Notes under the pieces: generated by a model | The model's input: only the letters and a program-made list of their open reading frames with translations | Databases searched by the model: none | What the model was told of the DNA's origin: nothing | Shown: one piece after another, positions 1-64,000 of the stretch | How the letters are laid out: each line of letters starts with the position of its first letter | Numbering within the stretch: the first letter of the stretch is position 1 | Source of the DNA: a virus | Length of the DNA: 64,000 bases | IMG/VR virus record: IMGVR_UViG_3300044994_000386 | Span: 22,436 to 86,435 of that record | Direction: 5' to 3' (one strand) | Translations under genes and position numbers: made by a program

Positions 1-2143
1 CAGTTTGATTCACTACTACTTCATCTTTAGGAACTTCTTTACCTTCCATTGTAGCCTGAGCTGGTTTTATGTTAGCTTTATCTTCAGCAATGTTAAAATA
101 TTTTGTTAATAATTTTCTTCTAGCGGCATCATAATCCTTCAAAGCGTCATCATCTAACATATCATTAATAAAATTAAATAGTACTTGACCTGCACCTGGA
201 TTACCATTTATAGATAAGTTAGGATTGGCGAATATTTTACGAAGAGAGGGATTTTGTAAAATTGTCATAACTCCCTTCTTCCATTTATCAAGAACAACCT
301 TTATTGCAAATGGGCCATTCGGGGCTCTATCTGGTTGCCAATCTCCGGTGCCTTTACCTAAGTATTTATATTCTCTCCAAGTTTTCTGTGAAACTCGACC
401 ATTTGGACGACCGGACGGTATTTGTGGTGTGACAAAAATATTATAAGCGTCTCCAAAAATATCGACTATCTTTATTATCGGATCTACATTTTGAGTAGTA
501 TCGATGTTTATCTTTATATTCTTGAATTTAGAATTCATGCTATATTTTTCTTCTTTTGAAGCAATCCAGATTGACTCATCTTCTTTGGAAAAATTTTTTC
601 TATATACTTCAAAAACAGGATTTTTATCTCCTTTTTTATCACTATCTGATTCATTTATTCTCATGAATTCTTTATATGATGATAAGAATTTTTCTTTCTT
701 TGGTTTTTCTTCAGAAATTCTTGGTAATGTTTCTTGCATTGAGTCGAAAGAATCTATGATAGATTGGATGTCTTCGCTTAGACCTTCCATCATTTTTATT
801 AATTCCGGTGAATTTTTGAAACCTAAAATGGGTTTACAAAACAAAGAAATGGATTTGGCCACATCACTAAATTTAACGGCTTCAACAACCAATTCACTTG
901 ATTCAAGTGGTTTACCATTAGTTTTAAGATTATTTATTAATTGTTTACCAATATAGATTATTTTTGAATTTACAGTACCTTCTGTTGGCCAAATTATGCC
1001 CGCCCATTCAATGCCGGTTTTTTGTTCTGTTTTTGAACCGTCAATCATATCTTGAATCATTTTTACATAATTAGAAATATTAGATGATTTATAATATTTT
1101 ACTAAATTATTATAAGCGATCTTCGCTTTTGTATCTTCAATTGACTCAAATATAAATTTTTCGTTTTTATTAAATATTTTTGTTTTTTTAACATCACCTG
1201 TACCGCTTGAAGAGCTATCAATTGAAAGATTTTTGATGTCAACTTCCATAGTCGGATTATTTGGCAACGATTTACCAGAATCGTCTAACAATTCCACAAA
1301 TACACTATTTGGATTACCAAGCTTTCCTTTCTTAACATCATCTTTTGTAATAAATTGTTTATCATTACCAATACCGACTTGATTGGTAAATGAAATTAAT
1401 TTTGCTTTTTTCTTTTCTCCATTTTTATTTGTGTATGTGTAAATACCACCAATCTTAAATTTATTCTTTTCTGGTGTGGTCTCTTTTTGTTCGGTTGGTT
1501 TATTAAGATTTTTGTTTAATAAATTATGTAATGAAATAACGGACTTAAAAATTTGAACCACTGAAGTCTTGAATTTTTCTTTTGGTTCATCAACTTCTAA
1601 GTCTTCATTTTCTATATCTTCATCATCATCTTCTCTTTCAATTTCAACATTTCCACTTTCTCTAAGTTCTTCTAAGTCTTTTCTAAATTGTTCAATTTGG
1701 TTTTTTAATGCTTCTTTTTCTGGGAACTCATTTATTTCATCTAATTCATTAACTAATTGATCAATTAAGCCACCATTTTTCAGAAACAAATCAAGTGGCT
1801 CAGGCTTCATAGCGGCCTTTTTAATATTCTCAAATAAAGCATAAATAATCGCTTTTCGAAATATTTCTTTTTCTTTATTTAAATAATCTACTTCTAAAGA
1901 CTCGAGTTGATATTTTAGCTTTTTTAATAATGGATTTATTCTAAGTATTTTAGTACCAATAATGACTTTGCGAATAGTTGAATTTATTAATCTACCTAAC
2001 AAAGAACCACCCCAAGTTATATCATTTTCTAAGACTTCTTTAACTAATGCGGAAGACTCTAAGTCTTGTGATTTATAGTTGTAGAATTCTTTGTATTTTA
2101 TAAAATCTGTTAAAAATTCTTTTCTATTTTTTAAATACTTCAT
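1..2143 (-). CDS. Large probable virion-associated protein; partial, runs off the window start and is missing from the ORF track
   Basis: ATG at 2143 reads MKYLKNRKEFLTDFIKYKEF...ENDITWGGSLLGRLINS. The + strand ORFs here look like antisense shadows. TAATATATA motif at 2167-2175 (-). Openness of the whole frame not checked codon by codon. Confidence 0.7.
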   Translation of the reverse strand, partial: MKYLKNRKEFLTDFIKYKEFYNYKSQDLESSALVKEVLENDITWGGSLLGRLINSTIRKVIIGTKILRINPLLKKLKYQLESLEVDYLNKEKEIFRKAIIYALFENIKKAAMKPEPLDLFLKNGGLIDQLVNELDEINEFPEKEALKNQIEQFRKDLEELRESGNVEIEREDDDEDIENEDLEVDEPKEKFKTSVVQIFKSVISLHNLLNKNLNKPTEQKETTPEKNKFKIGGIYTYTNKNGEKKKAKLISFTNQVGIGNDKQFITKDDVKKGKLGNPNSVFVELLDDSGKSLPNNPTMEVDIKNLSIDSSSSGTGDVKKTKIFNKNEKFIFESIEDTKAKIAYNNLVKYYKSSNISNYVKMIQDMIDGSKTEQKTGIEWAGIIWPTEGTVNSKIIYIGKQLINNLKTNGKPLESSELVVEAVKFSDVAKSISLFCKPILGFKNSPELIKMMEGLSEDIQSIIDSFDSMQETLPRISEEKPKKEKFLSSYKEFMRINESDSDKKGDKNPVFEVYRKNFSKEDESIWIASKEEKYSMNSKFKNIKINIDTTQNVDPIIKIVDIFGDAYNIFVTPQIPSGRPNGRVSQKTWREYKYLGKGTGDWQPDRAPNGPFAIKVVLDKWKKGVMTILQNPSLRKIFANPNLSINGNPGAGQVLFNFINDMLDDDALKDYDAARRKLLTKYFNIAEDKANIKPAQATMEGKEVPKDEVVVNQT

Positions 2144-2211
2144 ATATTCGCAATATTTATTTTAGTTATATATTAATTTTTATACTTCAAAAAAAAAATC
2201 ATTTAATTTAG

Positions 2212-2242
2212 TTTGGTAAATTCAAAAAACTCCTTATATTTG
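2212..2242 (+). promoter_or_regulatory. Bacteroidota-type primary sigma promoter (-33 TTTG, -7 TAnnTTTG)
   Basis: TTTG at 2212-2215, 19-nt spacer, TATATTTG at 2235-2242, just upstream of ATG 2247. Confidence 0.7.
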
Positions 2243-2246
2243 TTAT

Positions 2247-2651
2247 ATGATGTACGACATATTAAAGAATCTAATTTTAATCGATTTATCTAACATTAAA
2301 CCAGAGAATATCGAAAAACTTTTGATTGATAACGGTCTTAATGATGAGTTGTGTCATGAGAAATTAGCTAAAATGAAAGATAAAGGTGTCGATAAGTTGT
2401 ACTTAGACTCAAAAACTTTTGAAACTGTAGCTGCTGTATATAGTGATAATCCTCTTAGAGTCATGTGGGAAATAACTTTTTTGGTTGAAGTTCTCGATAT
2501 GAAGCCCATCAAATTTAAAAGTCAAAAATTAAAGCCTAATAATGCCGGCTTTAATAAACTTGATATTGATGCTATCTTAGATAAGATTAATGAAAATGGC
2601 ATCGATTCTTTAACTGAAGAAGAAAAAAGATATTTGAAAAATAATAACTAA
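2247..2651 (+). CDS. Hypothetical protein with DUF6576-like C-terminal motif
   Basis: C-terminus IDAILDKINENGIDSLTEEEKRYL resembles the tail of Bacteroidota rhomboid proteases. Confidence 0.6.
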   Translation: MMYDILKNLILIDLSNIKPENIEKLLIDNGLNDELCHEKLAKMKDKGVDKLYLDSKTFETVAAVYSDNPLRVMWEITFLVEVLDMKPIKFKSQKLKPNNAGFNKLDIDAILDKINENGIDSLTEEEKRYLKNNN

Positions 2652-2707
2652 ATTGGCTGACTTTGTGTTACTAAATTAAAGAAATCGGCTCCGTATAAAC
2701 TTAACTT

Positions 2708-2742
2708 AAACACCAGATCATTTTAGATTCGGTGTTTTTTTT
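2708..2742 (+). terminator. Intrinsic terminator
   Basis: AAACACC...GGTGTTT stem followed by a T run. Confidence 0.6.
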
Positions 2743-2824
2743 ATTTCTGATCCGTAAAAAATCTTAAAATTTTTAAAATCAAGTTATTTTTTAGCCAGAA
2801 TAGCGAATATATAAATCATGAATT

Positions 2825-3112
2825 ATGAGATATAGATGTCTTGAATATTCGGGTAAAAGGATTTATAACCAAAATAAAATTGAGCAAATCTTAGAGGAGA
2901 ATAACCTCAGTTGGCTTATCGATTCAGAGTTTGAAGATGCTGATATTGAAATCAAGAATCGGACACTAATTTGGAACTCAGGTAATTATTACTCTGGAAT
3001 CTGGTATTATGGAATTTGGAAATCAGGAACTTTTTATGGCACATGGATGAATGGAATTTTTGAAGGAGGTATTTTCAAAGGCAAATTCATTAGTGGAATT
3101 AAATCTGTTTAA
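2825..3112 (+). CDS. Hypothetical protein with G-x-W/F pentapeptide-like repeats
   Basis: WNSGNYYSGIWYYGIWKSGTFYGTWMNGIFEGGIFKG. Confidence 0.65.
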   Translation: MRYRCLEYSGKRIYNQNKIEQILEENNLSWLIDSEFEDADIEIKNRTLIWNSGNYYSGIWYYGIWKSGTFYGTWMNGIFEGGIFKGKFISGIKSV

Positions 3113-3138
3113 GATATAAAAAAATCAAATTTTTCTCT

Positions 3139-3594
3139 ATGAAAAGAAAAAAATTAAATACCGATTACAATGAAAATTACAAAAATCATCAAAATCAAGT
3201 TGTTATTACTACTGAAGTGACCGGTGAAACATTTTTTGAAATTGGTGATCAAGTAACAACAGACATAGCTGAAGCAATAGCAATTCTAATGAGATCAAAC
3301 ATTTATGACGAAAAATTATGGAATCAAGAATTCAGTTTTGAATTAATTGAAAATGTTTGTCCTGCTAAATGTTTATATTGGTTAACCGGTGGTCCAAAAG
3401 AATGGAACGTATTAGATAATTATAAAAAACCTTGGTCAGAGTGTAATTTAATTTTTCAAGAAGAGTTTGGTTTTATGGTTATGAGAGTTCTCAAGAAATC
3501 TAAGAGATTAAAAGATATTAGAGATGGATTTAGAAAATATTTAAATTTACCTATTTTATATGATTTTGCGATAAGTCAAGATTTAATAAAGTGA
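3139..3594 (+). CDS. Hypothetical protein
   Basis: 151 aa ORF in operon context, followed by a terminator. Confidence 0.65.
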   Translation: MKRKKLNTDYNENYKNHQNQVVITTEVTGETFFEIGDQVTTDIAEAIAILMRSNIYDEKLWNQEFSFELIENVCPAKCLYWLTGGPKEWNVLDNYKKPWSECNLIFQEEFGFMVMRVLKKSKRLKDIRDGFRKYLNLPILYDFAISQDLIK

Positions 3595-3607
3595 ATATAT
3601 TTATTTG

Positions 3608-3633
3608 AAACCCACCAATTTGGTGGGTTTTTT
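3608..3633 (+). terminator. Intrinsic terminator
   Basis: AAACCCACCA-att-TGGTGGGTTT followed by TTT. Confidence 0.75.
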
Positions 3634-3650
3634 ATTTTAATATATAATTT

Positions 3651-3935
3651 ATGGAACAAATGAAATCAATTTGTAGAAATCCTTGGTGTAAGTCACATTT
3701 TTACTATACTGAGAATGATATGATTATAGTAGGTACAGATAAACTAAATGGTAAAATCGATGATCAAATTGAAAAAGTACCACCAACTGAATGTCCTAAA
3801 TGTCGAAGCTTTAATCAAGAGTTGTCCGGAGGTGTTTCTTGGATTGAAAAGAAATATGAAGGCTCTCGCGATGATGGTTTACCACATACTATTTCAATCA
3901 ACATTTCAAAATATATATATGGGAGAAAATGGTAA
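3651..3935 (+). CDS. Small zinc-binding protein
   Basis: CRNPWC ... CPKC; TAATATATA at 3638-3646. Confidence 0.6.
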   Translation: MEQMKSICRNPWCKSHFYYTENDMIIVGTDKLNGKIDDQIEKVPPTECPKCRSFNQELSGGVSWIEKKYEGSRDDGLPHTISINISKYIYGRKW

Positions 3936-4792
3936 AAGCAAATTTTTTTGATTTAGACGTAATTGTTAGTACAGATGCTAAGGCTTGGATTGTTGATAAA
4001 AATAATCCTTCGATTCCTATTATGAAAATTTCTAAGTCTGATTTTAATTTATATCAAAACGGCATCTTCAGAAAGCAAGGTAACAAAATTGAATTCAATG
4101 GTAAAACGTTCTGGTTACCAACAGACATAGTCAATAAATTAAAAATTAAAGTAAAAAACCATAATTCTAAATTTACAGATTTGGCCATTTCATTACAAGA
4201 ATTTTTAAACAAAGATATTATTGATAATTTAAAATTTGAATTGAATATTCAATTATTATCTAAATTAAAAAATACCACAGATGATATTTATATTATCTGT
4301 TCAAAACAAACTAAGCTTTCACATCAGTCTATTATTGATAAGTTTAAAGAGAAATTAAAAGAACAAGGATTACAAATTAAAAACTTCTATTTTATATCCG
4401 AAACATTCTACAATCAAAATAAAGATGATGTTGAATTTAAAAAAATAAGATTGTTAATTCAACATTTGATTGGTTATAAAACTTCCGGAAATAAATTTAT
4501 TGACGAAGAAATAACTAGATATGACCAAATCGAATACTATGATAATAATTTAGACACTATAGAAGTTACTAAACAAATTAACGATATTTTGAAAGTTATT
4601 TGGCAAAATTCTGATGATGGTTTAAAATCTGTAATCAAAGAAGATATTATTCAATATAAACCTCAGTTAATTGTTAATCAAGTCAATGATAATAAATTAA
4701 ATCAGATTTCATCTGAGAAGATACTTCTATCACTTTCAAATTTAATAAAGACATTTGAGAGTTTTAATTTAGTAAATTACCGTTTTAGGTGA
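3929..4792 (+). CDS. HAD-superfamily-like protein
   Basis: N-terminal FFDLD motif I and later YYDNN motif IV-like segment. Confidence 0.5.
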   Translation: MVKANFFDLDVIVSTDAKAWIVDKNNPSIPIMKISKSDFNLYQNGIFRKQGNKIEFNGKTFWLPTDIVNKLKIKVKNHNSKFTDLAISLQEFLNKDIIDNLKFELNIQLLSKLKNTTDDIYIICSKQTKLSHQSIIDKFKEKLKEQGLQIKNFYFISETFYNQNKDDVEFKKIRLLIQHLIGYKTSGNKFIDEEITRYDQIEYYDNNLDTIEVTKQINDILKVIWQNSDDGLKSVIKEDIIQYKPQLIVNQVNDNKLNQISSEKILLSLSNLIKTFESFNLVNYRFR

Positions 4793-4940
4793 ACTAGGAT
4801 CGACTCTAAATACTTATAGAAAAATCAATCAATTCAATATAATATTACAATTAACTCAAATGTAGTAGGGTGTTATAGATATAATTAACTGGAAGAGTAT
4901 TGATTCTAAATTTAAATTAGTTAATTTTCAATGAATCTGA

Positions 4941-5546
4941 TTATTCTTTATTCTTCAAGTACTTATCAATCATTTCATTCAAACTACGAGAGTCAGTAAT
5001 TTGACCAGTTTCAATTTTATTTTCTTCTTCTTCAATTGTTTCAGTTCTTTTTGGCATCTCATTTAGACCTAAATCTTTACGTATTTCTTTATAAAACTTT
5101 TCCAATTCGGTTCTTTGTGTTGTAGCAAACTTTGTGTTTTCGCGTATTTGAGAAATCGTTTGATTCACAACTTCATGCATACGAGCTGAATTATCACCAT
5201 TATCTACTTGCCTTAATTGAGTTAAAAAATTTTTACGTGTCATTTTCTGTAAAAAAATAGTTTCAGCATAAACCATTGCATCTTCTTTCATCTTATTTCT
5301 AATATATTGATGTTGTGATACTGGAGAATCACCAAGATATAAATCAACTAAAGACTCGAGAATTTCATTGGCTTGTGACTTAGCATCTTGAATATCGTTA
5401 TCATAGTCATAGATTTGAATCTCACCTAAATCTGGTAAATCATCTTTGGTTGCTAAGTATTTAGAAACGTCTAAATCTTTGTTTTGGTTTTGAATTCTAT
5501 CAAATTCATCTTGTAGTTCGTTAATCTTTTGTTCTTTCTTGTTCAT
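4941..5546 (-). CDS. Probable terminase small subunit (gp16-like); start re-assigned to 5546
   Basis: Helical protein divergent from terL. SARMHEVVNQTI resembles the gp16-family PRxYEV motif. The longer ORF start overlaps terL. Confidence 0.5.
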   Translation of the reverse strand: MNKKEQKINELQDEFDRIQNQNKDLDVSKYLATKDDLPDLGEIQIYDYDNDIQDAKSQANEILESLVDLYLGDSPVSQHQYIRNKMKEDAMVYAETIFLQKMTRKNFLTQLRQVDNGDNSARMHEVVNQTISQIRENTKFATTQRTELEKFYKEIRKDLGLNEMPKRTETIEEEENKIETGQITDSRSLNEMIDKYLKNKE

Positions 5547-5595
5547 GATTATAAACGAGAATTTTAGATATATATTGAAAAATAATAATTCCTTT

Positions 5596-7740
5596 ATGAT
5601 AAATAAAAAACCACCTGTAATTAAAAAAATTGTTTTTACCACAGATTTAGTTGAAAAAACAACCAAAAGAATTCATGATGGTGAAAAAGTGCAAAAATTT
5701 GAAAATCCGTGGTTTGTAGGTGAAATTGGTGTAAGGAGAGCCGGTATCGCATTTAAGCTAAGTGAAAATGAGATTCAAGAGTATATTCGTTGTAAATTAG
5801 ATATTCATTACTTTGCTGAAAAATATTGTAAAGTAAAAACAGAAGATGGATCAATTCAAAATATTAAGTTAAGAGATTATCAAAAAGATATTTTAGATCT
5901 TTATACTAAGAACAGATTTTCAATTTTAATGGGTTCGCGACAGATTGGTAAAACAATTAATGCGGCAATTACAATGTTACACTTTATTACTTTTAATAAT
6001 GATAAAAACATTATGATTGTAGCAAATATCCGAGGGACTACAATTGAAATTGTGGATAAAATAAAATCGATTTATGTTAATTTACCATTTTTTTTGAAAG
6101 TAGGTATTAAAAATTGGAACCAACAATCCATTATCTGCGAAAATGGTTGTCGTATTAAGACTGCTGCTCGAAGTAAATCACCTGCGATTGGTTTTACAAT
6201 TGATTTTCTTTACCTAGATGAGTTTGCACATATTCCATCAAATATTATCGAACCTTATTACACTGCGGCTTTCCCAGTAGTTTCGGCGATTGAAAACTCT
6301 AAAATTATTATTACTTCAACCCCAAAAGGTATGAATCTTTTCTATCGATTACTTATGGATGCTGAAAGACCAGAAGGTGATCCCCAAAAGAATAACTATC
6401 GAGCAATGAGAGTTTACTGGTATCAAGTGCCGGGTCGATTTGTAACTTATTATAGATTAAATAATCATCGAATGTATGAACATGGGGTTACAAAAGAACA
6501 AATATTTGAACAAGTTAAAGAGCACTTTAGTGATTTTACAAAGGTAGAAATGAAATTCAACTCAGAACTTGTTAAATATGTAATTTATGTTTATAATAAT
6601 GATACCTGTTCGGAAGAAATGGCTAAGAAATTTGAATTTATAAATTCAAAAGGCGAATCATTGCCGATACAAAATATCGCAGAAGTAACAACTTGGAAAC
6701 AAGAAGCGATTAAAGATATCGGTGGTGAAGAAGCATTTAACCAAGAATATGGTCTTAGATTTATAAATACCACTCGTTCATTATTGAATGAAAGTATTAT
6801 TGAGTCATTAATTGAGAATAAAAAACATTATGAATATGAAAAGATTTATGAATTCGATAAAAAATTAAAATTTAGTTATTCTGACTTGAAATGGATAAAA
6901 GATGATGAAGTATTCACACCAGTGATGAGAAATTCGATCAGGGGAGTGATGTCAGTAGATATTTCTGAAGGTTTAGGTCAGGACTATTCGGTAATTAATA
7001 TATTCAAAATTGCACCAAAACCAAAAGAAGTAATCGATGTTTTTAAACATACATATACTTCACTTTCAGATTTCTTTTGTCTGCAACAGATTGGTATGTA
7101 CCGATCTAATTTTGTTTCAGTAAAACAATTGGCAGAAATTTTTTACCTACTAGTGTTTGAATATTTTAATTATGAAAATTGGAAAGTAGTACTTGAGGTT
7201 AATAACTATGGTAATGAGTTTTTAGCACATTTGCCACACGTTTTTGATGGCAATAATAATTATGGTTCTTCAATATTTTTTAGGTATAAGCATAGATTAG
7301 ATGCGGTTGAAGAAAAAATAGGACTCAAAGTCGGTGATAATAAAAATATGTTAGTAAAAGAATACCAAGAAGCTATGGAGAAGCGTAATTTTATAATTAC
7401 ACAAGAAGATAACATTCGAGAAATAACTACATTCGTAAAACACATAACTCCGTCTGGAAATGTGAGATATGCCGCAGATATTGGGAATGATGATACGGTA
7501 ATGACTTTGGTAAACTTATCATCAGTATTCAGCAAACACGCATTCAAAGAAATGGTAGAAGATTATGCTCCACAGATTGTAGATGCCACAACTTTAAATG
7601 AATGGAATCAATTCTTGAAAAATATTGAATATATAGAAGGTACTGATTATTCTTCGCTTATAAATGTAAATCGCAAACGTAAATTAATAAATCAATATAG
7701 GAAAAATTTCAGACCAGGAAATAATTGGTTAGGAATTTAA
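5596..7740 (+). CDS. terL: Terminase large subunit (T4 gp17-like); likely start 5596
   Basis: LRDYQ, SRQIGKT Walker A, LYLDEFAH Walker B, ITSTPKG, FNQEY, SVDISEGLGQDYS and DDTVM nuclease motifs. Confidence 0.95.
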   Translation: MINKKPPVIKKIVFTTDLVEKTTKRIHDGEKVQKFENPWFVGEIGVRRAGIAFKLSENEIQEYIRCKLDIHYFAEKYCKVKTEDGSIQNIKLRDYQKDILDLYTKNRFSILMGSRQIGKTINAAITMLHFITFNNDKNIMIVANIRGTTIEIVDKIKSIYVNLPFFLKVGIKNWNQQSIICENGCRIKTAARSKSPAIGFTIDFLYLDEFAHIPSNIIEPYYTAAFPVVSAIENSKIIITSTPKGMNLFYRLLMDAERPEGDPQKNNYRAMRVYWYQVPGRFVTYYRLNNHRMYEHGVTKEQIFEQVKEHFSDFTKVEMKFNSELVKYVIYVYNNDTCSEEMAKKFEFINSKGESLPIQNIAEVTTWKQEAIKDIGGEEAFNQEYGLRFINTTRSLLNESIIESLIENKKHYEYEKIYEFDKKLKFSYSDLKWIKDDEVFTPVMRNSIRGVMSVDISEGLGQDYSVINIFKIAPKPKEVIDVFKHTYTSLSDFFCLQQIGMYRSNFVSVKQLAEIFYLLVFEYFNYENWKVVLEVNNYGNEFLAHLPHVFDGNNNYGSSIFFRYKHRLDAVEEKIGLKVGDNKNMLVKEYQEAMEKRNFIITQEDNIREITTFVKHITPSGNVRYAADIGNDDTVMTLVNLSSVFSKHAFKEMVEDYAPQIVDATTLNEWNQFLKNIEYIEGTDYSSLINVNRKRKLINQYRKNFRPGNNWLGI

Positions 7741-7752
7741 ATATATATATTT

Positions 7753-8166
7753 ATGAAACATCTAAAAGATTTTGAAAAATTCAAAGAAAGACTTTTTGAT
7801 ATATTCTCAAGTAGTGAAAAAAATAGAGAAGAAATGAATGTATCAAAAAGACTTAAAGAAAATGATATTGTTCAGATATTTGAAACAGATCCTGAAACTA
7901 AAAAACAAAATGACACTACTTGTTTTTTAATTTGGAAAGGTGAAGATGGTAAACAAAATAATAAGGTTGCTAAGATATCACTTGATAAAATGAATGAATA
8001 TGGTAAACCTATTTTTAAATTAACAATATTCGAAGGTGATAAAGTCAAATCAACTAAATTTTTTCTAAGTCAAGAGTTAGCAACACATCAGTTCTTAAAC
8101 TATTGGGAGTCTCAAACTGATGAGGGTAGAAAGAAAAATAAAAGCTACAAGATTAAGAAATTTTAA
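7753..8166 (+). CDS. Hypothetical protein with MKHLKxFE-type N-terminus
   Basis: Starts MKHLKDFEKF; ATATATA motif immediately upstream. Confidence 0.65.
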   Translation: MKHLKDFEKFKERLFDIFSSSEKNREEMNVSKRLKENDIVQIFETDPETKKQNDTTCFLIWKGEDGKQNNKVAKISLDKMNEYGKPIFKLTIFEGDKVKSTKFFLSQELATHQFLNYWESQTDEGRKKNKSYKIKKF

Positions 8167-8444
8167 GCAACTTCCATTGTTGCTGATAAGCCTGCTGCTT
8201 TCAATTTCTCACACATCTTATTCAATGTTTCTTTATCACCGCGCTTTACTTCACATTTACCCCTGAAATGAACTATGTGTGCACATTGGCTAGCCTGTTC
8301 AAATTCATGTTTGCAAATCTTCATAAGACATTCTATAACCCAATCAAAGGTATTATAGTCGTCATTATGTAGAATCAGTACATAAGGCTGACTTAGTATT
8401 TCATCTAGTTCGGTTTCTAATTTTTCTTTATAAATAGTTGCCAT
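8163..8444 (-). CDS. clpS: Clp protease adaptor ClpS
   Basis: LILHNDDYNTFDWVIECL, QCAHIVHFRGKC. Confidence 0.9.
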   Translation of the reverse strand: MATIYKEKLETELDEILSQPYVLILHNDDYNTFDWVIECLMKICKHEFEQASQCAHIVHFRGKCEVKRGDKETLNKMCEKLKAAGLSATMEVA

Positions 8445-8447
8445 TTT

Positions 8448-9002
8448 TTATATAATATTATTTAAGTTTTTATTTGTTTTAAATTCTTTCTTATTAATTA
8501 CATCAATAATCCTTACAGTTATTGATTGGTCATTTGCCCAATCTTCAAACATAATTAAATGTTCGTATCTATCATCGAAAATAATAAACTCTTCAGCCAT
8601 TGGAAACTGTTTAATTTTTTGTTCAAAAAGGCGAGTTTTGAATTTGTAAGTTTCACCACCGGTATTGCAATAAACACCCTTTGAATTATCTTCACTTGGT
8701 GTGAAAGTGATACTATGTAAATTCAATACATCTAGAACTTGCTTTTCAAGTTTATGTAGGCGACCAGTTGCTAAGAAGCAATATGTTTCTAAATCGTTGA
8801 TGTATTTTTCGTAGAATTTATAAACCCAGCTATTTATTGTTAGATTAAAAACTTTAGTATTAAGCGATTCAGCATTTCCCCACCATCCTTTACCAGACCA
8901 TTGCATACCAGTGGTTTTTTCCCACTCGCTTTTACCTAATTCAGGTGTGGGTGTATTAATTAATGTTTTATCGAAATCAAAGCAAACAATTTTTTTAATC
9001 AT
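8448..9002 (-). CDS. HAD phosphatase resembling the Swiss-Army-Knife RNA-repair HAD type
   Basis: FDFDKTLINTP, WW, LATGR, FK, IFDDRYEH. Confidence 0.75.
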   Translation of the reverse strand: MIKKIVCFDFDKTLINTPTPELGKSEWEKTTGMQWSGKGWWGNAESLNTKVFNLTINSWVYKFYEKYINDLETYCFLATGRLHKLEKQVLDVLNLHSITFTPSEDNSKGVYCNTGGETYKFKTRLFEQKIKQFPMAEEFIIFDDRYEHLIMFEDWANDQSITVRIIDVINKKEFKTNKNLNNII

Positions 9003-9138
9003 TTTTATTATTTTTATTATTTTTATTTATATATATAGCAAATATAGTTAAAAATGTATAAAATAGAAAATCTTTCAAATGAAAATATATTCTAATATAA
9101 TTAATAAATTTTAATTATAAAAATAAATATATATATTT

Positions 9139-9549
9139 ATGAAACTAAATCTAAAAACATTAATAATAATAGCATTTTTTATATCTTTTGTAATATTTTT
9201 TACTAAATGTTACATAGAAGGAGACAATAATCGTAAAGAAAATAAAAAGCTTAAAGAAGAAATAGAACAAATAAAACATATCAGAGATTCGCTCAGTTCA
9301 GAAAGAAGAAAAATAGATCTTAAAGTTGATAGTCTAAATAGAGAATTGTTTGAAACTAAAAAAAGAATTGATAAATTGGATAATCAACTATTAACCAATA
9401 AAATTGAATTACAAATTGCTAAGGATAAGCTCAGTTCTCTACAACATCGCCTGAATGTTACTAAAAATAAAATTCAAGAATTGAAGGCAAATCCAATAAA
9501 AAGAAAAGGTGATGATTTGTTAAATTCTATAAAAGAAAAAACTAAATAA
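9139..9549 (+). CDS. Membrane-anchored coiled-coil protein, spanin-like candidate
   Basis: N-terminal hydrophobic helix followed by a long coiled coil. Confidence 0.5.
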   Translation: MKLNLKTLIIIAFFISFVIFFTKCYIEGDNNRKENKKLKEEIEQIKHIRDSLSSERRKIDLKVDSLNRELFETKKRIDKLDNQLLTNKIELQIAKDKLSSLQHRLNVTKNKIQELKANPIKRKGDDLLNSIKEKTK

Positions 9550-9554
9550 TTTTT

Positions 9555-10049
9555 ATGAAAATTATAATAACAATCATTTTAAGTTGTTTATTAACTATTT
9601 CCGTTTTTGGTCAATCAAATGATTCAACATCCTATCCAAAGTATTATGTATTAAACAGTGATACACTTGGTGTAATTTTAACTGTAGATCAATTGCAAAA
9701 AATAGATAATGATTTAGAGATTAAAAATCTATTAGAAAGTTCTTTAATAGATTGTGATTTATTATCTTCACAATATATTATTGTTGTATCAAAACTTGAA
9801 AATAGAGTATCAATCTTAGAGTTAAAAAATTCAGAATTATTAAAGGTGACTGATCAACAAGATCAAATTATTAATCAATTAAATTTAAAATTGGTCAACT
9901 ATGAAAAAGATTTGAATCTGTGTGATGATCAAAATAAAAAAAAGGACTCTATTATATCTAATCAACAAATGACAATTAATAGGCTTTTAATAGGTAATGT
10001 TGTCTTGAATTTAGGTCTATTCGCTATAATTGTTGCAATTATTTTATAA
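9555..10049 (+). CDS. Exported coiled-coil protein with C-terminal TM helix, spanin-like partner candidate
   Basis: Signal peptide ending SVFG/Q, coiled coil, hydrophobic C-terminus. Confidence 0.5.
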   Translation: MKIIITIILSCLLTISVFGQSNDSTSYPKYYVLNSDTLGVILTVDQLQKIDNDLEIKNLLESSLIDCDLLSSQYIIVVSKLENRVSILELKNSELLKVTDQQDQIINQLNLKLVNYEKDLNLCDDQNKKKDSIISNQQMTINRLLIGNVVLNLGLFAIIVAIIL

Positions 10050-10110
10050 AGTGAAAAAAATGAGTTTTAATATATAATATATATTATACAAAAAATTATT
10101 AAATTTTAAG

Positions 10111-10776
10111 ATGAAACACATCAGAAAGTTTGAAAGTTACAGAATCTATAAAAAAAGAGAAGAAATCATAAGAGAATCTGTAATTCAAGTAAATGACACT
10201 TACAAAGTAAGAACTATGGTTGATATTCCTCAATCACTAATAAATGCTTATGTAAAGAAAGTAAAAGACAACACAGGTAAAAATCTTAGACAATTCTTTG
10301 GTGATGTTGACATCGCAGAGGAAATTGTAAAATACATCACCTTAAATGGTTTAGATGTTGATAAAATTTCAGCAAATGCTCTTATGGGCGGTTCACAAGG
10401 ACAGTCCCAAGGTCAAGGTCAAATACAGTCTCAATCAGAGACACAGTCGCAAGCTCAAACTCAAGCACAAAGTCAAGCACAAACTCAAGCACAAAGTCAG
10501 GCACAAACTCAAGCACAAAGTCAAGCTCAAACTCAAGCACAAACTCAAGCAAAAAGTCAGGCACAAAGTCAGGCACAAACACAAGCTCAGGTTCAAGTTC
10601 AAGTTGAAGCCGAAACTCAAACACAACCACAAGCTCAAGATCAAGATGAATTTGAAGAAGTTCCTCAATCTAAACCACAGACTCAAGGCCAGGCACAAGA
10701 AGAAACAGAAGAAGATGAAGAAGTAGATCAATCTCAGGAAGAGACAGAAGAAGATGAAGAAGAACTTCCTCTATAA
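10111..10776 (+). CDS. Probable virion protein with QAQ(S/T) repeat and acidic tail
   Basis: Starts MKHIRKFESY; low-complexity Q/A tract then E/D-rich end. Confidence 0.7.
   Translation: MKHIRKFESYRIYKKREEIIRESVIQVNDTYKVRTMVDIPQSLINAYVKKVKDNTGKNLRQFFGDVDIAEEIVKYITLNGLDVDKISANALMGGSQGQSQGQGQIQSQSETQSQAQTQAQSQAQTQAQSQAQTQAQSQAQTQAQTQAKSQAQSQAQTQAQVQVQVEAETQTQPQAQDQDEFEEVPQSKPQTQGQAQEETEEDEEVDQSQEETEEDEEELPL
10441..10590 (+). repeat. Degenerate 12-bp coding tandem repeat (CAAGCACAAAGT/CAAGCACAAACT)
   Basis: About 12 units visible, encoding QAQ(S/T). Confidence 0.85.
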
Positions 10777-10841
10777 TACGGGATGATTATTTCGTTTTTT
10801 TTTTTTTCTATTAAGTAATACATTTTTAACATAGATCTTAT

Positions 10842-10872
10842 AAAAAAGTATCAATAAATTGGTACTTTTTTT
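10842..10872 (+). terminator. Probable intrinsic terminator
   Basis: AAAAAAGTATCAAT...ATTGGTACTTTTTTT. Confidence 0.5.
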
Positions 10873-10973
10873 ATTTTATGTAGGATATTTGAAACAAAAT
10901 TGCGATATTGATAATGACACAGAATTAATAGAAAAATCATAAAATTACTAAGGTTATTTTAATATATAATCTT

Positions 10974-11696
10974 GTGAAACACTTAAAGCTTTTTGAATCA
11001 TTTAAGAAATTTTATTTTGATAGTATAGATGAGATGGAAGTCGAGAATCCAATTTACCGTTGGTCTGTTTTCATTTCACCTAAGATCACGAGAATATCAG
11101 AATCAAACCAGAATGATTCAACACTCTTAATTGTTGATGTCCAGAAATCATTCAAGAAATGGTTCACTGAAAAGTATGTAAATGAATTAAAGAAATATGC
11201 TTCTCAATTTACTAATGTTTATCAAATCTGGGATAACCATGTCGATGGTAAAAATGTAGATAAAGATTATCTTTATGATCGAAATCCAAAAGTACCGGTA
11301 CACAATGATTTATATACTTTTCCGAATCAAAAAGATCTCATTGAAAAAAGATACAACTATAATGTAAATGCTGATTTTTATAGAAAAATTCTTGATAAAG
11401 AAGTTTACCAAGAAATTATTAATAGAGAAAATAGAAAAGAATTAAAAAAAGGTGATATTTTTCCGACTAAAGAAGGAACATATATTGTATATGTTGGAAA
11501 TAATCATAAGTGGCACCATCTTAGTAAGAAATTATATGATCTATTAGTTAGTTTAAAAAATAAAACGGTCACTATAGTTGGTGGATCGGACAGTGAGTGT
11601 CTAGAAGACATTTACACTGCTGCTTTATCGTTAGGTGTTAAAATAAAAAGAGATTGGAAGTTTATATATACATCCACAAGCTGTCCTATAAAATAA
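10974..11696 (+). CDS. Isochorismatase/cysteine-hydrolase-like protein
   Basis: LLIVDVQKSF, IEK, VGG..SECL; GTG start giving MKHLKLFESF. Confidence 0.6.
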   Translation: MKHLKLFESFKKFYFDSIDEMEVENPIYRWSVFISPKITRISESNQNDSTLLIVDVQKSFKKWFTEKYVNELKKYASQFTNVYQIWDNHVDGKNVDKDYLYDRNPKVPVHNDLYTFPNQKDLIEKRYNYNVNADFYRKILDKEVYQEIINRENRKELKKGDIFPTKEGTYIVYVGNNHKWHHLSKKLYDLLVSLKNKTVTIVGGSDSECLEDIYTAALSLGVKIKRDWKFIYTSTSCPIK

Positions 11697-11741
11697 ATCT
11701 ATTAAATAGATTGTCCTTTAAAAGTTTACTTACCCTATAAT

Positions 11742-12131
11742 TTAATTAATCCCGTAAATTGAACCAATTTGTGCAAATACTTTGTAATCTTGTATTTGAA
11801 AGTTAATAAACATGATATCTTGATAATTACCAGGATCTTGAGCAAAAACCACATCTAAGTCATAATTAAGGTTAATAATTTCTGGAATGTATCTTTGTAT
11901 CTGAGCATTCAACTGTCTTTTAACAAAATCGGCAGAAACACTAGTTTCATATAATAGCTCTTCGAGATTTCCGCCAAAATTTGGTTCACCTAAAACTTCA
12001 CCTTGGTTTGTAAACAATATCATTTCATATTTTTGTATAATAACACGAATAATATCATCTTCATCTAATCGGTTAGGATTATAATTTGGATGATTTGGGT
12101 ATTCGATGTATAAATCTATAAAATCAATCAT
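11742..12131 (-). CDS. Baseplate wedge protein, gp25-like
   Basis: ILFTNQGEVLGEPNFGGNLEELLYE ... IQRYIP. Confidence 0.8.
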   Translation of the reverse strand: MIDFIDLYIEYPNHPNYNPNRLDEDDIIRVIIQKYEMILFTNQGEVLGEPNFGGNLEELLYETSVSADFVKRQLNAQIQRYIPEIINLNYDLDVVFAQDPGNYQDIMFINFQIQDYKVFAQIGSIYGIN

Positions 12132-12307
12132 AAATTATATATTAACTTTATATATATACATTATATGAAGTATTAAAAAATTATTTTTTTAACGACAAAT
12201 AGTCTTAATTAATAATAGTAATAGTTTTAAAAAAAAATATAAGAGGTCAAGCAGTAAAAACGTTAAGGTTAAGAATTAATTAATTGGCTACAAAGAGTTA
12301 AAGATAT

Positions 12308-13285
12308 CTAAAATAATTCTTTGAATTTACCAATTACTGTCATTCCAAGTACAATAGGGTCTGTACTAGTTTCTAATAATCTAGTATGTTCGGTGATGAT
12401 ATAATTAGCTTGAAACAATTTGTCTATATTTTCTCTTTTCTCATTAATTGACCACTCAATAAAAGGTCGACCTAAAAAAAATAACATTTCATCAATCTTT
12501 TCAGCACCAAAATTATTCATTAACCAATGATAACAATATTCATAAGATTTTGATTTATCATAAATCAAATTATAAAGATCTAATTTTAATTTAATATTCA
12601 TGTTTGGAGTTGAGGCACTACTTTCACCAGTTTGTTTAAAATTATCCACTTCAATTAAAATAGCACGTATATCAGGAAATTTTTTGTTAATAATCCTGAT
12701 CAACTCATCCTTTGAAATCTCAAATCCTTCATTCTTAGCGATCACATCTTGTACACGCTTGTAAATTCCTATTTTAAGAGCCTTTTCTTCTTCCTGATTC
12801 TGGGCATCAAAATTAACCTCAACAAACCTTGAACGAATTCCAGCTGAAACTTTATTGATGTGATTTGTGTTTAAAATGAATCTTACATTCTTAGCTGAGT
12901 ACTCTTCAATATAGGCTTTGAGTGCATCTTGATATTGTGCAGATGTTCTTTCAAACTCATCCAAAAAAACATACTTCATTGAATCAGATGTAATTGTAGA
13001 TTCAATATCAAAGCCCATATAAACCCTAGAGCAAAAAGAATCAATCTTTTCGCGTAAAGTATCAATCGAGGTATAAAACGAAGAATTAATTTCCAAAAAA
13101 GGTTTATCTTTAGTATACTTACCTATTAATATTCGAGCTAGTGTGGTTTTACCTGTGCCAAAATGACCATATAAAATAACATTTTGTGTTAAACCTTTTT
13201 CAAAAATTTTACGGATTCTTGGAAGTAAGATAATTTCATCTAAGGTCTTAGGTCTATATTTTTCAGAAAGTAATAATTGCTTCAT
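12308..13285 (-). CDS. Sliding clamp loader subunit (gp44/RFC-like AAA+)
   Basis: EKYRPKTLDE, GHFGTGKTT, FLDEFE, IRSRF, FPDIR. Confidence 0.9.
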   Translation of the reverse strand: MKQLLLSEKYRPKTLDEIILLPRIRKIFEKGLTQNVILYGHFGTGKTTLARILIGKYTKDKPFLEINSSFYTSIDTLREKIDSFCSRVYMGFDIESTITSDSMKYVFLDEFERTSAQYQDALKAYIEEYSAKNVRFILNTNHINKVSAGIRSRFVEVNFDAQNQEEEKALKIGIYKRVQDVIAKNEGFEISKDELIRIINKKFPDIRAILIEVDNFKQTGESSASTPNMNIKLKLDLYNLIYDKSKSYEYCYHWLMNNFGAEKIDEMLFFLGRPFIEWSINEKRENIDKLFQANYIITEHTRLLETSTDPIVLGMTVIGKFKELF

Positions 13286-13331
13286 ATCATTTATAATTTG
13301 TCATGATTATAAGTTGAAGCACATCTGAAGT

Positions 13332-14042
13332 TTATATTTCTTTTAATTGTAAAATAAAGGTATTTAGGTTTCCTAAATTTGATGAATCGGAAAAACATTC
13401 AATTTCTAAATTATGAGATTTGAAATCGATTTTTTTTAATTGTATTTTAATCAAATTTTTGATTCTAAAAAATTCTTTTTTAATCTCTTTCAATTTCTTT
13501 TTAGCATCTATCGAATCATAATGATCAAATTCTTTATATAATTGATCAATCTCATTCTTATCACAAGATAACTCTTCTTCATTAATGTGAAATTCTATTG
13601 AAAAAATGGGTTGTTTTTGCCAATTATAAAATTGATCAATTTCTAAACTATCAATAATTTTACCACCTAAAATCTCATATTCTAAAACTGGTTTTAATAA
13701 TTCTTTAATTTCTGATTTAGTGTGTTTTGCTTTCTTAGTTGTTATAGATAAATAATAAAGATCTTCAACTATCTGTAATTTTTCTTTTTTTCTGTAATCA
13801 GATTTTTCGAGTTCATTGATAAGACAATCTATGTTGAAATTGTATGGCTTTTTACCAGATCTTGACCATCCTTTATTCATGTCTAAACAACCGGTAAATA
13901 AAGAACTACACTTACCATAAAATCCACCAAATGATTCTGTAGCACCAATTGACCAAAGATAATCAGACATATCAACTATTATTTCTAGTTTTTGCCTTAA
14001 GCTCACTCCGTTCTGTGATTCAAAATATTTTAAATACTTCAT
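13332..14042 (-). CDS. Hypothetical protein
   Basis: 236 aa; starts MKYLKYFES. Confidence 0.65.
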   Translation of the reverse strand: MKYLKYFESQNGVSLRQKLEIIVDMSDYLWSIGATESFGGFYGKCSSLFTGCLDMNKGWSRSGKKPYNFNIDCLINELEKSDYRKKEKLQIVEDLYYLSITTKKAKHTKSEIKELLKPVLEYEILGGKIIDSLEIDQFYNWQKQPIFSIEFHINEEELSCDKNEIDQLYKEFDHYDSIDAKKKLKEIKKEFFRIKNLIKIQLKKIDFKSHNLEIECFSDSSNLGNLNTFILQLKEI

Positions 14043-14172
14043 TATTAGATTATATTAGTTTTAATAATATCACCGGAATATCACGACTTTTAAGTCTGAC
14101 ATATTCGTTGTTGTATTTTTTTTTATATATTATTTCGAGTAATGGAATTATGATAATTTTATATATAACTCT

Positions 14173-14964
14173 ATGATTGGAGAAAGATTTAATTTTGACG
14201 ACGTATTTTTTAGAGATTTAACTGTATGTGTTTTAGATACATTAGAAGGCCAAATTAAATGGACGAATCGATTTAGTTCGGGTAACCGAGTAGTTAATGT
14301 ACCTTTTTATTATTCAATTACTGGTGATGAAAGATTCTTAATGGATTCTTTTTCTGATGACGTGGTTTCGGAAAATAGATTTGTAGATTTAAACACTGAT
14401 ATCATACCGCGCGGTCATTTGACGTTAACGGGATTTGATATTCGTTCTGATGAGTTTGCGAATCCGAATGTCTGGCTCAAGATGGTAATTGAAAATGATG
14501 CTGAAATTAGAAAAGTGTTAACTAAAATTAGAGCTATTCCTATTTCATGTAAATATGATCTTACTATACTTTTAGAATCTGAAATTGATGTTTTTAAATG
14601 TAGCCAATCAATTATGGATACCTTGTGGCTCTATAAATTTATGTACTTTGAACATAACTTTATGAATATTGATGCCGTGATGCTTTTACCAGATTCAAAT
14701 CAAATCGAAATTTCAAGAGAAAAAAGCCTGACTTCTGATAATCAAATCAAGTTATCATTATCCCTTGAAGTTCAAACTTATTATCCAGCATTTAGAAAAC
14801 CTACAGTAAATCCTGACGGTAGTTTTGACCTAACAAGTCAAGGAAACGGCAGTCCTAAAAATGATTTATTTGATATCATGGTATATCCTAAAAAAACAAA
14901 GTGGTATACTAATATTTTAGAGGCCAGAAAACGATTCAAAGGGGGACAATCTAACACAAATTGA
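14173..14964 (+). CDS. Tail terminator / sheath stabiliser, gp15-like
   Basis: VVNVPFYY, IIPRG, IPI..KYDL.I...SEID...C.Q.I pattern. Confidence 0.6.
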   Translation: MIGERFNFDDVFFRDLTVCVLDTLEGQIKWTNRFSSGNRVVNVPFYYSITGDERFLMDSFSDDVVSENRFVDLNTDIIPRGHLTLTGFDIRSDEFANPNVWLKMVIENDAEIRKVLTKIRAIPISCKYDLTILLESEIDVFKCSQSIMDTLWLYKFMYFEHNFMNIDAVMLLPDSNQIEISREKSLTSDNQIKLSLSLEVQTYYPAFRKPTVNPDGSFDLTSQGNGSPKNDLFDIMVYPKKTKWYTNILEARKRFKGGQSNTN

Positions 14965-15055
14965 GATAATCTAATAAGTTACCAAAATGAGAAAAAATGA
15001 GTTTTGGAACTAAATATATAGGTATAATAAACATAAAAAATAACAATTCACAATT

Positions 15056-16339
15056 ATGAAGAATATTAAATTGGAGCTATTCAACTTCAGAAAAAAATTA
15101 ACCGTTGATCAAGAGGAAGTATCTAGAATCATTGAGTCTCATATGAATGCTTGTAATGATTTCTCTGAGAAACAGATTATCATGTCGTTGAATGAAAAAT
15201 TAAAGATGTATACTTTTGACAAAAAGGTTAAGTCTTTACTTGAGTCATTGAATAGTGACATGGAAAACTATAAATTGGTATATGAATTGAAACATTTATA
15301 TAATGTGTTGAATAGTAAAAATCAAGGTGAACTTTATAGACAACCTATAAACGTACTTTTACAAACAATTAATTTAGAAAGTGACCAAGATAGAATGGAT
15401 AAGGTTCTTAATGAACTTGCTGTTTATGATTGGGTTCCTGAAATTAAATTATTTGTTCATAATTTAACTAAATCTCCAGAACAAAAAGCTAACTTACTTT
15501 CTGGTGGTAAAGGTGAATCAGTTTATACAATTGTTGAACAAGTTGAAAATGGATACTTATGTATGGTTAGCGACTCTTGGTTCTTACTTTCCGAAAATAA
15601 TATCGAAAAGACTCTTTTAGATACTCATATTAAAGATGAAAATCAATTAAAAGTTCTTAATAACTTATCAACAGCAATGAAGTTTGCTTCAATTGATGAA
15701 GATAGAATAAACTTTAGAATTTCTGAGAACTTAACTATCGGTTTATCAGTTTCTAAAAAAGGTATTATTTACATTAACGATGATGAGATGAACAAAGAAA
15801 CTACATTAGAATCTTTATTCTCATCTCCTATTATCCCAATTGTAAACAAAAACTTTTATCCGTTGTTACTTGAAACATCAAATAACTTAGATAAATTTGT
15901 AGAGTTAGATGTTGTTAAAAGAGTTTCTAACTTAGTCAATCCTTACTTAGAGGTATACGCTTTTAATTATAAAAATTCTATTTATCTTTATAGATGTGAT
16001 GAGAGATATGGCAATTCATTTTTCAAATATGATTCGGCTCTTGAGTTAGTAAATGAAGTTAAAAGCGAATTAAATTATGATTTGACTTATTTTTATGAAA
16101 ATAAATTAAGTGAAGAATTGATTGTTAAAAGAAAACTTGAAGATAAAGAAAGAGAAATTACTTTGAAACTCGAAGATGTTAATTTCAATATTTCAAAAAT
16201 TAAATCATCAGTTCAATTTTTAGGCGAATCAGAAGTATTAAAAAAAGCTTTAAGTAACTTAGAAAAAAGAAAATCGGCTCTTGAGGTTGAATTACAATCA
16301 ATAAAAGAAAGTCAATATAAAGAAAGAGTAAAAATTTAA
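15056..16339 (+). CDS. Hypothetical, probably structural protein with C-terminal coiled coil
   Basis: 427 aa; AAATATATA upstream, terminator downstream. Confidence 0.6.
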   Translation: MKNIKLELFNFRKKLTVDQEEVSRIIESHMNACNDFSEKQIIMSLNEKLKMYTFDKKVKSLLESLNSDMENYKLVYELKHLYNVLNSKNQGELYRQPINVLLQTINLESDQDRMDKVLNELAVYDWVPEIKLFVHNLTKSPEQKANLLSGGKGESVYTIVEQVENGYLCMVSDSWFLLSENNIEKTLLDTHIKDENQLKVLNNLSTAMKFASIDEDRINFRISENLTIGLSVSKKGIIYINDDEMNKETTLESLFSSPIIPIVNKNFYPLLLETSNNLDKFVELDVVKRVSNLVNPYLEVYAFNYKNSIYLYRCDERYGNSFFKYDSALELVNEVKSELNYDLTYFYENKLSEELIVKRKLEDKEREITLKLEDVNFNISKIKSSVQFLGESEVLKKALSNLEKRKSALEVELQSIKESQYKERVKI

Positions 16340-16349
16340 TCATAAAATT

Positions 16350-16381
16350 AAAAAAAAAGCTTCATTGAAGCTTTTTTTTTT
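16350..16381 (+). terminator. Intrinsic terminator
   Basis: A-run GCTTCA-T-TGAAGC T-run. Confidence 0.7.
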
Positions 16382-16479
16382 GTTTTTTAAAATAAACAAT
16401 ACGATTATATATAATATAACATGAAAGCATGAAATTTTTAAGGGCTAATTGCTCTACAAAAAAAAATAAATGCTTAATT

Positions 16480-16845
16480 ATGTACCTACACAACAAAGAT
16501 CTCTATGTAGAAATTATTGTATCGAAGGCACAAGGAAAATTGACGAACAAATCGAAATTAATGTTGGAAATCTTAGCAAAGCGGACTATTAAAAAAATGA
16601 GATATTGGAATAATGATGATAAGATGGATTGCTATCAAAGTGGTTTATTAGATATGTTTTCTAATTGGTATAACTTCAATGAGGAAAAAAGTGACAATGC
16701 TTTTGCATACTTCACTGAAATCTTTAAACGGGGAATCGCCAAAGGTTACAACGAACTCTACAAAAAGAAAGGTGATAATGATCATCAAATTAAATTGATA
16801 AGTTTAGATTCTTCAAACGATGGAATGGGACTTCACTCAATTTAA
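16480..16845 (+). CDS. Late-transcription sigma factor, gp55-like; likely start MYLHNKD
   Basis: YLHNKDLY, NFNEEKSDNAFAYFTEI match the gp55-family pattern. Confidence 0.75.
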   Translation: MYLHNKDLYVEIIVSKAQGKLTNKSKLMLEILAKRTIKKMRYWNNDDKMDCYQSGLLDMFSNWYNFNEEKSDNAFAYFTEIFKRGIAKGYNELYKKKGDNDHQIKLISLDSSNDGMGLHSI

Positions 16846-16882
16846 ACAAAAAAAAACCACCATATGAGTGGTTTTTTTGTTT
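16844..16882. terminator. Bidirectional terminator between convergent genes
   Basis: AAAAAACCAC...GTGGTTTTTT. Confidence 0.7.
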
Positions 16883-16906
16883 ACTAAAATTTAAGCATAT
16901 ATTTTA

Positions 16907-18013
16907 TTAAGCTTCGGTTTCTATTTCGACTTCACTATAAACAGTTTTGATCATTCTTTCAGATACTAAATAAGGATCACAATTTGATGCTGGTCTTCTA
17001 TCTTCAAAATAACCTCTACCTTCAACTAATGCTTGAGCTGGTATTCTAATCGAAGTATCACGTGTACTATAACCAAAACTAAACTCATGTATACCAGATG
17101 TCTCATGAGCCCCAGTCAATCTCTTTTCATTGTGTAGACCATATACTTCAATATGGGCCATGTGATTTTTTTCTAATTTACGCATTGTTTGTTTAATTAT
17201 TTCAAATCCACCTTCTTGTCTCATTTCTTTACTTGAAAAATTAACGTGACAACCGGTTCCATTCCAATCCCCCTCTATTGGCTTTGGATGTAATGAAACA
17301 TTAACGTTGTGTTTTTCAGCTACCCTTTGTAGAATATATCTTGCGACCCAAAGTTGATCAGAACCATTTAGTGCGGTTACTGGACCAATTTGAAATTCCC
17401 ATTGACCAAGCAAAACCTCGGCATTAATACCCGAAATATCTAAACCAATTTGTATACACATGTTCATGTGCTCTTCAGCGATTTCTCTACCAACAACTGT
17501 ATCCGCGCCAATGCCACAATAATAATCACCTTGTGGTCGAGGTTGACCAGATTTTCCTGACTTAAATCCTAAAGGTAGACCAATTCCTTCACCAAAAGGC
17601 ATTTCTGGCTTATGTGTTAAAGTATATTCCTGTTCCCAGCCAAACCAGGGTAGATCTGATTTATTATTATAACCATTTGTATTCTCTTTTAATCCAAGTT
17701 TTTCTATAATTTCTTGTAATTTTCTACGGTGATTGGTTTTATGTGGATTGCCTTCTGGATCTAATACTTCACATAACACTAATTTATCCATTTTTCCTCT
17801 AAAAGGATCATTTGTTATAAAAACTGGTTTTAATAGACAGTCTGTGTTTTTATTTTTTCCAGATTTGGCTTGTTTGGTTGAACTACCATCAAACGACCAA
17901 ATTGGATAATCTTCAGGATTTGTGGAATCAATCGATTCGGAAATTTTAGTTTTACTTCTTAATTGTTGTGGATTTGATCCATCTAACCAAATGTATTCTA
18001 GTTTAACTTTCAT
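16907..18013 (-). CDS. glnA: Glutamine synthetase, type II-like
   Basis: LEYIWLDG, LRSKTK, WSFDGSST, EQEY, YYCGIG, INAEV..GQWEFQIG, DWNGTGCH, RLTGAHET, YFEDRRPASNCDPY. Confidence 0.95.
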   Translation of the reverse strand: MKVKLEYIWLDGSNPQQLRSKTKISESIDSTNPEDYPIWSFDGSSTKQAKSGKNKNTDCLLKPVFITNDPFRGKMDKLVLCEVLDPEGNPHKTNHRRKLQEIIEKLGLKENTNGYNNKSDLPWFGWEQEYTLTHKPEMPFGEGIGLPLGFKSGKSGQPRPQGDYYCGIGADTVVGREIAEEHMNMCIQIGLDISGINAEVLLGQWEFQIGPVTALNGSDQLWVARYILQRVAEKHNVNVSLHPKPIEGDWNGTGCHVNFSSKEMRQEGGFEIIKQTMRKLEKNHMAHIEVYGLHNEKRLTGAHETSGIHEFSFGYSTRDTSIRIPAQALVEGRGYFEDRRPASNCDPYLVSERMIKTVYSEVEIETEA

Positions 18014-18034
18014 ATATTTTTTTATTTTTATTAT

Positions 18035-18078
18035 TTATACAATGACCTAAAAAACTAGTTTTGATTTTTAAGATATAA
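18035..18078. promoter_or_regulatory. Two overlapping divergent AAAC-N18-TATAA promoters centred on palindrome AAAACTAGTTTT
   Basis: - strand copy 18035-18061 faces glnA; + strand copy 18052-18078 faces ORF 18099. Confidence 0.55.
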
Positions 18079-18098
18079 ACTAAAAAAATTTATAAGAC

Positions 18099-18401
18099 AT
18101 GAAAGTATACTTACAATATTGGGAAGAATCTGAAAGAGATTGGGGTGTTAGACCTGATGGCTGTTCTATTCATTTAGATTTAGAATCTCATGCAAATTAC
18201 ATTGATGAAGTTTATAGGGATAGAACATTTCATCAACATGTTCCTAATGAGTATGATAGAATCGTTGGTGATCCAATTAAAGTTAGGGTGTCTGAAAAAT
18301 TATACGAGGATTTATTAAAAAAGAAGAGCCTCAGGTTATCTGAAGTTGAGACAAACAACTTAATAAAATTTAATGAAATAATTTTAAATGATCTGGCTTA
18401 A
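18099..18401 (+). CDS. Hypothetical phage protein
   Basis: QYWEESERDWGVRPDGCSIH; promoter upstream. Confidence 0.7.
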   Translation: MKVYLQYWEESERDWGVRPDGCSIHLDLESHANYIDEVYRDRTFHQHVPNEYDRIVGDPIKVRVSEKLYEDLLKKKSLRLSEVETNNLIKFNEIILNDLA

Positions 18402-18726
18402 AATATTATTTTATTCACTTAGTTTTTTATTTGTATGGGTTGAGTTTTATCATATGATAAACAAACACCTAATTTATGATAATAATCACCAAAAGTCTTT
18501 ATTAGATAGGCTATTCTTTTTTTCAAAATTTATTTATGCTATTTGGATAATCGTGGGTTTATTTTCTAACTTATGGATTTATTTTCTTTGCATATTGATG
18601 ATTTCTATTTTGAGATATCCTATACTATGGTTTAGTAACTCTAAAATGTTATTTCTTTATGAATTAGTAAATACACCAACATCAGTATTATTTTTGATGG
18701 TGATTTTTGGATTTGGATTATTTTAA
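18388..18726 (+). CDS. Small multi-pass membrane protein
   Basis: Three to four hydrophobic segments; overlaps the upstream stop. Confidence 0.6.
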   Translation: MIWLKILFYSLSFLFVWVEFYHMINKHLIYDNNHQKSLLDRLFFFSKFIYAIWIIVGLFSNLWIYFLCILMISILRYPILWFSNSKMLFLYELVNTPTSVLFLMVIFGFGLF

Positions 18727-19221
18727 CCTTTCCTCAGTTATAATAATAAACTCAAATCCTTTTCTTTCACACCATTCAATCATATATTTCCATTTACTCA
18801 AGTTCTTATTCCACATTTTGAGTGCATACTCGAAATTTTTTAACTGTTTGGCTGTTGGATTATGTGGTATCTTAGGTTCTTTTGTTTCCGAGCTATGTTT
18901 AACTTCGGCTACTACTTTAGCGATTGATCCATCGCTTCTTACAAGTTCATAGTAAAAATCGGGATAATAGGTGTGTTTTGTAGTTTCCCACGTCTCTTTT
19001 TCATTCACATATTCTGTTTTTTCATATGGAATTTTAATATATTCTGAAGACCAAAATTTAATATTTTCATTATTATCTAAATAAATCATCATTTTATGTT
19101 CAAGACTTGAACGATAGTAGACACCACCTTTACTATTCGCTTTTATTAGCTTTTCTTTGTTTTTAGGAATAAATAATCCTTGTTTATATAGACCGCCAGA
19201 ACGAGGAGCAATATTCAACAT
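18718..19221 (-). CDS. Head completion nuclease, gp4/TnsA-like
   Basis: YRSSLE, WSSE.I.IPY, HTYYPDF, EVK, N..KW....WC...G.EF.IITE. Confidence 0.85.
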   Translation of the reverse strand: MLNIAPRSGGLYKQGLFIPKNKEKLIKANSKGGVYYRSSLEHKMMIYLDNNENIKFWSSEYIKIPYEKTEYVNEKETWETTKHTYYPDFYYELVRSDGSIAKVVAEVKHSSETKEPKIPHNPTAKQLKNFEYALKMWNKNLSKWKYMIEWCERKGFEFIIITEERLK

Positions 19222-19270
19222 AACTTATAGATTTAATTATTATATATATGTATAATATATATATTTATTT

Positions 19271-19948
19271 ATGAAGCATCTAAATAAATTTAATGAAATT
19301 TGGAAACAAGAACCAGAAGAACGTTACATAATAAATAAATATTTAGATATTTTAAAGGATGGTAAAGAATTAAATCAAAATCAAAAAGATTTTATTAATA
19401 GGTATTTCGAATATCCGGATCTTTATGACATCACATCTAAATGGCTTCAAAATAAATTTGATACTTTTTCAAAATATAATATCGAAGAAATCGAAGATAG
19501 ATTGGTAGAATTCTTTGATCAAATTATTCATTGGGATCCATATTTGATGTTTTCATTATATATGAAATACTCAGGCGGTGAAAGCTGGCTTAGTATATAT
19601 CCAGAAAAATTAAATGACCCAAAATATTTACTAACCGAACTATCATATGTTTTTTCAGATTTACTATTCCACACAAAGACTAGAAAATATTCTAAACCAG
19701 AATTCACAATAGATTATTATTTAGAAAATAAAAGACCAGCCATAAGCATCCATTTCAATAGAGCCTATCAAAGTCGAGAGTCTTACAACTTGTTGTTTTT
19801 AGAAGATTTAAGTGATAAAATTGTTAATCGCCTTTCTCAGTTGTATAAAATAGTCGATGTCATGTCAGATAATAACAGACATAACAGTAGATTATATGAT
19901 CCGGAAACTGATGTAAACGATTATATTTTGACTTTAATCATTGAATAA
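19271..19948 (+). CDS. Hypothetical protein
   Basis: Starts MKHLNKFNE. Confidence 0.65.
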   Translation: MKHLNKFNEIWKQEPEERYIINKYLDILKDGKELNQNQKDFINRYFEYPDLYDITSKWLQNKFDTFSKYNIEEIEDRLVEFFDQIIHWDPYLMFSLYMKYSGGESWLSIYPEKLNDPKYLLTELSYVFSDLLFHTKTRKYSKPEFTIDYYLENKRPAISIHFNRAYQSRESYNLLFLEDLSDKIVNRLSQLYKIVDVMSDNNRHNSRLYDPETDVNDYILTLIIE

Positions 19949-20001
19949 TTCATTTAGGGGTTTTGAGATTTAATATATAAATCAAAATTGATTAATATTT
20001 A

Positions 20002-21576
20002 ATGTCAACTTATAGCTATAGTACACCACCAACTGATGCAACTAATCTAAACGACATTACTGCGATACTGAATCAGTTACCAGATAATACATCTAAGCAA
20101 ATCACACCAAAGGATGTAAGAGATGCCATTTTTTCTACTTGGGAAAATATTATTTTCAAACCGACTGGATTGACATCTGGACACGGCTATATCGGATTAG
20201 ATTCAGGTATCAATGGCTTAACACAGAGTAAAGTTTATTTTGGTAAAAGACGAGCTTCTGGTAAAGATGTTATGAATCCTACACTTTTGGGTAGTAATAC
20301 TGATTTTTTCTTTTTCAATAACAAAAGTGATACAGCTACACAAAACACTAAAATTTCTATTTTATCAGGTACTAATTCATCATTATATAGTTTGGCTCCC
20401 TATCTGGAATCTAAAATTGTAAACGGACTCTCTTATTCCTATATAGACTTAAATATTATAAATAACTCGACTGATAGTAATGGCTTGTATGGTGGAAATA
20501 TCAATATAGGTACTGATGGAGTAAGAGGCTACACAGCGGGTGGAAACGTCTCTATTAATGGAATGATATTTCCAAAATATATTGCTCCAAATTCACCTGA
20601 AGCAAATGCCATAGATGGTTATGTTTTAAAGTATAACAGTAATGGGTATTTGACTTGGGAAAGTTCAGCGGGTACTATTGATAATATCACATCATCTGGT
20701 ACCGTTTCAATTATTGGAAGTCCTGTTTTAATTAACAACCAAGAGACTAATTTTTTAACAGACGCAACCCCTGTTGTTCAAGCGATTGGCTCTATTCCAG
20801 TAGGCTACACGTTTAGCAATGAAAATATCGTTGAGGTTGTTAGAAAAATAATTTATCCTTATTTATCTCCTCAAGTTTCAATGGTTTTAAATGCAACACC
20901 AATTGGAACAAATCCGCCATCATACACGACATCAGGAACAAATAATTTGATAGTTGAAATGGGTAACGTTGCTACGTTTACTTATACATATACCATAACA
21001 AAGAGGAGTAATAATATAACATCTGTAACATCAGTAAATCTTTGGAACTTACCCGGTGTTCCAATTACATCAACAGTCACCTCAACTCGAACAAATAACC
21101 CATCAGCAGCAGAAGTTTCTATATTTGGAACCAAAACCTTCACTTTAACTGTAAGTGACGGTACATCAAGTGATTCTTCAAGTGCTACTATTAGAAAAAT
21201 ATTACCTTTCTTTTATGGCACCAGTACTACGGTAGTTAATTTTAATTCTTTTCAAAGTATTGTTTCAAGTTTGACAAAAAACGTTAAGGATAAAAGTGAC
21301 ACAACTGTACCATTATCAGGTAACAATGTTTGTATTTATTTTGCTTATCCTTCTTTACATGGAACATTAAGTGCCATAATAGATAATAATGGGTTTGATA
21401 TCACATCATCGTTTTCGACTAGTCTAATTTCGATTAATTCACCTGAGGGCTATTGGTCATTGCAAAATTATAGAGTTTATATATACACAAGTGGTGGGAC
21501 ATCACCCGCTACAACATCTGTTGGTTTACCACCAACATATTTAAATCCGGTAAACTATCAATTTAAGTTTTTTTAA
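20002..21576 (+). CDS. Virion structural protein, tail fibre/baseplate-associated
   Basis: T/S/N/G-rich beta-type composition; LPDNTSKQITPKDVRD; TAATATATA at 19971-19979. Confidence 0.6.
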   Translation: MSTYSYSTPPTDATNLNDITAILNQLPDNTSKQITPKDVRDAIFSTWENIIFKPTGLTSGHGYIGLDSGINGLTQSKVYFGKRRASGKDVMNPTLLGSNTDFFFFNNKSDTATQNTKISILSGTNSSLYSLAPYLESKIVNGLSYSYIDLNIINNSTDSNGLYGGNINIGTDGVRGYTAGGNVSINGMIFPKYIAPNSPEANAIDGYVLKYNSNGYLTWESSAGTIDNITSSGTVSIIGSPVLINNQETNFLTDATPVVQAIGSIPVGYTFSNENIVEVVRKIIYPYLSPQVSMVLNATPIGTNPPSYTTSGTNNLIVEMGNVATFTYTYTITKRSNNITSVTSVNLWNLPGVPITSTVTSTRTNNPSAAEVSIFGTKTFTLTVSDGTSSDSSSATIRKILPFFYGTSTTVVNFNSFQSIVSSLTKNVKDKSDTTVPLSGNNVCIYFAYPSLHGTLSAIIDNNGFDITSSFSTSLISINSPEGYWSLQNYRVYIYTSGGTSPATTSVGLPPTYLNPVNYQFKFF

Positions 21577-21595
21577 AAATTAAAAAAAAAATAAT

Positions 21596-23131
21596 ATGCC
21601 AATATCAATAATAGATAATTTTCAAGTAAATAAATTGGGACCAATTGATGTAAGAATGATTGCGACCAATTCAGCCGCAAGAGACGCAATTACATTTAAG
21701 TATGATGGTTTGAAAGTTTTTCAAACTGATAATCGTATCACATATACTTGGAACGCCAGTGCATCATCATGGGATGTCGATCCAGTCGGTTCTATATCTG
21801 GAACCGGTAGTGCTGGTTTTATTTCAAGGTGGACTGCACAATCATCACTTGGTAATTCACCTATCTATACAAATGTCACTGGATCTCTAAATGGATCACC
21901 TGTTGGGACTGTTGGTATAAACACACCGCCAATAGGGTCACTTTCACCAAAAGGTATTTTTCAAATTAATGCACCATTTATTGGCGGTGCTGCACCTACC
22001 GTAATTACAAAAGGTACAACTACAACAATATCTGAAAATTGGTATAATAATAATGGAGATCAGGTTTTTAATTCGGCACTTGCTTCAAATAAAATCGTCT
22101 TTAATAACGGACACTTAGATTTTTTTGTAAGACAACCTGGTGCTCTTTCTAACTCTTTTGCTCTACGAGCCAGAATAGGTTTAACGAATAGTGTTTTCTT
22201 AGGAGGCATTAATGTATTCTCTGGTAACCTTGTGCTGAGTGATAGTGATGGTAGAATTAGCGCACCATTTGGTATATTTCAAAAGGGACTGACCACCAAT
22301 GATATATTTATTCAATCAAAAGGAACAAACACATCACCGAATAATATAGGGGTTGTTAATATTAATTATTGGGCAAATAATTTCACATCTGGTGGTAATT
22401 TGATAGATTTAAATTGTTCTTCTAGTCAAGTCAGATATATAAGGGCAATATCACCGGGCACAAGTATTAAATTTAACATAATCAATGGAACCGCTAGTTT
22501 TATACATTTAACAGCTACGGCTCCTGGTGATCCAGCTTCTGGATACAAAAAAGTTTGGACACCCTGGGGTATTAATGTTTGGAATTTATTTCCGGGATCA
22601 ATAGTAGAATTGACTGAAGATACAACTTATTGGAAGATAACAAATGTTAGGCAAAATAATCAACCATTTATTGACATCAACATCAACAATGCATTAGCAG
22701 ATGGTTGGACTGTCACTAATTTCCCATTACCAAATCCTGGTTATAGAGTGATTTATGAACAATCGAATGCTTATATAGAAATGAGAGGTTCTGTGTCATA
22801 TAATGGTTCAATACCGCTGAATAATATACCATTTTATCAATTTCCTTCTCAGTTTGGTTCATTCCCAACACCACATATGTTTAGTACCGTTTGTTTTGCT
22901 TCTACTAACGCAGATATAAATGCATTTAATTCGTCGAAATATCTAACACAAGCACAAAATACTTGGATATACGTAGATACTAATAGAAATATGTATGCTG
23001 ATCCGGTATCTTGTTTCCAAAAAGACCTATCACTTTTTGGAGTTAGAATAAGATTAAACAACACTAATGATATAACAATAAATACTACAACTACAACAAC
23101 CGGAGGTGGAGGCGGTGGTGGATCATCATAA
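21596..23131 (+). CDS. Tail fibre-like protein
   Basis: PIDVR N-terminus, VGINT segment, G/S/T/N-rich, C-terminal fibre-tip-like region. Confidence 0.6.
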   Translation: MPISIIDNFQVNKLGPIDVRMIATNSAARDAITFKYDGLKVFQTDNRITYTWNASASSWDVDPVGSISGTGSAGFISRWTAQSSLGNSPIYTNVTGSLNGSPVGTVGINTPPIGSLSPKGIFQINAPFIGGAAPTVITKGTTTTISENWYNNNGDQVFNSALASNKIVFNNGHLDFFVRQPGALSNSFALRARIGLTNSVFLGGINVFSGNLVLSDSDGRISAPFGIFQKGLTTNDIFIQSKGTNTSPNNIGVVNINYWANNFTSGGNLIDLNCSSSQVRYIRAISPGTSIKFNIINGTASFIHLTATAPGDPASGYKKVWTPWGINVWNLFPGSIVELTEDTTYWKITNVRQNNQPFIDININNALADGWTVTNFPLPNPGYRVIYEQSNAYIEMRGSVSYNGSIPLNNIPFYQFPSQFGSFPTPHMFSTVCFASTNADINAFNSSKYLTQAQNTWIYVDTNRNMYADPVSCFQKDLSLFGVRIRLNNTNDITINTTTTTTGGGGGGGSS

Positions 23132-23133
23132 TA

Positions 23134-23772
23134 ATGATTTTTGATAGTTCAGTGTGGCAATCAACCACCTCATCATCGGAATTTTTTGAATATCAAGTTG
23201 GTCCAATAATAACTAAAAATCCATGGGGTAGACCATCTTATGATAAATTGAAATCGATTTTAATAGATGCTTATCAAAATACTATGCTTGGTGAGTATGA
23301 TGTTGATATCTATGGTGGTGTCTTATTTAGTTGGAATGAAACTTGGGATGTCGATATATCAATCAGAAACGGGTTACAAGACTATGAATTAATTGAAAGT
23401 TTGATGAATTATATAACAGATATATCACTCAATAAATATTCAACATTAGTTGATGTCAAATATAATTATCATAAATTCACTGAAGGTAAAAATTATTACG
23501 AAGAAGGGAAACCACATTTGAAGTATTTCTACTATAGAAAACAATGCGGTGATAGATGGCATGAGTTATACTTGGATCGAGAAGATACAATTAAGGTTAC
23601 AAAAAATTTAATTAAGTCTGGTTGGAGATCACAAAAAGAATCTCAGGCTACTAAGTTATTAAATAGACTATTAAAATATGGTCCAAATATGGTCACAACA
23701 TTTGATGCAAAAATATTTATTGAGAAAGACGAAGAATATTTTAATAGTCACACAAATAGAAATTTATTCTAA
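23134..23772 (+). CDS. Putative pol-beta-fold nucleotidyltransferase-like protein
   Basis: IYGG...TWDVDI and a later VD. Confidence 0.45.
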   Translation: MIFDSSVWQSTTSSSEFFEYQVGPIITKNPWGRPSYDKLKSILIDAYQNTMLGEYDVDIYGGVLFSWNETWDVDISIRNGLQDYELIESLMNYITDISLNKYSTLVDVKYNYHKFTEGKNYYEEGKPHLKYFYYRKQCGDRWHELYLDREDTIKVTKNLIKSGWRSQKESQATKLLNRLLKYGPNMVTTFDAKIFIEKDEEYFNSHTNRNLF

Positions 23773-24447
23773 TCTCTTAAACCACCAATTAAAATAAATA
23801 TAATTGTCACCCACCATATGATAATAATCGTTTGAGTATTTGATTAAGATTTTATTCTCAAATGATCTAATAACTTCAACTTCTGTATTTTTTTCGAGTT
23901 TTAATAATCTACCAGTTTCAACAGAAAAACAGAATGCTTCATCATTTAAAAGTTTGTAATTACCTTTTTCTGGATTTAACCACTCTTTAACTGCTTTGAT
24001 AATCAATCCTTTGATTTTTATTACCCACTCTTTAGATTGAACTAAATCATAATCTTTGAATATTTCTGAAGTAAAAGATGGATTTTTATCTAAGATATTT
24101 TTTATTTGACCCCAATACTCTTTATCAGCAACATTAAAACTAATATAAACATCATAATTAATATTATTTGATTTGACAATTCGTAAGACTCTCATCGATT
24201 GAATGTTTTGATCTTCTAGAGTCAAATTTGATTTTAATTGTTTAAAAGAGGTCGAATTAGATAAGGTTTGTAAAATACTATTGATTCGAGCTATTCCCAT
24301 TCTAATGGCATCTTGGTGCTTATCAAACGCATTTATTGAAAGTTGTGGGTTGTCTACGTTTGGCATCGGATAATTAACCGAATCTGGATTCATTCTATTT
24401 AAGTTAAATTCGGTAAACTCTAAAATTAATCTATTTCTCTTTTTCAT
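23764..24447 (-). CDS. Hypothetical protein; start re-assigned to MKKRNR
   Basis: TAATATATA (-) at 24462-24470 precedes ATG 24447. Confidence 0.6.
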   Translation of the reverse strand: MKKRNRLILEFTEFNLNRMNPDSVNYPMPNVDNPQLSINAFDKHQDAIRMGIARINSILQTLSNSTSFKQLKSNLTLEDQNIQSMRVLRIVKSNNINYDVYISFNVADKEYWGQIKNILDKNPSFTSEIFKDYDLVQSKEWVIKIKGLIIKAVKEWLNPEKGNYKLLNDEAFCFSVETGRLLKLEKNTEVEVIRSFENKILIKYSNDYYHMVGDNYIYFNWWFKRLE

Positions 24448-24483
24448 AATTAAATATATACTATATATTAAAAACAAAAAAAC

Positions 24484-24801
24484 ATGATAATGAAAATTAA
24501 AAGATTCCAAGAAGCACTCGATGAAAAAATTGAAATTTCTCTGGAAAGAATTGAAGAGATAATATCAGAATTGACTAATATTTCAACTAATTTAGACGCA
24601 TCAAGAGAAAGAATTGAATCATTTTCTAATGAATTATCAAACTACCAATCTAAATCAAAAAATTACAATGACCAGATCGATGATTCTGTAATTAATTTAG
24701 ATATAGTGAAATCAAATTTTGATCAAATAATTTCTTCGATTGATACGGTTGTTACTAATCTTAAAGACTATAAAGATAAAGGTCGTAACTTCTTATACTA
24801 A
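24484..24801 (+). CDS. Coiled-coil hypothetical protein
   Basis: MKIKRFQE start, heptad pattern. Confidence 0.6.
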   Translation: MIMKIKRFQEALDEKIEISLERIEEIISELTNISTNLDASRERIESFSNELSNYQSKSKNYNDQIDDSVINLDIVKSNFDQIISSIDTVVTNLKDYKDKGRNFLY

Positions 24802-24905
24802 TGTCAATATAATTCTTTGATATACATTATTTAAATCCAAAGACTGATTTATTTTTGTAATTAAAAGTGTTTTCTTTTCAAACGTTTCAAAGCTTTTGCC
24901 TTATA

Positions 24906-25418
24906 TTATTTATTAAATTTCAATTTATAAAGTAAGATATAAATCAAAGATAAAATTTCATCTACAATATTTAATAGATGTGAGTCTTCAACATCAATAC
25001 ACTTCCTTTCAGTTTTAACAAAGTTTGCTAATTCTTCAAAGTATTGCACTTTATCTTTTGAAGTGGCTTCTTTGGTATCTATTGGCGTATATTGCTCAAT
25101 CAAACCATACTGACCTTGATAAACTTCAATTAATTTATCGATAAAGTCTAATAAATCATCATAGAAGTCACTTAATGCGATGTGTGCTGCATATGATCCC
25201 ATATCACCTTTAACTTGTAGGTGATATACATGTGCCATCTGACGAGCTTCAAATAATTTAGAAAAGAAAGCACTTATATTAGTATTGTTTTTAGGTTTTT
25301 GTTGTTCAATGTATTGATTTTTATCTTGATTATCAGTTTTTTGTTCTGATTGTTCAGGTTGTTCAGTAGTTTGTAGATTATTCTTTTGTTTAAATAATTT
25401 AAATTTTTTAATTTCCAT
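24906..25418 (-). CDS. Ferritin/Dps-like four-helix protein
   Basis: AHVYHLQ..SYAAHIAL..FYD....ID.LIE.YQGQYG, NIVDEI, YKL. Confidence 0.7.
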   Translation of the reverse strand: MEIKKFKLFKQKNNLQTTEQPEQSEQKTDNQDKNQYIEQQKPKNNTNISAFFSKLFEARQMAHVYHLQVKGDMGSYAAHIALSDFYDDLLDFIDKLIEVYQGQYGLIEQYTPIDTKEATSKDKVQYFEELANFVKTERKCIDVEDSHLLNIVDEILSLIYILLYKLKFNK

Positions 25419-25427
25419 ATCAATATA

Positions 25428-25817
25428 TTATATTTTTCCTTTTAATGCATTGAAAATAACCATACCATCAAATCCAGCATTTCTAAGTTGATGATAAAAT
25501 TCCATTTTTTCAGTTTTATTTGGTGTTTTATCTGCAAAAGTATTATTCCATGCAGTTTTAATTTTATCCTCGGGTGTTAAATCATTTGGTAGATTATCTA
25601 GATCTAAGTCTAAAGATTCTTGAATTTTCATTTCAGACATTTTCTCAACCGAATTTATAGTATATCCGGATTGATTCTTAACAGCTGCTAATATCGAGTC
25701 AGCTAAATAAGAAGCCTCGCCTTGATTCTTAGCCTTTAAATTCAATTCAATATCAGCTCGAATTTTATAAAGAGAATCAAATTTATTAGATTCAACTAAT
25801 TTTGAGAATAGTTTCAT
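25428..25817 (-). CDS. Hypothetical protein
   Basis: Starts MKLFSKLVES; TAATATATA (-) at 25825-25833. Confidence 0.6.
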   Translation of the reverse strand: MKLFSKLVESNKFDSLYKIRADIELNLKAKNQGEASYLADSILAAVKNQSGYTINSVEKMSEMKIQESLDLDLDNLPNDLTPEDKIKTAWNNTFADKTPNKTEKMEFYHQLRNAGFDGMVIFNALKGKI

Positions 25818-25865
25818 ATAAATATATATATTAAAATTTAAATTTAAATTTTAATATATAAATCA

Positions 25866-26909
25866 ATGAATTATTTAAAAAATTTCTATATGTTTGAGGA
25901 AGTTAGGGGTGTTGCTGAAGCTACGCTTTACCTATCTGATTTTCTATGTCAATTTATCACAAAAGAATCAATTGAGTTTCAAAAAGAAAATGAAGATAAA
26001 GAATCAGCAGAATCAACTGAAGAATATATTTTCAATTACAACGATTTAAAACCATATCTTCCAAAAAAATCAATCTATGCTTACTTCCCAGTTTCAAGGA
26101 TCAATCTCACACTTTTATTAAAGAAGGAAGTTAAATCGGATACATATCCTTTCAAAATAGGTGGTTGGGCCGTAAGATTTGGAAAAAAGAAAAAAGGTTA
26201 TTCTTATTTTAAAAAAGGTGTAAAAAAAAATAAAGATCATTCAATATCTATTTCTATGGGTATAGAAGTATATGTTGGTAATCTTGACTTAGAGTTGGAT
26301 ACTGATAATAGTTTTCAGATAAAACTCGAAGCTGTAATTTTACATGAATTAAATCACTTCTATGAACATTATAATAGAAGTTGGGATCCATATGGTAGAG
26401 AAATTGAAACAAGTGTAACTTGGGCGTCTATTGGTGATATACCAAAAAATGTGAATGAAAAAGTATATATTTTCTGGCAAGATAATTTTACTTATTATAT
26501 TTATCAATCTGAACCTCATGAAGTAAATGCTCAAATTCAAGAAGCTAAGCCATATGTTGATAAATTAAGTTTTAAAGAACTTAAAAAAACAAACTTTTGG
26601 AAAAATATTAAGGCTATGCAGAATTACGATGAACAAAAGTTTTTACAGAAATTTCATGAGGAAGTATTAATTCATGATCCTACTTTAATTGAATCAGAAG
26701 TGCTTTCACAATATATAAATATTTGGAAAAAAGAATATAAAAAATTATATAAATTACAAAAAGATAAAAATAGTCCAAGACCAGAATTCTTCGAAAAAAT
26801 GTCAGATAGTCAATTTATGAATTACTGGGGTAAAAAAATCAGAGAGGCTGGTGGTAAAATAGTAAGAAAAATTATTAAACAATATTCAAATAAACAAAAA
26901 GAGGACTAA
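25866..26909 (+). CDS. Putative zincin metallopeptidase
   Basis: ILHELNH (HExxH) plus downstream EVNA. Confidence 0.65.
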   Translation: MNYLKNFYMFEEVRGVAEATLYLSDFLCQFITKESIEFQKENEDKESAESTEEYIFNYNDLKPYLPKKSIYAYFPVSRINLTLLLKKEVKSDTYPFKIGGWAVRFGKKKKGYSYFKKGVKKNKDHSISISMGIEVYVGNLDLELDTDNSFQIKLEAVILHELNHFYEHYNRSWDPYGREIETSVTWASIGDIPKNVNEKVYIFWQDNFTYYIYQSEPHEVNAQIQEAKPYVDKLSFKELKKTNFWKNIKAMQNYDEQKFLQKFHEEVLIHDPTLIESEVLSQYINIWKKEYKKLYKLQKDKNSPRPEFFEKMSDSQFMNYWGKKIREAGGKIVRKIIKQYSNKQKED

Positions 26910-26923
26910 AAGTCCTCTTTTTT
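26896..26923. terminator. Bidirectional terminator
   Basis: AAAAAGAGGACT-aaa-AGTCCTCTTTTT. Confidence 0.7.
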
Positions 26924-26998
26924 ACACTGACCATCAAGAAAAAAAAAACAGAATTTGATGAATTTGAACTTTAGTGACTCAAAACACTAATGTGTAGT

Positions 26999-27721
26999 TC
27001 ATATTAATTGATTTTGCTTTTTGTAGTATTCATCGAATCCTTCAAGAAGTTTAGACATTGTAGGTGATTTTTCAGTGCCAATAATTTCATCAATGATTCC
27101 AAATTCAAGAGCTTCGTCAGAATTATACCACTTATCACGTTTAGAAAATTCAAGTATTTGATCAAAAGTTTTACCACAATTTTGAGCTAAAATTTTTAAT
27201 AGAATGTAATTATATTTTTCGGCTTCCATTTGATTGATACGGGTATCTTGAATGTTACCTTGTGTACCATGTGAAACCTGGTGTGTCATTACTTTTGAGA
27301 ATATCAAAGATGATCGTTTACCTTTTGTTCCTGATGAAAGAAGTACAGACCCCATAGAGGCACAAATACCTGTGTTTATAGTGGCTACATCAGAATTGAT
27401 ATAATTCATCACGTCTATAATACCTAATCCTGATTTAACAGAACCACCGGGCGAGTCAATGTGCATTGTGATATCTTTTTTCTCAACTGAATCAAGATAA
27501 ATTAATTGTGCTTGAATGATAGTAGACATATTATCATCCACAACACCAGTTGCCCAGATTAATCTTTCTCTCATTAAACGAGAAAAAACATCCATTTGAG
27601 TTACATTCATTTGTCTTTCTTCAAGAATGTAGGGAGTTAAAGCGTTTTCAAAATAGTCCATCTTTAATGATGAGATACCTCTGCTTTGTGAGAATTTTCT
27701 GAAATCCTTTGCGTAATCCAT
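26999..27721 (-). CDS. clpP: Clp protease proteolytic subunit
   Basis: MDVFSRLMRER, IDSPGGSV, CASMGS (catalytic Ser), MTHQ, RDKW. Confidence 0.92.
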   Translation of the reverse strand: MDYAKDFRKFSQSRGISSLKMDYFENALTPYILEERQMNVTQMDVFSRLMRERLIWATGVVDDNMSTIIQAQLIYLDSVEKKDITMHIDSPGGSVKSGLGIIDVMNYINSDVATINTGICASMGSVLLSSGTKGKRSSLIFSKVMTHQVSHGTQGNIQDTRINQMEAEKYNYILLKILAQNCGKTFDQILEFSKRDKWYNSDEALEFGIIDEIIGTEKSPTMSKLLEGFDEYYKKQNQLI

Positions 27722-28012
27722 TTTTTTTTATTTTAATATAGTTTAACCATTATTTATTTGTTTCTCTGGCATAACGACTATTTGATCATTTATAAATCAA
27801 AGACTAATGATTTTGATATTGTTATCTGATCGACCTATTCAGTTACTAATTTTTTGGCTAATACAAATTTTACCAGTGCCAGTAAGGTTGTAAAATTTAT
27901 CATGAAATATATACTCTTGGTAATCTTTTTTGTTATGTATTGGTTTTATTTTCATAAAATATAATTTTTGAGTTAAAAAAATTAATATATATTACAAATA
28001 TAATATTTCTAT

Positions 28013-28270
28013 ATGAAACCAATTAAAAAGTTTGAAGAGTTTATTTATAGCGGTGGTGATACTCAACCATCACCAGGTACAAAACCTATCGAGACACCAA
28101 CAAGACCAAGTACTAAACCTTCACAAAAACCAAACAAGCCTTCGCCTATTAGAAGAGATAAACCAGCCGTAGTACCAGCCCCAAAAGCTAAAAAAGAAAA
28201 TGAGTTACCAACCGCTACGGTTGATGATGTAATTCAAAAATTTGCAAAATTGACAAATCAAAAAAAATAA
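28013..28270 (+). CDS. Small Pro/Thr/Lys-rich protein
   Basis: Starts MKPIKKFEEF; TAATATATA at 27983-27991. Confidence 0.65.
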   Translation: MKPIKKFEEFIYSGGDTQPSPGTKPIETPTRPSTKPSQKPNKPSPIRRDKPAVVPAPKAKKENELPTATVDDVIQKFAKLTNQKK

Positions 28271-28280
28271 TCATTATGTA

Positions 28281-29765
28281 ATGAAAAGCTTCCAAAAATT
28301 TTTAGAAGAAGTAACAATAAAAGGTAATCCTGCTATACCAGGTGAAAATGGAAAAAAACCTGGTGATAAAGACTATTTAAGAGACATTGAGTCTAGAGCA
28401 AAAGCTAGATTGGGCATTTCAGGAAGAGAAAATCCTATGCAGTTTGGTGGAAGAATTATGCAATTATTATCTCTATCACAAAGAATGACTCGTGGTCATG
28501 AAAAAGAGTTAGAGAAATTAGCAAAAGAAATCATACTTAAAAACTATGGAGAAATCTTAGATGGTGTTGAATTAGATATAAAACTTTTTGGTTCTGGTCA
28601 ACAAATTGCTAAATTTATGAAAAATGTTAGTAAAGAACAAAAAGAACAACAAGAAGTTGAAAATAACAAAAATTATCCGGTTATGAGACAGATTAAAGAT
28701 CCGGATACCATCAATAAAATTCACAAAGCAAAAATAGGAAATAATATTATTCAAGGTGAAGCTAAAAACACAAAACATATTATCGCAACCGAAGAAGTTA
28801 AAAATGGCTTGATTAAAATTTTTGGAGATAAAGCTGAACAATTATTAAATATATGGAAAGAAATAAGTAATTTGGCTGATAAAATGGATTGGATTATTCC
28901 AATTGATAATAAAGCCGAAATGATGGAACGTGTCCCTGATGGAATGGCAGGAGCTGTTTCGATAGATTGGAAACCTAAAGAAGACCAATCTAAGGAGGAT
29001 GAAAATAAAGATTTCGCTACAAAAATATTGAATGATTTAGCAAATGAAATAGAGCCTGAAGAAAAAGATATAGAAAAATTACAAGACGAGTTTGAATTGA
29101 TGCAGCCTCGAATTAGAGCAAGAGGCATAGATTTCCCTATGTTGATTCATGAAACTGTTAAAGGTATTTACGAATTAATCGCTTCAGTTCAATTTCCAAG
29201 TAAAAATGCTTCAGAGGATGAAATTAAAAAAGCACAAACTGTTGAATTAAACGTAAGTTCTTTTATGGATGAAGCAGAAGATTTTAGAACAGGTCCAGAA
29301 ATTGCTGCTGATTTTAGAGATTTCATTAATGCTAATCCAAAAGCAACTCATCCAAATATGAGAGCATTTATATTTGGGATGTTAATGGATTCAAATTATA
29401 TCTCAGATGAAGAATTTTTAAAACTATTTAGAGGTATATTGAATGGCACACAAGAGGCTCGTAAAAAAATCGATGAAATGATAGATGAGGTAAATAAAAA
29501 ATTAAACCAATATGAACTGAGTCAAGTTATTGATATTGAAGAACCAGAGATCGAAATTCCTCAAAATTCGAATCAGAAAAAAGATTATTCAGAAATGTCA
29601 CAAAAACAAATTCAAGAGTTAATTGATGACGCTTTAGATGCAGGTGATATGGATAAAGTAAAAATACTTTCTCAATATTTAAAAGAAGGTGCTAAAATTT
29701 ACCTATCAGAATTAAAAAAATTAAATGAAGGTTATATACCTCATAATAAATTAAAAAAAAAATAA
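28281..29765 (+). CDS. Hypothetical protein with HExxK motif and IDEAL-like C-terminus
   Basis: PMLIHETVKGIYE; LIDDALDAGD. Confidence 0.6.
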   Translation: MKSFQKFLEEVTIKGNPAIPGENGKKPGDKDYLRDIESRAKARLGISGRENPMQFGGRIMQLLSLSQRMTRGHEKELEKLAKEIILKNYGEILDGVELDIKLFGSGQQIAKFMKNVSKEQKEQQEVENNKNYPVMRQIKDPDTINKIHKAKIGNNIIQGEAKNTKHIIATEEVKNGLIKIFGDKAEQLLNIWKEISNLADKMDWIIPIDNKAEMMERVPDGMAGAVSIDWKPKEDQSKEDENKDFATKILNDLANEIEPEEKDIEKLQDEFELMQPRIRARGIDFPMLIHETVKGIYELIASVQFPSKNASEDEIKKAQTVELNVSSFMDEAEDFRTGPEIAADFRDFINANPKATHPNMRAFIFGMLMDSNYISDEEFLKLFRGILNGTQEARKKIDEMIDEVNKKLNQYELSQVIDIEEPEIEIPQNSNQKKDYSEMSQKQIQELIDDALDAGDMDKVKILSQYLKEGAKIYLSELKKLNEGYIPHNKLKKK

Positions 29766-29773
29766 ATAGGTAT

Positions 29774-31525
29774 ATGTTAATCATAAAATATAATGATTTC
29801 TTAGATATAAGATTAAATGAGAATGTTCAAGCAGCAAAGGCTTACTTGAGAGATTTAGCTTTGGCCAAAAAGAAAAATATAGATAAAAATGCAGAGCTAA
29901 CTCCTGAAGAAGTACGTAGAGTAGAAAACAATCCAGATTTCTTAAAAATAAAAGAAATGCTGAAAGATAACCCAGGATACACCTATGCTTTCACAAGGTT
30001 TTTCTTTGATGAGGGAATTGATATTAATGAGTTGCAAAGAGTCTATAACAAGCTTAAAGAATTAAGACAATCTCTTAATTTATTATCAATGCCCATTGAT
30101 AAGTTTGCTGATGTAAAACCATCGAATGAAGATCCACGTAAAGGTTTTGAAAGATTACTTGATGATATTGCTAAAATTGAGATTTCTCGTACTGTTAAGA
30201 AATGGGTAAATCAATTACCAAGTGATTTAAAACGCGAATACCAAAATGCTTCAGTTGTTCAAAAAGAAAAAATTAAAGGTATTGCAATAGCATTTGATGA
30301 ATTTGGTAAAGAACTAGACGGTACTAAAAATTGGGAAAAAAATAAAGAATTACAGGATTTATTTTTCTTAAAAGTTAAAAGATATAAAAATATATCCGAC
30401 TTAATTATAGCTGCAAATAATTATATTAAGGCCGCAAATAATGCTCAAATTTCTAAATTCTTACAAGCTATTCAAAAAGTTAATGTTAAATATGGCCAGA
30501 TGAATGGTGTTGAAATCATTTTTGATGAGAATAGAATTTTGATTATTGAGGTTAAATCTTTTTTTGCTAACAGAGAATTAAACTCTAATACAGCACATTG
30601 TATTGCTTCTTCTCATAGTCAGTGGGATAATTACGTCGGTGCTGATAATATATATAACAAGCAATATTATATTTACAATTTTAATTTACCACCATCTGAT
30701 AACTATTCAGTTATTGGTATTACAATTGGACCTGGAAATAAAATCACTGCATGTCATGCTAAAGATGATAGAAATATATCCGGTTCAATTAAAACTATCC
30801 TAAAACAATGGCAGAATAATTATAATATAAATGTTAATATATTAGAATTATTAGCTGCAATGACACCAGACGAAATTGAAGCCAAAAAGAAAAGAATTGC
30901 TGCAAATAAAGAAATTGTTAAACCTGGTCTTTCTATTGATAAAATTAAACATTATCTTGAAGAAGGTGCTGATCCAAATGCTCAACAAGGTAAGCCTTTA
31001 AATAATGCGGTTAAAGAAGATGATTATGATAAGGCTAAACTTTTATTGGAAAAAGGTGCCTCACCAAATATTGGTAATTCAATTAAATATGCCAAAAACC
31101 TTGATATGATTAAGTTACTAGTTGACTATGGTTCTGAAATCAATAATGATGTTTTCCTCAATATTATCAATGATTATGACGCAGTTGAGTATGTATTAAA
31201 AGCAGGAATTGATCCAAACTTTGAAAAAGGTCTTCCATTAAGAAATGCTGCTAAATTAGGTAGAACTGATATTATGAAGCTTCTTATCAAATATGGTGCT
31301 AGAATTTCTGAAAGAAGATATATGGTTGTTAAATGGGCACTTGAATGGGCACAGATTGATGCGATTAAACTATTATTTCAAGAACTTGAAAAATCAGGTA
31401 ATAGTGTTGATAAAGAATTCTTAGAAAAATCACAATTCAAACATTGGGTACAAACTTCTGATAAAGTATCTGAAGATAAAATTAAAAAAGTTCTAGACTT
31501 CTTAGATCAATATGGAACTAATTAA
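29774..31525 (+). CDS. Ankyrin-repeat protein with central HCIA (PcfJ-like) segment
   Basis: GADPNA..GKPL..AV, LLLEKGASPN, PLRNAAKLGRTDIMKLLIKYGA; TAHCIA....WDNY. Confidence 0.75.
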   Translation: MLIIKYNDFLDIRLNENVQAAKAYLRDLALAKKKNIDKNAELTPEEVRRVENNPDFLKIKEMLKDNPGYTYAFTRFFFDEGIDINELQRVYNKLKELRQSLNLLSMPIDKFADVKPSNEDPRKGFERLLDDIAKIEISRTVKKWVNQLPSDLKREYQNASVVQKEKIKGIAIAFDEFGKELDGTKNWEKNKELQDLFFLKVKRYKNISDLIIAANNYIKAANNAQISKFLQAIQKVNVKYGQMNGVEIIFDENRILIIEVKSFFANRELNSNTAHCIASSHSQWDNYVGADNIYNKQYYIYNFNLPPSDNYSVIGITIGPGNKITACHAKDDRNISGSIKTILKQWQNNYNINVNILELLAAMTPDEIEAKKKRIAANKEIVKPGLSIDKIKHYLEEGADPNAQQGKPLNNAVKEDDYDKAKLLLEKGASPNIGNSIKYAKNLDMIKLLVDYGSEINNDVFLNIINDYDAVEYVLKAGIDPNFEKGLPLRNAAKLGRTDIMKLLIKYGARISERRYMVVKWALEWAQIDAIKLLFQELEKSGNSVDKEFLEKSQFKHWVQTSDKVSEDKIKKVLDFLDQYGTN

Positions 31526-31528
31526 AAT

Positions 31529-31559
31529 AAAAAACCCACTAAAATTAGTGGGTTTTTTT
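31529..31559. terminator. Bidirectional terminator
   Basis: AAAAAACCCACTAA-aa-TTAGTGGGTTTTTT. Confidence 0.75.
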
Positions 31560-33006
31560 ATAACTCAATTGAGTTGATTCGGTTGTATAAGGCTCGTTTG
31601 TCTTCCTCCATCATTTTCATGATGTCAAAGACTCTATCAGAGAAACCAGCTAAAGCAAATACTTTAGGCTCTGGGAATTGAAGAGTTCCATATCCTTGTA
31701 AGTCCCAAGAGTAAACATAAGGATTACAGTTGAACTTCTTCTTGTAGTCGGCAAACTGAGCAGTGGGTGTATTGTAGCCAATCCAGCCCTGCATATCTGA
31801 TAAGATAATTACTCTATCATAAGATTTATTAGCCTTAATGAATATATCTTTGAAGTTAGTTCCACCACCTGAAAAATTGAACTTACTACGGATAGTAAAA
31901 ATAGAATCCATTGGATTATATTCAATGTAGCTAGCATAATTCGCAAAAGTCATAACATCACAGCTATTAGCTTTAGCAATCATAGCACCAAATAGAGATG
32001 CAATTTCAGAAGGACGACCACTCATAGAACCAGATACGTCAATGACAACCAAAGTTTCGCCATTAAATCTTGGAACATTTACTACCGAAAAATCTAAAGC
32101 TTTATTGATGGCAACCAATACTTTACGAACTTCAGATGAAGAGCCAAGTTTTGAGACTTCTTCATAAGCAGTCGAAAAACGGAAAGGTAGAACTTTAGAT
32201 TTTCGAATCATTGATTCGTCAATTAAAAGAGTACAAGCTGCATCTACCACTGATGGTGCCTGAGAAATAATATTTCTCAAGTTTTTCAAAAGAGCAAAGT
32301 AACCAATCTTACGAGTTTGAATTAACTCAGACCATGCATCGGCTTTAAGTTGACTTAATTCTTCTTCGTTAGAAGCATTTTGACCAGCCTGAGAAAGCAT
32401 AGCCTCCCAAGTATCAGTGTTTTTTAATTTACCGCTGATCAAGGCTTTCAAAGCTTCGGAATTTTTCTCGGTAGGAACCGGATGAACCAAGTTTACCACG
32501 TCAACTAATTTGAATTTTTTAGATTCACCTTTGTACTTAGCCAATTGATAAGTATCAAACTTATCGAAAGCTTTAGCAAATCCTTTTTTTAAAGAATTTG
32601 GAAATTTAGGTTTATTCTTATCGGTTTTGTAGTTAACATAGTAAGACATAATTTCAGTCATATCATCAACACGACTAACAACCTTATTATAAAAATTTTT
32701 AGACCATTCTTGACCAGAGATATATAATGCTAATTCAGCGGCAAGTACATGAGTAATACTTCTCATTCCGAATTCATCACGAGCAAAAATAGCAGCTTTA
32801 GCCGCAAATTTAGGATCAACTTTAGATAAGAGAGCCTTTAAATCGTCAATTGATTGGTCAGCCGATCGGTAAAACTGGTTGTTAACAAATGATGTCAACA
32901 ACAAAGAAACAAGAGACAGTTCATCAGTTTTGCGATAGGCTTCACCACCAGCAAGATTAATTGTTTTTGTTTTTGGTTTTGATTCTGTTTTGTTAAACTT
33001 TGACAT
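31558..33006 (-). CDS. Ro60/Rsr-like TROVE-domain RNA-binding protein with vWA domain; likely start 33006 (MSKFNK)
   Basis: NLAGGEAY, AR.EFGMRS, RVDDMTE, FDTYQLAKY, LVHP, TWE, ALLKNLRN, LPFRF, DVSGSM (MIDAS), GGT, ILSDMQ. Confidence 0.92.
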   Translation of the reverse strand: MSKFNKTESKPKTKTINLAGGEAYRKTDELSLVSLLLTSFVNNQFYRSADQSIDDLKALLSKVDPKFAAKAAIFARDEFGMRSITHVLAAELALYISGQEWSKNFYNKVVSRVDDMTEIMSYYVNYKTDKNKPKFPNSLKKGFAKAFDKFDTYQLAKYKGESKKFKLVDVVNLVHPVPTEKNSEALKALISGKLKNTDTWEAMLSQAGQNASNEEELSQLKADAWSELIQTRKIGYFALLKNLRNIISQAPSVVDAACTLLIDESMIRKSKVLPFRFSTAYEEVSKLGSSSEVRKVLVAINKALDFSVVNVPRFNGETLVVIDVSGSMSGRPSEIASLFGAMIAKANSCDVMTFANYASYIEYNPMDSIFTIRSKFNFSGGGTNFKDIFIKANKSYDRVIILSDMQGWIGYNTPTAQFADYKKKFNCNPYVYSWDLQGYGTLQFPEPKVFALAGFSDRVFDIMKMMEEDKRALYNRINSIEL

Positions 33007-33100
33007 ACTATATAAATTTATTTTGTTTTCTATAGACAAGGACTCGTAGAAATCATTATTGGCTTTTGAATCATGCGAGTGTATAAAACTCAATCTATAC

Positions 33101-33143
33101 AAAAAAAAAATCAGAGTTACTTAAACTAAATAACTCTGATTAC
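33101..33143 (-). terminator. Intrinsic terminator upstream of the Ro60 CDS (attenuator-like)
   Basis: AATCAGAGTTA / 11-nt loop / TAACTCTGATT followed by T8 on the - strand. Confidence 0.8.
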
Positions 33144-33159
33144 AAATATATATATAAAA

Positions 33160-33456
33160 TTAGACAAATAGGAAAAGCTAGTTGAGCTTTTTTTTATATT
33201 TAACTTTATCTAAATAAAAGTTAAAAAATAGTTGATTGATTTTTAGGTCTATCATCAAAACCCCAATCTTTGGTTCATTTTGGTCAGAACTGCTATTCGT
33301 AGCAAACGTCTATTTTTTTTTAATCTTCCTCTCCAAAGTATTAAGTTTTTTTTTGGATATAGAAGCATCTAAAACCATAGATAGTTTTTAGAACTTTCAT
33401 GATAGTTTTGAATTTTTCTTATCGAAGTAACTCATCCTATCACCATATTTGTCTAA
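33160..33456 (-). ncRNA. Candidate long Y-like RNA (~297 nt)
   Basis: Ends pair (TTAGACAAATA / TATTTGTCTAA); motif TGGTGA-TAGGATGAGT-TACTTCG pairs with GCTCAACTA; several internal hairpins; adjacent to Ro60. Confidence 0.65.
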
Positions 33457-33468
33457 TAATTTTAACAT

Positions 33469-33540
33469 GTAATCAGAGTAAGTTTTAGAAAAGTATTTTT
33501 CTATGCACGCGAAGTAACTTTTCTAATCACTACTGATTTT
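33469..33540 (-). ncRNA. Candidate minimal Y-like RNA / Ro60-binding element (~70 nt)
   Basis: AATCAG/CTGATT closing stem, TTAGAAAAGT/ACTTTTCTAA inner stem, same TAGTGA-N10-TACTTCG motif; begins right after a promoter. Confidence 0.65.
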
Positions 33541-33544
33541 ATTG

Positions 33545-33570
33545 TTATACATAAGGTTTTTAAAAAGTTT
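33545..33570 (-). promoter_or_regulatory. AAAC-N17-TATAA promoter for the Y-like RNA/Ro60 unit
   Basis: AAAC TTTTTAAAAACCTTATG TATAA; motif recurs at seven other loci. Confidence 0.6.
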
Positions 33571-33676
33571 ACAAAAATAATAATTTTTTTTAATAATTTG
33601 TACATATATATATGAACATATAAAATTTAATTTTTTTTAAAGTGGATTTTTTATAGTCCATTTTCTATATACTTTA

Positions 33677-36235
33677 TTAAGATCCACATGCTAAACATTC
33701 TCCAGGTTCCGAATCTAAGCTACAAGCAATTTCCGACATTTGATCTTCTACTGACTTAGGCTTTTCTTCTTTTTGTACAGTAAACTTAACAGCATCAGCA
33801 GCACTCTTAGTTCTGAAATAATACATACCGGTTTTTAGATTGGTTCTTTTGTCGCGATAAAATTTTGGATTACCGGATTTATCATAAACTACTTCAATGG
33901 TCGGATCTTTAGGAATGACAACTTGGCCTTTTTCATCAGTGATTAGATTTCTACGTCCCCAACCATAAAAATGCATTGATGTTAGCTTTCCGAAGTTAGC
34001 ATTATCCATAAATATATTCATTGATTGTGTTTGGTCAATAAAAGCACCTCTATCAGCCGCCATATCAATAACATCTTTTTGTTTAATTTCCCAAACTGTC
34101 TTGAATATTTCTTTAAGATTAACTGGAATTTCAGGTACATTTTGAACAGAACCGTTAGAAGCAATGATTTTATTCCTAACCGAATCTGACCAGATTCCAA
34201 GTTTAACTAATTCTTTCACAAGATATTTGTTTACATTTATAAACTCACCTGAAAGTACACGTCTTACATAAAGGTTTGAAGTTTGTGCTTCACAGGATGC
34301 TTCATTTCCTAAAATAGAAGCGGTTGATGCAGTTGGCATAATACATGTTGTTAAAGAGTTTCTAACGCCAAATTTTTTAATATCTTCTCTTAATTTTTTC
34401 CAATCCCATCTATCTGTTGGTGTGACACCCCATAAATCAAATTGGAATTTACCTTTAGAAATAGGGGATCCCTCATATGAAGCATAAGGACCCTTTTCTT
34501 TAGCTAAGTCACAAGAAGCCCTCATCGCTGAATAATAGATAGTTTCAAATATCTCTTTATTCAACTTTTTAGCTTCATCAGAATCATAAGGTAAATTTAA
34601 TAAGAAGAAAACATCGGCTAATCCTTGAACACCTAAACCAATTGGTCTGTGTAAGAAGTTTGAGAATTTAGCAGAAGGCGATGGATAATAATTAACATCG
34701 ATTACATTATTCAAGTTAATTGTTGCCGAGTAAGCCACTTCATATAATTTCTTGAAGTTATAAGTTTTGTTTTTATTAACAAATTTAGACAAAGAAATTG
34801 ATGCTAAGTTACATACAGCAGTTTCATTTACATATTCTTTACCATAAAATTCACCTAAGCCTAAAGATTCAAGTAAAGATTTATTCTGAAGAACTTTACT
34901 TTGAAATTTAGTAACACCAGTTGCTTCTACAATTTCAGCACAAAGATTTGAACTACGTATAATACCAATATTTGATTGATTTGATTTTTCATTGATAGCA
35001 TCTTTATATAAGATATATGGTGTACCGGTCTCAACTTGTGATTCAAGAATTTTGTTCCATAATTCACGAGCTTTAATAGTCTTTTTGCCACGACCTTCAG
35101 ACTCATATTTTAAGTAAAGTTTTCTAAACTCTTGACCATAAGTCTCGGTCAAACCTGTACATTCGTGTGGACACATCAAAGTCCAATCTTCGTCTAAGTC
35201 AACTCTTTCCATGAAAAGATCATTCATCCAAATAGCTAAGAAAAGGTCACGAGCACGTAATTCCTCTTTACCTTGATTTTTTCTTAAATCTAAAAATTCG
35301 AAGATGTCGGAGTGCCAAGGTTCAATATAAATAGCAATTGATCCTTTACGTTTTCCACCACCTTGGTCTACCGCACGAGCCGTCTCGTTGTAGATTTTCA
35401 AAAATGGAATAATACCATTGGAAGTCCCATTTGTACCAGCAATGTAAGATCCTTTGGCTCTAACTTTAGAGAATGAAATACCAATACCACCAGCATTTTT
35501 TGAAATCTGTGCTGACTCTTTTAAGGTGTTAAAGATTCCTTCAATTGAATCTTGTTCAACATCTAATAAGAAACAAGATGATAATTGTGGCCTGATAGTG
35601 CCTGAGTTGAATAAAGTAGGTGTCGCGTGAGTATAATATCCTTCCGATAGTAAATTATAAGTTTCAATTACCTTAGGAATATTTTCGCCCCATATCTGAA
35701 TTGCGGTTCTCATGTACATATATTGAGGTCTCTCTGCGACTTTACCATTGATTTTCAATAAGTAAGATTTTTCCAAAACTTTATATCCAAAATACTCAAA
35801 GTTATGATCTCTCGAGTGGACTATTGCTGAATCTAACTCATCAGCATGTTTTTGTACTATTTTGTAAAAACTTTCTGAAATTATGGGTGAGTGTTTACCA
35901 GTTTTCGGATTCACATAATTATATAAATCTCCCATTGTTTCGGAGAAACTTTTTTTAGTTTCTTTGTGTAGACTAGTTATTGCTAATCTAGATGCTAAAA
36001 TTGCATAATCTGGATGTTTTGTTGTTAGTGATGCCGCAGTCTCCATTGCAAGTTTGTCTAGAACCCTTGTTTCAACATCAGGAGTAATTCCTTCGATTAC
36101 TTTTTGTGCAACTTCAAAAGGAACGATCCATTTTGTGTCCAAACCATATGTCTGTTGATTAATGCGTTCTAAGATTTTATCTAACATCAAGGGTTCTTTT
36201 TTACCATTTCGTTTTGTTACTTTTATCATACTCAT
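33677..36235 (-). CDS. nrdA: Ribonucleotide reductase class Ia alpha subunit with ATP cone
   Basis: VTKRNG, ATPTLFN, LSSCFL, SNLCAEI, VCNLAS, MPTAS, TGMYY, C-terminal CLAC. Confidence 0.97.
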   Translation of the reverse strand: MSMIKVTKRNGKKEPLMLDKILERINQQTYGLDTKWIVPFEVAQKVIEGITPDVETRVLDKLAMETAASLTTKHPDYAILASRLAITSLHKETKKSFSETMGDLYNYVNPKTGKHSPIISESFYKIVQKHADELDSAIVHSRDHNFEYFGYKVLEKSYLLKINGKVAERPQYMYMRTAIQIWGENIPKVIETYNLLSEGYYTHATPTLFNSGTIRPQLSSCFLLDVEQDSIEGIFNTLKESAQISKNAGGIGISFSKVRAKGSYIAGTNGTSNGIIPFLKIYNETARAVDQGGGKRKGSIAIYIEPWHSDIFEFLDLRKNQGKEELRARDLFLAIWMNDLFMERVDLDEDWTLMCPHECTGLTETYGQEFRKLYLKYESEGRGKKTIKARELWNKILESQVETGTPYILYKDAINEKSNQSNIGIIRSSNLCAEIVEATGVTKFQSKVLQNKSLLESLGLGEFYGKEYVNETAVCNLASISLSKFVNKNKTYNFKKLYEVAYSATINLNNVIDVNYYPSPSAKFSNFLHRPIGLGVQGLADVFFLLNLPYDSDEAKKLNKEIFETIYYSAMRASCDLAKEKGPYASYEGSPISKGKFQFDLWGVTPTDRWDWKKLREDIKKFGVRNSLTTCIMPTASTASILGNEASCEAQTSNLYVRRVLSGEFINVNKYLVKELVKLGIWSDSVRNKIIASNGSVQNVPEIPVNLKEIFKTVWEIKQKDVIDMAADRGAFIDQTQSMNIFMDNANFGKLTSMHFYGWGRRNLITDEKGQVVIPKDPTIEVVYDKSGNPKFYRDKRTNLKTGMYYFRTKSAADAVKFTVQKEEKPKSVEDQMSEIACSLDSEPGECLACGS

Positions 36236-36330
36236 AATTTTCTATTTTTGTGTTTTTATATATCGCCTATATTTGTTAATTTTTTACTCGATTTTGATTT
36301 TTTTTAAGATTTTTTATAGTGTCATTTTTT

Positions 36331-37260
36331 TTATAAAAAATCGATGTTATTTAGCTTATTTAAATTATGTTTAAACTTAGTGTTATTAAGGATTTTAGTG
36401 ATATCTGACAATTTTACATAATAAATATTTTCAAAAGAATCTACTTTATACATTGATTCTTCATAATTAGTTTCTAACACAACGCCAGTAACATGAATAG
36501 GATTACCTTCAATATCTTTAGATAAGAACTCAATTTCAGTACCTTCAAAAATATTACGGTTCATAACTTCTTTCGAATATGATTGTTTACCGATGTGATC
36601 TTGTAATTCTGCTATGATCATCATACGCCATTTATTATCTAAAAGTTTAAACATATTAAATAAATTGTCAGAAAAATAAACCGCCAATTCATTAAATAAT
36701 TCTACATTACTAAAATTTTCAGATTTTAGATGTGTCTTTAGAAGGTAGTAATAATTGTTAAAGTCTGTTTTAGAAGGCTTTCTCCTATTATTTGTAAAAT
36801 TCAAATCAGTATGTGTAGATAAAACTTCATAGACTTTTTCTTTAACTCTTTTTTGTTTAATGTAGTTTTCGTTATCTACAGATTCAAACCAATAATTAGA
36901 AGATTTATCTACTTCAAATGTCTCATTGAAGTACATTGAGGATCCTTCACCCTCACCTTCTTGTATTGGTTCTTCTTTTCTTCCTTTAAATATTGAATCA
37001 TACTTTAACGAGTGTTTACCCTCAAGAGAGTGTTTTGATAAAATAATGTCATTACTTTCGGTTTCAAGTTCATCTTCTTTGCTCAGATCAAATTCTAAAT
37101 CATCCTCATCAATTTCAATAACCAAATCACTTGATTCATCATCCGAATCTATAAAATCATGAATAACATTATCAATTTGGTCTTCATATGATTCTTGATT
37201 ATCATTTTCATCCGGAGTAAAGTCTAACTCCTTTTCAATGTTATTTTTCTTTTTAGTCAT
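36331..37260 (-). CDS. Hypothetical protein with acidic N-terminus
   Basis: 309 aa between helicase and nrdA. Confidence 0.7.
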   Translation of the reverse strand: MTKKKNNIEKELDFTPDENDNQESYEDQIDNVIHDFIDSDDESSDLVIEIDEDDLEFDLSKEDELETESNDIILSKHSLEGKHSLKYDSIFKGRKEEPIQEGEGEGSSMYFNETFEVDKSSNYWFESVDNENYIKQKRVKEKVYEVLSTHTDLNFTNNRRKPSKTDFNNYYYLLKTHLKSENFSNVELFNELAVYFSDNLFNMFKLLDNKWRMMIIAELQDHIGKQSYSKEVMNRNIFEGTEIEFLSKDIEGNPIHVTGVVLETNYEESMYKVDSFENIYYVKLSDITKILNNTKFKHNLNKLNNIDFL

Positions 37261-37283
37261 AAACGATTTATTATTTTTTTTTA

Positions 37284-38624
37284 TTAAACGATATCTAAAA
37301 AGACATCGTTTTCAAGTGTGAGATAAGTAGGATTTAAATTCAATCTAACTTGTGATTTTAAAAAATCACCATCTCTTTGTTTTAGTAATTTAAAACGATA
37401 GAGATTTTGTCTTTTCATCTCTTCAGTTCTTATTATAGCAAAAAATGTATCTGCTGTTTCGGCAATCGCTTTAGATTCCGGTACTTGTTCAAGTGTGATA
37501 TTATTAGAGTTCCAAGCATCTTTCGAAACTTGTACTCCAGTAATTACCGGACACTTATATTTAGCACCAATTGCGCGAAGCCCTTCGGCTAATGATTTGC
37601 CTTTAGAATAAAGATTATCACTAGCAATACCCTTTGATGATGCGATTAATGTAATATAATCTACAATAACCAAATCGATTTTAATTCCTTTTTTATCCTT
37701 TAGCTTTGTTAAGTAGTTATCAAAATCATTTATGGTTGCGGTACCAGCTGCCCAAAACTTAGTGATAATTTTCCCAACTTTTTTCTCAAAAAGGTCACCA
37801 CCAAAACCAGAAGATTGATTTTTGAGAGCTTCAATTTTCTTTTTAATAAGTTCTGTGTCTTTAGAAACCTTGTCATATTCATTAATTGGAATTTTAAGTC
37901 TCATGGAACCAATTCTTTTCATTACTTTACGCTCACTCATCTCAAGTGTTATGTAGAGAACATTATAGCCTAAATCAGCAGATCTGGTGGCAAAGTTTTG
38001 CATCCAAAGTGATTTACCATTATTAGTTTCAGCCATGATTACATTTAGTGTCATTATATCCCAACCCCCGCCTAATATATGGTCTAGAGTTTCGAAGCCA
38101 GACCTAACCTTATATTTAGCACTATCTTGAACATGTGATTCTGGATCATCAAAATCGGCTCCTAAGTCATCTTCTTTAATGAAGTTTATATTAGCCATAT
38201 TATCAACAATTTCTTTAATTTTATTAGCTGATACAACAATTGATTCGAAGTCAGTGATTTGATCTAAATTTCTTATTTCATCAATGATATTAACTGTACC
38301 GCTTTTAAGTCTATTGGCTAAAATCCAAGCATTAAGTTTCGGAACAATAAAATTTTCTTCGTGGTATTTGGATAAATTAACACTCAACATTGCTTTTAAA
38401 ATACTTGGAGTGATGATTCCATCCTTATCTTCCAAAGAAACCATTTCTAAAATTTGTTTTGGCGAGGGTACATCCACATCTGAATTTTTTAACATATATT
38501 TGCGAATGATATTATAAACCAATTCGATTTCTTTATTTTTGAAAAAATAAGATTCTACGATTTCAAAATATCTTTTATTTTCAATGATGTAATTAAAAAA
38601 AATCTTTTCAAGTGAAACTGTCAT
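37284..38624 (-). CDS. Replicative helicase, gp41/DnaB-like
   Basis: AETNNGKS, YITLEM, IVDYI, ESKAIAETAD, KQRDG. Confidence 0.92.
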   Translation of the reverse strand: MTVSLEKIFFNYIIENKRYFEIVESYFFKNKEIELVYNIIRKYMLKNSDVDVPSPKQILEMVSLEDKDGIITPSILKAMLSVNLSKYHEENFIVPKLNAWILANRLKSGTVNIIDEIRNLDQITDFESIVVSANKIKEIVDNMANINFIKEDDLGADFDDPESHVQDSAKYKVRSGFETLDHILGGGWDIMTLNVIMAETNNGKSLWMQNFATRSADLGYNVLYITLEMSERKVMKRIGSMRLKIPINEYDKVSKDTELIKKKIEALKNQSSGFGGDLFEKKVGKIITKFWAAGTATINDFDNYLTKLKDKKGIKIDLVIVDYITLIASSKGIASDNLYSKGKSLAEGLRAIGAKYKCPVITGVQVSKDAWNSNNITLEQVPESKAIAETADTFFAIIRTEEMKRQNLYRFKLLKQRDGDFLKSQVRLNLNPTYLTLENDVFLDIV

Positions 38625-38746
38625 GTGGTATGTTTATTTTTATACTTAATTATATTATTAAGTAAATTTAAGTTTATTATATATACTTCACCAAAATCAT
38701 GACTTCTTCTACATCTTATAAAATTTTAGAGAATTATTGAATCAAT

Positions 38747-41700
38747 TTAAATTATTTTTATTAAAAATTGTGACAAGAATTTAATCTTATATGAATCGAG
38801 TGGATTTTCACAAAGATCTGACCAAACAATCTCTTTTATATAATTTTTTAAATAATATCCATCAATTCTATTCTTTGATGCGAATTCATATATATATTCT
38901 GCTACTTTAGATTTGATTTGATCACCAGCATCGTATCTCAAAAATTGTTTTATTAGATAGAAACCGTTATCTGTATAACCATTTATGTAACTTTTAAGTG
39001 ATTGATAGTCTTCTTGATCATATTCTTTAACAAAGTCTTTTAAAATTAATAAAGAGTCAAAAATAGAACCACATAAGCTATAGAAGAACATACACAATTT
39101 AAAGTATTTTATTATAGTCATAATCTCAATTGAATTAGTATCTATACTTGAATATAAACCTTTAGCGCAAGATAAGATAAAATCTATTATATTTGAAGTA
39201 TTACCTCTATAATTCCAACTAGAACTAGACTCTAATTCTTCAAATGCCTTATTAAATATTTCACTATAAAATTCCATGTAATTTTCATCTGGTATCTTTT
39301 CTGCGACATCATTAATAAAGACATATCGACTACTTTTTTCTTTTTGCAAGTTGTGAATAGTCTCTGCTAACTTAATTCTTTTGGATTTCAGATCCTGTGG
39401 CGCATTTGATTTATTAATTAGATTTAATATTCTTTTGAAAATAGAAGATTTAAAATTTTCCAAGTAATCGAAAGCACAGACCCAAGAGGTGGATTCTTTG
39501 TCGACATTGATATCAAATACTTCTGCGTCAAGTTGTGTTACCCATATTTTATTATTATATTGAAAAAATATTGAAGATAAGTCTGAATTTTGAGATGGTG
39601 ATACTACTTGATACATAGGGTAAGAAATAAAATCTACTTGATTATCTCCTCTATAATCTATTACTTTTAATTCATTCGAGAATGAACCTATAATTATAAT
39701 TGGTGATGTATCAGGTGTAAAAGTTTCTGATTTCAAACCTTTAACTAATTTAAGGACGCTTGATTTATAAGATTTAATATCAATCCACTTATCTAACGGA
39801 TCTATTTTATCACCTGTGTAGGCAACTATTACATCGACTACCATGCCGCTTAATATTGGACCAAAAGTTTCATGATTCTCCATTTTAGATTTAGGTATCC
39901 AGTCTTTAACAATATCGTTATAAACACAATTTGATTTCAAAAATCTTTCTGATAAATGATTACAAATTACAGTTAGTTCTTCATTTACCCAAGAATCAAC
40001 ATCAATTGCCCAAACCGCTTTGTTTTTTGGTATCCATTTCTTTAAGTAATCTGACCACGTATAATTTTTTATATCACTCCCACCTTTTGTATCTTGTATA
40101 AACCTAACTAGATACCCATTATAAGAATCCATATCATCTTTATTATATTTATTTGAGACAAAGCCTGAACCAGTTAATTGACCATTTTCATCAAGTTCTT
40201 GATATAGATAACACATCGTATCGGCATACGGATATAGATTTTCTACCGCCTTTTTAAGACTACATCTCATAACACTACTATTACCTTTGTAGTGTGATGG
40301 CATATTATTTGGATTATCATTACCAATATTTTTCAAAGCCCAATTATAAACAAAATCAAAATCAGAATCTTGAATTGTATAAATTCTATCTAGATAAATT
40401 CTACCATCATCTAATTCCCAAAATAGGGCTCTCGCAATTAATTTATCAAATTGCTTTAAAATTATCATTGATATCTTGTCTGGATTGTCTGCATATATTC
40501 TCAAAAATTCAGACCTCTTAGCATGTCTCATGCAAGAGTTACCTAATGTACCACTATTTTTGAAATAGTTACTTTCATTATACCAATATATAATATCATC
40601 ACCTTTAACAATCTCAATTTCTCTACCCACACCATGTTTCATATCCCAAATTGCCTTGAATTGATTAACAAATGTTTCAATATCCGATTCGGTAAAAGAA
40701 TAACCATTATCTTTAAGAATCTGACGAATCATTCTACCAATCTTTGCTTTACTCTTAGTTTTTGATTCTAAATTTTCTCCCTTTTCTATGAATCTTAGGT
40801 ACTGATTATCTGGAATGAATGATATTTCATCATTTTTATCGGATTGATCTATATAGTTATATTTAGTCTTGATATCTTTTTTGTAATCAATAATATTATA
40901 TATCTCATCAGCAATTTTATTGTCCGATGGCATATCATTTATTATATCTTTAAATTCCTTACTAGTAACTAACAATGATTCGATGAGTAAATCTAGCGAA
41001 TAATTTTTATCTAAAGAATGAGTATATTTTTTTATTTGTGATTTATCTAAGTCTTGTGTAATTTTATCTTTTTTAAGATTGAATTTATCACCTAACTTTT
41101 TTATCATGTAATCAATTCCTTTTTTTGTAATTATAGTCAAAACACCAACTCCTATAGATAAAAAGTTGCTTTGTAAAGTATCTAGATTTAAGTTATACTT
41201 ATCTACAAATAAAGCAATTACATTCATAGATGGAACTAATAAAGAAGTATAAGCAAATATATCGATGAACCCATTGATGGTATTATACACATTTTTGAAG
41301 ATAATTTTAATTAAGTTACCAATAGCTATTAGAGATTTAACAACCTTTTTTACAATACCATTGCCAATACCCCTTAGTTTTAATTCCATTAATAAAGACT
41401 GAGCATTTTCTTTAATTTCTTGATCTGATATATCAAGATTCATTTTAGTGCTCTTATTTTTTCTTTCTTCTAAATAAGAAATCACAACAGCTGTGATGGT
41501 AAGTAACACGATATTTTCCTTTCTGGGTTCTATACTTAGATTACTATTATCGATTAACTCATTTATGATAGGATATATTGCTGCTATACCATTACCGAAT
41601 TTAGTAATTAGTGTAAAATTTAATCCCAAATCGCTAAAAACTTTGTTTAAAATTTGCCTACAGCCATAGTCTTGTTTTTTATCTTCATTGATCGGTGGAT

Positions 41701-41773
41701 TACTTAACATCTCGATCAATTCTTCTGCCATAGTGTCAAATTTTGTATATTCTCTAAACTTTAAAACTTTCAT
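38747..41773 (-). CDS. SCM/RALxW/DRIY family protein with extra N-terminal domain
   Basis: GTLGNSCMR, ARALFW, LDRIY, YPYADT. Confidence 0.75.
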   Translation of the reverse strand: MKVLKFREYTKFDTMAEELIEMLSNPPINEDKKQDYGCRQILNKVFSDLGLNFTLITKFGNGIAAIYPIINELIDNSNLSIEPRKENIVLLTITAVVISYLEERKNKSTKMNLDISDQEIKENAQSLLMELKLRGIGNGIVKKVVKSLIAIGNLIKIIFKNVYNTINGFIDIFAYTSLLVPSMNVIALFVDKYNLNLDTLQSNFLSIGVGVLTIITKKGIDYMIKKLGDKFNLKKDKITQDLDKSQIKKYTHSLDKNYSLDLLIESLLVTSKEFKDIINDMPSDNKIADEIYNIIDYKKDIKTKYNYIDQSDKNDEISFIPDNQYLRFIEKGENLESKTKSKAKIGRMIRQILKDNGYSFTESDIETFVNQFKAIWDMKHGVGREIEIVKGDDIIYWYNESNYFKNSGTLGNSCMRHAKRSEFLRIYADNPDKISMIILKQFDKLIARALFWELDDGRIYLDRIYTIQDSDFDFVYNWALKNIGNDNPNNMPSHYKGNSSVMRCSLKKAVENLYPYADTMCYLYQELDENGQLTGSGFVSNKYNKDDMDSYNGYLVRFIQDTKGGSDIKNYTWSDYLKKWIPKNKAVWAIDVDSWVNEELTVICNHLSERFLKSNCVYNDIVKDWIPKSKMENHETFGPILSGMVVDVIVAYTGDKIDPLDKWIDIKSYKSSVLKLVKGLKSETFTPDTSPIIIIGSFSNELKVIDYRGDNQVDFISYPMYQVVSPSQNSDLSSIFFQYNNKIWVTQLDAEVFDINVDKESTSWVCAFDYLENFKSSIFKRILNLINKSNAPQDLKSKRIKLAETIHNLQKEKSSRYVFINDVAEKIPDENYMEFYSEIFNKAFEELESSSSWNYRGNTSNIIDFILSCAKGLYSSIDTNSIEIMTIIKYFKLCMFFYSLCGSIFDSLLILKDFVKEYDQEDYQSLKSYINGYTDNGFYLIKQFLRYDAGDQIKSKVAEYIYEFASKNRIDGYYLKNYIKEIVWSDLCENPLDSYKIKFLSQFLIKII

Positions 41774-41793
41774 CCAATTATATATTTAATTTA

Positions 41794-42801
41794 CTATTCG
41801 ACTTCTTTATAGGTTTCCCATTTACCCATAGTGTTGTTTAACTTATAATAACTACCACCTTTTGGAGTATAGTTTGTGAGTCTTTTATCTTGAGCATAAC
41901 AAAAAGTATCTAAATAAGGCAAAAATTCATAAGACTCTATAGGATACTTTATATTAATAACAAATGGTTTCCAGAATTCTATACCATTTTTAATATATTT
42001 TACAAAATCACCGGATTTATTTTTTGATCTGTAGGTCATTCTATTTTCTTTAGCGAAGTCTATAAATTTATAGTAGTCTTTTTCGTGTATGTAGTAAACT
42101 CTATCCATAAATAACTCACCATCTTTAGTTTTCCATATTAAAGCTCTTCCGATAATTTTAGCAATAATTTTCCCTGCATTTTTATCAACTTCATCTTCCA
42201 TCAAAGTAAGACATTCAACTACATTATCGTTGTGAGTATAAAGATCAAAAATATAATCACCCAAATCATTCATACATGAGTTCCAAAGCTGATTAGCTTT
42301 TCCATATTTATTAGAATAATTTTGAGTATTATAAGCCATTGGTATACTTTTGTAAATTTCAAAATGATTTTTAATTTTTTGATTTTTAGATTTAAATTTA
42401 TTTACAAAGGTCTCAACTTGATCACTGGTAAATTTGTTAGGGAATAAAATATTCACTAATCTACCGATTTTGATTGGGTTTCTACCTTTATACCAAGTAA
42501 TTGATGCAGGGGTTAAAGGCCTTTGTGTGGTTATTCTTCTAAGATTTTCATCATCTAACTCACTGTAGACAGTATCGCGTAATATTTTACCAGGAACAAA
42601 GGTAACATAGTCTTCTTTAAACTCTGTGTCTATGAGTGTGTAATTTTTAAATTCTTTTAATTTATTAAGATGTAGTAATTCTTTAGCAATCGGATCACCA
42701 TCGATTGAGCTCAAAATATAAAGCATAGCTTCAGATAAATGAAATGGAAATCCTAAAGATTTATTTTCTAATATGAATTCTTCAAAATTATAAATTAACA
42801 C
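41794..42801 (-). CDS. SCM/RALxW/DRIY family protein, minimal form
   Basis: LWNSCMN, GRALIW, MDRVY, LPYLDT. Confidence 0.75.
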   Translation of the reverse strand: MLIYNFEEFILENKSLGFPFHLSEAMLYILSSIDGDPIAKELLHLNKLKEFKNYTLIDTEFKEDYVTFVPGKILRDTVYSELDDENLRRITTQRPLTPASITWYKGRNPIKIGRLVNILFPNKFTSDQVETFVNKFKSKNQKIKNHFEIYKSIPMAYNTQNYSNKYGKANQLWNSCMNDLGDYIFDLYTHNDNVVECLTLMEDEVDKNAGKIIAKIIGRALIWKTKDGELFMDRVYYIHEKDYYKFIDFAKENRMTYRSKNKSGDFVKYIKNGIEFWKPFVINIKYPIESYEFLPYLDTFCYAQDKRLTNYTPKGGSYYKLNNTMGKWETYKEVE

Positions 42802-42944
42802 ATTGATATATATTAAAATAAAATATTTTGAAAATGAATCATTATAGTAAAAAAATCAAAAAAAAACCTTGACAAATAAAATCAATATAAATAAATTTTA
42901 AATACTAATATATATATATACAATAAAAAATAAAAAAATTCTAT

Positions 42945-43121
42945 ATGAAACACATTAAATTATTTGAAGATTTTGAATACGACGAAGAAAATCAAAACAA
43001 AGAAGAAAGTTCGGAATATAGCGATTTTGATTACGAAAAGGATTATTTTGACTACGAAGAAGAATTAAAAAATGAAGAAGTTCATGAATCAAAAAAAAAA
43101 TCAAAATTTGATTTTTTTTAG
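42945..43121 (+). CDS. Small acidic protein (58 aa), below the ORF-track cutoff
   Basis: MKHIKLFEDFEYDEENQNKEESSEYSDFDYEKDYF...; TAATATATA at 42906-42914. Confidence 0.6.
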   Translation: MKHIKLFEDFEYDEENQNKEESSEYSDFDYEKDYFDYEEELKNEEVHESKKKSKFDFF

Positions 43122-43225
43122 AAAACGATAAGTGTTGTTATAATAAAGAGTCAATGAAAAAAATCAACAAAAAAGACAATAAGAAAGAAAATAAAAAAAA
43201 AGATGAACTTTAAGAAGAATTTATT

Positions 43226-44896
43226 TTAGGAAACTTTAGTTTCAATTTTCTTAATTGAAACTTGTACCCAATGTGGTATTAGATGAGATGAATATCTCAA
43301 AACGTCAGAAAAGGAGCTATCAATAATAATCGTATCAGCATAATCATTCATTGACCTCACACTTCTACCTGTCATTTGTAATAAACTGCAAATAGTTCGC
43401 CAAGCATACCAATCCGGATTATTAGATTGTCTCATTTTATTTTTCTGAGAGGCTAAACTTGGATAAGGTATTTTAGCAATGATTTGAAAACGACTCTTAT
43501 CGTGGTCGAAAGATACACCAGTACCGACTGATGGACTAACAAAAACAGTAGGTTTATCAGATTCAAAATGTGCCCTCAAAATTTCATCTTTATTCGAAGA
43601 ATCGTGGAAAATTAATCTCGGTTCTTTTATACTACTCTCAATCCAATTAGCTAATTCAAAAGAGTTAGTATGAATAATGCCCTTATGATTCTCATACTTT
43701 TTAAGTAGCCTTTTGATATAAGGTACATAATTCTTAAAAGTTTCTTCTTTTTTAGAAAAGGACATTTTACCAAGTGGCATATAATATATTGGTCTGTTTT
43801 TAACTGGAAAAGGTGAATCAACCGAATAGTAAATTGCCTTATCTGGATCAATGCCATTTAAATTACAAAACAATCCTTTGTCTAATATAGTTCCTGACAT
43901 TAAGATTACTAAATCATAACGTGACCAAACATATTTATCGAGATAGTCAAAAGCCCAAATAGGTTCGAGTGAAAGGTCTTTTTGTTTTGTTTTTTCGTTA
44001 TAGGTTGATTCTAATACCCAGTTATTGGGATTTGCCTTATACTCTTTCAAGAACACATCAATTTTCAAAATATATTGTTTGAGATCATTAATAATTTGCA
44101 TTTTTTTGACATCGGCATTTTTAGTACCAAATAATTTATCAATCTTCAATTCTCTTTTATCAGATTTGATATTACGATCACCTGACATTGATTTTTCAAT
44201 TTGATCTATAGTATCATTGATCTCACCAATTAAATAATTTAAAAATTCTATATAATCATTGATTGACTTTACATTATGAAGTGCCTTAATGATTTCATAT
44301 TCATTAACAAATTTTAATCTTTTAATAATAGTCTCTGTGATTTTAATTGAAATAAAATCGGACATAACATCATCAAACTCATGTGCCTCATCAACAATCA
44401 AAACATTTGATTTACGTTGCTCATTTATACCATTATTATAAACTGCATATATTAGATAAAGATAAAAATTAGTTAATGAAACTTGACCTGAAATATAACT
44501 ATTTCTAGCATTGTCATAGGGACAACTATCACAAGAAGTTTTATTCAGTCTATTAAATTCTTTACCTTGAGCACAAGAACATTCGTAAGAAGTACAAGAA
44601 TAATTTTCTTTTCCTTTTAAATTATTGATTGATTCATATTCTTCGTCATATTGATCTTGTAGAATTTTTCCAGCAGTTACTATATCAATTTTAGCAGATT
44701 TATTAACTTTAGTTGTATACCACTCGGAGATCATCATTGCTAGATGTGATTTTCCAGTACCCACAGGCATGTTCAAAAGAAAAAACTTTGAATCAGGATT
44801 TGTATCAATTTTGGATTTTATAAATTCAAGAGCATCTTTTTGCTCTTTACGAGGTGTATATTTTGCAACATCATTTCTGAGATTTTTATAAGCCAT
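43226..44896 (-). CDS. DinG/XPD-like SF2 helicase
   Basis: PRKEQ, MPVGTGKS, KGKENYSC, Cys cluster, VDEAH, MSGT, KIPYP, QMTGRSVR. Confidence 0.9.
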   Translation of the reverse strand: MAYKNLRNDVAKYTPRKEQKDALEFIKSKIDTNPDSKFFLLNMPVGTGKSHLAMMISEWYTTKVNKSAKIDIVTAGKILQDQYDEEYESINNLKGKENYSCTSYECSCAQGKEFNRLNKTSCDSCPYDNARNSYISGQVSLTNFYLYLIYAVYNNGINEQRKSNVLIVDEAHEFDDVMSDFISIKITETIIKRLKFVNEYEIIKALHNVKSINDYIEFLNYLIGEINDTIDQIEKSMSGDRNIKSDKRELKIDKLFGTKNADVKKMQIINDLKQYILKIDVFLKEYKANPNNWVLESTYNEKTKQKDLSLEPIWAFDYLDKYVWSRYDLVILMSGTILDKGLFCNLNGIDPDKAIYYSVDSPFPVKNRPIYYMPLGKMSFSKKEETFKNYVPYIKRLLKKYENHKGIIHTNSFELANWIESSIKEPRLIFHDSSNKDEILRAHFESDKPTVFVSPSVGTGVSFDHDKSRFQIIAKIPYPSLASQKNKMRQSNNPDWYAWRTICSLLQMTGRSVRSMNDYADTIIIDSSFSDVLRYSSHLIPHWVQVSIKKIETKVS

Positions 44897-44942
44897 AATA
44901 ATTATATTAAAGATTTATATATAGTTTATTAATATATAATAA

Positions 44943-45596
44943 ATGAAATTTATAAAAAAATACGAAAATTTTAATTCAGAGCCTTTACACATATTCGATT
45001 TTGATAATACTTTAGTAGACACGCCATCTTTCGAGGAATTAGTATATAAAATGATTAAAGAAGACGTTAATGTTAAAACTTTACTGAATAGGTCTATCAA
45101 AATTTTAGGCGTTTCTATTAATGATCTGAAATGGGAAAACGGTCGAATTTATGTAAGTGATCCTGAAAATAAACTAACACCAACTAAAAATTGGATCAGA
45201 AAAGGAAAACGTTTATACCTTACACCACCAGATAAATTCTATTATTTGGATGAATCTTTACCAACTGGACTTTTAAATTTATCTGAAAAATACAAAGAAG
45301 TTAAAAATAAAGCAATTTTGACCGGTAGAACAATTGACATGAAAGATAAGATTTTAGAAACTTTGAAAAGATTAGGATTGGAAGAACCAAATTTTGGTCT
45401 TTTTTGTTATCCAAACCGTTCACAAACTTCTGATAAAGTTGCTGTCTGGAAAGGCAAAACTATTATTAAATTGATACAAGAAACAGGTTTTAAAGAAGTT
45501 TATTTCTATGAAGATAAGATTAAGTGGTTAAAAACAACCACCAAAATGGTTAAAGAAAAGTTACCGGAAGTCAAATTCAAACCAATAAAAGTTTAG
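44943..45596 (+). CDS. HAD phosphatase-like protein
   Basis: FDFDNTLVDTP, LTGR, WK, FYED; starts MKFIKKYENF. Confidence 0.7.
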   Translation: MKFIKKYENFNSEPLHIFDFDNTLVDTPSFEELVYKMIKEDVNVKTLLNRSIKILGVSINDLKWENGRIYVSDPENKLTPTKNWIRKGKRLYLTPPDKFYYLDESLPTGLLNLSEKYKEVKNKAILTGRTIDMKDKILETLKRLGLEEPNFGLFCYPNRSQTSDKVAVWKGKTIIKLIQETGFKEVYFYEDKIKWLKTTTKMVKEKLPEVKFKPIKV

Positions 45597-47089
45597 TTTA
45601 ATTCGGCCTCAAGTTGTTTGATTTCATCCAATACCTTCTTGAGTTCATCTTTTTTCTTCATCATGATCTTCTTATTCTTCTTTCTATCAGCATAAACTTC
45701 TTCAAGCATTTTAAGTGTAGGTGAGTTTCGTTTTTCAAACACCACACCATTTACACAAACCACATGCTTTTGAGGATCAATTTTAACACCATTATCGCAG
45801 TAATCTGGTCGATTAGGATCTTTAACACCAACAAAAGTTTCTGGTGCAATAAAAAATTGTCTTTGAGTTGTTGGATATAATGAGGCAAAGTCATAACAAA
45901 CTACCCACTGATTCAAGCCTTGTATTGGATCTTTAACCCAACCACCAACAATTCCTGCGTTATCATTATTATTTTTATCACCTCTAAAAAGTACGATTTT
46001 TTCTTGTTCCCTGAATCTATTTCTAAGCATCCCTTCAGTAATCGCAAGTGAACCAAGAGCATTGTTTACTGATGAAATAACATCCACAATTTTTATCCTG
46101 GCAAGCGAAGATATCGCATAAATTATTGATATGTAGTTACGAGATTCATGTATCTTTTGAACTAGAACAGAGTCAACTGCGTTATAATACATAAACGTTT
46201 CAAAATCATCTTCGTATAACTTTTGCAATGAACCGTTGTACTTAATTTTCTCAACACCAACCAATTTACTCGATACGAAGTCTAATGATGAAGACTCTTT
46301 AACTTTAATTGAAGTATCACAGATTTCATAAAGTTGCATGTAATCAAAAATCATTCTATGTGCTGGTATTTCTTGATTTGACATCCAAACTTTATTTAAT
46401 CGCTTAGTCAAAGAAGAAACTGCCGGATCAATAGTATATTCTTTACCGTTTACTGTCTTTTTTAATTTACGAGCACGATTTACCAAGTAAACCCAGTCAT
46501 AATTTACGAAGTTCCAACCCGTTATTAGTGGCATTTTTGGAATCATCTTATAAAAGAAATTATACATCATGTCAAATTCATCATCATATTTGATGTACTT
46601 AAATTTATATTCGGTGCCAAACTTTTCGAAATATTTATTAGTATTATCTTTGATACGCTTTTGCATATCTTCTGGCATATCTTTTAAACCCAAAAGAATG
46701 ATCTTATCATCGTAAACAATTGAAATAGAAAGTACGCGAGTTGGCGCGGTTTCAGCATCGGGAAATCCATCTATTATTTCGGTCTCAATATCAACAAAGT
46801 ATATCTTAGGTAAATTAAATTCAAATATTTCTTCTTTTTCTTTTTCTGGAAGAGCGTCTAAAAAATCATAAACTGAGTATCTATCTGGTTGTGAAACTGG
46901 AATCTTTTTTACTGGCTTACCATCACATGATCGATAATTTAAATCACGATCTTTATCATCTGGTTCACAAACAACATATTTGGTTGGATTATCCCAATCG
47001 TAGTATTTTAATTTAATATCTCCAGTCTTATTTACATAACTGATTATTAAACGCTTTGTGTTACTTAAATATTGACAATCCACTAACAT
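45593..47089 (-). CDS. Family B DNA polymerase N-terminal subunit (exonuclease plus motif A)
   Basis: DIET, GWNFVNYD, YNAVD, YDFASLYP; stops before motifs B and C. Confidence 0.85.
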   Translation of the reverse strand: MLVDCQYLSNTKRLIISYVNKTGDIKLKYYDWDNPTKYVVCEPDDKDRDLNYRSCDGKPVKKIPVSQPDRYSVYDFLDALPEKEKEEIFEFNLPKIYFVDIETEIIDGFPDAETAPTRVLSISIVYDDKIILLGLKDMPEDMQKRIKDNTNKYFEKFGTEYKFKYIKYDDEFDMMYNFFYKMIPKMPLITGWNFVNYDWVYLVNRARKLKKTVNGKEYTIDPAVSSLTKRLNKVWMSNQEIPAHRMIFDYMQLYEICDTSIKVKESSSLDFVSSKLVGVEKIKYNGSLQKLYEDDFETFMYYNAVDSVLVQKIHESRNYISIIYAISSLARIKIVDVISSVNNALGSLAITEGMLRNRFREQEKIVLFRGDKNNNDNAGIVGGWVKDPIQGLNQWVVCYDFASLYPTTQRQFFIAPETFVGVKDPNRPDYCDNGVKIDPQKHVVCVNGVVFEKRNSPTLKMLEEVYADRKKNKKIMMKKKDELKKVLDEIKQLEAELN

Positions 47090-47104
47090 ATATATAATTA
47101 TTTT

Positions 47105-47641
47105 TTAAAAATCGATATCAAAGTAATCTAAAATCTCGCCATTCTTTTTTATCACTAATTCTAATTCTCCCCTTTTCAAAATTTGATACTCATAATATCT
47201 ACCAATTTTAAATAAAGTACGAATGAAAGGGATATCTTCCGAGTTCTTATTGATTCTATCTAAATCGACCATAAGGCATAACACCTTTCTATCATCCTCA
47301 GTATTATAGTTTATGATATTTGGATCTTGGTTTTGGGTAAGCACGGATTTATTATAACAAATAAACTTGGTTTCTAATATTTCGCCGCTTGGTATATATC
47401 TAATAGAAATATCATCACCAGGTTGTAGTACTTTATCCTCTTCCCTTAGATAAACTCGAATCCATAAATAAATTCTTTGTTTCTCAATAATTTCAGTTCG
47501 GGGTTTAAAGTCACCTTCTTCTTTTATATTTGTAGTGTCAATAGATTTGATTTGCTCAATTATTTCTTCTTGATAATTTTTAATGTTTTTAGATAGAACT
47601 TTTCTATCTAAGAATGGATCTTGTTGAGAAAATAAATTCAT
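47105..47641 (-). CDS. Hypothetical protein
   Basis: 178 aa, co-oriented with the polymerase. Confidence 0.65.
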   Translation of the reverse strand: MNLFSQQDPFLDRKVLSKNIKNYQEEIIEQIKSIDTTNIKEEGDFKPRTEIIEKQRIYLWIRVYLREEDKVLQPGDDISIRYIPSGEILETKFICYNKSVLTQNQDPNIINYNTEDDRKVLCLMVDLDRINKNSEDIPFIRTLFKIGRYYEYQILKRGELELVIKKNGEILDYFDIDF

Positions 47642-47666
47642 TATTATATGGATTTTATTTTTTATA

Positions 47667-49697
47667 TTAATCCAAATAATTATTGTTTATTAAGTCTCTA
47701 AATTTTTTTTGATTGGTTAAAAAAATATAAAAAATATCCATCCAAAAAACACCTTTATAATTATTCCAAATACATTTATATTTGATCAGATCGAAAACAA
47801 CTTTGACAAAGTCTAAAATTAAAGTAAGAATAGTTGATGAATCGTATTTTTCTGATTTGAAAGTTTTAATAATTTCGTTTGAAATTTGATTTTTAATATC
47901 TTGATCAATCTCACTCGAATTTTGCCAGAAACCTAAATGCCACCTTCTTGGATCTTCCAGTAATTCTCGTGATATACTTTCTAAAGAAACTAAAAAATCG
48001 GGATTTGAAGATTCCAAATCTTTAAATGAATTGATTCTATTTTGATAGACAGTTTCGAATATGGATTTAAAATTTTCATCGAAAGCATCAGCCCATAAAG
48101 ACATAAACTGATGTATACCAAATTTATAGATTGTGTTTCTTGCATTAAAAATAGTACCTCTTTTATCTAAAATCTCATCGGTGGCTGTTAGTTGATCATC
48201 TTTTATACTTCTAATATCATAGTCTTTATCTTCAATCATTTTTTCTATTTTTTTGTAAAGTAAATAATTATAATATTCTTTTATAAAGATTACATATAAC
48301 ATCTTTTTAGGATTTTTTAGATCTAACTTAATATTGAAAAGTTTTTGATCCACTTCAACTGCTAAGTATTTTTCTTTATCATCTAAGATATTGTAAATCT
48401 TTCTATATTTTTCAACAGATTCTGGTTCAACTTGATATACGGTCCATATATTTTTCTTGATTCCTATATTACCATCATCGTCTTCTTCAGTTAGATCTAT
48501 TAAAAAGCTTTTGCCTGAAATATCATCATAAAATATATCTTCATCATCATCTGGATAATAGTCATAATTTTTTTCTTCTTGATCTAAGTAAACTTTAACG
48601 GCAACATTCTCATCATAATAATCGTTATATTTTTTTGAGTAAACTGCGGTATCATACCAAATATAAGAGTTATGATAATTGGAGTATAAAGCATTATTTA
48701 TATGTATATAAGAATTAAGATAATCGGACCAAATTACTTGATCAGATGGATAACTTTCATCTTCGTATTCACAATAAACTATATCCATTAAAACGCCTTC
48801 ACCATTTATGTTTCTTAACTCAAGTGTATTCTTTTTGTTTTTTATTTCGTAGTCACCAGTATATAAAGTTTTATCTAACGTATCATAATAAATGAAGCTA
48901 TCCATATAAGGATAATAATCATAAGTACCATCAGCATTAGATTTACCAGTTAATTTAACTTTCATATCATTATTATTTTTAGAAATCTTAAAATTATCAT
49001 TAACCCATTTTTCAATCAAGTTAGTATCGGAATCTAATGTGAAATAAATCCTATCTAAATATAAACCATAATTTGTTTTCCAAAGTAAAGCTCTGCCACG
49101 TAATTTATTATCATTATCTATATAAATCACCAAGCTACATTCTTCAGGATTATTTACATAGATATCTAAAAATTTTTGACAATTCGGATATCTCATACAA
49201 GATTTTCCCAAAGAGCCTTTTCCCGAAAGTGTTTCTTGACAATAGTTATCTTGTAGATACCAAAATCTGATGTCTTCACCTTTAACAACTCTAATCGATT
49301 CAACTTTTGAAGTCTTGATTTTATTAGCGTCATAGGCTGATTTAAACTTATTCACAAATTTTTCAATCTCATAGTCAGTATATTCGATTTGATTATCGGT
49401 TAGAATCGATCTAACTATTCTACCAATTGTAGTTTGATTTGACTTTTCACTAAAAAGATCATTCGGATTTAGACCAGACTTTAACTTATTTGTTATTTGA
49501 GAATCAGGTATGAAAGATAATTTATCATGTTTGCGTGTTAAATCAATGAAGTTATATTTAGTCTTTATATCTTTATTAATTAATTGACTAAATTTTTTAG
49601 CAATTGGATCATCAATTGATTTAATTAAATTCAAAAAATAATCAGAAGTCAATAAAATAGATTCTAATATAAATTCATAGTAGCTTTTAAGTTTCAT
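47667..49697 (-). CDS. SCM/RALxW/DRIY family protein
   Basis: GSLGKSCMR, GRALLW, LDRIY, YPYMDS. Confidence 0.75.
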   Translation of the reverse strand: MKLKSYYEFILESILLTSDYFLNLIKSIDDPIAKKFSQLINKDIKTKYNFIDLTRKHDKLSFIPDSQITNKLKSGLNPNDLFSEKSNQTTIGRIVRSILTDNQIEYTDYEIEKFVNKFKSAYDANKIKTSKVESIRVVKGEDIRFWYLQDNYCQETLSGKGSLGKSCMRYPNCQKFLDIYVNNPEECSLVIYIDNDNKLRGRALLWKTNYGLYLDRIYFTLDSDTNLIEKWVNDNFKISKNNNDMKVKLTGKSNADGTYDYYPYMDSFIYYDTLDKTLYTGDYEIKNKKNTLELRNINGEGVLMDIVYCEYEDESYPSDQVIWSDYLNSYIHINNALYSNYHNSYIWYDTAVYSKKYNDYYDENVAVKVYLDQEEKNYDYYPDDDEDIFYDDISGKSFLIDLTEEDDDGNIGIKKNIWTVYQVEPESVEKYRKIYNILDDKEKYLAVEVDQKLFNIKLDLKNPKKMLYVIFIKEYYNYLLYKKIEKMIEDKDYDIRSIKDDQLTATDEILDKRGTIFNARNTIYKFGIHQFMSLWADAFDENFKSIFETVYQNRINSFKDLESSNPDFLVSLESISRELLEDPRRWHLGFWQNSSEIDQDIKNQISNEIIKTFKSEKYDSSTILTLILDFVKVVFDLIKYKCIWNNYKGVFWMDIFYIFLTNQKKFRDLINNNYLD

Positions 49698-49724
49698 AAA
49701 ATTCTTATTTTTAGTAATTATGAT

Positions 49725-49740
49725 TTAATATATATATTAA
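49725..49740. promoter_or_regulatory. Palindromic bidirectional late-type promoter TTAATATATATATTAA
   Basis: Perfect 16-bp palindrome between divergent genes, giving TAATATATA on both strands. Confidence 0.6.
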
Positions 49741-49758
49741 AATTATAAATAAAATTTA

Positions 49759-50505
49759 ATGGTACAAAAATTTTTTGAGTATGTCGTAGGAAAATTTGAA
49801 CCGATTAAATCTTTCTATTTGAAAGATGAATTGAATCCAAAAGTTTGGCCTTATGGTGATGAGAAAATAAATCAATCAATTAAAGAAGACCTACTTGAAA
49901 TCTCAAAAGACTATTTCGAAAATTTAGAAATAAAAGCCAAACTAAAAGATATAGTTTTGACTGGTTCATTAGCTAATTTCAATTGGTCAGAATATTCAGA
50001 CTTTGATGTACATTTAATTTTTGATTTCGGTGAAGTCAATAAAGATGAAGAATTAGTAAGGAAGTATCTTGATGCGGTTGAAAAGGTTTGGAAACTTCAA
50101 CATGACATCACAATTGAAGGATATCAAGTTGAAATTTATTGTCAAGATTCAAAACAAGATCACTTCTCAACTGGTCAATATTCATTATTAAAAGATAAAT
50201 GGCTTGTTAAGCCAACTAGAGAAAATTTTGTTCCAGATGAAGATCTAATTAAACGTAAGGCTGGGCAAATCATGTCAATTATTGAAGATTTAGAGAACGA
50301 CTTAAAGGAAAATAAAAGTTATGAATTAATCAGTTCTAAACTTAAAAAAGTTTGGAAAAAGATTAAAGATAGTCGTAAAGCCGGACTCGAAAGAGAAGGT
50401 GAATACTCTGTTGAGAATTTAGTATTTAAACTTCTTAGAAGAAATGGTTATATAGGGAAAATCCTAGATTTAAAAAGAAAAGCATATGATAAAAAATTTA
50501 AATAA
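49759..50505 (+). CDS. Pol-beta-fold nucleotidyltransferase
   Basis: LTGSLANFNWSEYSDFDVH, VEIY, GEYSVENLVFK.LRR. Confidence 0.8.
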   Translation: MVQKFFEYVVGKFEPIKSFYLKDELNPKVWPYGDEKINQSIKEDLLEISKDYFENLEIKAKLKDIVLTGSLANFNWSEYSDFDVHLIFDFGEVNKDEELVRKYLDAVEKVWKLQHDITIEGYQVEIYCQDSKQDHFSTGQYSLLKDKWLVKPTRENFVPDEDLIKRKAGQIMSIIEDLENDLKENKSYELISSKLKKVWKKIKDSRKAGLEREGEYSVENLVFKLLRRNGYIGKILDLKRKAYDKKFK

Positions 50506-51199
50506 TATGACACCAATTAGAATAACAGAAATAGAACAAACTTTCAAAGAAATTTTTGAAAAAGAAGAAGGCAAAGTAGTTTCAGTAGATTCGGTTTATG
50601 AGAAATCCGATAGTGGTAATTTTTATAAATTAGTAATCTCTATACATGGACTTTCGGTGCAGGATACTTTTATTATTCACACAAAATTCATATTTAAAAC
50701 TGATTTAGAAAAGAAAAACGTAATTGAAGAATCATTTATTTATCTTTATGATATCAATTGTGTATATCACAAAGTTAATTTCAATAATGTGTTAGATATG
50801 AAGAAAAAAATCGAAGACATCATTGAATCTAACGACTTTGGTGAAGATATTAAAATCCTTTCTGATTTCATTGGTGCACCTTCTATGTTTTTAAATTATT
50901 ACTTAAAAAGATCTAAAATTACTGATTACTCAGTCTATGATGTGATCTATGAACCAAAATTCAAGACTCAACCTTGTGAAGAAACTACATTTGATTTCGA
51001 AATAAACATTAACAACAACTACAAAATAGATTTATCAATACAAAAAACTAATCGAAAAGCGGATGAAGAATTTGATACCTACACTTTTAGGTTCAAATTT
51101 TTAGATGAATATACAACTATAAAAACCGATTCTATTTCAAATATTCACTTTTTTATTGGTTCACAGATTGCTAAAATATTAGATAAAAAGTTAAAATAA
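50486..51199 (+). CDS. Hypothetical protein
   Basis: 237 aa; real start may be 50507. Confidence 0.65.
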   Translation: MIKNLNNMTPIRITEIEQTFKEIFEKEEGKVVSVDSVYEKSDSGNFYKLVISIHGLSVQDTFIIHTKFIFKTDLEKKNVIEESFIYLYDINCVYHKVNFNNVLDMKKKIEDIIESNDFGEDIKILSDFIGAPSMFLNYYLKRSKITDYSVYDVIYEPKFKTQPCEETTFDFEININNNYKIDLSIQKTNRKADEEFDTYTFRFKFLDEYTTIKTDSISNIHFFIGSQIAKILDKKLK

Positions 51200-51238
51200 T
51201 AAATTAATATATAAACTAATAAAAATAAATCTTCATTT

Positions 51239-52312
51239 ATGCATAGAGATAGTACTCCTAATTTTCAGACTAAATTAACCAAATTAACTCACTTCAATGA
51301 TTTCATTAATCATGCTGATGAAGAAAAAGAGGATCTTAAAAAGGTAAAAAGATCTTTTACTAAAAATGCTGAAGGTAGTGGAACCGACATCGGCAATAAA
51401 ACTAAATATAAGTACAATAGAGTAACTCGTAAGATGGATGATGATTCATTGTCTGAAATTAAAGATGATATCAAAATGTTAGATGATTTAGTGACAAAAG
51501 ACAAAAATCATAAATATAAAATTGTTTCTAAACTACACCAAGAATCAGCTGGGAGTATTGATGTTTTGGATGATTTGAAGTCTAATTTTAGAAGTTGGAG
51601 ATATAACCACGATACAATTGAATATGTCGAAAAATTGACATCAATTTTAAAAAAAAGGCACCCAGAAACAGACGAGTCAAAATTAAAACAAATGGCTATT
51701 GACTGGTGCGGTTTTGAATGTGAAAACGATATAGTAGAACCAACTATTAATAAAAGATCTGATTATAGAGGTGGAGTGGTTAAGCCACATTGGTTAGGTG
51801 AGAGAAAATTCATTAAGAAGTTTGAAAACTTTGGTTTAAATAAAGAAGAAATGCATATTGGTTTAGATAATACTTCCTCGGAAGTAGAGTTTGAATCACC
51901 AGCTAAAAACCAAAGTTATATGTTTTTTGAAAACTTAAAAACGATAAAAAGAATGACAAGTGAGATGTTAGAGATGGATCAAGATAAAGTTAACGATTTG
52001 TTAAACAATGGTCATAACTGGGCAGAAGATCATATCTCTACTGCCAGAGAAGCAGTCTCACACGTTTATGACTTTTTAAATAATAAGTTAACAAATGAAA
52101 ATCATGAAATGAATTTCAAAGAGAATGAAAACTATATGTTTTTTGCGAATATTGAAAACATTCACAATCAAGTTAATGAATTGATTGAACTGGATTACCA
52201 AATTGTAAATAATTTAATTTTAAATGGACATGATTGGGCAGAAGATCACATATCAAGTGCTAAAGAGAAAATATCACAAGTTTACGACTTATTAAAATCA
52301 AAAATTAACTAA
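51239..52312 (+). CDS. Hypothetical protein with duplicated YMFF...NGHxWAEDHIS domain
   Basis: Two ~60 aa copies in the C-terminal half. Confidence 0.7.
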   Translation: MHRDSTPNFQTKLTKLTHFNDFINHADEEKEDLKKVKRSFTKNAEGSGTDIGNKTKYKYNRVTRKMDDDSLSEIKDDIKMLDDLVTKDKNHKYKIVSKLHQESAGSIDVLDDLKSNFRSWRYNHDTIEYVEKLTSILKKRHPETDESKLKQMAIDWCGFECENDIVEPTINKRSDYRGGVVKPHWLGERKFIKKFENFGLNKEEMHIGLDNTSSEVEFESPAKNQSYMFFENLKTIKRMTSEMLEMDQDKVNDLLNNGHNWAEDHISTAREAVSHVYDFLNNKLTNENHEMNFKENENYMFFANIENIHNQVNELIELDYQIVNNLILNGHDWAEDHISSAKEKISQVYDLLKSKIN

Positions 52313-52313
52313 T

Positions 52314-53891
52314 ATGATAACCAAATACAGTGAATTTTTATTGGAACAATTTATAACAATGATTAATGAATCAGAGGTGATATTTTCAGATAAGTTTAGA
52401 AAATTACTTAAAGCAATCGAATCACCAATTGCCAAGGCACTTATAAATATTGAGAATAAAGATTTAAAAATAACTGCTAACTATTTAGATGTTTCAGATA
52501 ATAAAGATTCAATTTCTTTCATACCAGATAGAAAAGCTCAAGAGATATTAAAAGATAAACCAGAAAAGTTTGCAACATTTAATGGTACCGGTGGTATTTT
52601 AACACATAACATGAAAGAAAACGGGACCATATTCAATTTATTAGGATATGAACCAAAAGGCGACAAAGGTTATAAACCACAAGTCGGTGAAAGGGGATTA
52701 GTTGTTTCAAGAGCCGTTTCGCCTTTATCAGGAAATGTTTATCTTTATATGAAGTTTGATAATGGTGAATGTGTATTAAAGGAAGATAGAGTAAACTATG
52801 AAGATTATCTAAAAGATCTTTGGACTAAAAATAGACAAAATGTGAGAACAGGTAGAGCAATTCAAGCATTATTGAATGCTGCTGGTTATACATATAAATC
52901 ATCTGAAATTGAAGAATTTGTTAATAAATATAAATCGGCTTTTGAAAAAATGAACGATGCTTTCTCAAATTTTGAATTAGTTGAAGGTGATAAAATTGGT
53001 TACTGGTATAATTCTAAAAATTACGCTGATAATAAAGGTACACTTTCAAATTCTTGTATGTCAAATGTTCCAAATAACTTCTTTGATATTTATATGTCAA
53101 ATCCTGATGTATGTAAACTATTGATTTTAAAAGACGAGTCTGGTAATAAAATTAAAGGCAGGGCTTTAGTTTGGAAACTTCAATTTCCAGAAGGAGTTAC
53201 TTTTCTTGATCGTATATATACACATAATGATTCAGATGTTGAGTTATTCCGTGAGTATGCTAAATCTCAAGGGTGGTATTATAAATTTAGAAATGATAGT
53301 TCAAATTCTTCTGAAATGATTTCACCATCAGGTGAAAAAGTAGATATGGGACCATTAGTAGTGAAAATTAGAAAAGGTGAATATAATAAATATCCATATG
53401 TGGATACGGTCAAATATTTTAATTCAAGTGCAGGCACACTATCAACTAGTTCTAAAGGATATGTAATCTGTCTTGAAGATACCAATGGAGGTGGAGAAGA
53501 GTGTGACTATTGCGGAGGTTCAGGTGAAGTAGAATGTTATGACTGTGAAGGTAGTGGTGTACAAAGATGTGAAGAGTGTGATGGAACAGGTAACATTAAT
53601 TGTGAAGAATGTTACGGTAATAGAGAATTAGATTGTCCAAATTGTGATGGTTTAGGTGAAATTGATTGTGAATATTGTGATGGTTTAGGTGAAAACGATG
53701 ATGGTGAAGAATGTTCAGTTTGTGAAGGTAAAGGTAAAGTTGACTGCAGTTATTGTGACGCTGAAGGTAAAAGAGAGTGTCCGGAATGTGACGGTAGAGG
53801 TACCGTTGATTGTAATGAATGTGACGGTAGAGGTGAATACTCTTGTAGTAACTGTGATGGTGAAGGTATCGTGCCTTGTCCGGAATGTTAA
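52314..53891 (+). CDS. SCM/RALxW/DRIY family protein with DnaJ-type CxxCxGxG repeats
   Basis: GTLSNSCMS, GRALVW, LDRIY, YPYVDT; 12 CxxC units at the C-terminus. Confidence 0.8.
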   Translation: MITKYSEFLLEQFITMINESEVIFSDKFRKLLKAIESPIAKALINIENKDLKITANYLDVSDNKDSISFIPDRKAQEILKDKPEKFATFNGTGGILTHNMKENGTIFNLLGYEPKGDKGYKPQVGERGLVVSRAVSPLSGNVYLYMKFDNGECVLKEDRVNYEDYLKDLWTKNRQNVRTGRAIQALLNAAGYTYKSSEIEEFVNKYKSAFEKMNDAFSNFELVEGDKIGYWYNSKNYADNKGTLSNSCMSNVPNNFFDIYMSNPDVCKLLILKDESGNKIKGRALVWKLQFPEGVTFLDRIYTHNDSDVELFREYAKSQGWYYKFRNDSSNSSEMISPSGEKVDMGPLVVKIRKGEYNKYPYVDTVKYFNSSAGTLSTSSKGYVICLEDTNGGGEECDYCGGSGEVECYDCEGSGVQRCEECDGTGNINCEECYGNRELDCPNCDGLGEIDCEYCDGLGENDDGEECSVCEGKGKVDCSYCDAEGKRECPECDGRGTVDCNECDGRGEYSCSNCDGEGIVPCPEC

Positions 53892-53900
53892 AGGATATTA

Positions 53901-54602
53901 TCAAAAATTTTCTATAATCTTATTTATTTTTTCGTCTCTACTAAGTCTTATATATTCACTATAATTGGGGTCAGTCTTATCATTCACTACAAATAATAAC
54001 ATAGAATTATTAGATACTATCTGATAACCAAATTCAATAATAATTCGTGTAGCTTCATCATTTTTATATAATAAGAAGTTATCAAAATTCATAATGATCT
54101 CATCAAAAAGAATAATCCGATTATAATTATAATTCATATAAGGATCAACATAAACTTTTTTAGCAAAGAAACTTCCAATTTTATACAACCCATTTGTATT
54201 TGTATTGATAATATTCGAGTTTGAATGTGGATAATACCCGGTACTATCTTGTATAGAACTGCCTAATTTATTATTAAGAATCATATTGCTAAATTTAGTT
54301 TTAATAATTTTATTGATTAACTCTGGTGGGAAATTATAATTTAAATTAACTTCGTCTATCTGAATATAATCAAATTTTTTAGTTATAGTTAATTCTGAAA
54401 TTATTTCTTTAAACAAAATTTTAATACATTCATCAATCAGTATATTTTGAATCTTATCATTCATACTATTTCCAAAATCAGATTCTAAATTTAGTAATAA
54501 ATATGAAACTTTAATTTTTTTAAAATTACTAAGACTTGAATTTAATTTTATAAAGTCATATTTTTTAGTCGACTCATATAACTTCTGTATTAATTTTTCC
54601 AT
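53901..54602 (-). CDS. Hypothetical protein with weak gp23/gp24 capsid-like motif
   Basis: YKIGSFFAKKVYVDPY. Confidence 0.45.
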   Translation of the reverse strand: MEKLIQKLYESTKKYDFIKLNSSLSNFKKIKVSYLLLNLESDFGNSMNDKIQNILIDECIKILFKEIISELTITKKFDYIQIDEVNLNYNFPPELINKIIKTKFSNMILNNKLGSSIQDSTGYYPHSNSNIINTNTNGLYKIGSFFAKKVYVDPYMNYNYNRIILFDEIIMNFDNFLLYKNDEATRIIIEFGYQIVSNNSMLLFVVNDKTDPNYSEYIRLSRDEKINKIIENF

Positions 54603-54603
54603 A

Positions 54604-55551
54604 TTAATTTATTTTTTCACCAGTTTCTGGATTATAATTCAAGATTAATAACTCGACACCTTTAGGTTGTTCTGCTTTATTATTTGAATTATTACCGCCT
54701 TGAGCTGAACTTCTAAATACCTCCTTTTGTGTCCAAACGTACTTATCACGAGGGAGTAGATCTTCTAAAATTGGAAAATAGTAATATGAAAGTGACCAAC
54801 GACATTTAGTTGTTTTAAGTAACTCTAATAGCCTACGATGTGAAGTAGTGCCAAAAACACTATCAGAGTCTGCGCCATACCAAAAAAGTCTTTTAGCATC
54901 ATCATCACCTTTATCTTCATTAAATCTAGCATAAGGTGGATCTAAATAAAGATAAGTATCTTCAGCATCATATTTATTAATTATCTCTTCAAAATCACAA
55001 TTATGAAATTCGGTTATTGATTTTAATTTGTCAGTATATTTATTTTTCTTCAATTTGTCAATTAGAACATCGAGTTTTAATTTATCTTTATCTTTTTTAT
55101 AACCATTAAAGCCAGCACCGCGTGGATAAACTGAATTATGAGCTGATGTAATTAGAAAGGCATAAATAGCAGCTTTTTTAAAATCACCAATTTCAAAATT
55201 CATATCATCTAAGAAATCATTCCTCTGATATTCTTTGTAAATAGATTTATAGAAATTCCACTTCTTTAAAGGATCAGTTTCAGTTGTATATAAAAGATTA
55301 GCCTTTAGATTCTCTAAATGCTTAAGAAACTCTTCAGGTTGTGAACAACATTTAAACAAATTTACTTGGTGTCGATTTTTATCATTAAAAATAACAAATT
55401 CGGCTTTCAAATTAGGATCGTCCATATAAGTGGCAAAGCTACCACTGAAAGGCTCTAAATAGGTTTTAATACCAGTCTTTGGAATTTTTGAATTAATAAA
55501 TTCTATGAAAACTTTTGAGGATTTACCTCCGAAATAACTTATGATTGACAT
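54604..55551 (-). CDS. DNA adenine methyltransferase, Dam/D12-like
   Basis: YFGGKS, EPFSGS, FND, YLDPPY, ELLILNY. Confidence 0.88.
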   Translation of the reverse strand: MSIISYFGGKSSKVFIEFINSKIPKTGIKTYLEPFSGSFATYMDDPNLKAEFVIFNDKNRHQVNLFKCCSQPEEFLKHLENLKANLLYTTETDPLKKWNFYKSIYKEYQRNDFLDDMNFEIGDFKKAAIYAFLITSAHNSVYPRGAGFNGYKKDKDKLKLDVLIDKLKKNKYTDKLKSITEFHNCDFEEIINKYDAEDTYLYLDPPYARFNEDKGDDDAKRLFWYGADSDSVFGTTSHRRLLELLKTTKCRWSLSYYYFPILEDLLPRDKYVWTQKEVFRSSAQGGNNSNNKAEQPKGVELLILNYNPETGEKIN

Positions 55552-56062
55552 TTAATAAATAATATTTTGTATTTATATCAATTATTTTGGAATTTGTTTA
55601 TATTAATTCTCCTAATACCCAATCCCAATCTCTTATTTCAAATACATTAGTCATTCTAACTGAAAAATCTCTGCGGTATTTTTTTAAATCAAAATTATAA
55701 AACAGGAAATTTTTTAGAAGCATAATCAGTAAATGGTTAATCTAAATACATACCAACAAGTTGTTTAGTGATCCAAGGATACTTTCAAAAACTCCATCTA
55801 TTATCACATGGTTATTTAGTAAATTATTAATGTAATCAATCTTTTGTCGACCTTTGCTATTTTCAGGATTCATTAATACAAGATTTAAAAATTCACTTTT
55901 ATAAAAAAATTAAGAACTTTTTATTATACCAATCAGTTTCGAAATTTATTGGTTTGATGAATCTCATGCTAAATTGATCTGAAAGAAAGTAGATTTTACT
56001 TAGATCGATTTTTTTCATAAAAGAAAGAGTCATAATTCTATTTGATAAAGACTCATTTGTTG

Positions 56063-56408
56063 TGGAGGTGGGGGTATCGAAACCCCGTCTTCTTCAGCTA
56101 AAATTAATTACTCATTTACAGGCTTAGTAAATTTTTCTAAATTTACAAAATATTCAGTTTTATATTACGTGTTATCCTGACTTTCAACGAGACTTTTACA
56201 GAGTCTTTACTGTTTGGAAACCTATTAAGCAAAAGCTACTTCGTTTACCTTTAAGATGTTGTTGCGTAGGGCAAATACTAAATCTTCTTTGCTTGCTACT
56301 TCGTTTGTGTTGCCATTTAAAGCGTTTGATACCGTTTTTGAATCGGTTAGATATCATCCGATGCCTGCATAATTAACTTTACTCTGCGAATCTATACCTT
56401 TCACCCCC
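56063..56408 (-). ncRNA. ssrA: tmRNA; tag reading frame 56314-56225
   Basis: GGGGGTG/CACCTCC-A acceptor stem with G3:U70; T arm GGGGT-TTCGAT-ACCCC; GCAGG near the 5' end and CCTGTA near the 3' end; tag ends AFA-TAA-TAG. Confidence 0.9.
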
Positions 56409-56444
56409 GTTAATTATTATATTTTTAAATTTAATGTTTTAAAA

Positions 56445-56528
56445 AAAATCACAATGATTTATTTCTCCACATTTTGGGCATTCCCAAATTCTATTAGAGA
56501 GCGTTAAATCACTATGTTTATGAATACA
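56445..56528 (-). pseudogene. Relic of an IS200/IS605 TnpB C-terminal zinc ribbon
   Basis: Translates CIHKHSDLTLSNRIWECPKCGEINHCD; no start codon or upstream frame. Confidence 0.6.
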
Positions 56529-56558
56529 AAGATATATATAAATATTTAAAATTCCAAA
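56527..56558 (-). promoter_or_regulatory. Bacteroidota-type promoter upstream of tmRNA
   Basis: TTTG-N20-TATCTTTG on the - strand. Confidence 0.6.
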
Positions 56559-56564
56559 AAAAAA

Positions 56565-57164
56565 TTAAAATGGTTCGATATCTTTTTTGTAACCCCTTTT
56601 GTTTGCCTCATAGTAAAAATAAATAGTAAATACAGGCTCGCGTTTAGTATTTTCCCACATTTCAATCTCTGGGTCATACTGAATTAAAATATCATCGTTG
56701 ATTTTCTTTAATATATTAGTCATTTTCATTATTGACTTCATCTTTTCATTTTTTTTAAAATTGAATTGAATACTGATATCATAACCGTCGTTAATAACGT
56801 AAAAGTCATTAATACCGGCATTTTTAATCATCTTTCTAATTAGATAAGTTAATTCTTTGACTACATCTTCTTGGTCTTTAGAAAGTTCAACTTTATTTCT
56901 ATTATTGGTGTTATATGAATGTTTATTGTCTGAGTATGAATCATATTCTTCAAAATCAGAGTATTCAAATTCATTGGAGTCATAATTTAATTTCTTATAA
57001 CCCGGATCAGATTTGAGATCTGATTTTGCTGCAAGTTTTGCCCTTGGATCATTAATATCATCATCTAACCAAGACAGATCTTTATTTCTTTTACTTGACT
57101 CATGGATATAATCAAATCCAAATCTATTTTCTTTTATTAATCGATTGAATTTTTTAAGTTTCAT
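56565..57164 (-). CDS. Hypothetical protein
   Basis: Starts MKLKKFNRLIKEN. Confidence 0.65.
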   Translation of the reverse strand: MKLKKFNRLIKENRFGFDYIHESSKRNKDLSWLDDDINDPRAKLAAKSDLKSDPGYKKLNYDSNEFEYSDFEEYDSYSDNKHSYNTNNRNKVELSKDQEDVVKELTYLIRKMIKNAGINDFYVINDGYDISIQFNFKKNEKMKSIMKMTNILKKINDDILIQYDPEIEMWENTKREPVFTIYFYYEANKRGYKKDIEPF

Positions 57165-57165
57165 A

Positions 57166-58797
57166 TTATTTTATTTCAAATTTTATCTTATCACCACTGA
57201 ATTTGATATCTGGGTCTATATTATATTTTCTAAATAAAAAGTCTAAAATAGACATATCTTTTTCAAAATGTTCAAATCTATAGTCGTCAATTTCCATAGT
57301 AATGGTTATCTTACCTTCGTGACCTTTTATATTATCATTGTTATAGAAAACGGACTTCTTAAATTCTTCTAAAAATTTAGAGTATTTAGACATCAATTCA
57401 TCATCAAATCCAACTCTTCTTTTAACTATAAGTTTACTCCAATCTGCTTCAACACAAGCTTTTGCTAATCTTTCCAGGTAAGAAATATTCTGAACCTCAT
57501 CATGTGTATGTTCATTAAAGTAACCCACTGATATATTGGTACATTCCGGAATTATATCTGTGAAGTTTGCTGAGTCTGTGAAAACACCGGTCGGATCTAA
57601 ATTTAATTTTAATCCACTTTTATTTAACTCTTGACACAAAGAAGTTGCAAACTCATAAGAACAACACTCAACCGACATCTGTGCTGTAACAACAGAGTAA
57701 TAGTTTCTTCTATCAAAAGAAATGCACTTTTTTATTTTTTTTAAAAATGGGTATTTATAATGATTCGCAGAAACCTTACTTGAGCCTATACCACCTCTTT
57801 CTTCACCATAGAAAAAGAAATAAACACCTGGTATATTATGTGCAATCATGTAAAGCATCACAGTCACACCAGCTTTATCATCCGCACCTAAGATTGAAGT
57901 ACCGTCAGTACAAATAAATTCGTCTTTTTCCTTTGTATATGAGATTAAAGTAACTCGATCTTTTGTTCTTGATGCTGTATCTAAGTGTGATGTAAACATT
58001 GTATCACCACCGTCACCAACAATTTTATAGTAGTTACCAAATTCGTCTTTTGTCAAGTCTTTAGGCATATATTTCATAACCCCTTCCTCGGTACCATATG
58101 GATACGTTTCTGTAACAAGTGATAAGAAAGTTGATCTCACATCTTTTGGATTATATTTAAACTCAGGAAGTTGAATTCTGTTTCCACTTGGACGATTAGA
58201 ATATTGACCAACTATTTTATTATAAGACTTTAAAAATCTACTGACCTCTTTATCACTAAATTTATTTGGAAAATATTGTCTTAAAAATTGATTTACACTA
58301 ATTTTACATGGCTTACCTTTGATTACAATGTTAAAGGTATTATATTTATCAGACACATCAATTTTTTCAATTCCAAGTGGATTTTTAATGTTTCTGTTAC
58401 TTTCTAAATCATAGATCGACCAGCAGATTTCATCAGAGATTTTATCTAACAAAATCCAAAAATCGTCACTAAATTTAATTAGAGGAACATTATTATTTTT
58501 ACCAACTAACTTTTTTTGCATACTTTCTATTTCTTTACTTGTTTCAGGTGGTAAGTGATTTGACCATATATTAAATGAGTGAACAAAAGCTTCATACGAT
58601 TCAATAGATTGCAGATCACCTAATACCTGTTTTAGTGTTGATATGTTCATATCATTCTTGCCTATTAAGATTTTATCTTTATATGGTGATTCTATGTTAA
58701 TCGCTGTCTGAAGACCATTAATTATCTTACCATATCTCTTTTTATCCATTTTATCTAGGACATCTAAAACACCTTTAGTTAAATAACAACCTTTCAC
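57166..58797 (-). CDS. M28/M20-like zinc peptidase with N-terminal extension
   Basis: SHLDT, LGADDKAG, GEERGGIGS, FDR, TD, NISVGY.NEHT. Confidence 0.8.
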   Translation of the reverse strand: MKGCYLTKGVLDVLDKMDKKRYGKIINGLQTAINIESPYKDKILIGKNDMNISTLKQVLGDLQSIESYEAFVHSFNIWSNHLPPETSKEIESMQKKLVGKNNNVPLIKFSDDFWILLDKISDEICWSIYDLESNRNIKNPLGIEKIDVSDKYNTFNIVIKGKPCKISVNQFLRQYFPNKFSDKEVSRFLKSYNKIVGQYSNRPSGNRIQLPEFKYNPKDVRSTFLSLVTETYPYGTEEGVMKYMPKDLTKDEFGNYYKIVGDGGDTMFTSHLDTASRTKDRVTLISYTKEKDEFICTDGTSILGADDKAGVTVMLYMIAHNIPGVYFFFYGEERGGIGSSKVSANHYKYPFLKKIKKCISFDRRNYYSVVTAQMSVECCSYEFATSLCQELNKSGLKLNLDPTGVFTDSANFTDIIPECTNISVGYFNEHTHDEVQNISYLERLAKACVEADWSKLIVKRRVGFDDELMSKYSKFLEEFKKSVFYNNDNIKGHEGKITITMEIDDYRFEHFEKDMSILDFLFRKYNIDPDIKFSGDKIKFEIK

Positions 58798-58807
58798 TCC
58801 TTATATA

Positions 58808-59197
58808 TTATTTTTTAGTCACGATTATTTGATTTGAATTTTTATATTCTACCTCAACTTGACCTGGATTCATTCCCGGCCTTTTGTGTACAAATTTTCT
58901 TTTACAATAAACAACGGTTACTTTAGATCCAGAATTACCTTTTGAATTATCAGCAGCAATTTGAGCCGCTTTTTTAATTACTTCCAGTGTTGGTAATTTA
59001 TCAGATACCTTTATTACCACATGGCTACCAGGTACACCTTTAGCGTGCATCCAAATATCGTCTTCACTGGCTAATTCCAATGTCAAGAAATCATTTGCTG
59101 CTGCATTTTTACCTTGAAAAACAATAAAATCATCAATTAGGTGTCTTTTGACACCATTGCCTTTTGCTTCAAAATATTTATACTTTAATATTTCCAT
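58808..59197 (-). CDS. Stand-alone NFACT-R (DUF814) RNA-binding protein
   Basis: GKNAAANDFLT, DIWMHAKGVPGSHVVI, AAQIAA..S, V.Y...K.V.K..G..PG.V. Confidence 0.88.
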   Translation of the reverse strand: MEILKYKYFEAKGNGVKRHLIDDFIVFQGKNAAANDFLTLELASEDDIWMHAKGVPGSHVVIKVSDKLPTLEVIKKAAQIAADNSKGNSGSKVTVVYCKRKFVHKRPGMNPGQVEVEYKNSNQIIVTKK

Positions 59198-59553
59198 TAT
59201 TTTATTACTTTATTTAGATAAGCCAATCCATGATAAATATCTATGACTCTAACTTTAATTACAGCTTGTGTAGCAGGTGAGCTAAAACTGTTTCCCTTTT
59301 TCTTAACTAAGGCAGTAATATAAATTGTATCACCACGTTTGACTTCCCTATTACTTAAATCTGGACTAAATCCAATTTGATTTGCCTCATAAAATGGTAA
59401 ATCTTTGTGATCCATAAAAACATCTATAATAGATTCAATTTCAAATTTATCCGAAGATTTAGACTTAACAATACCATCTTCTAATTCCAATATTTCTGGA
59501 TCTTTGATGTCATTTGATAATTCTTGAAATTTTTTTATTTTACGAGTTTTCAT
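59197..59553 (-). CDS. Hypothetical protein
   Basis: Starts MKTRKIKKFQE; TAATATATA (-) at 59562-59570. Confidence 0.65.
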   Translation of the reverse strand: MKTRKIKKFQELSNDIKDPEILELEDGIVKSKSSDKFEIESIIDVFMDHKDLPFYEANQIGFSPDLSNREVKRGDTIYITALVKKKGNSFSSPATQAVIKVRVIDIYHGLAYLNKVIK

Positions 59554-59614
59554 ATTTTATATATATATTAAATATTTAAACAAAAAAAAAATATATTAAA
59601 CAAAATATAAAAAT

Positions 59615-60970
59615 ATGTCTAAACTCGTGAGATTAAATGAAATAAACGATGATTCATTATTGAACGAACTATTCTCTCAAGAAATAGTTGTATTTGAAGA
59701 TGTACAGGGCTCAAAAATTTTTGTAAATTGGAATGGAAAAGAATTTATAATTAAGCCAAAATCACTATCCTCTGAACCAATCAACTTAATTGATTTGGCT
59801 ATGCAGAATTATTACAATCATGCAATAAATTATTTTAATTCATTAGATTCTCGTGTCAAAGGTTTATTAAATAAGAAATGGTGGTTTTGCTTTGAATATT
59901 TTCCAGATAATCAACCGGCTAATATTCAATATGATCGTGTTCCGAAAAATCACTTAGTACTCACATCAATTTCAAAAAATGGTAGGTTCGAATACTCATT
60001 TGATGAATTAGATGAATACGCTAGGCTTTTCAATACTGATGTGATTCCGGTAATTTTTAAAGGTAAATTGAGTGAGAAGTCAATTGAAGCAATTAAGTAC
60101 TTTTTAAACACAAGTGAAGATGATTTAGAATTTGTTTTTGGTGAAAAATCTTTTTCATTTTTCTTTTATAAGTTGTTAAATCCACAGTTAAATAACTCAT
60201 TCTTGATGCAAGATGATTTTCAAAAAAATATTGAAAAAATTATTATCCGTGTATCTAACAAAGATATATCATTTGAAATTTTAAATCCATTATATAAGAG
60301 AATATCAAACTCTAATTCAACTGATTTTGTTGAAATCTATAGTTTAATTTTAGTTAATTTCTTGAATTTTTGCCAATCTATTAAATTAGATGAAATTAAA
60401 ATTAAAGCTAATCGAAGGGACGAGGCTTATATTAACTTAATTTGTAAGTTATTTAACATATATCTATCTGAAGTAAAAGAAGATCTTCTACAGTTTGACT
60501 TTGCAGTACCTGAGTTTTTTGATAAAGATAAATTCAGAATCAATAAAGAGCTAATCCAAAATAAAAAAACCAAAAGTTTAATTGAAGAATCACCTAAGAT
60601 CGAGTACATATTTAAAGTTATCTTAGGATCTTTCAATAAAAAAAGAAAGAAAACGATCGGTGTATTCACAGAAGACACACTTGTTATATTCAATACATTT
60701 GTTGATCGTATCAATTCATACTTAGATAAACACCTAAAGAAATTGAGTGAAATTGAACTAACTAGAAAAAAACTTTTAGATTTCGGTGACTTTTTCGAAA
60801 TTAAATATGATACAGATGGTGATGAACAAGTTTATCCAGATATCTACACTGAGTTTGAAAAAGGATTTCCGGAAGAAAAGAATAAGAAGAAAAGTAAAGG
60901 TGGAAAATTTGAAGTAGAGCCTCCCTCAGAAGAAAAAACAACTATACCAGATGAAACAGGTAAAGGTTAA
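59615..60970 (+). CDS. RNA ligase (Rnl2-like) fold protein, probably inactive
   Basis: EDVQGS at motif I, FCFEY, VIPVIFKG, IEKIIIR. Confidence 0.5.
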   Translation: MSKLVRLNEINDDSLLNELFSQEIVVFEDVQGSKIFVNWNGKEFIIKPKSLSSEPINLIDLAMQNYYNHAINYFNSLDSRVKGLLNKKWWFCFEYFPDNQPANIQYDRVPKNHLVLTSISKNGRFEYSFDELDEYARLFNTDVIPVIFKGKLSEKSIEAIKYFLNTSEDDLEFVFGEKSFSFFFYKLLNPQLNNSFLMQDDFQKNIEKIIIRVSNKDISFEILNPLYKRISNSNSTDFVEIYSLILVNFLNFCQSIKLDEIKIKANRRDEAYINLICKLFNIYLSEVKEDLLQFDFAVPEFFDKDKFRINKELIQNKKTKSLIEESPKIEYIFKVILGSFNKKRKKTIGVFTEDTLVIFNTFVDRINSYLDKHLKKLSEIELTRKKLLDFGDFFEIKYDTDGDEQVYPDIYTEFEKGFPEEKNKKKSKGGKFEVEPPSEEKTTIPDETGKG

Positions 60971-61086
60971 GTTTACAAAAGAAATGACCAAAGACTTAGG
61001 TTATCTATCATCATGATAAGAGCACAAAAAGATAAAAAATTGTAAATAAAATTTTCAACAAATAAGATTGACGGTCTATAATTTGT

Positions 61087-62304
61087 ATGATTAAAGTATT
61101 AGAGTACAGACCCGAAAAAAAATTTCAGATTCGAAATAAACTCCAAAACAAAAATCATTTATTACAATTTTTACCACTTAGTTTATTTGAAATTTCAAAA
61201 GTTAGATTTATTACGTTCAAAAAACAAAACTTAAAAACTGCCTATTTAATAGACATAGTTCACAATTTACTCCTAAAATATTATTTCAAAAAAGAAAATA
61301 GATTTAATTTATCATCCATTATATTAAAAGAAAAATATGGCTATCTTTATAATTATTATATTGAGTGGTTATTACAGAATGAAACTATTGTAATGGTTCA
61401 AAATTATAAAACTGGTAAAAGGGCCAGAGTTTATAAATTAAATGAATCTATAATCAATGGAAAAATCAGTCGATATAGAAACACAGATAAGATTTTATTG
61501 AAAAAATGGAAAAATGCGGTTTTATCAATTGAAACTGAAGATACCACAACCAACCAAATACTACCAGAAATTAAACAAAAACTGGTTGATGATTTGTTCC
61601 ACGTTCAAATTGATTACCAGAAATCTATTTTATTTTTAGATTCTACAATGCAGGAATTCGATATTTACAACAAAAATAAATATTCAATAGATGCAATTAA
61701 AGACCAACATATATTCTATCATTTTGATTCATATGGTAGGATGCATACCAATTTTACAATTCTTAAATCATTTATCCGTAAAAATTGTTTACTAATTGAC
61801 GGAGAAGAAACCTATGAACTAGATATAAAAAATAGCCAACCTTTATTTTTAACAAAGTTAATGTTGGAAGAGGGCTTAGTAGACATAGATTTATCTGAGT
61901 TTGAGCTATTCAAATATCTAACAACGCATGGAAAGTTTTATCAATATATCATGGATAATTCAGATATAAAAGAAAAATCTAAAATTAAAGAGTTAACCTA
62001 TAAAGTTCTTTTTGGTAAAAACCATCGAAGTAAAGACGAAATGATTTTTAAGAGATTATTTCCCACGATTCATAATTTTATTAAGATGTACAAAAAAAAG
62101 AGTAAAGATTATAAAACTTTATCTCATCAGCTACAAAGAGCCGAATCTAATCTTGTTTTTAACAAAATTATTAAAGAAATTATGTATCTCTATCCTGAAG
62201 TTAAATTAATTACGGTTCATGATAGTATTATTTTCCAACAAAAGTACAAATCAATCATAGAAGAAGTATTCAATAATCAACTAAAAAAAGAATTTGATAT
62301 ATGA
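61087..62304 (+). CDS. Minimal family A polymerase-like protein
   Basis: GRMH, ELDIKNSQP (A), KELTYKVLFG (B), LQRAES, TVHDSI (C). Confidence 0.65.
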   Translation: MIKVLEYRPEKKFQIRNKLQNKNHLLQFLPLSLFEISKVRFITFKKQNLKTAYLIDIVHNLLLKYYFKKENRFNLSSIILKEKYGYLYNYYIEWLLQNETIVMVQNYKTGKRARVYKLNESIINGKISRYRNTDKILLKKWKNAVLSIETEDTTTNQILPEIKQKLVDDLFHVQIDYQKSILFLDSTMQEFDIYNKNKYSIDAIKDQHIFYHFDSYGRMHTNFTILKSFIRKNCLLIDGEETYELDIKNSQPLFLTKLMLEEGLVDIDLSEFELFKYLTTHGKFYQYIMDNSDIKEKSKIKELTYKVLFGKNHRSKDEMIFKRLFPTIHNFIKMYKKKSKDYKTLSHQLQRAESNLVFNKIIKEIMYLYPEVKLITVHDSIIFQQKYKSIIEEVFNNQLKKEFDI

Positions 62305-62474
62305 AAAGAAAATTTGGCCTTTTTTCAAAAAATTCTACAGACATAATCCACCAGGTTGATGTCGAATCTGAATCTGAAGCAATATCATTCTTCGCAAAAA
62401 TTAAAAATCTCCAAAAAAAAGATTTATTAGAAATTTTTGATGTTAAGGAGATAAAATCTAAAACTAATAAATAA
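62301..62474 (+). CDS. Small hypothetical protein (57 aa), not in the ORF track
   Basis: ATGA overlap with the upstream stop; MKRKFGLFSKNS...EAISFFAKIKNL. Confidence 0.55.
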   Translation: MKRKFGLFSKNSTDIIHQVDVESESEAISFFAKIKNLQKKDLLEIFDVKEIKSKTNK

Positions 62475-62497
62475 AACGTAAATTTTATATATAGTTT

Positions 62498-63076
62498 ATG
62501 TTTAATTTATCAGATCCAAAAATAGGATATTTAATTATATCTGCACAAAATGAGAATACCTCTGCCTTGGATATTAAATTTCAATCCAATAAGTTGGCTA
62601 ATATTCTTTATGCTAAAGATTATACTCTAATTCCTGTTACTGGTTATTATAATCAAAAATATGAAAATTCATATATTGCTATCACTTCTGATGATAATGA
62701 TAATGATAAGCTAAGATCAGATGCAATCTATCTAATGGATGAGTTTAACCAATCATCTGTAATAGTTAAATATATCAACGAAACAGGTGCTAAGAAAATT
62801 CTTTCTGATGGATCCGAAGTACCATTGGGGATTGTAATTTATAATTCTGATATGAAAAATAAGACATATATCTACAATGGTGTTTCATTTTCGTTTATTG
62901 AGCAAAAGAGATATTATTTCCCTAAAGATAAAAAAGATCTTAAATCTGGAATGATCGTAGAATACTTTAATAATAATAAATGGACGGAACGACAAATAGT
63001 AAACGTCGATGATGAATACGATAAGATGTATCGATTATTAATAAAATATAAGAAGTTAAGAATTTGTCAATCATAA
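62498..63076 (+). CDS. Hypothetical protein
   Basis: YLIISA, G.Y....E.SY, FNQ.SV pattern recalled from other T4-like phage proteins. Confidence 0.65.
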   Translation: MFNLSDPKIGYLIISAQNENTSALDIKFQSNKLANILYAKDYTLIPVTGYYNQKYENSYIAITSDDNDNDKLRSDAIYLMDEFNQSSVIVKYINETGAKKILSDGSEVPLGIVIYNSDMKNKTYIYNGVSFSFIEQKRYYFPKDKKDLKSGMIVEYFNNNKWTERQIVNVDDEYDKMYRLLIKYKKLRICQS

Positions 63077-63112
63077 AACAATAAAAGTATCAAAAAAAAA
63101 ATAAATATAATT

Positions 63113-63727
63113 ATGATAAAAATTAAAAACTTTGCAAAGCAAGAATTGGATATTCTTGCTGCAACAACACCGGATGCTATTATTATACCATTTGCAAAAG
63201 AAATACTTGAATTGTGTGAATCATTTGGTAAATCAGGTCAAAGTGGTGCTTCGGCGCCTTACGTTGCCTATGCTATTTCTGAGACAGTAAGGAAACTAAT
63301 GCTATTTGAGCCTATTTCAGATATTACAGGTGATGAAAATGAATGGCACGGTATATCTGAAACAGATAATGGCTCAATAATTTTTCAAAACATTAGATGT
63401 GGTGCTTTATTTAAAGATGGAGTGGATTCAAAACCATACTATCTACATGCTATTGTTTGGAAAGGCGTTGAAGATGAGGATACGTTTACTGGAAGCGTTT
63501 ATTATGATGATATAAATTTTGAATTGATAAGTAGCAAACAATTAGTTAAATTTCCTTTTAAACCAAAGACATTTTATATTGATGTGGTTCGTGTGCCAAT
63601 TACAAAAGAAGAAGCCGAAATTAGAAATTTATACTACACCGAAAGTATTTCTGGAGAATGTTATTATACTATTTTAAAAGATCCAAAACAACTTGATGAA
63701 GTTTTTAAATATTATGAAAAAATCTAG
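63113..63727 (+). CDS. Hypothetical phage protein
   Basis: F..SGQSG.SA, PI..ITG...EW, QN.RC..LFK. Confidence 0.7.
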   Translation: MIKIKNFAKQELDILAATTPDAIIIPFAKEILELCESFGKSGQSGASAPYVAYAISETVRKLMLFEPISDITGDENEWHGISETDNGSIIFQNIRCGALFKDGVDSKPYYLHAIVWKGVEDEDTFTGSVYYDDINFELISSKQLVKFPFKPKTFYIDVVRVPITKEEAEIRNLYYTESISGECYYTILKDPKQLDEVFKYYEKI

Positions 63728-63775
63728 ATATTAAAAAAATAAAAATAATTTCCGGGATGTTTAATATATACCCTA

Positions 63776-64000
63776 ATGAAATACCTACTAGAATCCTCCA
63801 TATTTAATCAAATTGACCAAATTTGCAAGGAATTTGGTATAAAAAACTATACTCTAAATTGGGATGGGTCTATTGATGTGAATGGTGATGTGGATTTATC
63901 CTATCAAGGTCTATCAGAATTACCCCTTAAGTTCGGTATAGTCAGTGGTGATTTTTATTGCAATCATAATCAATTAACTTCCCTCTGGGGAGCTCCGAAG
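63776..64000 (+). CDS. LRR-like repeat protein, partial
   Basis: MKYLLES...IDVNGDVDLSYQGLSELPLKFGIVSGDFYCNHNQLTSLWGAPK; TAATATATA at 63762-63770. Confidence 0.75.
   Translation, partial: MKYLLESSIFNQIDQICKEFGIKNYTLNWDGSIDVNGDVDLSYQGLSELPLKFGIVSGDFYCNHNQLTSLWGAPK

Follow-up and report, generated by a model that had tools for sequence, protein, structure and literature searches.

About 20 of the roughly 70 genes in a 64,000-nucleotide stretch of DNA (hereafter the window) from an uncultivated, T4-related huge phage of the Mahaphage type start with variants of one short peptide. Judging from its sequence, this N-terminus is probably a T4-type tag for capsid targeting by docking on the scaffold (prohead core), and its use has greatly expanded in a lineage of huge phages of the Bacteroidota type. 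The window belongs to a fragment of 86 kb, ~15% of the genome, and the placement in the Mahaphage group is based on its untagged, T4-gp17-type large terminase (5539..7740, + strand). In a related huge phage, G003 (95% complete, 472 proteins), 40-50 of the 472 genes carry the tag.

The tag and its carriers

The whole tag is 10-13 amino acids long and is built on a core, hydrophobic-K-x-aromatic-x-x-aromatic, that is best read as a short amphipathic helix. In the T4-type form the core starts at Met1 and runs into [LIV]-x-E (e.g., MKSFQKFLEE, MITKYSEFLLE). Class A tags have three additional residues, MK[HY], ahead of the core, and [LIV]-x-E is usually absent. Bridging tags (MKYIKLFENFLNE, MKHITKFDQFINE, and MKKLKTYETFINE) connect class A with the T4 type. 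Eight genes of the window carry the tight or near-tight form, four the T4-type form, and about nine a loose form with tagged orthologues as support.

Class A genes:
7753..8166, + strand: MKHLKDFEKF, 137 aa; strict motif, no Pfam match
10111..10776, + strand: MKHIRKFESY, 221 aa; Gln/Ala/Thr-rich repeats and an acidic tail
10974..11696, + strand: MKHLKLFESF, 240 aa, GTG start; 36-aa linker ahead of the conserved body
13332..14042, - strand: MKYLKYFES, 236 aa; N-terminal motif
19271..19948, + strand: MKHLNKFNE, 225 aa; N-terminal motif
28013..28270, + strand: MKPIKKFEEF, 85 aa, proline-rich and basic; G003 orthologue MKYVKKFESFVSE
42945..43121, + strand: MKHIKLFEDF, 58 aa, very acidic; strict motif
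44943..45596, + strand: MKFIKKYENF, five residues, then IFDFDNTL, 217 aa, HAD-like; HAD motif

An IxE at residues 20-22 is conserved in the family of the 10111 gene, whose orthologue lies downstream of TerL; in those relatives in which this orthologue was found, it has retained MKHIR.FE.YR. Residue 47 of the 10974 product aligns to residue 11 of its G003 orthologue (MRYLKTFESYS), the tag remaining at the extreme N-terminus despite the 36-aa insertion. In the HAD-like family, a tag variant and a variable-length linker precede one conserved body in all but four of 94 homologues; an HAD paralogue at 8448-9002 (PF10307) is untagged.

T4-type genes:
28281..29765, + strand: MKSFQKFLEE, then VTIKGNP, 494 aa, clade core protein; 1199 homologues
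41794..42801, - strand: MLIYNFEEFILE, 335 aa, GTG start, Cys-rich paralogue family; motif and paralogy
47667..49697, - strand: MKLKSYYEFILE, 676 aa, Cys-rich paralogue family; motif and paralogy
52314..53891, + strand: MITKYSEFLLE, 525 aa, paralogue family with a DnaJ/BSD2-like Cys-rich domain; motif and paralogy

Among the 1199 homologues of the 494-aa protein, nearly all of the 120 listed start with MK.F.KFLEE. The protein's own AF2 model presents the tag as a low-confidence helix (residues 4-11, with pLDDT <50 over residues 1-16), followed by ~20 residues without regular structure and by the first body helix at residue 32; the model has no match in the PDB.

Loosely tagged genes:
2..2143, - strand, start at 2143 and 3' end past the left edge of the window: MKYLKNRKEFL, 893 aa, heads the sheath operon; G003 MKYLKGRDNYLNE
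24490..24801, + strand: MKIKRFQEALDE, 103-aa coiled-coil protein; tagged orthologue
25866..26909, + strand: MNYLKNFYMFEE, 347 aa with HExxH; identified by its N-terminus, with an alternative gene call from Met9
29774..31525, + strand: MLIIKYNDFLD..RLNE, 583 aa, ankyrin-repeat; Pfam Ank_2 4e-12, G003 orthologue MKLHKYNQFLGE
38747..41773, - strand: MKVLKFREY, 1008 aa, paralogue-family domain from ~residue 284; G003 MEIIKFKKYS
49759..50505, + strand: MVQKFFEY, 248 aa, nucleotidyltransferase-like; PF01909 at E 1e-3, below the cut-off, G003 MKLVKYLEFNQ
56565..57164, - strand: MKLKKFNRLIKE, ending in IxE, 199 aa; motif
58808..59197, - strand: MEILKYKYFE, 129 aa, NFACT-R; PF05670 6e-14, G003 orthologue MKHISNFKLYLE
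59197..59553, - strand: MKTRKIKKFQEL, 118 aa; no G003 orthologue

All 18 N-termini quoted in an earlier note on this DNA were confirmed at their start coordinates, the coordinate of a minus-strand gene being the gene start. Its count of about 25 unrelated proteins has to be narrowed: the N-terminus is shared by ~20 otherwise different proteins, but four of those listed (1008, 335, 676, and 525 aa) are paralogues of each other and therefore not unrelated. Among the functions that it had assigned to the cargo, ankyrin and NFACT-R are borne out by the Pfam matches above, whereas the cysteine hydrolase and the HAD protein have no Pfam match below E 0.01. The cysteine hydrolase, HAD, and zincin labels are weak, that of HAD being drawn only from the motif and a source name and that of zincin only from HExxH. 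The starts of DnaB, ClpP, and Tad3 also match the loose pattern and were rejected as tags; none of them was in the earlier list, and the ClpP N-terminus is a feature of its family.

Motif excess and selection on the peptide

The strict motif (MK.[LIVF][KRNQS].[FY][ENQ].[FY], residues 1-10) has seven ATG matches and one GTG match in a six-frame translation of the 86-kb contig, all at gene starts and none in a wrong frame. Deprived of its Met, it is found at residue 2 in 8/80 non-redundant contig proteins, against 0.007 expected (p ~1e-22), with two internal matches in 23,456 positions; in G003, 13/472 proteins have it at residue 2 (0.004 expected). The T4-type motif [FY]xx[FY][LIV]xE is enriched at N-termini 28-fold in the contig and 11-fold in G003. 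A 30-nt degenerate DNA form yields five matches on the contig, 8-18 per genome in five related huge phages, and none in Tenacibaculum phage PTm1 (31% GC, Bacteroidota host), Chryseobacterium phage MA9V-2, T4, or LR756501; its reversed pattern has no match in any genome scanned. The possibility raised beforehand, that AT-rich codon bias explains the frequency of the motif, is thus dismissed, since the excess at gene starts is far above expectation and the controls, AT-rich PTm1 included, and the reversed patterns give zero.

The tags might still have no common function and reflect composition bias combined with the common descent of paralogues. Paralogy does exist among the four proteins named above, among the members of the LRR array, and in a 12-gene paralogue array of G003 in which all members are tagged, and the loose pattern produces the DnaB, ClpP, and Tad3 false positives. 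This explanation is nevertheless hardly credible, and largely refuted for the strict set: the eight strict and two near-strict contig proteins display no similarity past residue 11, tags are attached to clearly different folds (HAD, ankyrin, NFACT-R), and the strict-motif excess stands beside empty control phages and reversed patterns.

It is also very improbable that the gene start is an expression feature, either a 5' coding element that aids the translation of mRNAs with no Shine-Dalgarno and a short leader or none, or a cassette of promoter and gene start that recombination has spread, with the peptide as a by-product. A TAATATATA-like box does lie 4-6 nt upstream of many start codons, with no Shine-Dalgarno visible, the codons are A/T-rich, and ipII and ipIII of T4 have an identical 30-nt start. 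The TATATA-type promoter previously ascribed to the tagged genes is real for many of them, but it also precedes untagged genes (helicase, DnaB, SbcD-like, fibre-like, and sheath-operon genes), and PTm1 (31% GC, Bacteroidota host) has no tags. Furthermore, synonymous codons at the conserved positions of 88 distinct tags match genome-wide use, with five of the six Leu codons and both TCN and AGY for Ser, so that selection acts on the peptide and not on the DNA. Where two residues are inserted, as in MKHLKTYKLFES, position 3 is still His/Tyr and the spacing of the aromatics is retained. Between the phage and G003, tag status agrees in 15/15 tagged orthologue pairs, and ~40 untagged pairs also match (30-80% identity), the wording of the tag drifting inside the pattern.

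Likeness to the T4 head system

The likeness to the capsid-targeting sequence (CTS) of T4 proposed earlier is real and stronger than could be known at that stage, as judged from the T4-type head genes of the relatives, the enriched [FY]xx[FY][LIV]xE motif, and the tags of phage MA9V-2. In T4 the 10-residue CTS MKTYQEFIAE stands at the extreme N-terminus of IPII and IPIII, which are otherwise unrelated, and is removed by the gp21 prohead protease; the placement is the same here. The T4-type tags share with it the pattern M-K-x-aromatic-x-x-F-[IL]-x-E, which ends in an [LI]xE protease site and is present in the genes starting their intervals at 28281, 41794, 47667, and 52314. Unlike the T4 CTS, the commonest form here is extended by three residues at the N-terminus and as a rule lacks a cleavage site, and T4 possesses only a handful of CTS proteins as compared to the numbers in the window and in G003. 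Giant phiKZ-like phages (SPN3US, phiKZ, 201phi2-1) package ~50 head proteins. Several of these begin with a propeptide that an S77-type protease removes by cleaving after Glu and that is believed to direct proteins to the prohead (PMC5694885). Most such propeptides span 80-160 residues and have only an A/S-x-E site in common, unlike the single common tag described here.

MA9V-2 is an intermediate relative and the only cultured phage among the tagged ones (218 kb, Bacteroidota host, T4-type head module, related TerL), class A being known from the sequences of uncultivated phages. The peptide MK[NT]FxxF[IV]NE opens a 99-aa product encoded next to denV, a 199-aa one encoded 1.5 kb further along, and an 82-aa one whose gene separates portal from protease. 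The first two genes are placed like ipII (100 aa) and ipIII (193 aa), which adjoin denV in T4, and the third like T4 gp67/68. Unlike in the huge phages, tagged genes number only about five in MA9V-2, and class A is missing.

The head module (protease, scaffold, shell, portal) was not found on the 86-kb contig (~15% complete), hence all data on protease and scaffold come from relatives with 42-65% TerL identity. The near-complete relatives G002, G003, G005, LR756502, and LR756504 harbor T4-type head genes (S77 protease, scaffold, Gp23-type shell, gp20 portal). Portal, capsid protein, S77 protease, and terminase are thus of the T4 type in the lineage, with matches to PF07230 (9e-56) for the portal and PF07068 (3e-28) for the Gp23 capsid protein. 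The S77 domain belongs to a ~700-aa fusion whose C-terminal part is the scaffold, holding 11-12 tandem YSEY[IL]AE repeats that resemble the core of the T4 CTS. This fusion contains 33 [LI]xE sites in 712 aa, mostly in the repeats, the highest density among the 472 proteins (p 5e-10). T4 gp22 has 16 such sites in 270 aa, and the gp23 propeptide ends in FGSFLTE at residue 65; gp22 has no CTS-like repeat, however, so the idea that the tag copies a scaffold repeat has no T4 precedent.

A route into the head can be proposed from these sequences. The tag would dock its carrier on the scaffold core, in the relatives the YSEY[IL]AE-repeat part of the fusion, and the Gp23-type shell would close around this core. 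The S77 protease would then cut after Glu in [LI]xE contexts, destroying the scaffold and trimming those tags that end in such a site, while the cargo would remain in the head and enter the host with the DNA.

Destination of the tagged proteins

Cleavage after Glu suits only a subset of the tags: T4-type tags have the site, but [LIV]xE occurs at residues 11-13 in only 9/90 tight class A tags. At least for class A, the peptide may be a genuine signal for another destination or partner, such as a membrane-binding amphipathic helix, a dock for a chaperone or modifying enzyme, a Clp-type degradation signal, or a phage-made compartment, an alternative that we regard as unlikely. In its favor, the contig ClpP gene adjoins three tagged genes, tagged genes lie among replication genes with the same promoter box, and T4 gp61.1, annotated as a hypothetical protein, also has a CTS-like start (MKTFKEFIKE). 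Against it, ClpP is absent from G003 despite the dozens of tags there, and its N-terminus is a feature of the ClpP family. Glu is conserved at position 8 of the tags and often at 13, which is unusual in membrane-binding helices. As for secretion or lipoprotein signals, no hydrophobic core of >=10 residues follows the basic N-terminus of the tags, and the true signal-like starts (genes 9139 and 9555) carry no tag. Besides the head module, no candidate partner gene was found to accompany the tags, and the bridging tags link class A with the T4 type.

Capsid targeting, the preferred reading, has its own difficulties: the rarity of the protease site in class A, the commonest form, the gp61.1 start, the promoter box with no sign of late timing, LR756501 with scaffold repeats and no class A tags, and a tagged share of ten to fifteen percent of the genes, a very large cargo set.

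A bolder proposal, which we hold tentatively, somewhat short of even chances, is that megaphages use a short, portable docking peptide copying one unit of the scaffold repeat, a feature absent from T4, so that about a tenth of their proteome is loaded into the capsid and co-injected, class A being a distinct, uncleaved variant. The cargo would then comprise dozens of enzymes and binding proteins (HAD-like, nucleotidyltransferase-like, NFACT-R, ankyrin, Cys-rich paralogues), along with many proteins that lack known relatives. If this were true, the injected effectors of uncultivated huge phages would be predictable from the tag alone.

The source contig and its relatives

The window spans positions 22436-86435 of a virus contig (86,435 bp, 29.5% GC, CheckV completeness of ~15%). 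It encodes a large terminase of the T4 gp17 type (5539-7740), which shares 64% identity with those of the Mahaphage genomes LR745206 and LR756502 (634 and 642 kb) and 59-75% identity with those of 80 contigs in IMG/VR, which reach 476 kb in length. The predicted hosts of the largest Mahaphage genomes are Bacteroidetes (PMC7162821), and metagenomes containing the contig DNA are of hot-spring and microbial-mat origin. The glutamine synthetase-like protein of the window (16907-18013, minus strand) has nearest cellular relatives that are not Bacteroidota.

A peptide shared by gene starts

All 18 N-termini quoted in the earlier note are present at the gene starts assigned to them, and the shared N-terminal peptide is confirmed. 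Its longer form, class A (MK[HY] followed by hydrophobic-K-x-aromatic-x-x-aromatic), was delimited by a PWM and a strict regex. The pattern MK[HY][LI]Kx[FY]Ex[FY] is found in ten genes of the contig, eight of them inside the window.

Class A genes of the window, by start coordinate (minus strand marked)
7753
10111
10974
14042 (-)
19271
28013
42945
44943

In six-frame translation the strict motif is restricted to gene starts. Among the 80 non-redundant proteins of the contig, 8 have it at residue 2 (0.007 expected), as do 13 of the 472 proteins of the related huge phage G003 (385 kb, 95% complete; 0.004 expected). A degenerate 30-nt form has 5 matches in the contig and 8-18 in each of five related huge phages. 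Tenacibaculum phage PTm1 (31% GC), Chryseobacterium phage MA9V-2, T4 and LR756501 have no match, nor does the reversed pattern match in any sequence scanned. Of 81 start-codon matches across 1.36 Mb of related loci, 80 head an ORF of at least 40 aa. The excess over expectation, the start-only position and the absence of matches in the AT-rich PTm1 and with the reversed pattern exclude composition bias as the source of the motif. PTm1 is devoid of tags, and was therefore used solely as an AT-rich negative control and discarded as a proteomics proxy.

A conserved gene start might also reflect a constraint on the mRNA. This is contradicted by the synonymous codons at the conserved positions of 88 distinct tags, which follow genome-wide usage: the GAA share is 0.77 versus 0.76 genome-wide, five of the six Leu codons are used, and so are both Ser codon families. 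Selection thus acts on the peptide.

The tag is a portable module. Beyond residue 11, strict and near-strict class A proteins share no similarity, which upholds for them the claim that the tagged proteins are unrelated; the claim fails for the proteins of 1008, 335, 676 and 525 aa, which are paralogues, three of them having inherited a common EF[IL]LE start. Of 94 homologues of the HAD-like protein 44943, only four lack a tag variant; in the others it is followed by a linker of variable length and a well-conserved IFDFDDTL body. The HAD paralogue 8448-9002 has no tag. Between the contig and G003, tag status is concordant in 15 of 15 tagged orthologue pairs, with drifting wording, and also in the ~40 untagged pairs; in gene 10974, the same comparison reveals a 36-aa insertion separating tag from body.

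A further copy, RKFIKKFENF (51806-51835, plus strand), is internal, at residue 190 of the 357-aa ORF 51239-52312, with neither a start codon nor a promoter box upstream. The G003 orthologue aligns to residues 15-84 only, and the ORF may have arisen long ago when a tagged gene became fused to the one upstream of it. The 25866 protein gives weak Protein Atlas leads (LPD23 and SprT-like).

The promoter box

A TATATA-type promoter had been proposed to precede most tagged genes. A TAATATATA box does lie 4-6 nt or ~20 nt ahead of many starts, but also ahead of untagged genes (helicase, DnaB, SbcD-like, fibre-like, sheath operon). Since untagged replication and structural genes have it too, the box neither marks the tagged set nor dates expression, and was rejected as a timing marker. 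Many start codons, two GTG starts included, lie 4-6 nt downstream of the end of a TTAATATATA box, in tagged and untagged genes alike.

Examples of the TTAATATATA box
10955-10973
25847-25865
44925-44942
42802-42820 (-)

No Shine-Dalgarno sequence is found at these starts, which suggests that the genes have leaderless or nearly leaderless mRNAs.

T4-type tags

The second form of the tag starts at Met1 and ends in [LI]xE, as does the capsid-targeting sequence (CTS) MKTYQEFIAE that begins T4 ipII and ipIII. The motif [FY]xx[FY][LI]xE starts within the first 12 residues of 6 proteins of the contig (0.21 expected), one being a DnaB false positive, and of 20 in G003 (1.9 expected, p 2e-14).

Clean T4-type tags of the window
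28281, MKSFQKFLEE
42801 (-), MLIYNFEEFILE
49697 (-), MKLKSYYEFILE
52314, MITKYSEFLLE

The 28281 family counts 1199 homologues, and MK.F.KFLEE starts nearly all of the 120 listed. An AF2 model of this 494-aa protein places a low-confidence helix over residues 4-11 and gives the next ~20 residues, up to the body, no regular structure; its fold matches no PDB entry, and the one match obtained is an uncharacterised viral protein. No cultured-phage homologue was found, the matches being two uncultured Mahaphages only.

Three tag-like starts were rejected: that of the DnaB-like protein (37284-38624), its Glu being unconserved in the orthologue; that of ClpP (26999-27721), a conserved family N-terminus; and MIKIKNF of Tad3 (63113-63727), part of a domain whose Pfam match begins at residue 4. 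The latter gene (plus strand, 204 aa) matches the Tad3 family of Type I Thoeris inhibitors (PF25185, E 4e-21) and is likely an anti-defence gene. The window also encodes a TnsA-like endonuclease (18718-19221, minus strand; PF08722, 6e-15) and a Ro60/TROVE protein (31558-33102, minus strand; PF05731, 1e-19).

When the two forms are aligned by their aromatic pair, L4-K5-x-F7-x-x-F10 of class A falls in the T4 register M1-K2-x-Y4-x-x-F7, and bridging tags, MKYIKLFENFLNE and MKHITKFDQFINE among them, combine the two. The proposed cleavage after Glu suits the [LI]xE ends of T4-type tags, but of 90 class A tags only 9 carry [LIV]xE at residues 11-13; class A may have another protein-level role. Short repeats rich in Q, A, T and S make up ~100 residues of the class A protein 10111-10776 (plus strand), which is kept downstream of TerL in relatives where found; its tail is strongly acidic and resembles that of the T4 prohead core protein gp67.

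Head genes and scaffold repeats of relatives

G003 possesses a T4-type portal (PF07230, 9e-56), a Gp23-type capsid protein (PF07068, 3e-28; BLASTP to T4 gp23, 1e-8) and a protein of 712 aa whose residues 24-138 form an S77 prohead-protease domain and whose remainder looks like a scaffold.

Protease-scaffold fusions
G003:C1:32744-34882 (= L085:12744-14882), (-), S77 domain and tandem repeats
L081, L082 and L195-L197, loci carrying the fusion besides G003

The G003 fusion contains 33 [LI]xE sites, the highest density among 472 proteins (p 5e-10), most of them in about eleven 14-residue repeats, YSEY[IL]AENLDKNI. These repeats are also found in G002, G005, LR756502, LR756504 and LR756501, with 11-12 tandem copies across fusions; each is similar to the core of the T4 CTS, with [IL]xE at its end. 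The PTm1 repeat differs (W[IL]K..FTKELSEG[IV]E). T4 gp22 (270 aa) has 16 [LI]xE sites, and FGSFLTE closes the gp23 propeptide of 65 residues. The motif [FY]xx[FY][LI]xE is thus shared by the T4 CTS, the cleavage site of the T4 capsid and the clade's scaffold repeat. The CTS-like repeats suggest how tags might dock. Covariation of tag form with repeat is not clear-cut: LR756501 has the repeats and ~40 in-frame T4-type tags, and no class A.

Over 59 residues, a 233-aa protein of the window (53901-54602, minus strand) shares 39% identity with the C-terminal part of the capsid protein of G003; it begins MEKLIQKLYE, with LxE at residue 10, like MAKINELLRE of T4 gp24. All genes of a tandem array of ~12 small paralogues (100-295 aa) in G003 (G003:C1:310047-317325, minus strand) start with the tag, lengthened by two inserted residues (MK[HY]LKTYK[IL]FES), and the array calls to mind the variable loci that encode internal proteins in T-even phages.

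MA9V-2, which combines a related TerL with an S77 fusion, is a cultured intermediate between T4 and the tagged clade. Its tag MK[NT]FxxF[IV]NE is carried by a 99-aa gene adjoining denV and a 199-aa gene 1.5 kb further; in T4, denV has ipII (100 aa) and ipIII (193 aa) as neighbours. A gene of 82 aa lying between portal and protease, where T4 has genes 67 and 68, carries it too. The MA9V-2 paper reports no virion proteomics. T4 gp61.1 (NC_000866 18966-19130), a 54-aa hypothetical protein adjoining the primase gene, starts with a near-copy of the CTS, MKTFKEFIKE, which calls for caution in equating motif with packaging.

A probable capsid address

The tag could instead be a degradation signal linked to ClpP. 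The contig does encode a full ClpP (26999-27721, minus strand; PF00574, 5e-52) with a conserved 40-aa N-terminal extension, and relatives have one to three copies. G003, a tagged phage, has none, however, and the tag-like start of the contig's own ClpP is a family feature; ClpP was rejected as the tag's partner, and this explanation is unlikely. The best-supported reading, drawn from homology and motif logic, is that the tag is probably a capsid-targeting sequence, with higher confidence for the four T4-type tags and lower for class A. No paper linking huge phages with such a tag was found in the literature.

If the capsid address is true, a simple rule applied to sequence would identify the proteins brought into the cell at infection by uncultivated phages of 400-700 kb, revealing a large first-strike toolkit otherwise invisible in metagenomes. 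It would also provide a second, possibly uncleaved, tag for packaging proteins in engineered phage capsids, and the CTS principle, which in T4 covers 3-5 proteins, would widen to dozens.

What the first reader, a model, noticed from the sequence alone, without database searches (positions are those of the whole stretch)
33101..33570. Candidate Ro60-sensing transcription attenuator built from Y-like RNA elements
Seen on the - strand, in order: promoter (33570-33545), short element A (33540-33469), long element B (33456-33160), terminator (33143-33101), Ro60 CDS (33006). The 3' strand of A (ACUCUGAUUAC, 33479-33469) can close A's own stem with 5' AAUCAG. It is also an exact 11-nt complement of the terminator's 5' arm (GUAAUCAGAGU, 33143-33133). 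B is closed by an 11-bp helix nested just inside these two segments, so folding B brings them together. Established: Ro60/Rsr binds the terminal stem of Y RNAs. Inference: bound Ro60 stabilises A's weak stem, the terminator forms and only the RNAs are made. Without Ro60, A sequesters the terminator arm and transcription reads into ro60. This would be a feedback switch balancing Ro60 against its RNA. I know of no description of it, but did not search.
Basis: partly seen in the sequence, partly recalled or inferred. Interest (0 to 1): 0.92.

Follow-up and report, generated by a model that had tools for sequence, protein, structure and literature searches.

The report
Y-RNA/terminator switch before phage Ro60
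In a huge lake-water phage, two Y-like RNAs are transcribed just upstream of their partner protein gene Ro60; the stop signal between them can instead pair with the first RNA, and relatives keep this pairing with different sequences, so it probably controls how much Ro60 is made.

Summary
Observation confirmed. On the minus strand lie a conserved promoter-like motif, a short Y-like hairpin A, a ~300-nt Y-like RNA B, a strong intrinsic terminator and the Ro60/TROVE gene. A's 3' strand (a', 33479-33469) is an exact 11-nt complement (12 with 33468/33144) of the terminator's 5' arm (t, 33143-33133).

I collected 51 related phage leaders. The a':t pairing is kept in 50. Its sequence differs between lineages (window, L062, L014 clade, L080) and is unrelated in distant relatives (L006, L085/L086). 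In a blind energy scan, a' is the best upstream partner of t in 49 of 51. A transcript cut before the terminator's 3' arm folds with a':t in 47 of 48. Full transcripts fold with the terminator in 48 of 48. Most leaders leave only 23-55 nt between terminator and ATG.

This is a conserved terminator/antiterminator architecture. That Ro60 is the sensor, and the direction of control, remain inference: no binding or transcript data exist, and calculated barriers between the states are low.

I found no published description. This scan noted similar switches before on other phage DNA.

The parts
33545..33570 (-). Promoter-like motif AAACTTTTT-N12-TATAA, about 5-30 nt upstream of A
   Evidence: Its only intergenic occurrence in the window. 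The motif TTTAAACTTTTT-N11-13-(G)ATATAAAA lies at the same place in most related leaders. Promoter function is inferred and no transcription start was mapped.
33469..33540 (-). Y-like RNA module A. It has a basal stem a:a' (33538-33533 with 33476-33471), a bulge, a middle helix AGUGA:UUACU, a 9-10 bp upper stem, and an apical loop with UUACUUCG and an A-rich tract
   Evidence: -19.5 kcal/mol, z -5.2. RNAalifold on 48 leaders gives the same hairpin, with 6-22 sequences changed on both sides in eight of the nine upper-stem pairs. The 5'-strand motif AGYGAU..G.UACUUCG also opens YrlA-like RNAs with T arms in other phages.
33469..33479 (-). a': 3' strand of A (ACUCUGAUUAC). It pairs either with a (CUGAUU only) or with the terminator 5' arm (all 11 nt)
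33160..33456 (-). Y-like RNA module B (~300 nt). It has the same 5'-strand motif (UGGUGAUAGGAUGAGUUACUUCG), a long closing stem and a multi-hairpin interior with no tRNA-like arms
   Evidence: The closing stem is 33456-33446 with 33170-33160. The stem covaries strongly in 48 leaders, columns 111-133 with 507-530. There is no Rfam match, including YrlA RF02553.
33133..33143 (-). t: 5' arm of the terminator (GUAAUCAGAGU). It pairs either with a' or with the 3' arm t'
33101..33143 (-). Intrinsic terminator: a 15-bp stem (33141-33109), a 3-nt loop and a run of 10 T (33110-33101)
   Evidence: z -6.6. A hairpin plus T-run lies at the same place in all 51 related leaders.
33143..33150 (-). TATATTTG, a match to the Bacteroidota -7 promoter box (consensus from my own knowledge), abutting t. 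It may be an internal promoter that would bypass the terminator in this window only
   Evidence: Read from the sequence. It is absent from the corresponding position of the 47 other leaders. Function not tested.
31558..33006 (-). Ro60 / TROVE protein gene (482 aa)
   Evidence: Pfam TROVE E 1e-19 and a weak Ro60 vWA match. There are 4049 homologues at E <= 1e-60, several named 60 kDa SS-A/Ro ribonucleoprotein by JGI.
31529..31558 (-). Intrinsic terminator that ends the ro60 transcription unit
   Evidence: 13-bp stem plus T-run.

Best explanation
The locus is one transcription unit: promoter, Y-like RNA A, Y-like RNA B, intrinsic terminator, ro60, terminator. The terminator's 5' arm (t) has two partners. 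One is its own 3' arm (t'), which stops transcription so that only the two Y-like RNAs are made. The other is the 3' strand of A (a'), 326 nt upstream and brought close when B folds. That pairing removes the base of the terminator stem next to the U-tract, so that RNA polymerase reads into ro60. a' in turn is shared with A's own weak basal stem (a:a'). This is the classical anti-antiterminator / antiterminator / terminator layout of a transcription attenuator, here built from a Y RNA and placed before the gene of the Y RNA's partner protein. It sets or regulates the ratio of Y RNAs to ro60 mRNA. Shown here: the helices, their mutual exclusivity, their conservation and covariation, and the lack of space for another promoter in most relatives. 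Inferred: that the terminator works in the host, that a':t lowers termination, and what flips the switch. Ro60 itself is the most economical candidate effector, because A and B are its presumed ligands. I give that part roughly 0.3, and the direction of control is open.
For: (1) The window shows exact 11-12 nt a':t complementarity. Duplex energies are a':t -17.1, a:a' -6.2 and t:t' -15.2 kcal/mol. (2) Forty-eight distinct leaders share the layout A-B-terminator-ro60 (Ro60 62-75% identical to the window's; the window itself is included). In these, a':t is Watson-Crick at offsets -1 to +5 in 42-46 of 46 distinct segment sets. a:a' is only 4 bp (CCAG:CUGG), and a' positions +4 and +5 pair with t but not with a. 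The core is 97.3% paired, against 15-44% when the partner is slid by 1-3 columns. (3) Lineage-specific versions exist: window GUAAUCAGAGU/ACUCUGAUUAC; L062 UAAACCAGA/UCUGGUUUA; L072 and L038 UCGACCAGA/UCUGGUCGA; the L014 clade ACCAGA plus a 2x2 loop plus UUUCAAAA:UUUUGAAA; L080 4+7 bp. (4) Some pairs are specific to a':t and not mirrored by t'. The base 5' of GACC in t is A (pairing with a U of t') except in six independent lineages on the tree; in five of these it complements a'. My binomial estimate is p about 0.02. (5) Distant relatives use unrelated sequence. In L006 (57% identity) UACCCUUUCAAG pairs 11/12 with CUUGCAAGGGUA. In L085/L086 (49%) AUAUCCCU-ACURAAAA pairs with UUUUUAGU-A-AGGGAUAU. 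In each case this joins the 3' strand of the penultimate Y module to the flank and 5' arm of the terminator, with the last module nested between. (6) In a blind scan, a' is the energetically best partner of the t region anywhere in the 560 nt upstream in 49 of 51 leaders. (7) The minimum-energy fold of a transcript ending before t' has at least 6 a':t pairs and an open A basal stem in 47 of 48 leaders. Full transcripts have the terminator in 48 of 48. The same holds for L006, L085 and L086. (8) The distance from terminator to ATG is 23-55 nt in 41 of 48 leaders, all A/T-rich. (9) The one leader that lost a':t (L078) has a weak 6-bp terminator and a stronger A basal stem.
Against: There are no transcript data: no RNA run was listed. 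No binding data exist. In nearest-neighbour calculations the terminator state is favoured by a median of 9.5 kcal/mol, and the barrier from a':t to the terminator is a median of only 4.6 kcal/mol. On its own, a':t might therefore delay the terminator hairpin only briefly. The core a':t helix is just 7 bp in most leaders, and its core sequence is nearly invariant within the main clade, so much of the covariation comes from a handful of lineages. Because a' resembles t', part of the signal is confounded with terminator-stem conservation. In L085/L086 a basal stem of the penultimate module (the anti-antiterminator) is not predicted to form. The window has a 102-nt spacer and a TATATTTG box, which could give terminator-independent ro60 transcription here.
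Confidence: 0.55

Rival explanations
1. Ro60-sensing negative feedback exactly. Ro60 bound to A stabilises a:a', the terminator forms and only Y RNAs are made. Without Ro60, a' captures t and ro60 is transcribed. This is a special case of the best explanation.
For: A and B carry the Y-RNA 5'-strand motif and lie beside ro60. A's basal stem is conspicuously weak, and a' carries conserved bases that pair only with t. The barrier from A-closed to a':t is low, 2.4-6.8 kcal/mol in ten leaders, so free RNA would default to a':t before t' is made. Autogenous attenuation by a protein binding a leader that resembles its RNA ligand is established for L20 on the B. subtilis infC leader (PMC1865079).
Against: There is no binding evidence. 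[quoted passage not shown] In A the likely motif lies about 20 nt from a:a'. X. laevis Ro60 is described as separating the Y RNA helix (PMC12135203), which could act in the opposite direction. Binding to B's stem, which stacks on a':t, would predict positive control instead.
Confidence: 0.28
2. A ligand-free leaky terminator. The a':t alternative merely lets a fixed fraction of polymerases read through, which hard-wires an excess of Y RNAs over ro60 mRNA with no sensing.
For: It rests on the same structural evidence as the best explanation. Both interconversion barriers are low, which suits a kinetic partition. No effector needs to be postulated.
Against: A weaker terminator stem or a shorter U-tract would achieve leakiness more simply. 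The elaborate three-way overlap with A's own stem is conserved over Ro60 identities from 49 to 100%.
Confidence: 0.2
3. A maturation helix. a':t together with B's closing stem is a processing or 3'-end-defining stem for B or for an A+B RNA. It could be a double-strand RNase site, or a stop for 3' exonucleases once t' is displaced. The overlap with the terminator would then serve RNA maturation rather than control of ro60.
For: a':t stacks directly on B's covarying closing stem. In L085/L086 the inner part of the long-range helix persists even in the terminator state. In the L014 clade the linkers add another 8 bp. Y RNAs upstream of rsr are processed from a single precursor in M. smegmatis (PMC4201824).
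Against: A pure processing stem has no need to overlap both A's basal stem and the base of the terminator stem, yet that overlap is the conserved feature. The helix is short (7-12 bp with loops) for RNase III. Tandem Y-like modules not followed by a terminator and ro60 (L016) show no such flanking helix (a single example).
Confidence: 0.17
4. ro60 has its own promoter and the complementarity is irrelevant to its expression. In the window the promoter would be the TATATTTG box at 33150-33143 or something in the 102-nt spacer.
For: TATATTTG matches the Bacteroidota -7 consensus TAnnTTTG (my knowledge). The closest GenBank relative is a 634,780-bp uncultured phage. A published set of 634-735 kb phage genomes, which may include it, is predicted to infect Bacteroidetes (PMC7162821). 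A start just downstream of the box would truncate the terminator's 5' arm.
Against: The box is absent from the other 47 leaders. Most of them leave only 23-55 nt between the U-tract and the ATG. This reading does not explain the conserved, covarying a':t pairing.
Confidence: 0.08

Closest known systems
Bacterial and phage Y RNAs encoded next to rsr/ro60 (D. radiodurans Yrn1/Yrn2; Salmonella and Mycobacterium YrlA/YrlB; Thermus phage phiLo Yrl1/Yrl2)
   Same: One or more small structured RNAs lie directly upstream of the Ro60 gene on the same strand. Each has a long stem formed by its 5' and 3' ends, a large loop and a conserved 5'-strand motif containing UCGA. Tandem copies occur, and in M. 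smegmatis they are processed from one precursor (PMC4201824; PMC12135203).
   Different: A and B lack the tRNA-like D and T arms and do not match Rfam YrlA RF02553. B is about 300 nt, well above the 80-130 nt given for Y RNAs. I found no description of a terminator/antiterminator interplay with ro60 for any Y RNA.
Autogenous transcription attenuation of the B. subtilis infC-rpmI-rplT operon by ribosomal protein L20 (Choonee et al. 2007, PMC1865079)
   Same: A roughly 200-nt structured leader has a terminator and an alternative structure. The product of the regulated operon binds a leader domain that resembles its natural RNA ligand and provokes premature termination. This is the logic proposed here for Ro60.
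   Different: Here the leader is not a mimic. It consists of the presumed natural ligands themselves (Y-like RNAs), which are also the products of termination. The antiterminator spans a 300-nt nested RNA. No protein dependence has been shown.
Classical terminator/antiterminator/anti-antiterminator leaders (trp leader, PyrR, T-box; named from my own knowledge)
   Same: Four segments pair 1:2, 2:3 and 3:4, so that segment 1 resembles 3 and segment 2 resembles 4. This is the pattern seen for a, a', t and t'.
   Different: There is no leader peptide: a 9-codon ORF in the window's leader is not conserved. No known ligand-binding fold is present. Segments 2 and 3 are separated by a whole structured RNA.
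Long-range processing stems that flank mature RNAs in precursors (for example the RNase III stems of rRNA operons; from my own knowledge)
   Same: Sequences on either side of a structured RNA (B) pair over several hundred nucleotides.
   Different: The helix is short and overlaps two other functional helices. No cleavage data exist.

Membership tests
Ro60 / TROVE protein | TROVE domain followed by a vWA domain | tested here: met
   Pfam TROVE E 1e-19 (71 bits, cut-off 23). The vWA_Ro60 match is weak, 20.4 bits against a cut-off of 27.7. Close homologues carry PF05731, PF25045 and PF05762.
Y RNA (general) | Encoded next to the Ro60 gene | tested here: met
   A and B lie 463 and 154 nt upstream of the ro60 ATG on the same strand. 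The same holds in 50 related leaders.
Y RNA (general) | Long stem formed by the 5' and 3' ends, with a large internal or apical loop | tested here: met
   A. B's closing stem covaries.
Y RNA (general) | 5'-strand Ro-contact motif (GGUCCGA in animals, GNCGAAN0-1G in bacteria; PMC4201824) | tested here: inconclusive
   Both modules carry a nearly invariant G.UACUUCG(A/U). It shares only UCGA with the published motif. The same motif opens YrlA-like RNAs in other phages.
Y RNA (general) | Bound by Ro60 | not testable with these tools
   Needs a gel shift or co-immunoprecipitation.
YrlA (Rfam RF02553) | tRNA-like domain with D and T arms; a match to the covariance model | tested here: not met
   No match at E <= 10 in the leader or in the whole 86-kb record. 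ARAGORN finds nothing.
Intrinsic (Rho-independent) terminator | Stable hairpin immediately followed by a U-tract | tested here: met
   15-bp stem, 10 T, -15.8 kcal/mol, z -6.6.
Intrinsic (Rho-independent) terminator | Produces RNA 3' ends in vivo or in vitro | not testable with these tools
   No RNA run was listed.
Transcription attenuator (terminator/antiterminator switch) | Terminator lies in the leader of the regulated gene with no intervening promoter | tested here: inconclusive
   The spacer is 23-55 nt in 41 of 48 leaders, which argues against a promoter. The window has 102 nt and a TATATTTG box. No starts were mapped.
Transcription attenuator (terminator/antiterminator switch) | Alternative helix that sequesters the terminator's 5' arm and is mutually exclusive with it | tested here: met
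Transcription attenuator (terminator/antiterminator switch) | The alternative helix is conserved and covaries | tested here: met
Transcription attenuator (terminator/antiterminator switch) | Anti-antiterminator competing for the same strand | tested here: met
   a:a' forms in the window and the main clade. It is not predicted in L085/L086.
Transcription attenuator (terminator/antiterminator switch) | Read-through depends on an effector | not testable with these tools
   Needs in vitro transcription or reporter assays.

The most novel reading that the evidence does not exclude
A Y RNA acts in cis as the sensor of an autoregulatory attenuator. The occupancy of the Y-like RNAs by Ro60 would decide co-transcriptionally whether polymerase stops after the RNAs or reads on into ro60. 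A family of huge phages would thereby balance Ro60 against its RNA partners. This would be a cis-regulatory function for a Y RNA, which I did not find described, and a protein-dependent attenuator whose leader is the protein's natural ligand rather than a mimic.
Probability: 0.28. Interest if true: 0.8.

Novelty: new variant of a known kind. Interest (0 to 1): 0.66.

Why it matters
What bacterial and phage Ro60-Y RNA particles do, and how their two components are kept in balance, is poorly understood. This locus offers a concrete, mutationally testable link. The terminator that ends the Y RNAs is wired by a conserved, covarying long-range helix to one of those RNAs, directly in front of ro60. 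If the switch responds to Ro60, it extends autogenous control of the ribosomal-protein type to an RNA quality-control particle, and it gives Y RNAs a cis-regulatory role. Even if the switch is ligand-free, it shows how a phage fixes the ratio of non-coding RNA to mRNA within one operon. It also defines a widespread family of Y-like RNAs without tRNA mimicry in huge phages with genomes of roughly 0.4-0.6 Mb.

Tried and rejected
The metagenome scan returned nothing above 75% identity.
- RNA evidence: no RNA holder was listed by the look-up of sequencing runs.
- Rfam gave no family at gathering or at E <= 10 for A or B, none for YrlA RF02553 in the whole record, and only tRNAs in related loci.
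- My first look by eye at L006 and L085 found no complementarity, because I compared the last module. Re-examination showed that the penultimate module pairs with the terminator.
- The longest-exact-match scan was blurred by A/T-rich ties of 7 nt, so I replaced it with a duplex-energy scan.
- MAFFT put the window's t segment two columns out of register in A2. The per-position tables therefore use my anchor-based gapless registers.
- The promoter-like motifs (AAACTTTTT..TATAA and TATAAAAAATCCAC) are not repeated elsewhere in the window. They are locus-specific, not a general phage promoter.
- Leader-peptide attenuation is rejected: a 9-codon ORF (MYNNKISSD) overlaps a in the window but is absent from relatives.
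- An outer helix a:t' (8 bp in the window) is not conserved, at 4 bp or fewer in the main clade, so a whole-RNA closure model is dropped.
- Ro60 loci of unrelated phages (Vibrio, Ralstonia, Arthrobacter, crAss-like) have other layouts, so the switch cannot be generalised beyond this family.
- A/T-rich linker pairing between a' and B, and between B and t, is at the chance level in most leaders (offsets +8 to +14).

Full report
CONTEXT. The window is part of an 86-kb IMG/VR virus record that CheckV estimates to be 15% complete. It has about 28% G+C. It encodes a T4-type large terminase, a family B DNA polymerase, ribonucleotide reductase and a DnaB-like helicase. The best GenBank match of its Ro60 protein is a 634,780-bp uncultured phage, LR745206.1, at 71% identity. 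Al-Shayeb et al. 2020 describe 634-735 kb genomes of the Mahaphage clade with predicted Bacteroidetes hosts (PMC7162821). That LR745206.1 is one of them rests only on the matching length. The related contigs come mostly from lake metagenomes.

OBSERVATION.
- A (33540-33469) folds into a single hairpin of -19.5 kcal/mol, z -5.2.
- The terminator (33143-33101) has a 15-bp stem and ten T, -15.8 kcal/mol, z -6.6.
- The 3' strand of A, ACUCUGAUUAC (a', 33479-33469), is the exact complement of the terminator's 5' arm GUAAUCAGAGU (t, 33143-33133). The match extends to 12 nt.
- B (33456-33160) is closed by an 11-13 bp helix nested immediately inside a' and t.
- Duplex energies are a:a' -6.2, a':t -17.1 and t:t' -15.2 kcal/mol.
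- The ro60 CDS (33006-31558) is a TROVE protein and ends with its own terminator.

WHAT A AND B ARE. I aligned 48 distinct homologous leaders, alignment A2. RNAalifold recovers A as a basal 4-6 bp stem, a bulge, a short middle helix and a 9-bp upper stem. Eight of the nine upper-stem pairs are kept through changes on both sides in 6-22 sequences. It also recovers B's long closing stem, with many compensatory changes. Both modules begin, just after the basal helix, with the same motif (A/G)G(Y)GAU..(G)AG.UACUUCG. That motif also opens RNAs with clear tRNA-like T and D arms (YrlA-like) in other phage loci: L016, L042/L047/L048 and module 1 of L006. A and B are therefore Y-like RNAs by position, architecture and motif. 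They lack the tRNA-like domain and do not match Rfam YrlA (RF02553) or any other Rfam family. Tandem Y RNAs upstream of rsr are known in D. radiodurans and M. smegmatis (PMC4201824) and in Thermus phage phiLo (PMC12135203).

IS THE a':t COMPLEMENTARITY CONSERVED? I gathered leaders from three sources. These were motif scans of IMG/VR, protein-guided scans of IMG/VR and JGI metagenomes, and GenBank. Forty-eight distinct leaders, the window included, have the layout promoter motif, A, B, terminator, ro60. The Ro60 proteins of the other 47 are 62-75% identical to the window's.

In anchor-based registers, a':t is Watson-Crick at seven consecutive positions (UCUGGUC:GACCAGA) in 42-46 of 46 distinct segment sets. 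a:a' is only four pairs (CCAG:CUGG). The next two a' bases (UC) face mismatches in a but pair with t. On alignment A2 the seven-pair core is 97.3% paired, against 15-44% when the partner is slid by 1-3 columns.

Several lineages carry different solutions:
- window: 11-12 bp, GUAAUCAGAGU
- L062/L061: 9 bp, UAAACCAGA
- L072/L038: 9 bp, UCGACCAGA
- L014/L039/L013: 6 bp, a 2x2 loop, then 8 bp UUUCAAAA:UUUUGAAA, including a C:G pair that the U-tract of t' cannot mimic
- L080: 4+7 bp

Because a' resembles t', conservation of the terminator stem could mimic conservation of a':t. The pairs specific to a':t speak against that. The base 5' of GACC in t is A (pairing with a U of t') except in six independent lineages on a tree built without these columns. 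In five of the six it is the complement of the facing a' base. My binomial estimate against a one-third chance is p about 0.02.

The strongest evidence comes from distant relatives with unrelated sequence. In L006 (57% identity), UACCCUUUCAAG pairs 11/12 with CUUGCAAGGGUA. The first is the 3' strand of the penultimate Y module; the second is the flank and 5' arm of the terminator. In L085/L086 (49% identity), AUAUCCCU-ACURAAAA pairs with UUUUUAGU-A-AGGGAUAU. In each case the last Y module is nested between the two strands. In L086 this holds despite an extra insert of about 190 nt.

A blind scan folded the t region against every 22-nt window of the 560 nt upstream. It ranks a' first in 49 of 51 leaders. 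The exceptions are L078, which has lost the pairing, and L006, where a' is second by 0.7 kcal/mol. L078 also has the weakest terminator (6 bp) and a stronger A basal stem.

FOLDING. For the window, the transcript that ends after t but before t' has a':t in its minimum-energy fold. The full transcript prefers A closed plus the terminator, at -105.1 kcal/mol, against -100.3 with a':t forced. Across the family:
- The truncated transcript has at least 6 a':t pairs and an open A basal stem in 47 of 48 leaders.
- The full transcript has the terminator in 48 of 48 and a':t in none.
- The three distant leaders behave the same way.
- Direct-path barriers from A-closed to a':t are 2.4-6.8 kcal/mol in ten leaders.
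- Barriers from a':t to the terminator have a median of 4.6 kcal/mol, and the terminator is favoured by a median of 9.5 kcal/mol.

These are crude equilibrium-model numbers. They say that free RNA would readily form a':t once t emerges. They also say that t' could readily displace a'. A factor that holds one state is therefore plausible, but which state it holds cannot be deduced.

MECHANISM. Shown: three mutually exclusive helices whose shared strands are conserved and covary; a canonical terminator; and a very short A/T-rich spacer to the ro60 ATG in most relatives (23-55 nt in 41 of 48), so that ro60 most likely depends on read-through.

Inferred: a':t removes the basal seven or more pairs of the terminator stem next to the U-tract and so lowers termination. 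a:a' opposes this.

The effector is unknown. Ro60 is the obvious candidate, because the leader consists of its presumed ligands. Ro60 contacts mainly a 5'-strand motif and may not need the helix (PMC4201824), and X. laevis Ro60 is described as prying the Y helix apart (PMC12135203). Binding to B, whose stem stacks on a':t, could act in either direction.

RIVALS.
(i) A ligand-free leaky terminator that fixes the ratio of Y RNA to mRNA.
(ii) A maturation helix for B or for an A+B RNA. The inner part of the long-range helix persists in the terminator state in L085/L086. However, a pure processing stem need not overlap both A's stem and the terminator. Tandem Y-like modules without a downstream terminator and ro60 (L016) show no such helix.
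(iii) A separate ro60 promoter. In the window, TATATTTG (33150-33143) matches the Bacteroidota -7 box (consensus from my own knowledge), and the spacer is 102 nt. Neither feature is conserved.

COMPARISON AND NOVELTY. The parts are known kinds: Ro60, Y-like RNAs upstream of it, and an intrinsic terminator. The wiring has the layout of classical attenuators. In its proposed logic it comes closest to L20 control of the B. subtilis infC leader (PMC1865079). Full-text searches found no description of a terminator/antiterminator switch involving Y RNAs or ro60. Earlier notes of this same scan describe similar switches before ro60 in other phage genomes. I treat those notes as leads, not evidence. 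One of them supplied the RF02553 accession that I tested. I class the finding as a new variant of a known kind.

LIMITS. Everything here is computational. No RNA-seq run was available. Within the main clade the a':t core hardly varies. Other phage families with Ro60 have different layouts.

Noticed in passing
window 56063-56408, and the whole window: An earlier first-stage note (item 8) proposes a phage tmRNA at 56063-56408. ARAGORN found no tRNA or tmRNA anywhere in the window, and Rfam gave no match at gathering scores. That note is therefore not supported by these two tools.
   Followed up: partly
window 33007-33102 (minus strand): The reading frame of ro60 stays open for 32 codons upstream of the homologue-supported ATG, back to a TTG right after the terminator's T-run (ORF 31558-33102). 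Only this window's lineage has the long 102-nt spacer. This is probably chance in A/T-rich sequence.
   Followed up: no
L017 about 7555-7660, between terminator and ro60: One relative carries a G+C-rich insert of about 90 nt between the terminator and the ro60 start (GAACAAACTCGGACAAGCTCGTG...CCACGAGCCTCTGTCCC). Its ends are complementary, suggesting a small structured element of unknown kind.
   Followed up: no
L086, between Y modules 2 and 3: A structured insert of about 190 nt sits inside the long-range helix of L086 and is absent from its close relative L085. Its identity is unknown.
   Followed up: no
L042, L047, L048 (crAss-like phages; Ro60 about 33% identical where the full protein aligns, in L047 and L048): Y-like modules here seem circularly permuted. 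The 3'-strand sequence (AAAAACACTCTCAGATACTTTCTCTG) precedes the 5'-strand motif (CAGTAGC.ATTCAGAGAGTTACTTCG). The two are joined by a short loop and enclosed by an outer GGGGGAAT/ATTCCCCC stem. In L048 the module lies downstream of ro60, next to YrlA-like RNAs.
   Followed up: no
L064, L066, L081, L084, L092, L095, L096: A sister clade of phages (Ro60 62-69% identical) has no Y modules directly upstream of ro60. Instead it has a conserved small ORF (MPKLIRKERNIYYEHYEVE...), preceded in most members by a tRNA array (in L066 by another coding region).
   Followed up: no
window 33642-33686 and the same place in relatives: A conserved element TATAAAAAATCCAC..N25-30..(G/C)ATATATA(C/T) follows the upstream gene (ribonucleotide reductase in the window). 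In many relatives it forms a hairpin (ATCCACCT...AGGTGGAT). In a few (L003, L036, L054) it lies directly before A with no AAACTTTTT motif. It could be the upstream gene's terminator or a second promoter.
   Followed up: partly
L101 (phage csAssE-Sib) 1440-1475: A crAss-like phage has two tRNA genes, then a strong hairpin with a T-run about 30 nt before its Ro60 gene. This is another case where ro60 seems to depend on read-through of a terminator that ends RNA genes.
   Followed up: no

What the first reader, a model, noticed from the sequence alone, without database searches (positions are those of the whole stretch)
33160..33540. Two phage-encoded Y-like RNAs sharing a stem motif but with no visible tRNA mimicry
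Both elements carry TRGTGA-N10-TACTTCG with identical spacing (TAGTGA TTAGAAAAGT TACTTCG and TGGTGA TAGGATGAGT TACTTCG). The N10 sequences differ, yet each pairs with its own 3' strand opposite a pyrimidine-rich internal loop, which is covariation within one locus. A has a loop of about 20 nt. B has about 230 nt with 6-7 small hairpins (e.g. TGCTA-CGAA-TAGCA, ATCTA/TAGAT, TTTAACTTT/AAAGTTAAA). Established: bacterial rsr genes lie next to Y RNA genes (Deinococcus Yrn1, Salmonella YrlA/YrlB), and YrlA has tRNA-like D and T arms. No GTTCRA T-loop is visible here, so B may carry a different effector module such as a scaffold or decoy.
Basis: partly seen in the sequence, partly recalled or inferred. 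Interest (0 to 1): 0.8.

Follow-up and report, generated by a model that had tools for sequence, protein, structure and literature searches.

The report
Huge-phage Ro60 partner RNAs, tRNA-less
Just upstream of a huge phage's Ro60-like gene lie two conserved structured RNA genes that share the Ro60-type "handle" widespread in phage Y RNAs, but the long one carries a roughly 230-base domain of unknown function where related phages carry a tRNA look-alike.

Summary
On the minus strand, between a ribonucleotide reductase gene and a TROVE/Ro60 gene, lie element A (33538-33471) and element B (33454-33162). Each has TRGTGA-N10-TACTTCG. The motif occurs only at these two places in 64 kb (0.13 expected).

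The window is part of a huge-phage contig. Sixty-three of 70 related TROVE loci with enough upstream sequence carry both motifs. Covariation supports both handles: A has 96.5% of cells paired and 10 of 15 pairs compensatory; B has 97.8% and 11 of 18.

The handle is: closing helix, bulged U, RG:CY, YRA internal loop, 9-10 bp helix, UACUUCG. It recurs in at least 119 other viral contigs, where a tRNA-like T arm follows it.

No T arm, tRNA or Rfam family fits A or B. B's 180-270 nt cargo is conserved but unidentified.

These are best read as Y-like RNAs of the phage Ro60, with the tRNA-like cargo replaced: a new variant of a known kind. No expression or binding data exist.

A's 3' strand is also complementary to the 5' arm of the downstream terminator, so a Ro60-sensing attenuator is possible but unproven.

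This scan has noted handle-plus-cargo RNAs beside phage Ro60 genes on other DNA before.

The parts
33563..33570 (-). Conserved upstream box AAACTTTT, a promoter-like element about 25 nt before element A
   Evidence: At least 90% conserved over 8 columns in 57 distinct upstream regions. Promoter function is inferred.
33544..33549 (-). TATAAC, a -10-like box 5 nt upstream of A's closing helix
   Evidence: A conserved TATAA(A/C) block follows the AAACTTTT box in the upstream alignment. The consensus scan also lists promoter-like sites at 33564-33536, but the number found equals the shuffle expectation. Inferred.
33471..33538 (-). Element A, a short Y-like RNA. Closing helix AAUCAG/CUGAUU; bulged U 33532; AG:CU (33531-33530 with 33478-33477); internal loop UGA versus AACUUA; upper helix 33526-33517 with 33494-33485; apical loop starting UACUUCG (33516-33510) and ending in an A-rich stretch
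   Evidence: Fold z = -4.1. RNAalifold on 41 sequences: 15 pairs, 10 with compensatory changes. 96.5% of cells paired against 33-52% when the partner is slid; covariation score above all 500 shuffles. Covariance model R1 scores it 73 bits, E = 8e-14, though this sequence was in the model's training alignment.
33162..33454 (-). Element B, a long Y-like RNA. Handle 5' strand 33454-33430: closing AGACAAAUA, bulged U 33445, GG 33444-33443, UGA, upper helix UAGGAUGAG. Then UACUUCG at 33429-33423. Handle 3' strand 33187-33162: GCUCAACUA, GCUUUU, CC, UAUUUGUCU
   Evidence: Handle tested on 47 sequences: 97.8% of cells paired, 11 of 18 pairs with changes on both sides, 0 of 500 shuffles as high, slid controls 24-55%. 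The AG:CU pair of other loci becomes GG:CC here, a compensatory change.
33188..33422 (-). Cargo domain of B, about 232 nt of several hairpins, with no tRNA-like arms. It includes hairpin 33304-33291 and the conserved core 33290-33241 (GUUCUGACCAAAAUGAAC...GAUUGGGGUU...AGACCUAAA)
   Evidence: The window's type of B recurs in L017, L018, L021, L031, L038 and L087 and in L065. RNAalifold: 29 pairs, 11 compensatory. The T-arm search found 1 of 64 B elements against 2.6 expected by chance, and it found the L006 positive control. No Rfam match at E up to 10.
33101..33141 (-). Hairpin plus U-run: AAUCAGAGUUAUUUAGUUUAAGUAACUCUGAUU followed by a run of about ten U. An intrinsic-terminator-like end of the A-B unit, 102 nt before the TROVE start codon
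   Evidence: It is the only terminator-like site in 32900-33800 (0.2 expected). It is present in nearly all related loci, and its stem covaries: 92.4% of cells paired, 8 of 9 pairs compensatory.
33468..33479 (-). Segment 2: A's 3' strand plus flank, ACUCUGAUUACA, complementary to segment 3
   Evidence: A 12-nt exact complement of 33144-33133. Duplex energy -17.1 kcal/mol in the window.
33133..33144 (-). Segment 3: the terminator's 5' arm plus flank, UGUAAUCAGAGU
   Evidence: The core 7 bp pair in about 97% of loci. The flank pair at alignment columns 86/539 shows three pair types.
31558..33006 (-). TROVE/Ro60 homologue, 482 aa
   Evidence: Pfam TROVE 71.2 bits (cut-off 23); vWA_Ro60 weak at 20.3 bits (cut-off 27.7). 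PDB matches: phiLo Ro60 9L5Y/9KOP E = 2e-23, D. radiodurans Rsr 2NVO 1.7e-5, Ro60 9NEN 1.7e-5.

Best explanation
The 33570-33100 stretch (minus strand) is a small RNA gene cassette of a huge phage. It runs: promoter-like boxes, a short Y-like RNA (A), a long Y-like RNA (B), then a hairpin with a U-run. The phage's Ro60 (TROVE) gene follows directly.

Both RNAs close their 5' and 3' ends into the same handle: a helix, a single bulged U, two base pairs (RG:CY), an asymmetric internal loop carrying YRA (UGA here, CGA in many relatives), a 9-10 bp helix, and an invariant UACUUCG. This is the handle of phage YrlA-type Y RNAs, and I infer that it is the site bound by the phage Ro60 ring.

In many other phages the handle carries a tRNA-like T arm and D arm. 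In this clade the long RNA instead carries a different conserved multi-hairpin domain of 180-270 nt, and the short RNA carries only a loop. By analogy with Rsr-YrlA-PNPase and phiLo Ro60-Yrl-PNPase, the RNAs most likely gate the Ro60 ring and tether it to a partner through the cargo, redirecting RNA decay or repair during infection.

Shown here: the elements exist, their structure is conserved and covaries, they are linked to TROVE, and they lack tRNA-like arms. Inferred: that they are transcribed, that they bind Ro60, and that the cargo tethers a partner.
For: - Motif and folds.
- TROVE gene adjacent on the same strand.
- Phage context.
- Both motifs are found in 63 of 70 distinct related loci that have at least 557 nt upstream.
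- Covariation of A's handle. Covariation of B's handle.
- L006 (TROVE 57% identical) has the same handle around a T arm and D arm, and matches Rfam YrlA at 40.1 bits, E = 1.6e-7.
- The handle followed by GGTTCRA occurs in at least 119 viral contigs. Only 2 of 139 matches overlap predicted tRNAs, and 55 of the 119 loci hold a TROVE homologue. Their sequences show the same closing helix, bulged U, AG:CU pair, YRA loop and 3' strand.
- In L065 the whole cassette, with its terminator, lies 1.1 kb upstream of TROVE, separated from it by an ORF and tRNA genes. This argues that the RNAs are independent genes.
- Literature: two Y-like RNAs upstream of phiLo Ro60 bind it and form a complex with host PNPase (PMC12135203). 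Bacteria carry one tRNA-like and one hairpin Y RNA next to rsr (PMC4201824).
Against: - There is no transcript, end-mapping or binding evidence. All 10 public runs that hold the stretch are DNA.
- The internal-loop motif here is UGA, not the published CGAA. Which conserved motif Ro60 contacts is unknown.
- Rfam's YrlA and Y_RNA models give nothing on A or B.
- Only 7-8 sequences carry the window's type of B. In them a local hairpin, U(G/C)AUAG...CUAU(C/G)A, also covaries and competes with the long-range upper helix, so B may switch conformations.
- The cargo's partner is unknown. No exoribonuclease or RNA-repair gene was seen among the 26 window ORFs scanned against Pfam.
Confidence: 0.75

Rival explanations
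1. The cassette is mainly a cis-acting leader, a Ro60-sensing attenuator. A's 5' strand (segment 1) pairs with A's 3' strand (segment 2). Segment 2 can instead pair with the terminator's 5' arm (segment 3). Segment 3 otherwise pairs with segment 4 to form the terminator. Ro60 bound to A would lock 1:2, let 3:4 form and stop transcription before the TROVE gene. With little Ro60, 2:3 would form and transcription would read through. This rival can coexist with trans-acting Y RNAs.
For: - Segments 2 and 3 are exact complements over 12 nt in the window, and over at least 7 nt in 50 of 61 loci. For cross-locus pairs with a different core the figure is 44%.
- On the alignment the 7-bp core pairs in about 97% of cells. 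Six pairs show changes on both sides against 3.3 in shuffles (1 of 500 shuffles as high).
- Whenever alignment column 539 is not A, and so cannot pair with the U-run, it complements column 86. This holds in 16 of 16 loci and involves two pair types.
- Mean duplex energies: 1:2 lower stem -6.9, 2:3 -11.9, terminator hairpin -17.9 kcal/mol. Shuffled segment 3 gives -3.8 +/- 2.3.
- The terminator ends only 28-46 nt before the TROVE ATG in most loci, which leaves little room for a separate promoter.
Against: - Most of the signal comes from nearly invariant sequence. Segments 1 and 3, and segments 2 and 4, look like duplicates, so shared ancestry or gene conversion could explain much of it.
- Exceptions exist: L044 has 3 nt and L078 5 nt of complementarity. 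L047 keeps a GACCAGA terminator although its A stem is UCAG/CUGA.
- Segments 2 and 3 are about 330 nt apart. A's 10-bp upper helix would hold strands 1 and 2 together.
- In L065-type loci other genes lie between the terminator and TROVE.
- There are no termination or read-through data.
Confidence: 0.25
2. B is a diverged tRNA mimic, or a mimic of another cellular RNA, whose T and D arms can no longer be recognised by sequence. It would then work exactly like YrlA, for example by binding PNPase.
For: The position of B's cargo in the handle is that of the tRNA-like domain in L006 and in the phage YrlA-like RNAs. phiLo Yrl RNAs bind PNPase, and no tRNA-like domain is described for them.
Against: - No T-arm-like hairpin in any of 64 B elements beyond chance, while the positive control was found.
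- ARAGORN finds nothing in the Y RNA region.
- No tRNA, YrlA or tmRNA hit at permissive thresholds in the window or in six relatives. The tRNA-like parts of other phage Y RNAs do reach the tRNA model weakly.
- The cargo is three to four times longer than a tRNA-like domain.
Confidence: 0.1
3. The hairpins are incidental: AT-rich intergenic palindromes, or the terminator of the upstream ribonucleotide reductase gene, with no link to Ro60.
For: The region is 27-31% G+C, where hairpins arise easily. A lies about 140 nt downstream of the reductase stop codon.
Against: The cassette travels with TROVE and not with the upstream gene, which differs between loci. The motif count is above chance. Compensatory changes are strong in both handles.
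Confidence: 0.02

Closest known systems
YrlA (Rfam RF02553; Chen et al. 2014, PMC4201824) and the phage YrlA-like RNAs
   Same: Encoded just upstream of the Ro60/TROVE gene on the same strand. The 5' and 3' ends form a bulged stem with a CGA-type internal-loop motif. The handle sequence (GUAGYRA...UACUUCG) is the one that encloses a T arm and D arm in L006 and precedes a T arm in at least 119 other viral contigs.
   Different: Neither A nor B has the T arm and D arm that define YrlA. There is no Rfam hit even at E = 10. B carries an unrelated domain of about 230 nt instead.
Thermus phage phiLo Yrl1/Yrl2 with phiLo Ro60 (PMC12135203; PDB 9KOP, 9L5Y)
   Same: Two Y-like RNAs directly upstream of a phage Ro60 gene, with a stem, a bulge holding a CGAA-type motif, and a second stem. 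phiLo Ro60 is the closest solved relative of this TROVE protein (E = 2e-23).
   Different: The host and phage type differ: a 28% G+C huge phage here. The motif is UGA/YRA rather than CGAA. B is much longer, with a conserved complex cargo. Binding and PNPase recruitment were shown for phiLo and are untested here.
Short hairpin Y RNAs: S. Typhimurium and M. smegmatis YrlB, D. radiodurans Yrn2 (PMC4201824)
   Same: Element A is a long hairpin Y-like RNA without a tRNA-like module, encoded beside a longer Y RNA. A and B are probably co-transcribed, because the spacer between them is only about 16 nt.
   Different: A's loop starts with UACUUCG and ends A-rich (GAAAAAU here; AAAAAACAC in most relatives). 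It is not a small pyrimidine-rich loop. There is no sequence similarity to those RNAs.
Metazoan Y RNA Ro60-binding helix (Stein et al. 2005, as cited in PMC4201824 and PMC12135203)
   Same: The same architecture from my own knowledge of hY/xY RNAs: terminal helix, a single bulged pyrimidine on the 5' strand, two further base pairs, an internal loop, then an upper helix.
   Different: A different sequence: GGUC-C-GA in animals, NCAG-U-RG-YRA here. The resemblance is recalled, not tested.
Classical four-segment transcription attenuators such as trp
   Same: Segments 1:2, 2:3 and 3:4 with a U-run. The energy ranking (1:2 weakest, 2:3 intermediate, 3:4 strongest) fits.
   Different: The proposed sensor would be a protein binding a Y RNA stem, not a ribosome or a small ligand. 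A 300-nt structured RNA sits in the 2-3 loop. This function is unproven.

Membership tests
YrlA (Rfam RF02553) | Encoded within a few kb of a Ro60/TROVE gene, on the same strand | tested here: met
   A and B lie 156-532 nt upstream of the TROVE ATG on the minus strand.
YrlA (Rfam RF02553) | tRNA-like T arm (GGUUCRA loop) and D arm | tested here: not met
   The T-arm search found 1 of 64 B elements, a trivial match, against 2.6 expected. The L006 control was found. ARAGORN finds nothing.
YrlA (Rfam RF02553) | Score at or above the Rfam gathering threshold (69 bits) | tested here: not met
   No YrlA hit at E up to 10 in 32900-33800 or in the 86-kb record. L006 element 1 scores 40.1 bits.
YrlA (Rfam RF02553) | 5' motif GNCGAA(N)G in the terminal stem region | tested here: inconclusive
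   The internal loop reads UGA in A and B, and CGA, UGA, CAA or UAA in relatives. This resembles the published CGAA but is not identical to it. The cmscan alignment of the handle region is unreliable because it marks non-canonical pairs.
Y RNA (functional class: Ro60-bound noncoding RNA) | 5' and 3' ends pair into a bulged helix | tested here: met
   Covariation supports both handles.
Y RNA (functional class: Ro60-bound noncoding RNA) | Physical association with Ro60 | not testable with these tools
   Needs co-purification or EMSA.
Y RNA (functional class: Ro60-bound noncoding RNA) | Discrete stable transcript | not testable with these tools
   No RNA run holds the stretch.
Phage Yrl-type Y-like RNAs (phiLo Yrl1/Yrl2) | Stem, bulge and stem with a CGAA-type motif, upstream of a phage Ro60 gene, two per locus | tested here: met
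   The layout and the handle fit, with the motif variant UGA.
Ro60/TROVE protein (the partner gene) | TROVE domain above the Pfam cut-off, plus a C-terminal vWA domain | tested here: met
   TROVE scores 71.2 bits against a cut-off of 23. The vWA_Ro60 match is below its cut-off (20.3 against 27.7). The match to phiLo Ro60 runs nearly full length, E = 2e-23.
Intrinsic terminator / attenuator | G+C-containing hairpin followed by a U-run | tested here: met
   The stem covaries.
Intrinsic terminator / attenuator | A mutually exclusive anti-terminator pairing that controls read-through | tested here: inconclusive
   The complementarity is conserved and partly covaries. There are exceptions and no functional data.

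The most novel reading that the evidence does not exclude
The Y RNA handle has two roles. First, it is a standard socket that lets phages swap cargo: a tRNA-like domain in many phages, a new 230-nt domain here. Second, in this clade the 3' strand of the short Y RNA is one arm of a four-segment attenuator, so that Ro60 occupancy of its own Y RNA sets read-through into the Ro60 gene. That would be a protein-titrated riboregulator built from a Y RNA, and the first cis-regulatory role for a Y RNA.
Probability: 0.2. Interest if true: 0.8.

Novelty: new variant of a known kind. Interest (0 to 1): 0.55.

Why it matters
Ro60-Y RNA particles are known in animals, bacteria and a few phages. In the described bacterial cases at least one Y RNA per species carries a tRNA mimic, which is thought to recruit PNPase.

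This clade of huge phages comes mostly from lakes, with this contig from hot-spring or mat samples. It keeps the Ro60 gene and the handle but has replaced the tRNA mimic with a different conserved domain. That would show Y RNAs to be modular adaptors with exchangeable heads, and it offers a natural case for finding a second kind of Ro60 effector.

The handle consensus derived here also picks up well over a hundred phage Y-like RNA loci. The twelve of them that were tested do not reach the Rfam YrlA threshold.

Tried and rejected
- Rfam at gathering thresholds on the window and on relatives: nothing in the Y RNA region.
- Rfam at E up to 10 on 32900-33800: only noise (6A, snoR41, nos_TCE). At E up to 1 on six relatives: nothing in their A or B elements.
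- ARAGORN found no tRNA or tmRNA in the window.
- Search for YrlA in the 86-kb record: none.
- Expression: no RNA holder is listed among the 10 runs that hold the stretch.
- RNAalifold on the MAFFT alignment of the 40 non-window-type B elements recovered only the handle and two hairpins. The cargo is too rich in insertions and deletions for that alignment, so I give no full cargo structure.
- I first took GCTTTTCCTA as the partner of B's N10. Comparison with relatives showed that the partner is GCTCAACTA and that GCTTTT-CC is the loop strand plus the RG:CY pair.
- I considered that the terminator stem simply co-varies with A's closing stem. This was rejected as a rule: L047, L044 and L048 keep a CCAGA-type terminator although their A stems differ.
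- I considered that UACUUCGA is a T-loop. This was rejected because the base after G is not conserved (A, U, C or G).
- The cmscan alignment that places the published GNCGAA motif on GAGAUAC was not relied on.

Full report
**What is there.** The finding lies on the minus strand, in the 670-nt gap between a class I ribonucleotide reductase large subunit (36235-33677) and a TROVE/Ro60 gene (33006-31558).

The window is phage DNA. It holds a T4-type large terminase, ClpP, a family B DNA polymerase, a DnaB-type helicase and the reductase. It is part of an 86-kb IMG/VR virus record estimated to be 15% complete. Its TROVE protein is 70% identical to one in a 634-kb uncultured phage. G+C content is about 28%.

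**Observation.** The two motif copies are at 33532-33510 and 33445-33423. They are the only matches in 64 kb even when one mismatch is allowed, against 0.13 expected.

Element A (33538-33471) folds into a long hairpin, z = -4.1. The stretch containing B folds with z = -4.8.

**Related loci.** I collected relatives in three ways:
- Protein-guided searches gave 4 viral loci and 80 metagenomic loci whose TROVE proteins are 66-75% identical to the window's. Most come from lake samples, on contigs of up to 177 kb.
- A DNA pattern gave 9 more viral stretches, on contigs of up to 483 kb.
- The 634-kb phage record gave one more locus.

Of 70 distinct loci with at least 557 nt upstream of TROVE, 63 carry both motifs and 2 carry one. 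Five have an ORF and tRNA genes inserted before TROVE. In one of these, L065, the whole cassette sits further upstream.

The typical order is: conserved AAACTTTT and TATAA boxes, A, a short AT-rich spacer, B, a hairpin with a U-run, then the TROVE ATG 28-46 nt later. The gene upstream of the cassette differs between loci, so the cassette travels with TROVE.

**Structure of the handle.** On 41 A elements RNAalifold predicts 15 pairs, 10 of them with compensatory changes. Counting gives:
- A: 96.5% of cells paired, against 33-52% when the partner is slid by 1-3 columns. The covariation score is 0.59 against 0.165 in shuffles, 0 of 500 as high.
- B, on 47 elements: 97.8% paired, 11 of 18 pairs changed on both sides, 0 of 500 shuffles as high, slid controls 24-55%.

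The common handle, from outside to inside, is:
- a closing helix (NCNG/CNGN in A, 7-9 bp in B);
- one bulged U;
- two pairs, RG:CY (AG:CU in most elements, GG:CC in the window's B and its close relatives, which is itself a compensatory change);
- an internal loop with YRA on the 5' side and 5-6 U-rich bases on the 3' side;
- a 9-10 bp helix whose sequence is free to vary;
- an invariant UACUUCG.

The N10 is the upper helix.

**Link to known Y RNAs.** L006 (TROVE 57% identical) has three elements with this handle. The first encloses GCAGGTTCGAGTCCTGT (a T arm) and GTAGCTCAGCTGGTAGAG (a D arm), and it matches Rfam YrlA at 40.1 bits, E = 1.6e-7, below the gathering score of 69.

A pattern for the handle followed by GGTTCRA found at least 119 viral contigs before the scan reached its limit. 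Only 2 of 139 matches overlap predicted tRNAs. Fifty-five of the 119 loci hold a TROVE homologue, often within a few hundred bases.

Read out, these are YrlA-type RNAs with the same closing helix, bulged U, AG:CU pair, CGA/UGA/UAA loop and U-rich 3' strand. Several are followed by a short hairpin RNA with the same handle. Twelve of them tested against Rfam did not reach the YrlA threshold; two tRNA-like parts reach the tRNA model weakly.

The published picture matches. Bacteria have one tRNA-like and one hairpin Y RNA next to rsr, and 22 phages were reported with YrlA (PMC4201824). Thermus phage phiLo has two Y-like RNAs upstream of its Ro60, both bind it, and they form a complex with host PNPase (PMC12135203). 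phiLo Ro60 is the closest solved relative of this TROVE protein.

**No tRNA mimicry in this clade.** A search for a 5-bp stem around a TTCRA-type loop found one trivial match in 64 B elements, against 2.6 expected by chance, and it found the L006 control. ARAGORN and Rfam give nothing on A or B in the window or in relatives.

B's cargo is 180-270 nt and comes in at least two types:
- The window's type is shared with L017, L018, L021, L031, L038, L087 and L065. It keeps a core GUUCUGACCAAAAUGAAC...GAUUGGGGUU...AGACCUAAA (33290-33241) and several covarying hairpins.
- The commoner type shares short junction motifs with it, such as GUGAAAAAGUCCG against GGUUAAAAAGACUGG.

I could not derive a full cargo structure. 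In the window's type a local hairpin, U(G/C)AUAG...CUAU(C/G)A, covaries and competes with the upper helix.

**How it most likely works.** I read A and B as Y-like RNAs of the phage Ro60. They are probably co-transcribed from the conserved boxes and ended at the hairpin and U-run. The handle would bind Ro60 and the cargo would tether a partner. The cargo has been exchanged in this clade. Transcription, binding and the partner are all inferred.

**An extra feature.** I saw this before reading other notes on the same stretch, which propose the same idea. A's 3' strand plus its flank is complementary to the 5' arm of the terminator plus its flank.
- The match is 12 nt in the window and at least 7 nt in 50 of 61 loci.
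- The 7-bp core pairs in about 97% of loci. Six pairs show changes on both sides, against 3.3 in shuffles.
- Whenever the base just outside the terminator stem is not A, it complements the corresponding base after A's stem: 16 of 16 loci, two pair types.
- Energies rank as for an attenuator: 1:2 -6.9, 2:3 -11.9, terminator -17.9 kcal/mol.

Against this, most of the signal is invariant sequence that could reflect duplication. Exceptions exist (L044, L078, L047). In L065-type loci other genes follow the terminator. I rate a Ro60-sensing attenuator at about 0.25.

**Novelty.** This is a new variant of a known kind. Phage Ro60 with paired Y-like RNAs is published, and this scan has reported handle-plus-cargo RNAs beside phage Ro60-like genes on other DNA. 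I did not test those reports. What is new here is the clade-wide replacement of the tRNA-like cargo by a different conserved domain, a handle consensus that captures many phage loci which (in the twelve tested) do not reach the Rfam YrlA threshold, and the possible attenuator.

Noticed in passing
L006:2640-2990 (IMGVR_UViG_3300049472_000072): A sister locus with three handle-bearing RNAs before TROVE. The first has a true T arm and D arm (YrlA hit at 40.1 bits, E = 1.6e-7). The second is a short hairpin (R1 model 33.8 bits, E = 7.8e-5). The third is a shorter hairpin without the UACUUCG. Its terminator is unrelated to the CCAGA type.
   Followed up: partly
L097-L215 (viral contigs): At least 119 viral contigs carry GTAGYRA-N8-11-TACTTC followed within 35 nt by GGTTCRA. 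These are YrlA-like RNAs, several followed by a short hairpin RNA with the same handle, and 55 loci hold a TROVE homologue. None of 12 tested reaches the Rfam YrlA gathering score. Two tRNA-like parts (L099:5167-5222, L110:987-1057) reach the tRNA model at 31-33 bits.
   Followed up: partly
L056, L061, L065, L075, L083: In these relatives a conserved small ORF lies directly before TROVE, preceded in four of the five by an array of 2-8 tRNA genes (L061 has a single tRNA-Tyr far upstream and an HNH-like ORF). In L065 the A-B-terminator cassette lies 1.1 kb further upstream (931-1385) and has a variant handle, CAGAUGUUGA.
   Followed up: partly
window 33620-33665 (-): A conserved element, TATAAAAAATCCAC, followed by a hairpin-forming stretch and CATATATA, starts the cassette in nearly all loci, whatever the upstream gene. 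It could be the upstream gene's terminator or a second promoter.
   Followed up: no
window 33109-33141 and the terminators of related loci: The terminator stem sequence GACCAGA/UCUGGUC is conserved across loci whose TROVE proteins are only 66-75% identical, while its loop varies freely. This is unusual for a plain intrinsic terminator.
   Followed up: partly
window 56063-56408: Another note on this window proposes a phage tmRNA here. ARAGORN and Rfam at gathering thresholds report no tmRNA anywhere in the window.
   Followed up: no
window 16907-18013 (-), 26999-27721 (-), 29774-31525 (+), 45593-47089 (-): Other phage genes: a glutamine synthetase-like protein, ClpP, an ankyrin-repeat protein next to TROVE, and a family B DNA polymerase ORF that matches only profile positions 19-155 of the 453-position polymerase domain model, so it may be split.
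   Followed up: no
(public runs): All 10 runs that hold this stretch are hot-spring or microbial-mat metagenomes, whereas most related loci come from lake metagenomes.
   Followed up: no
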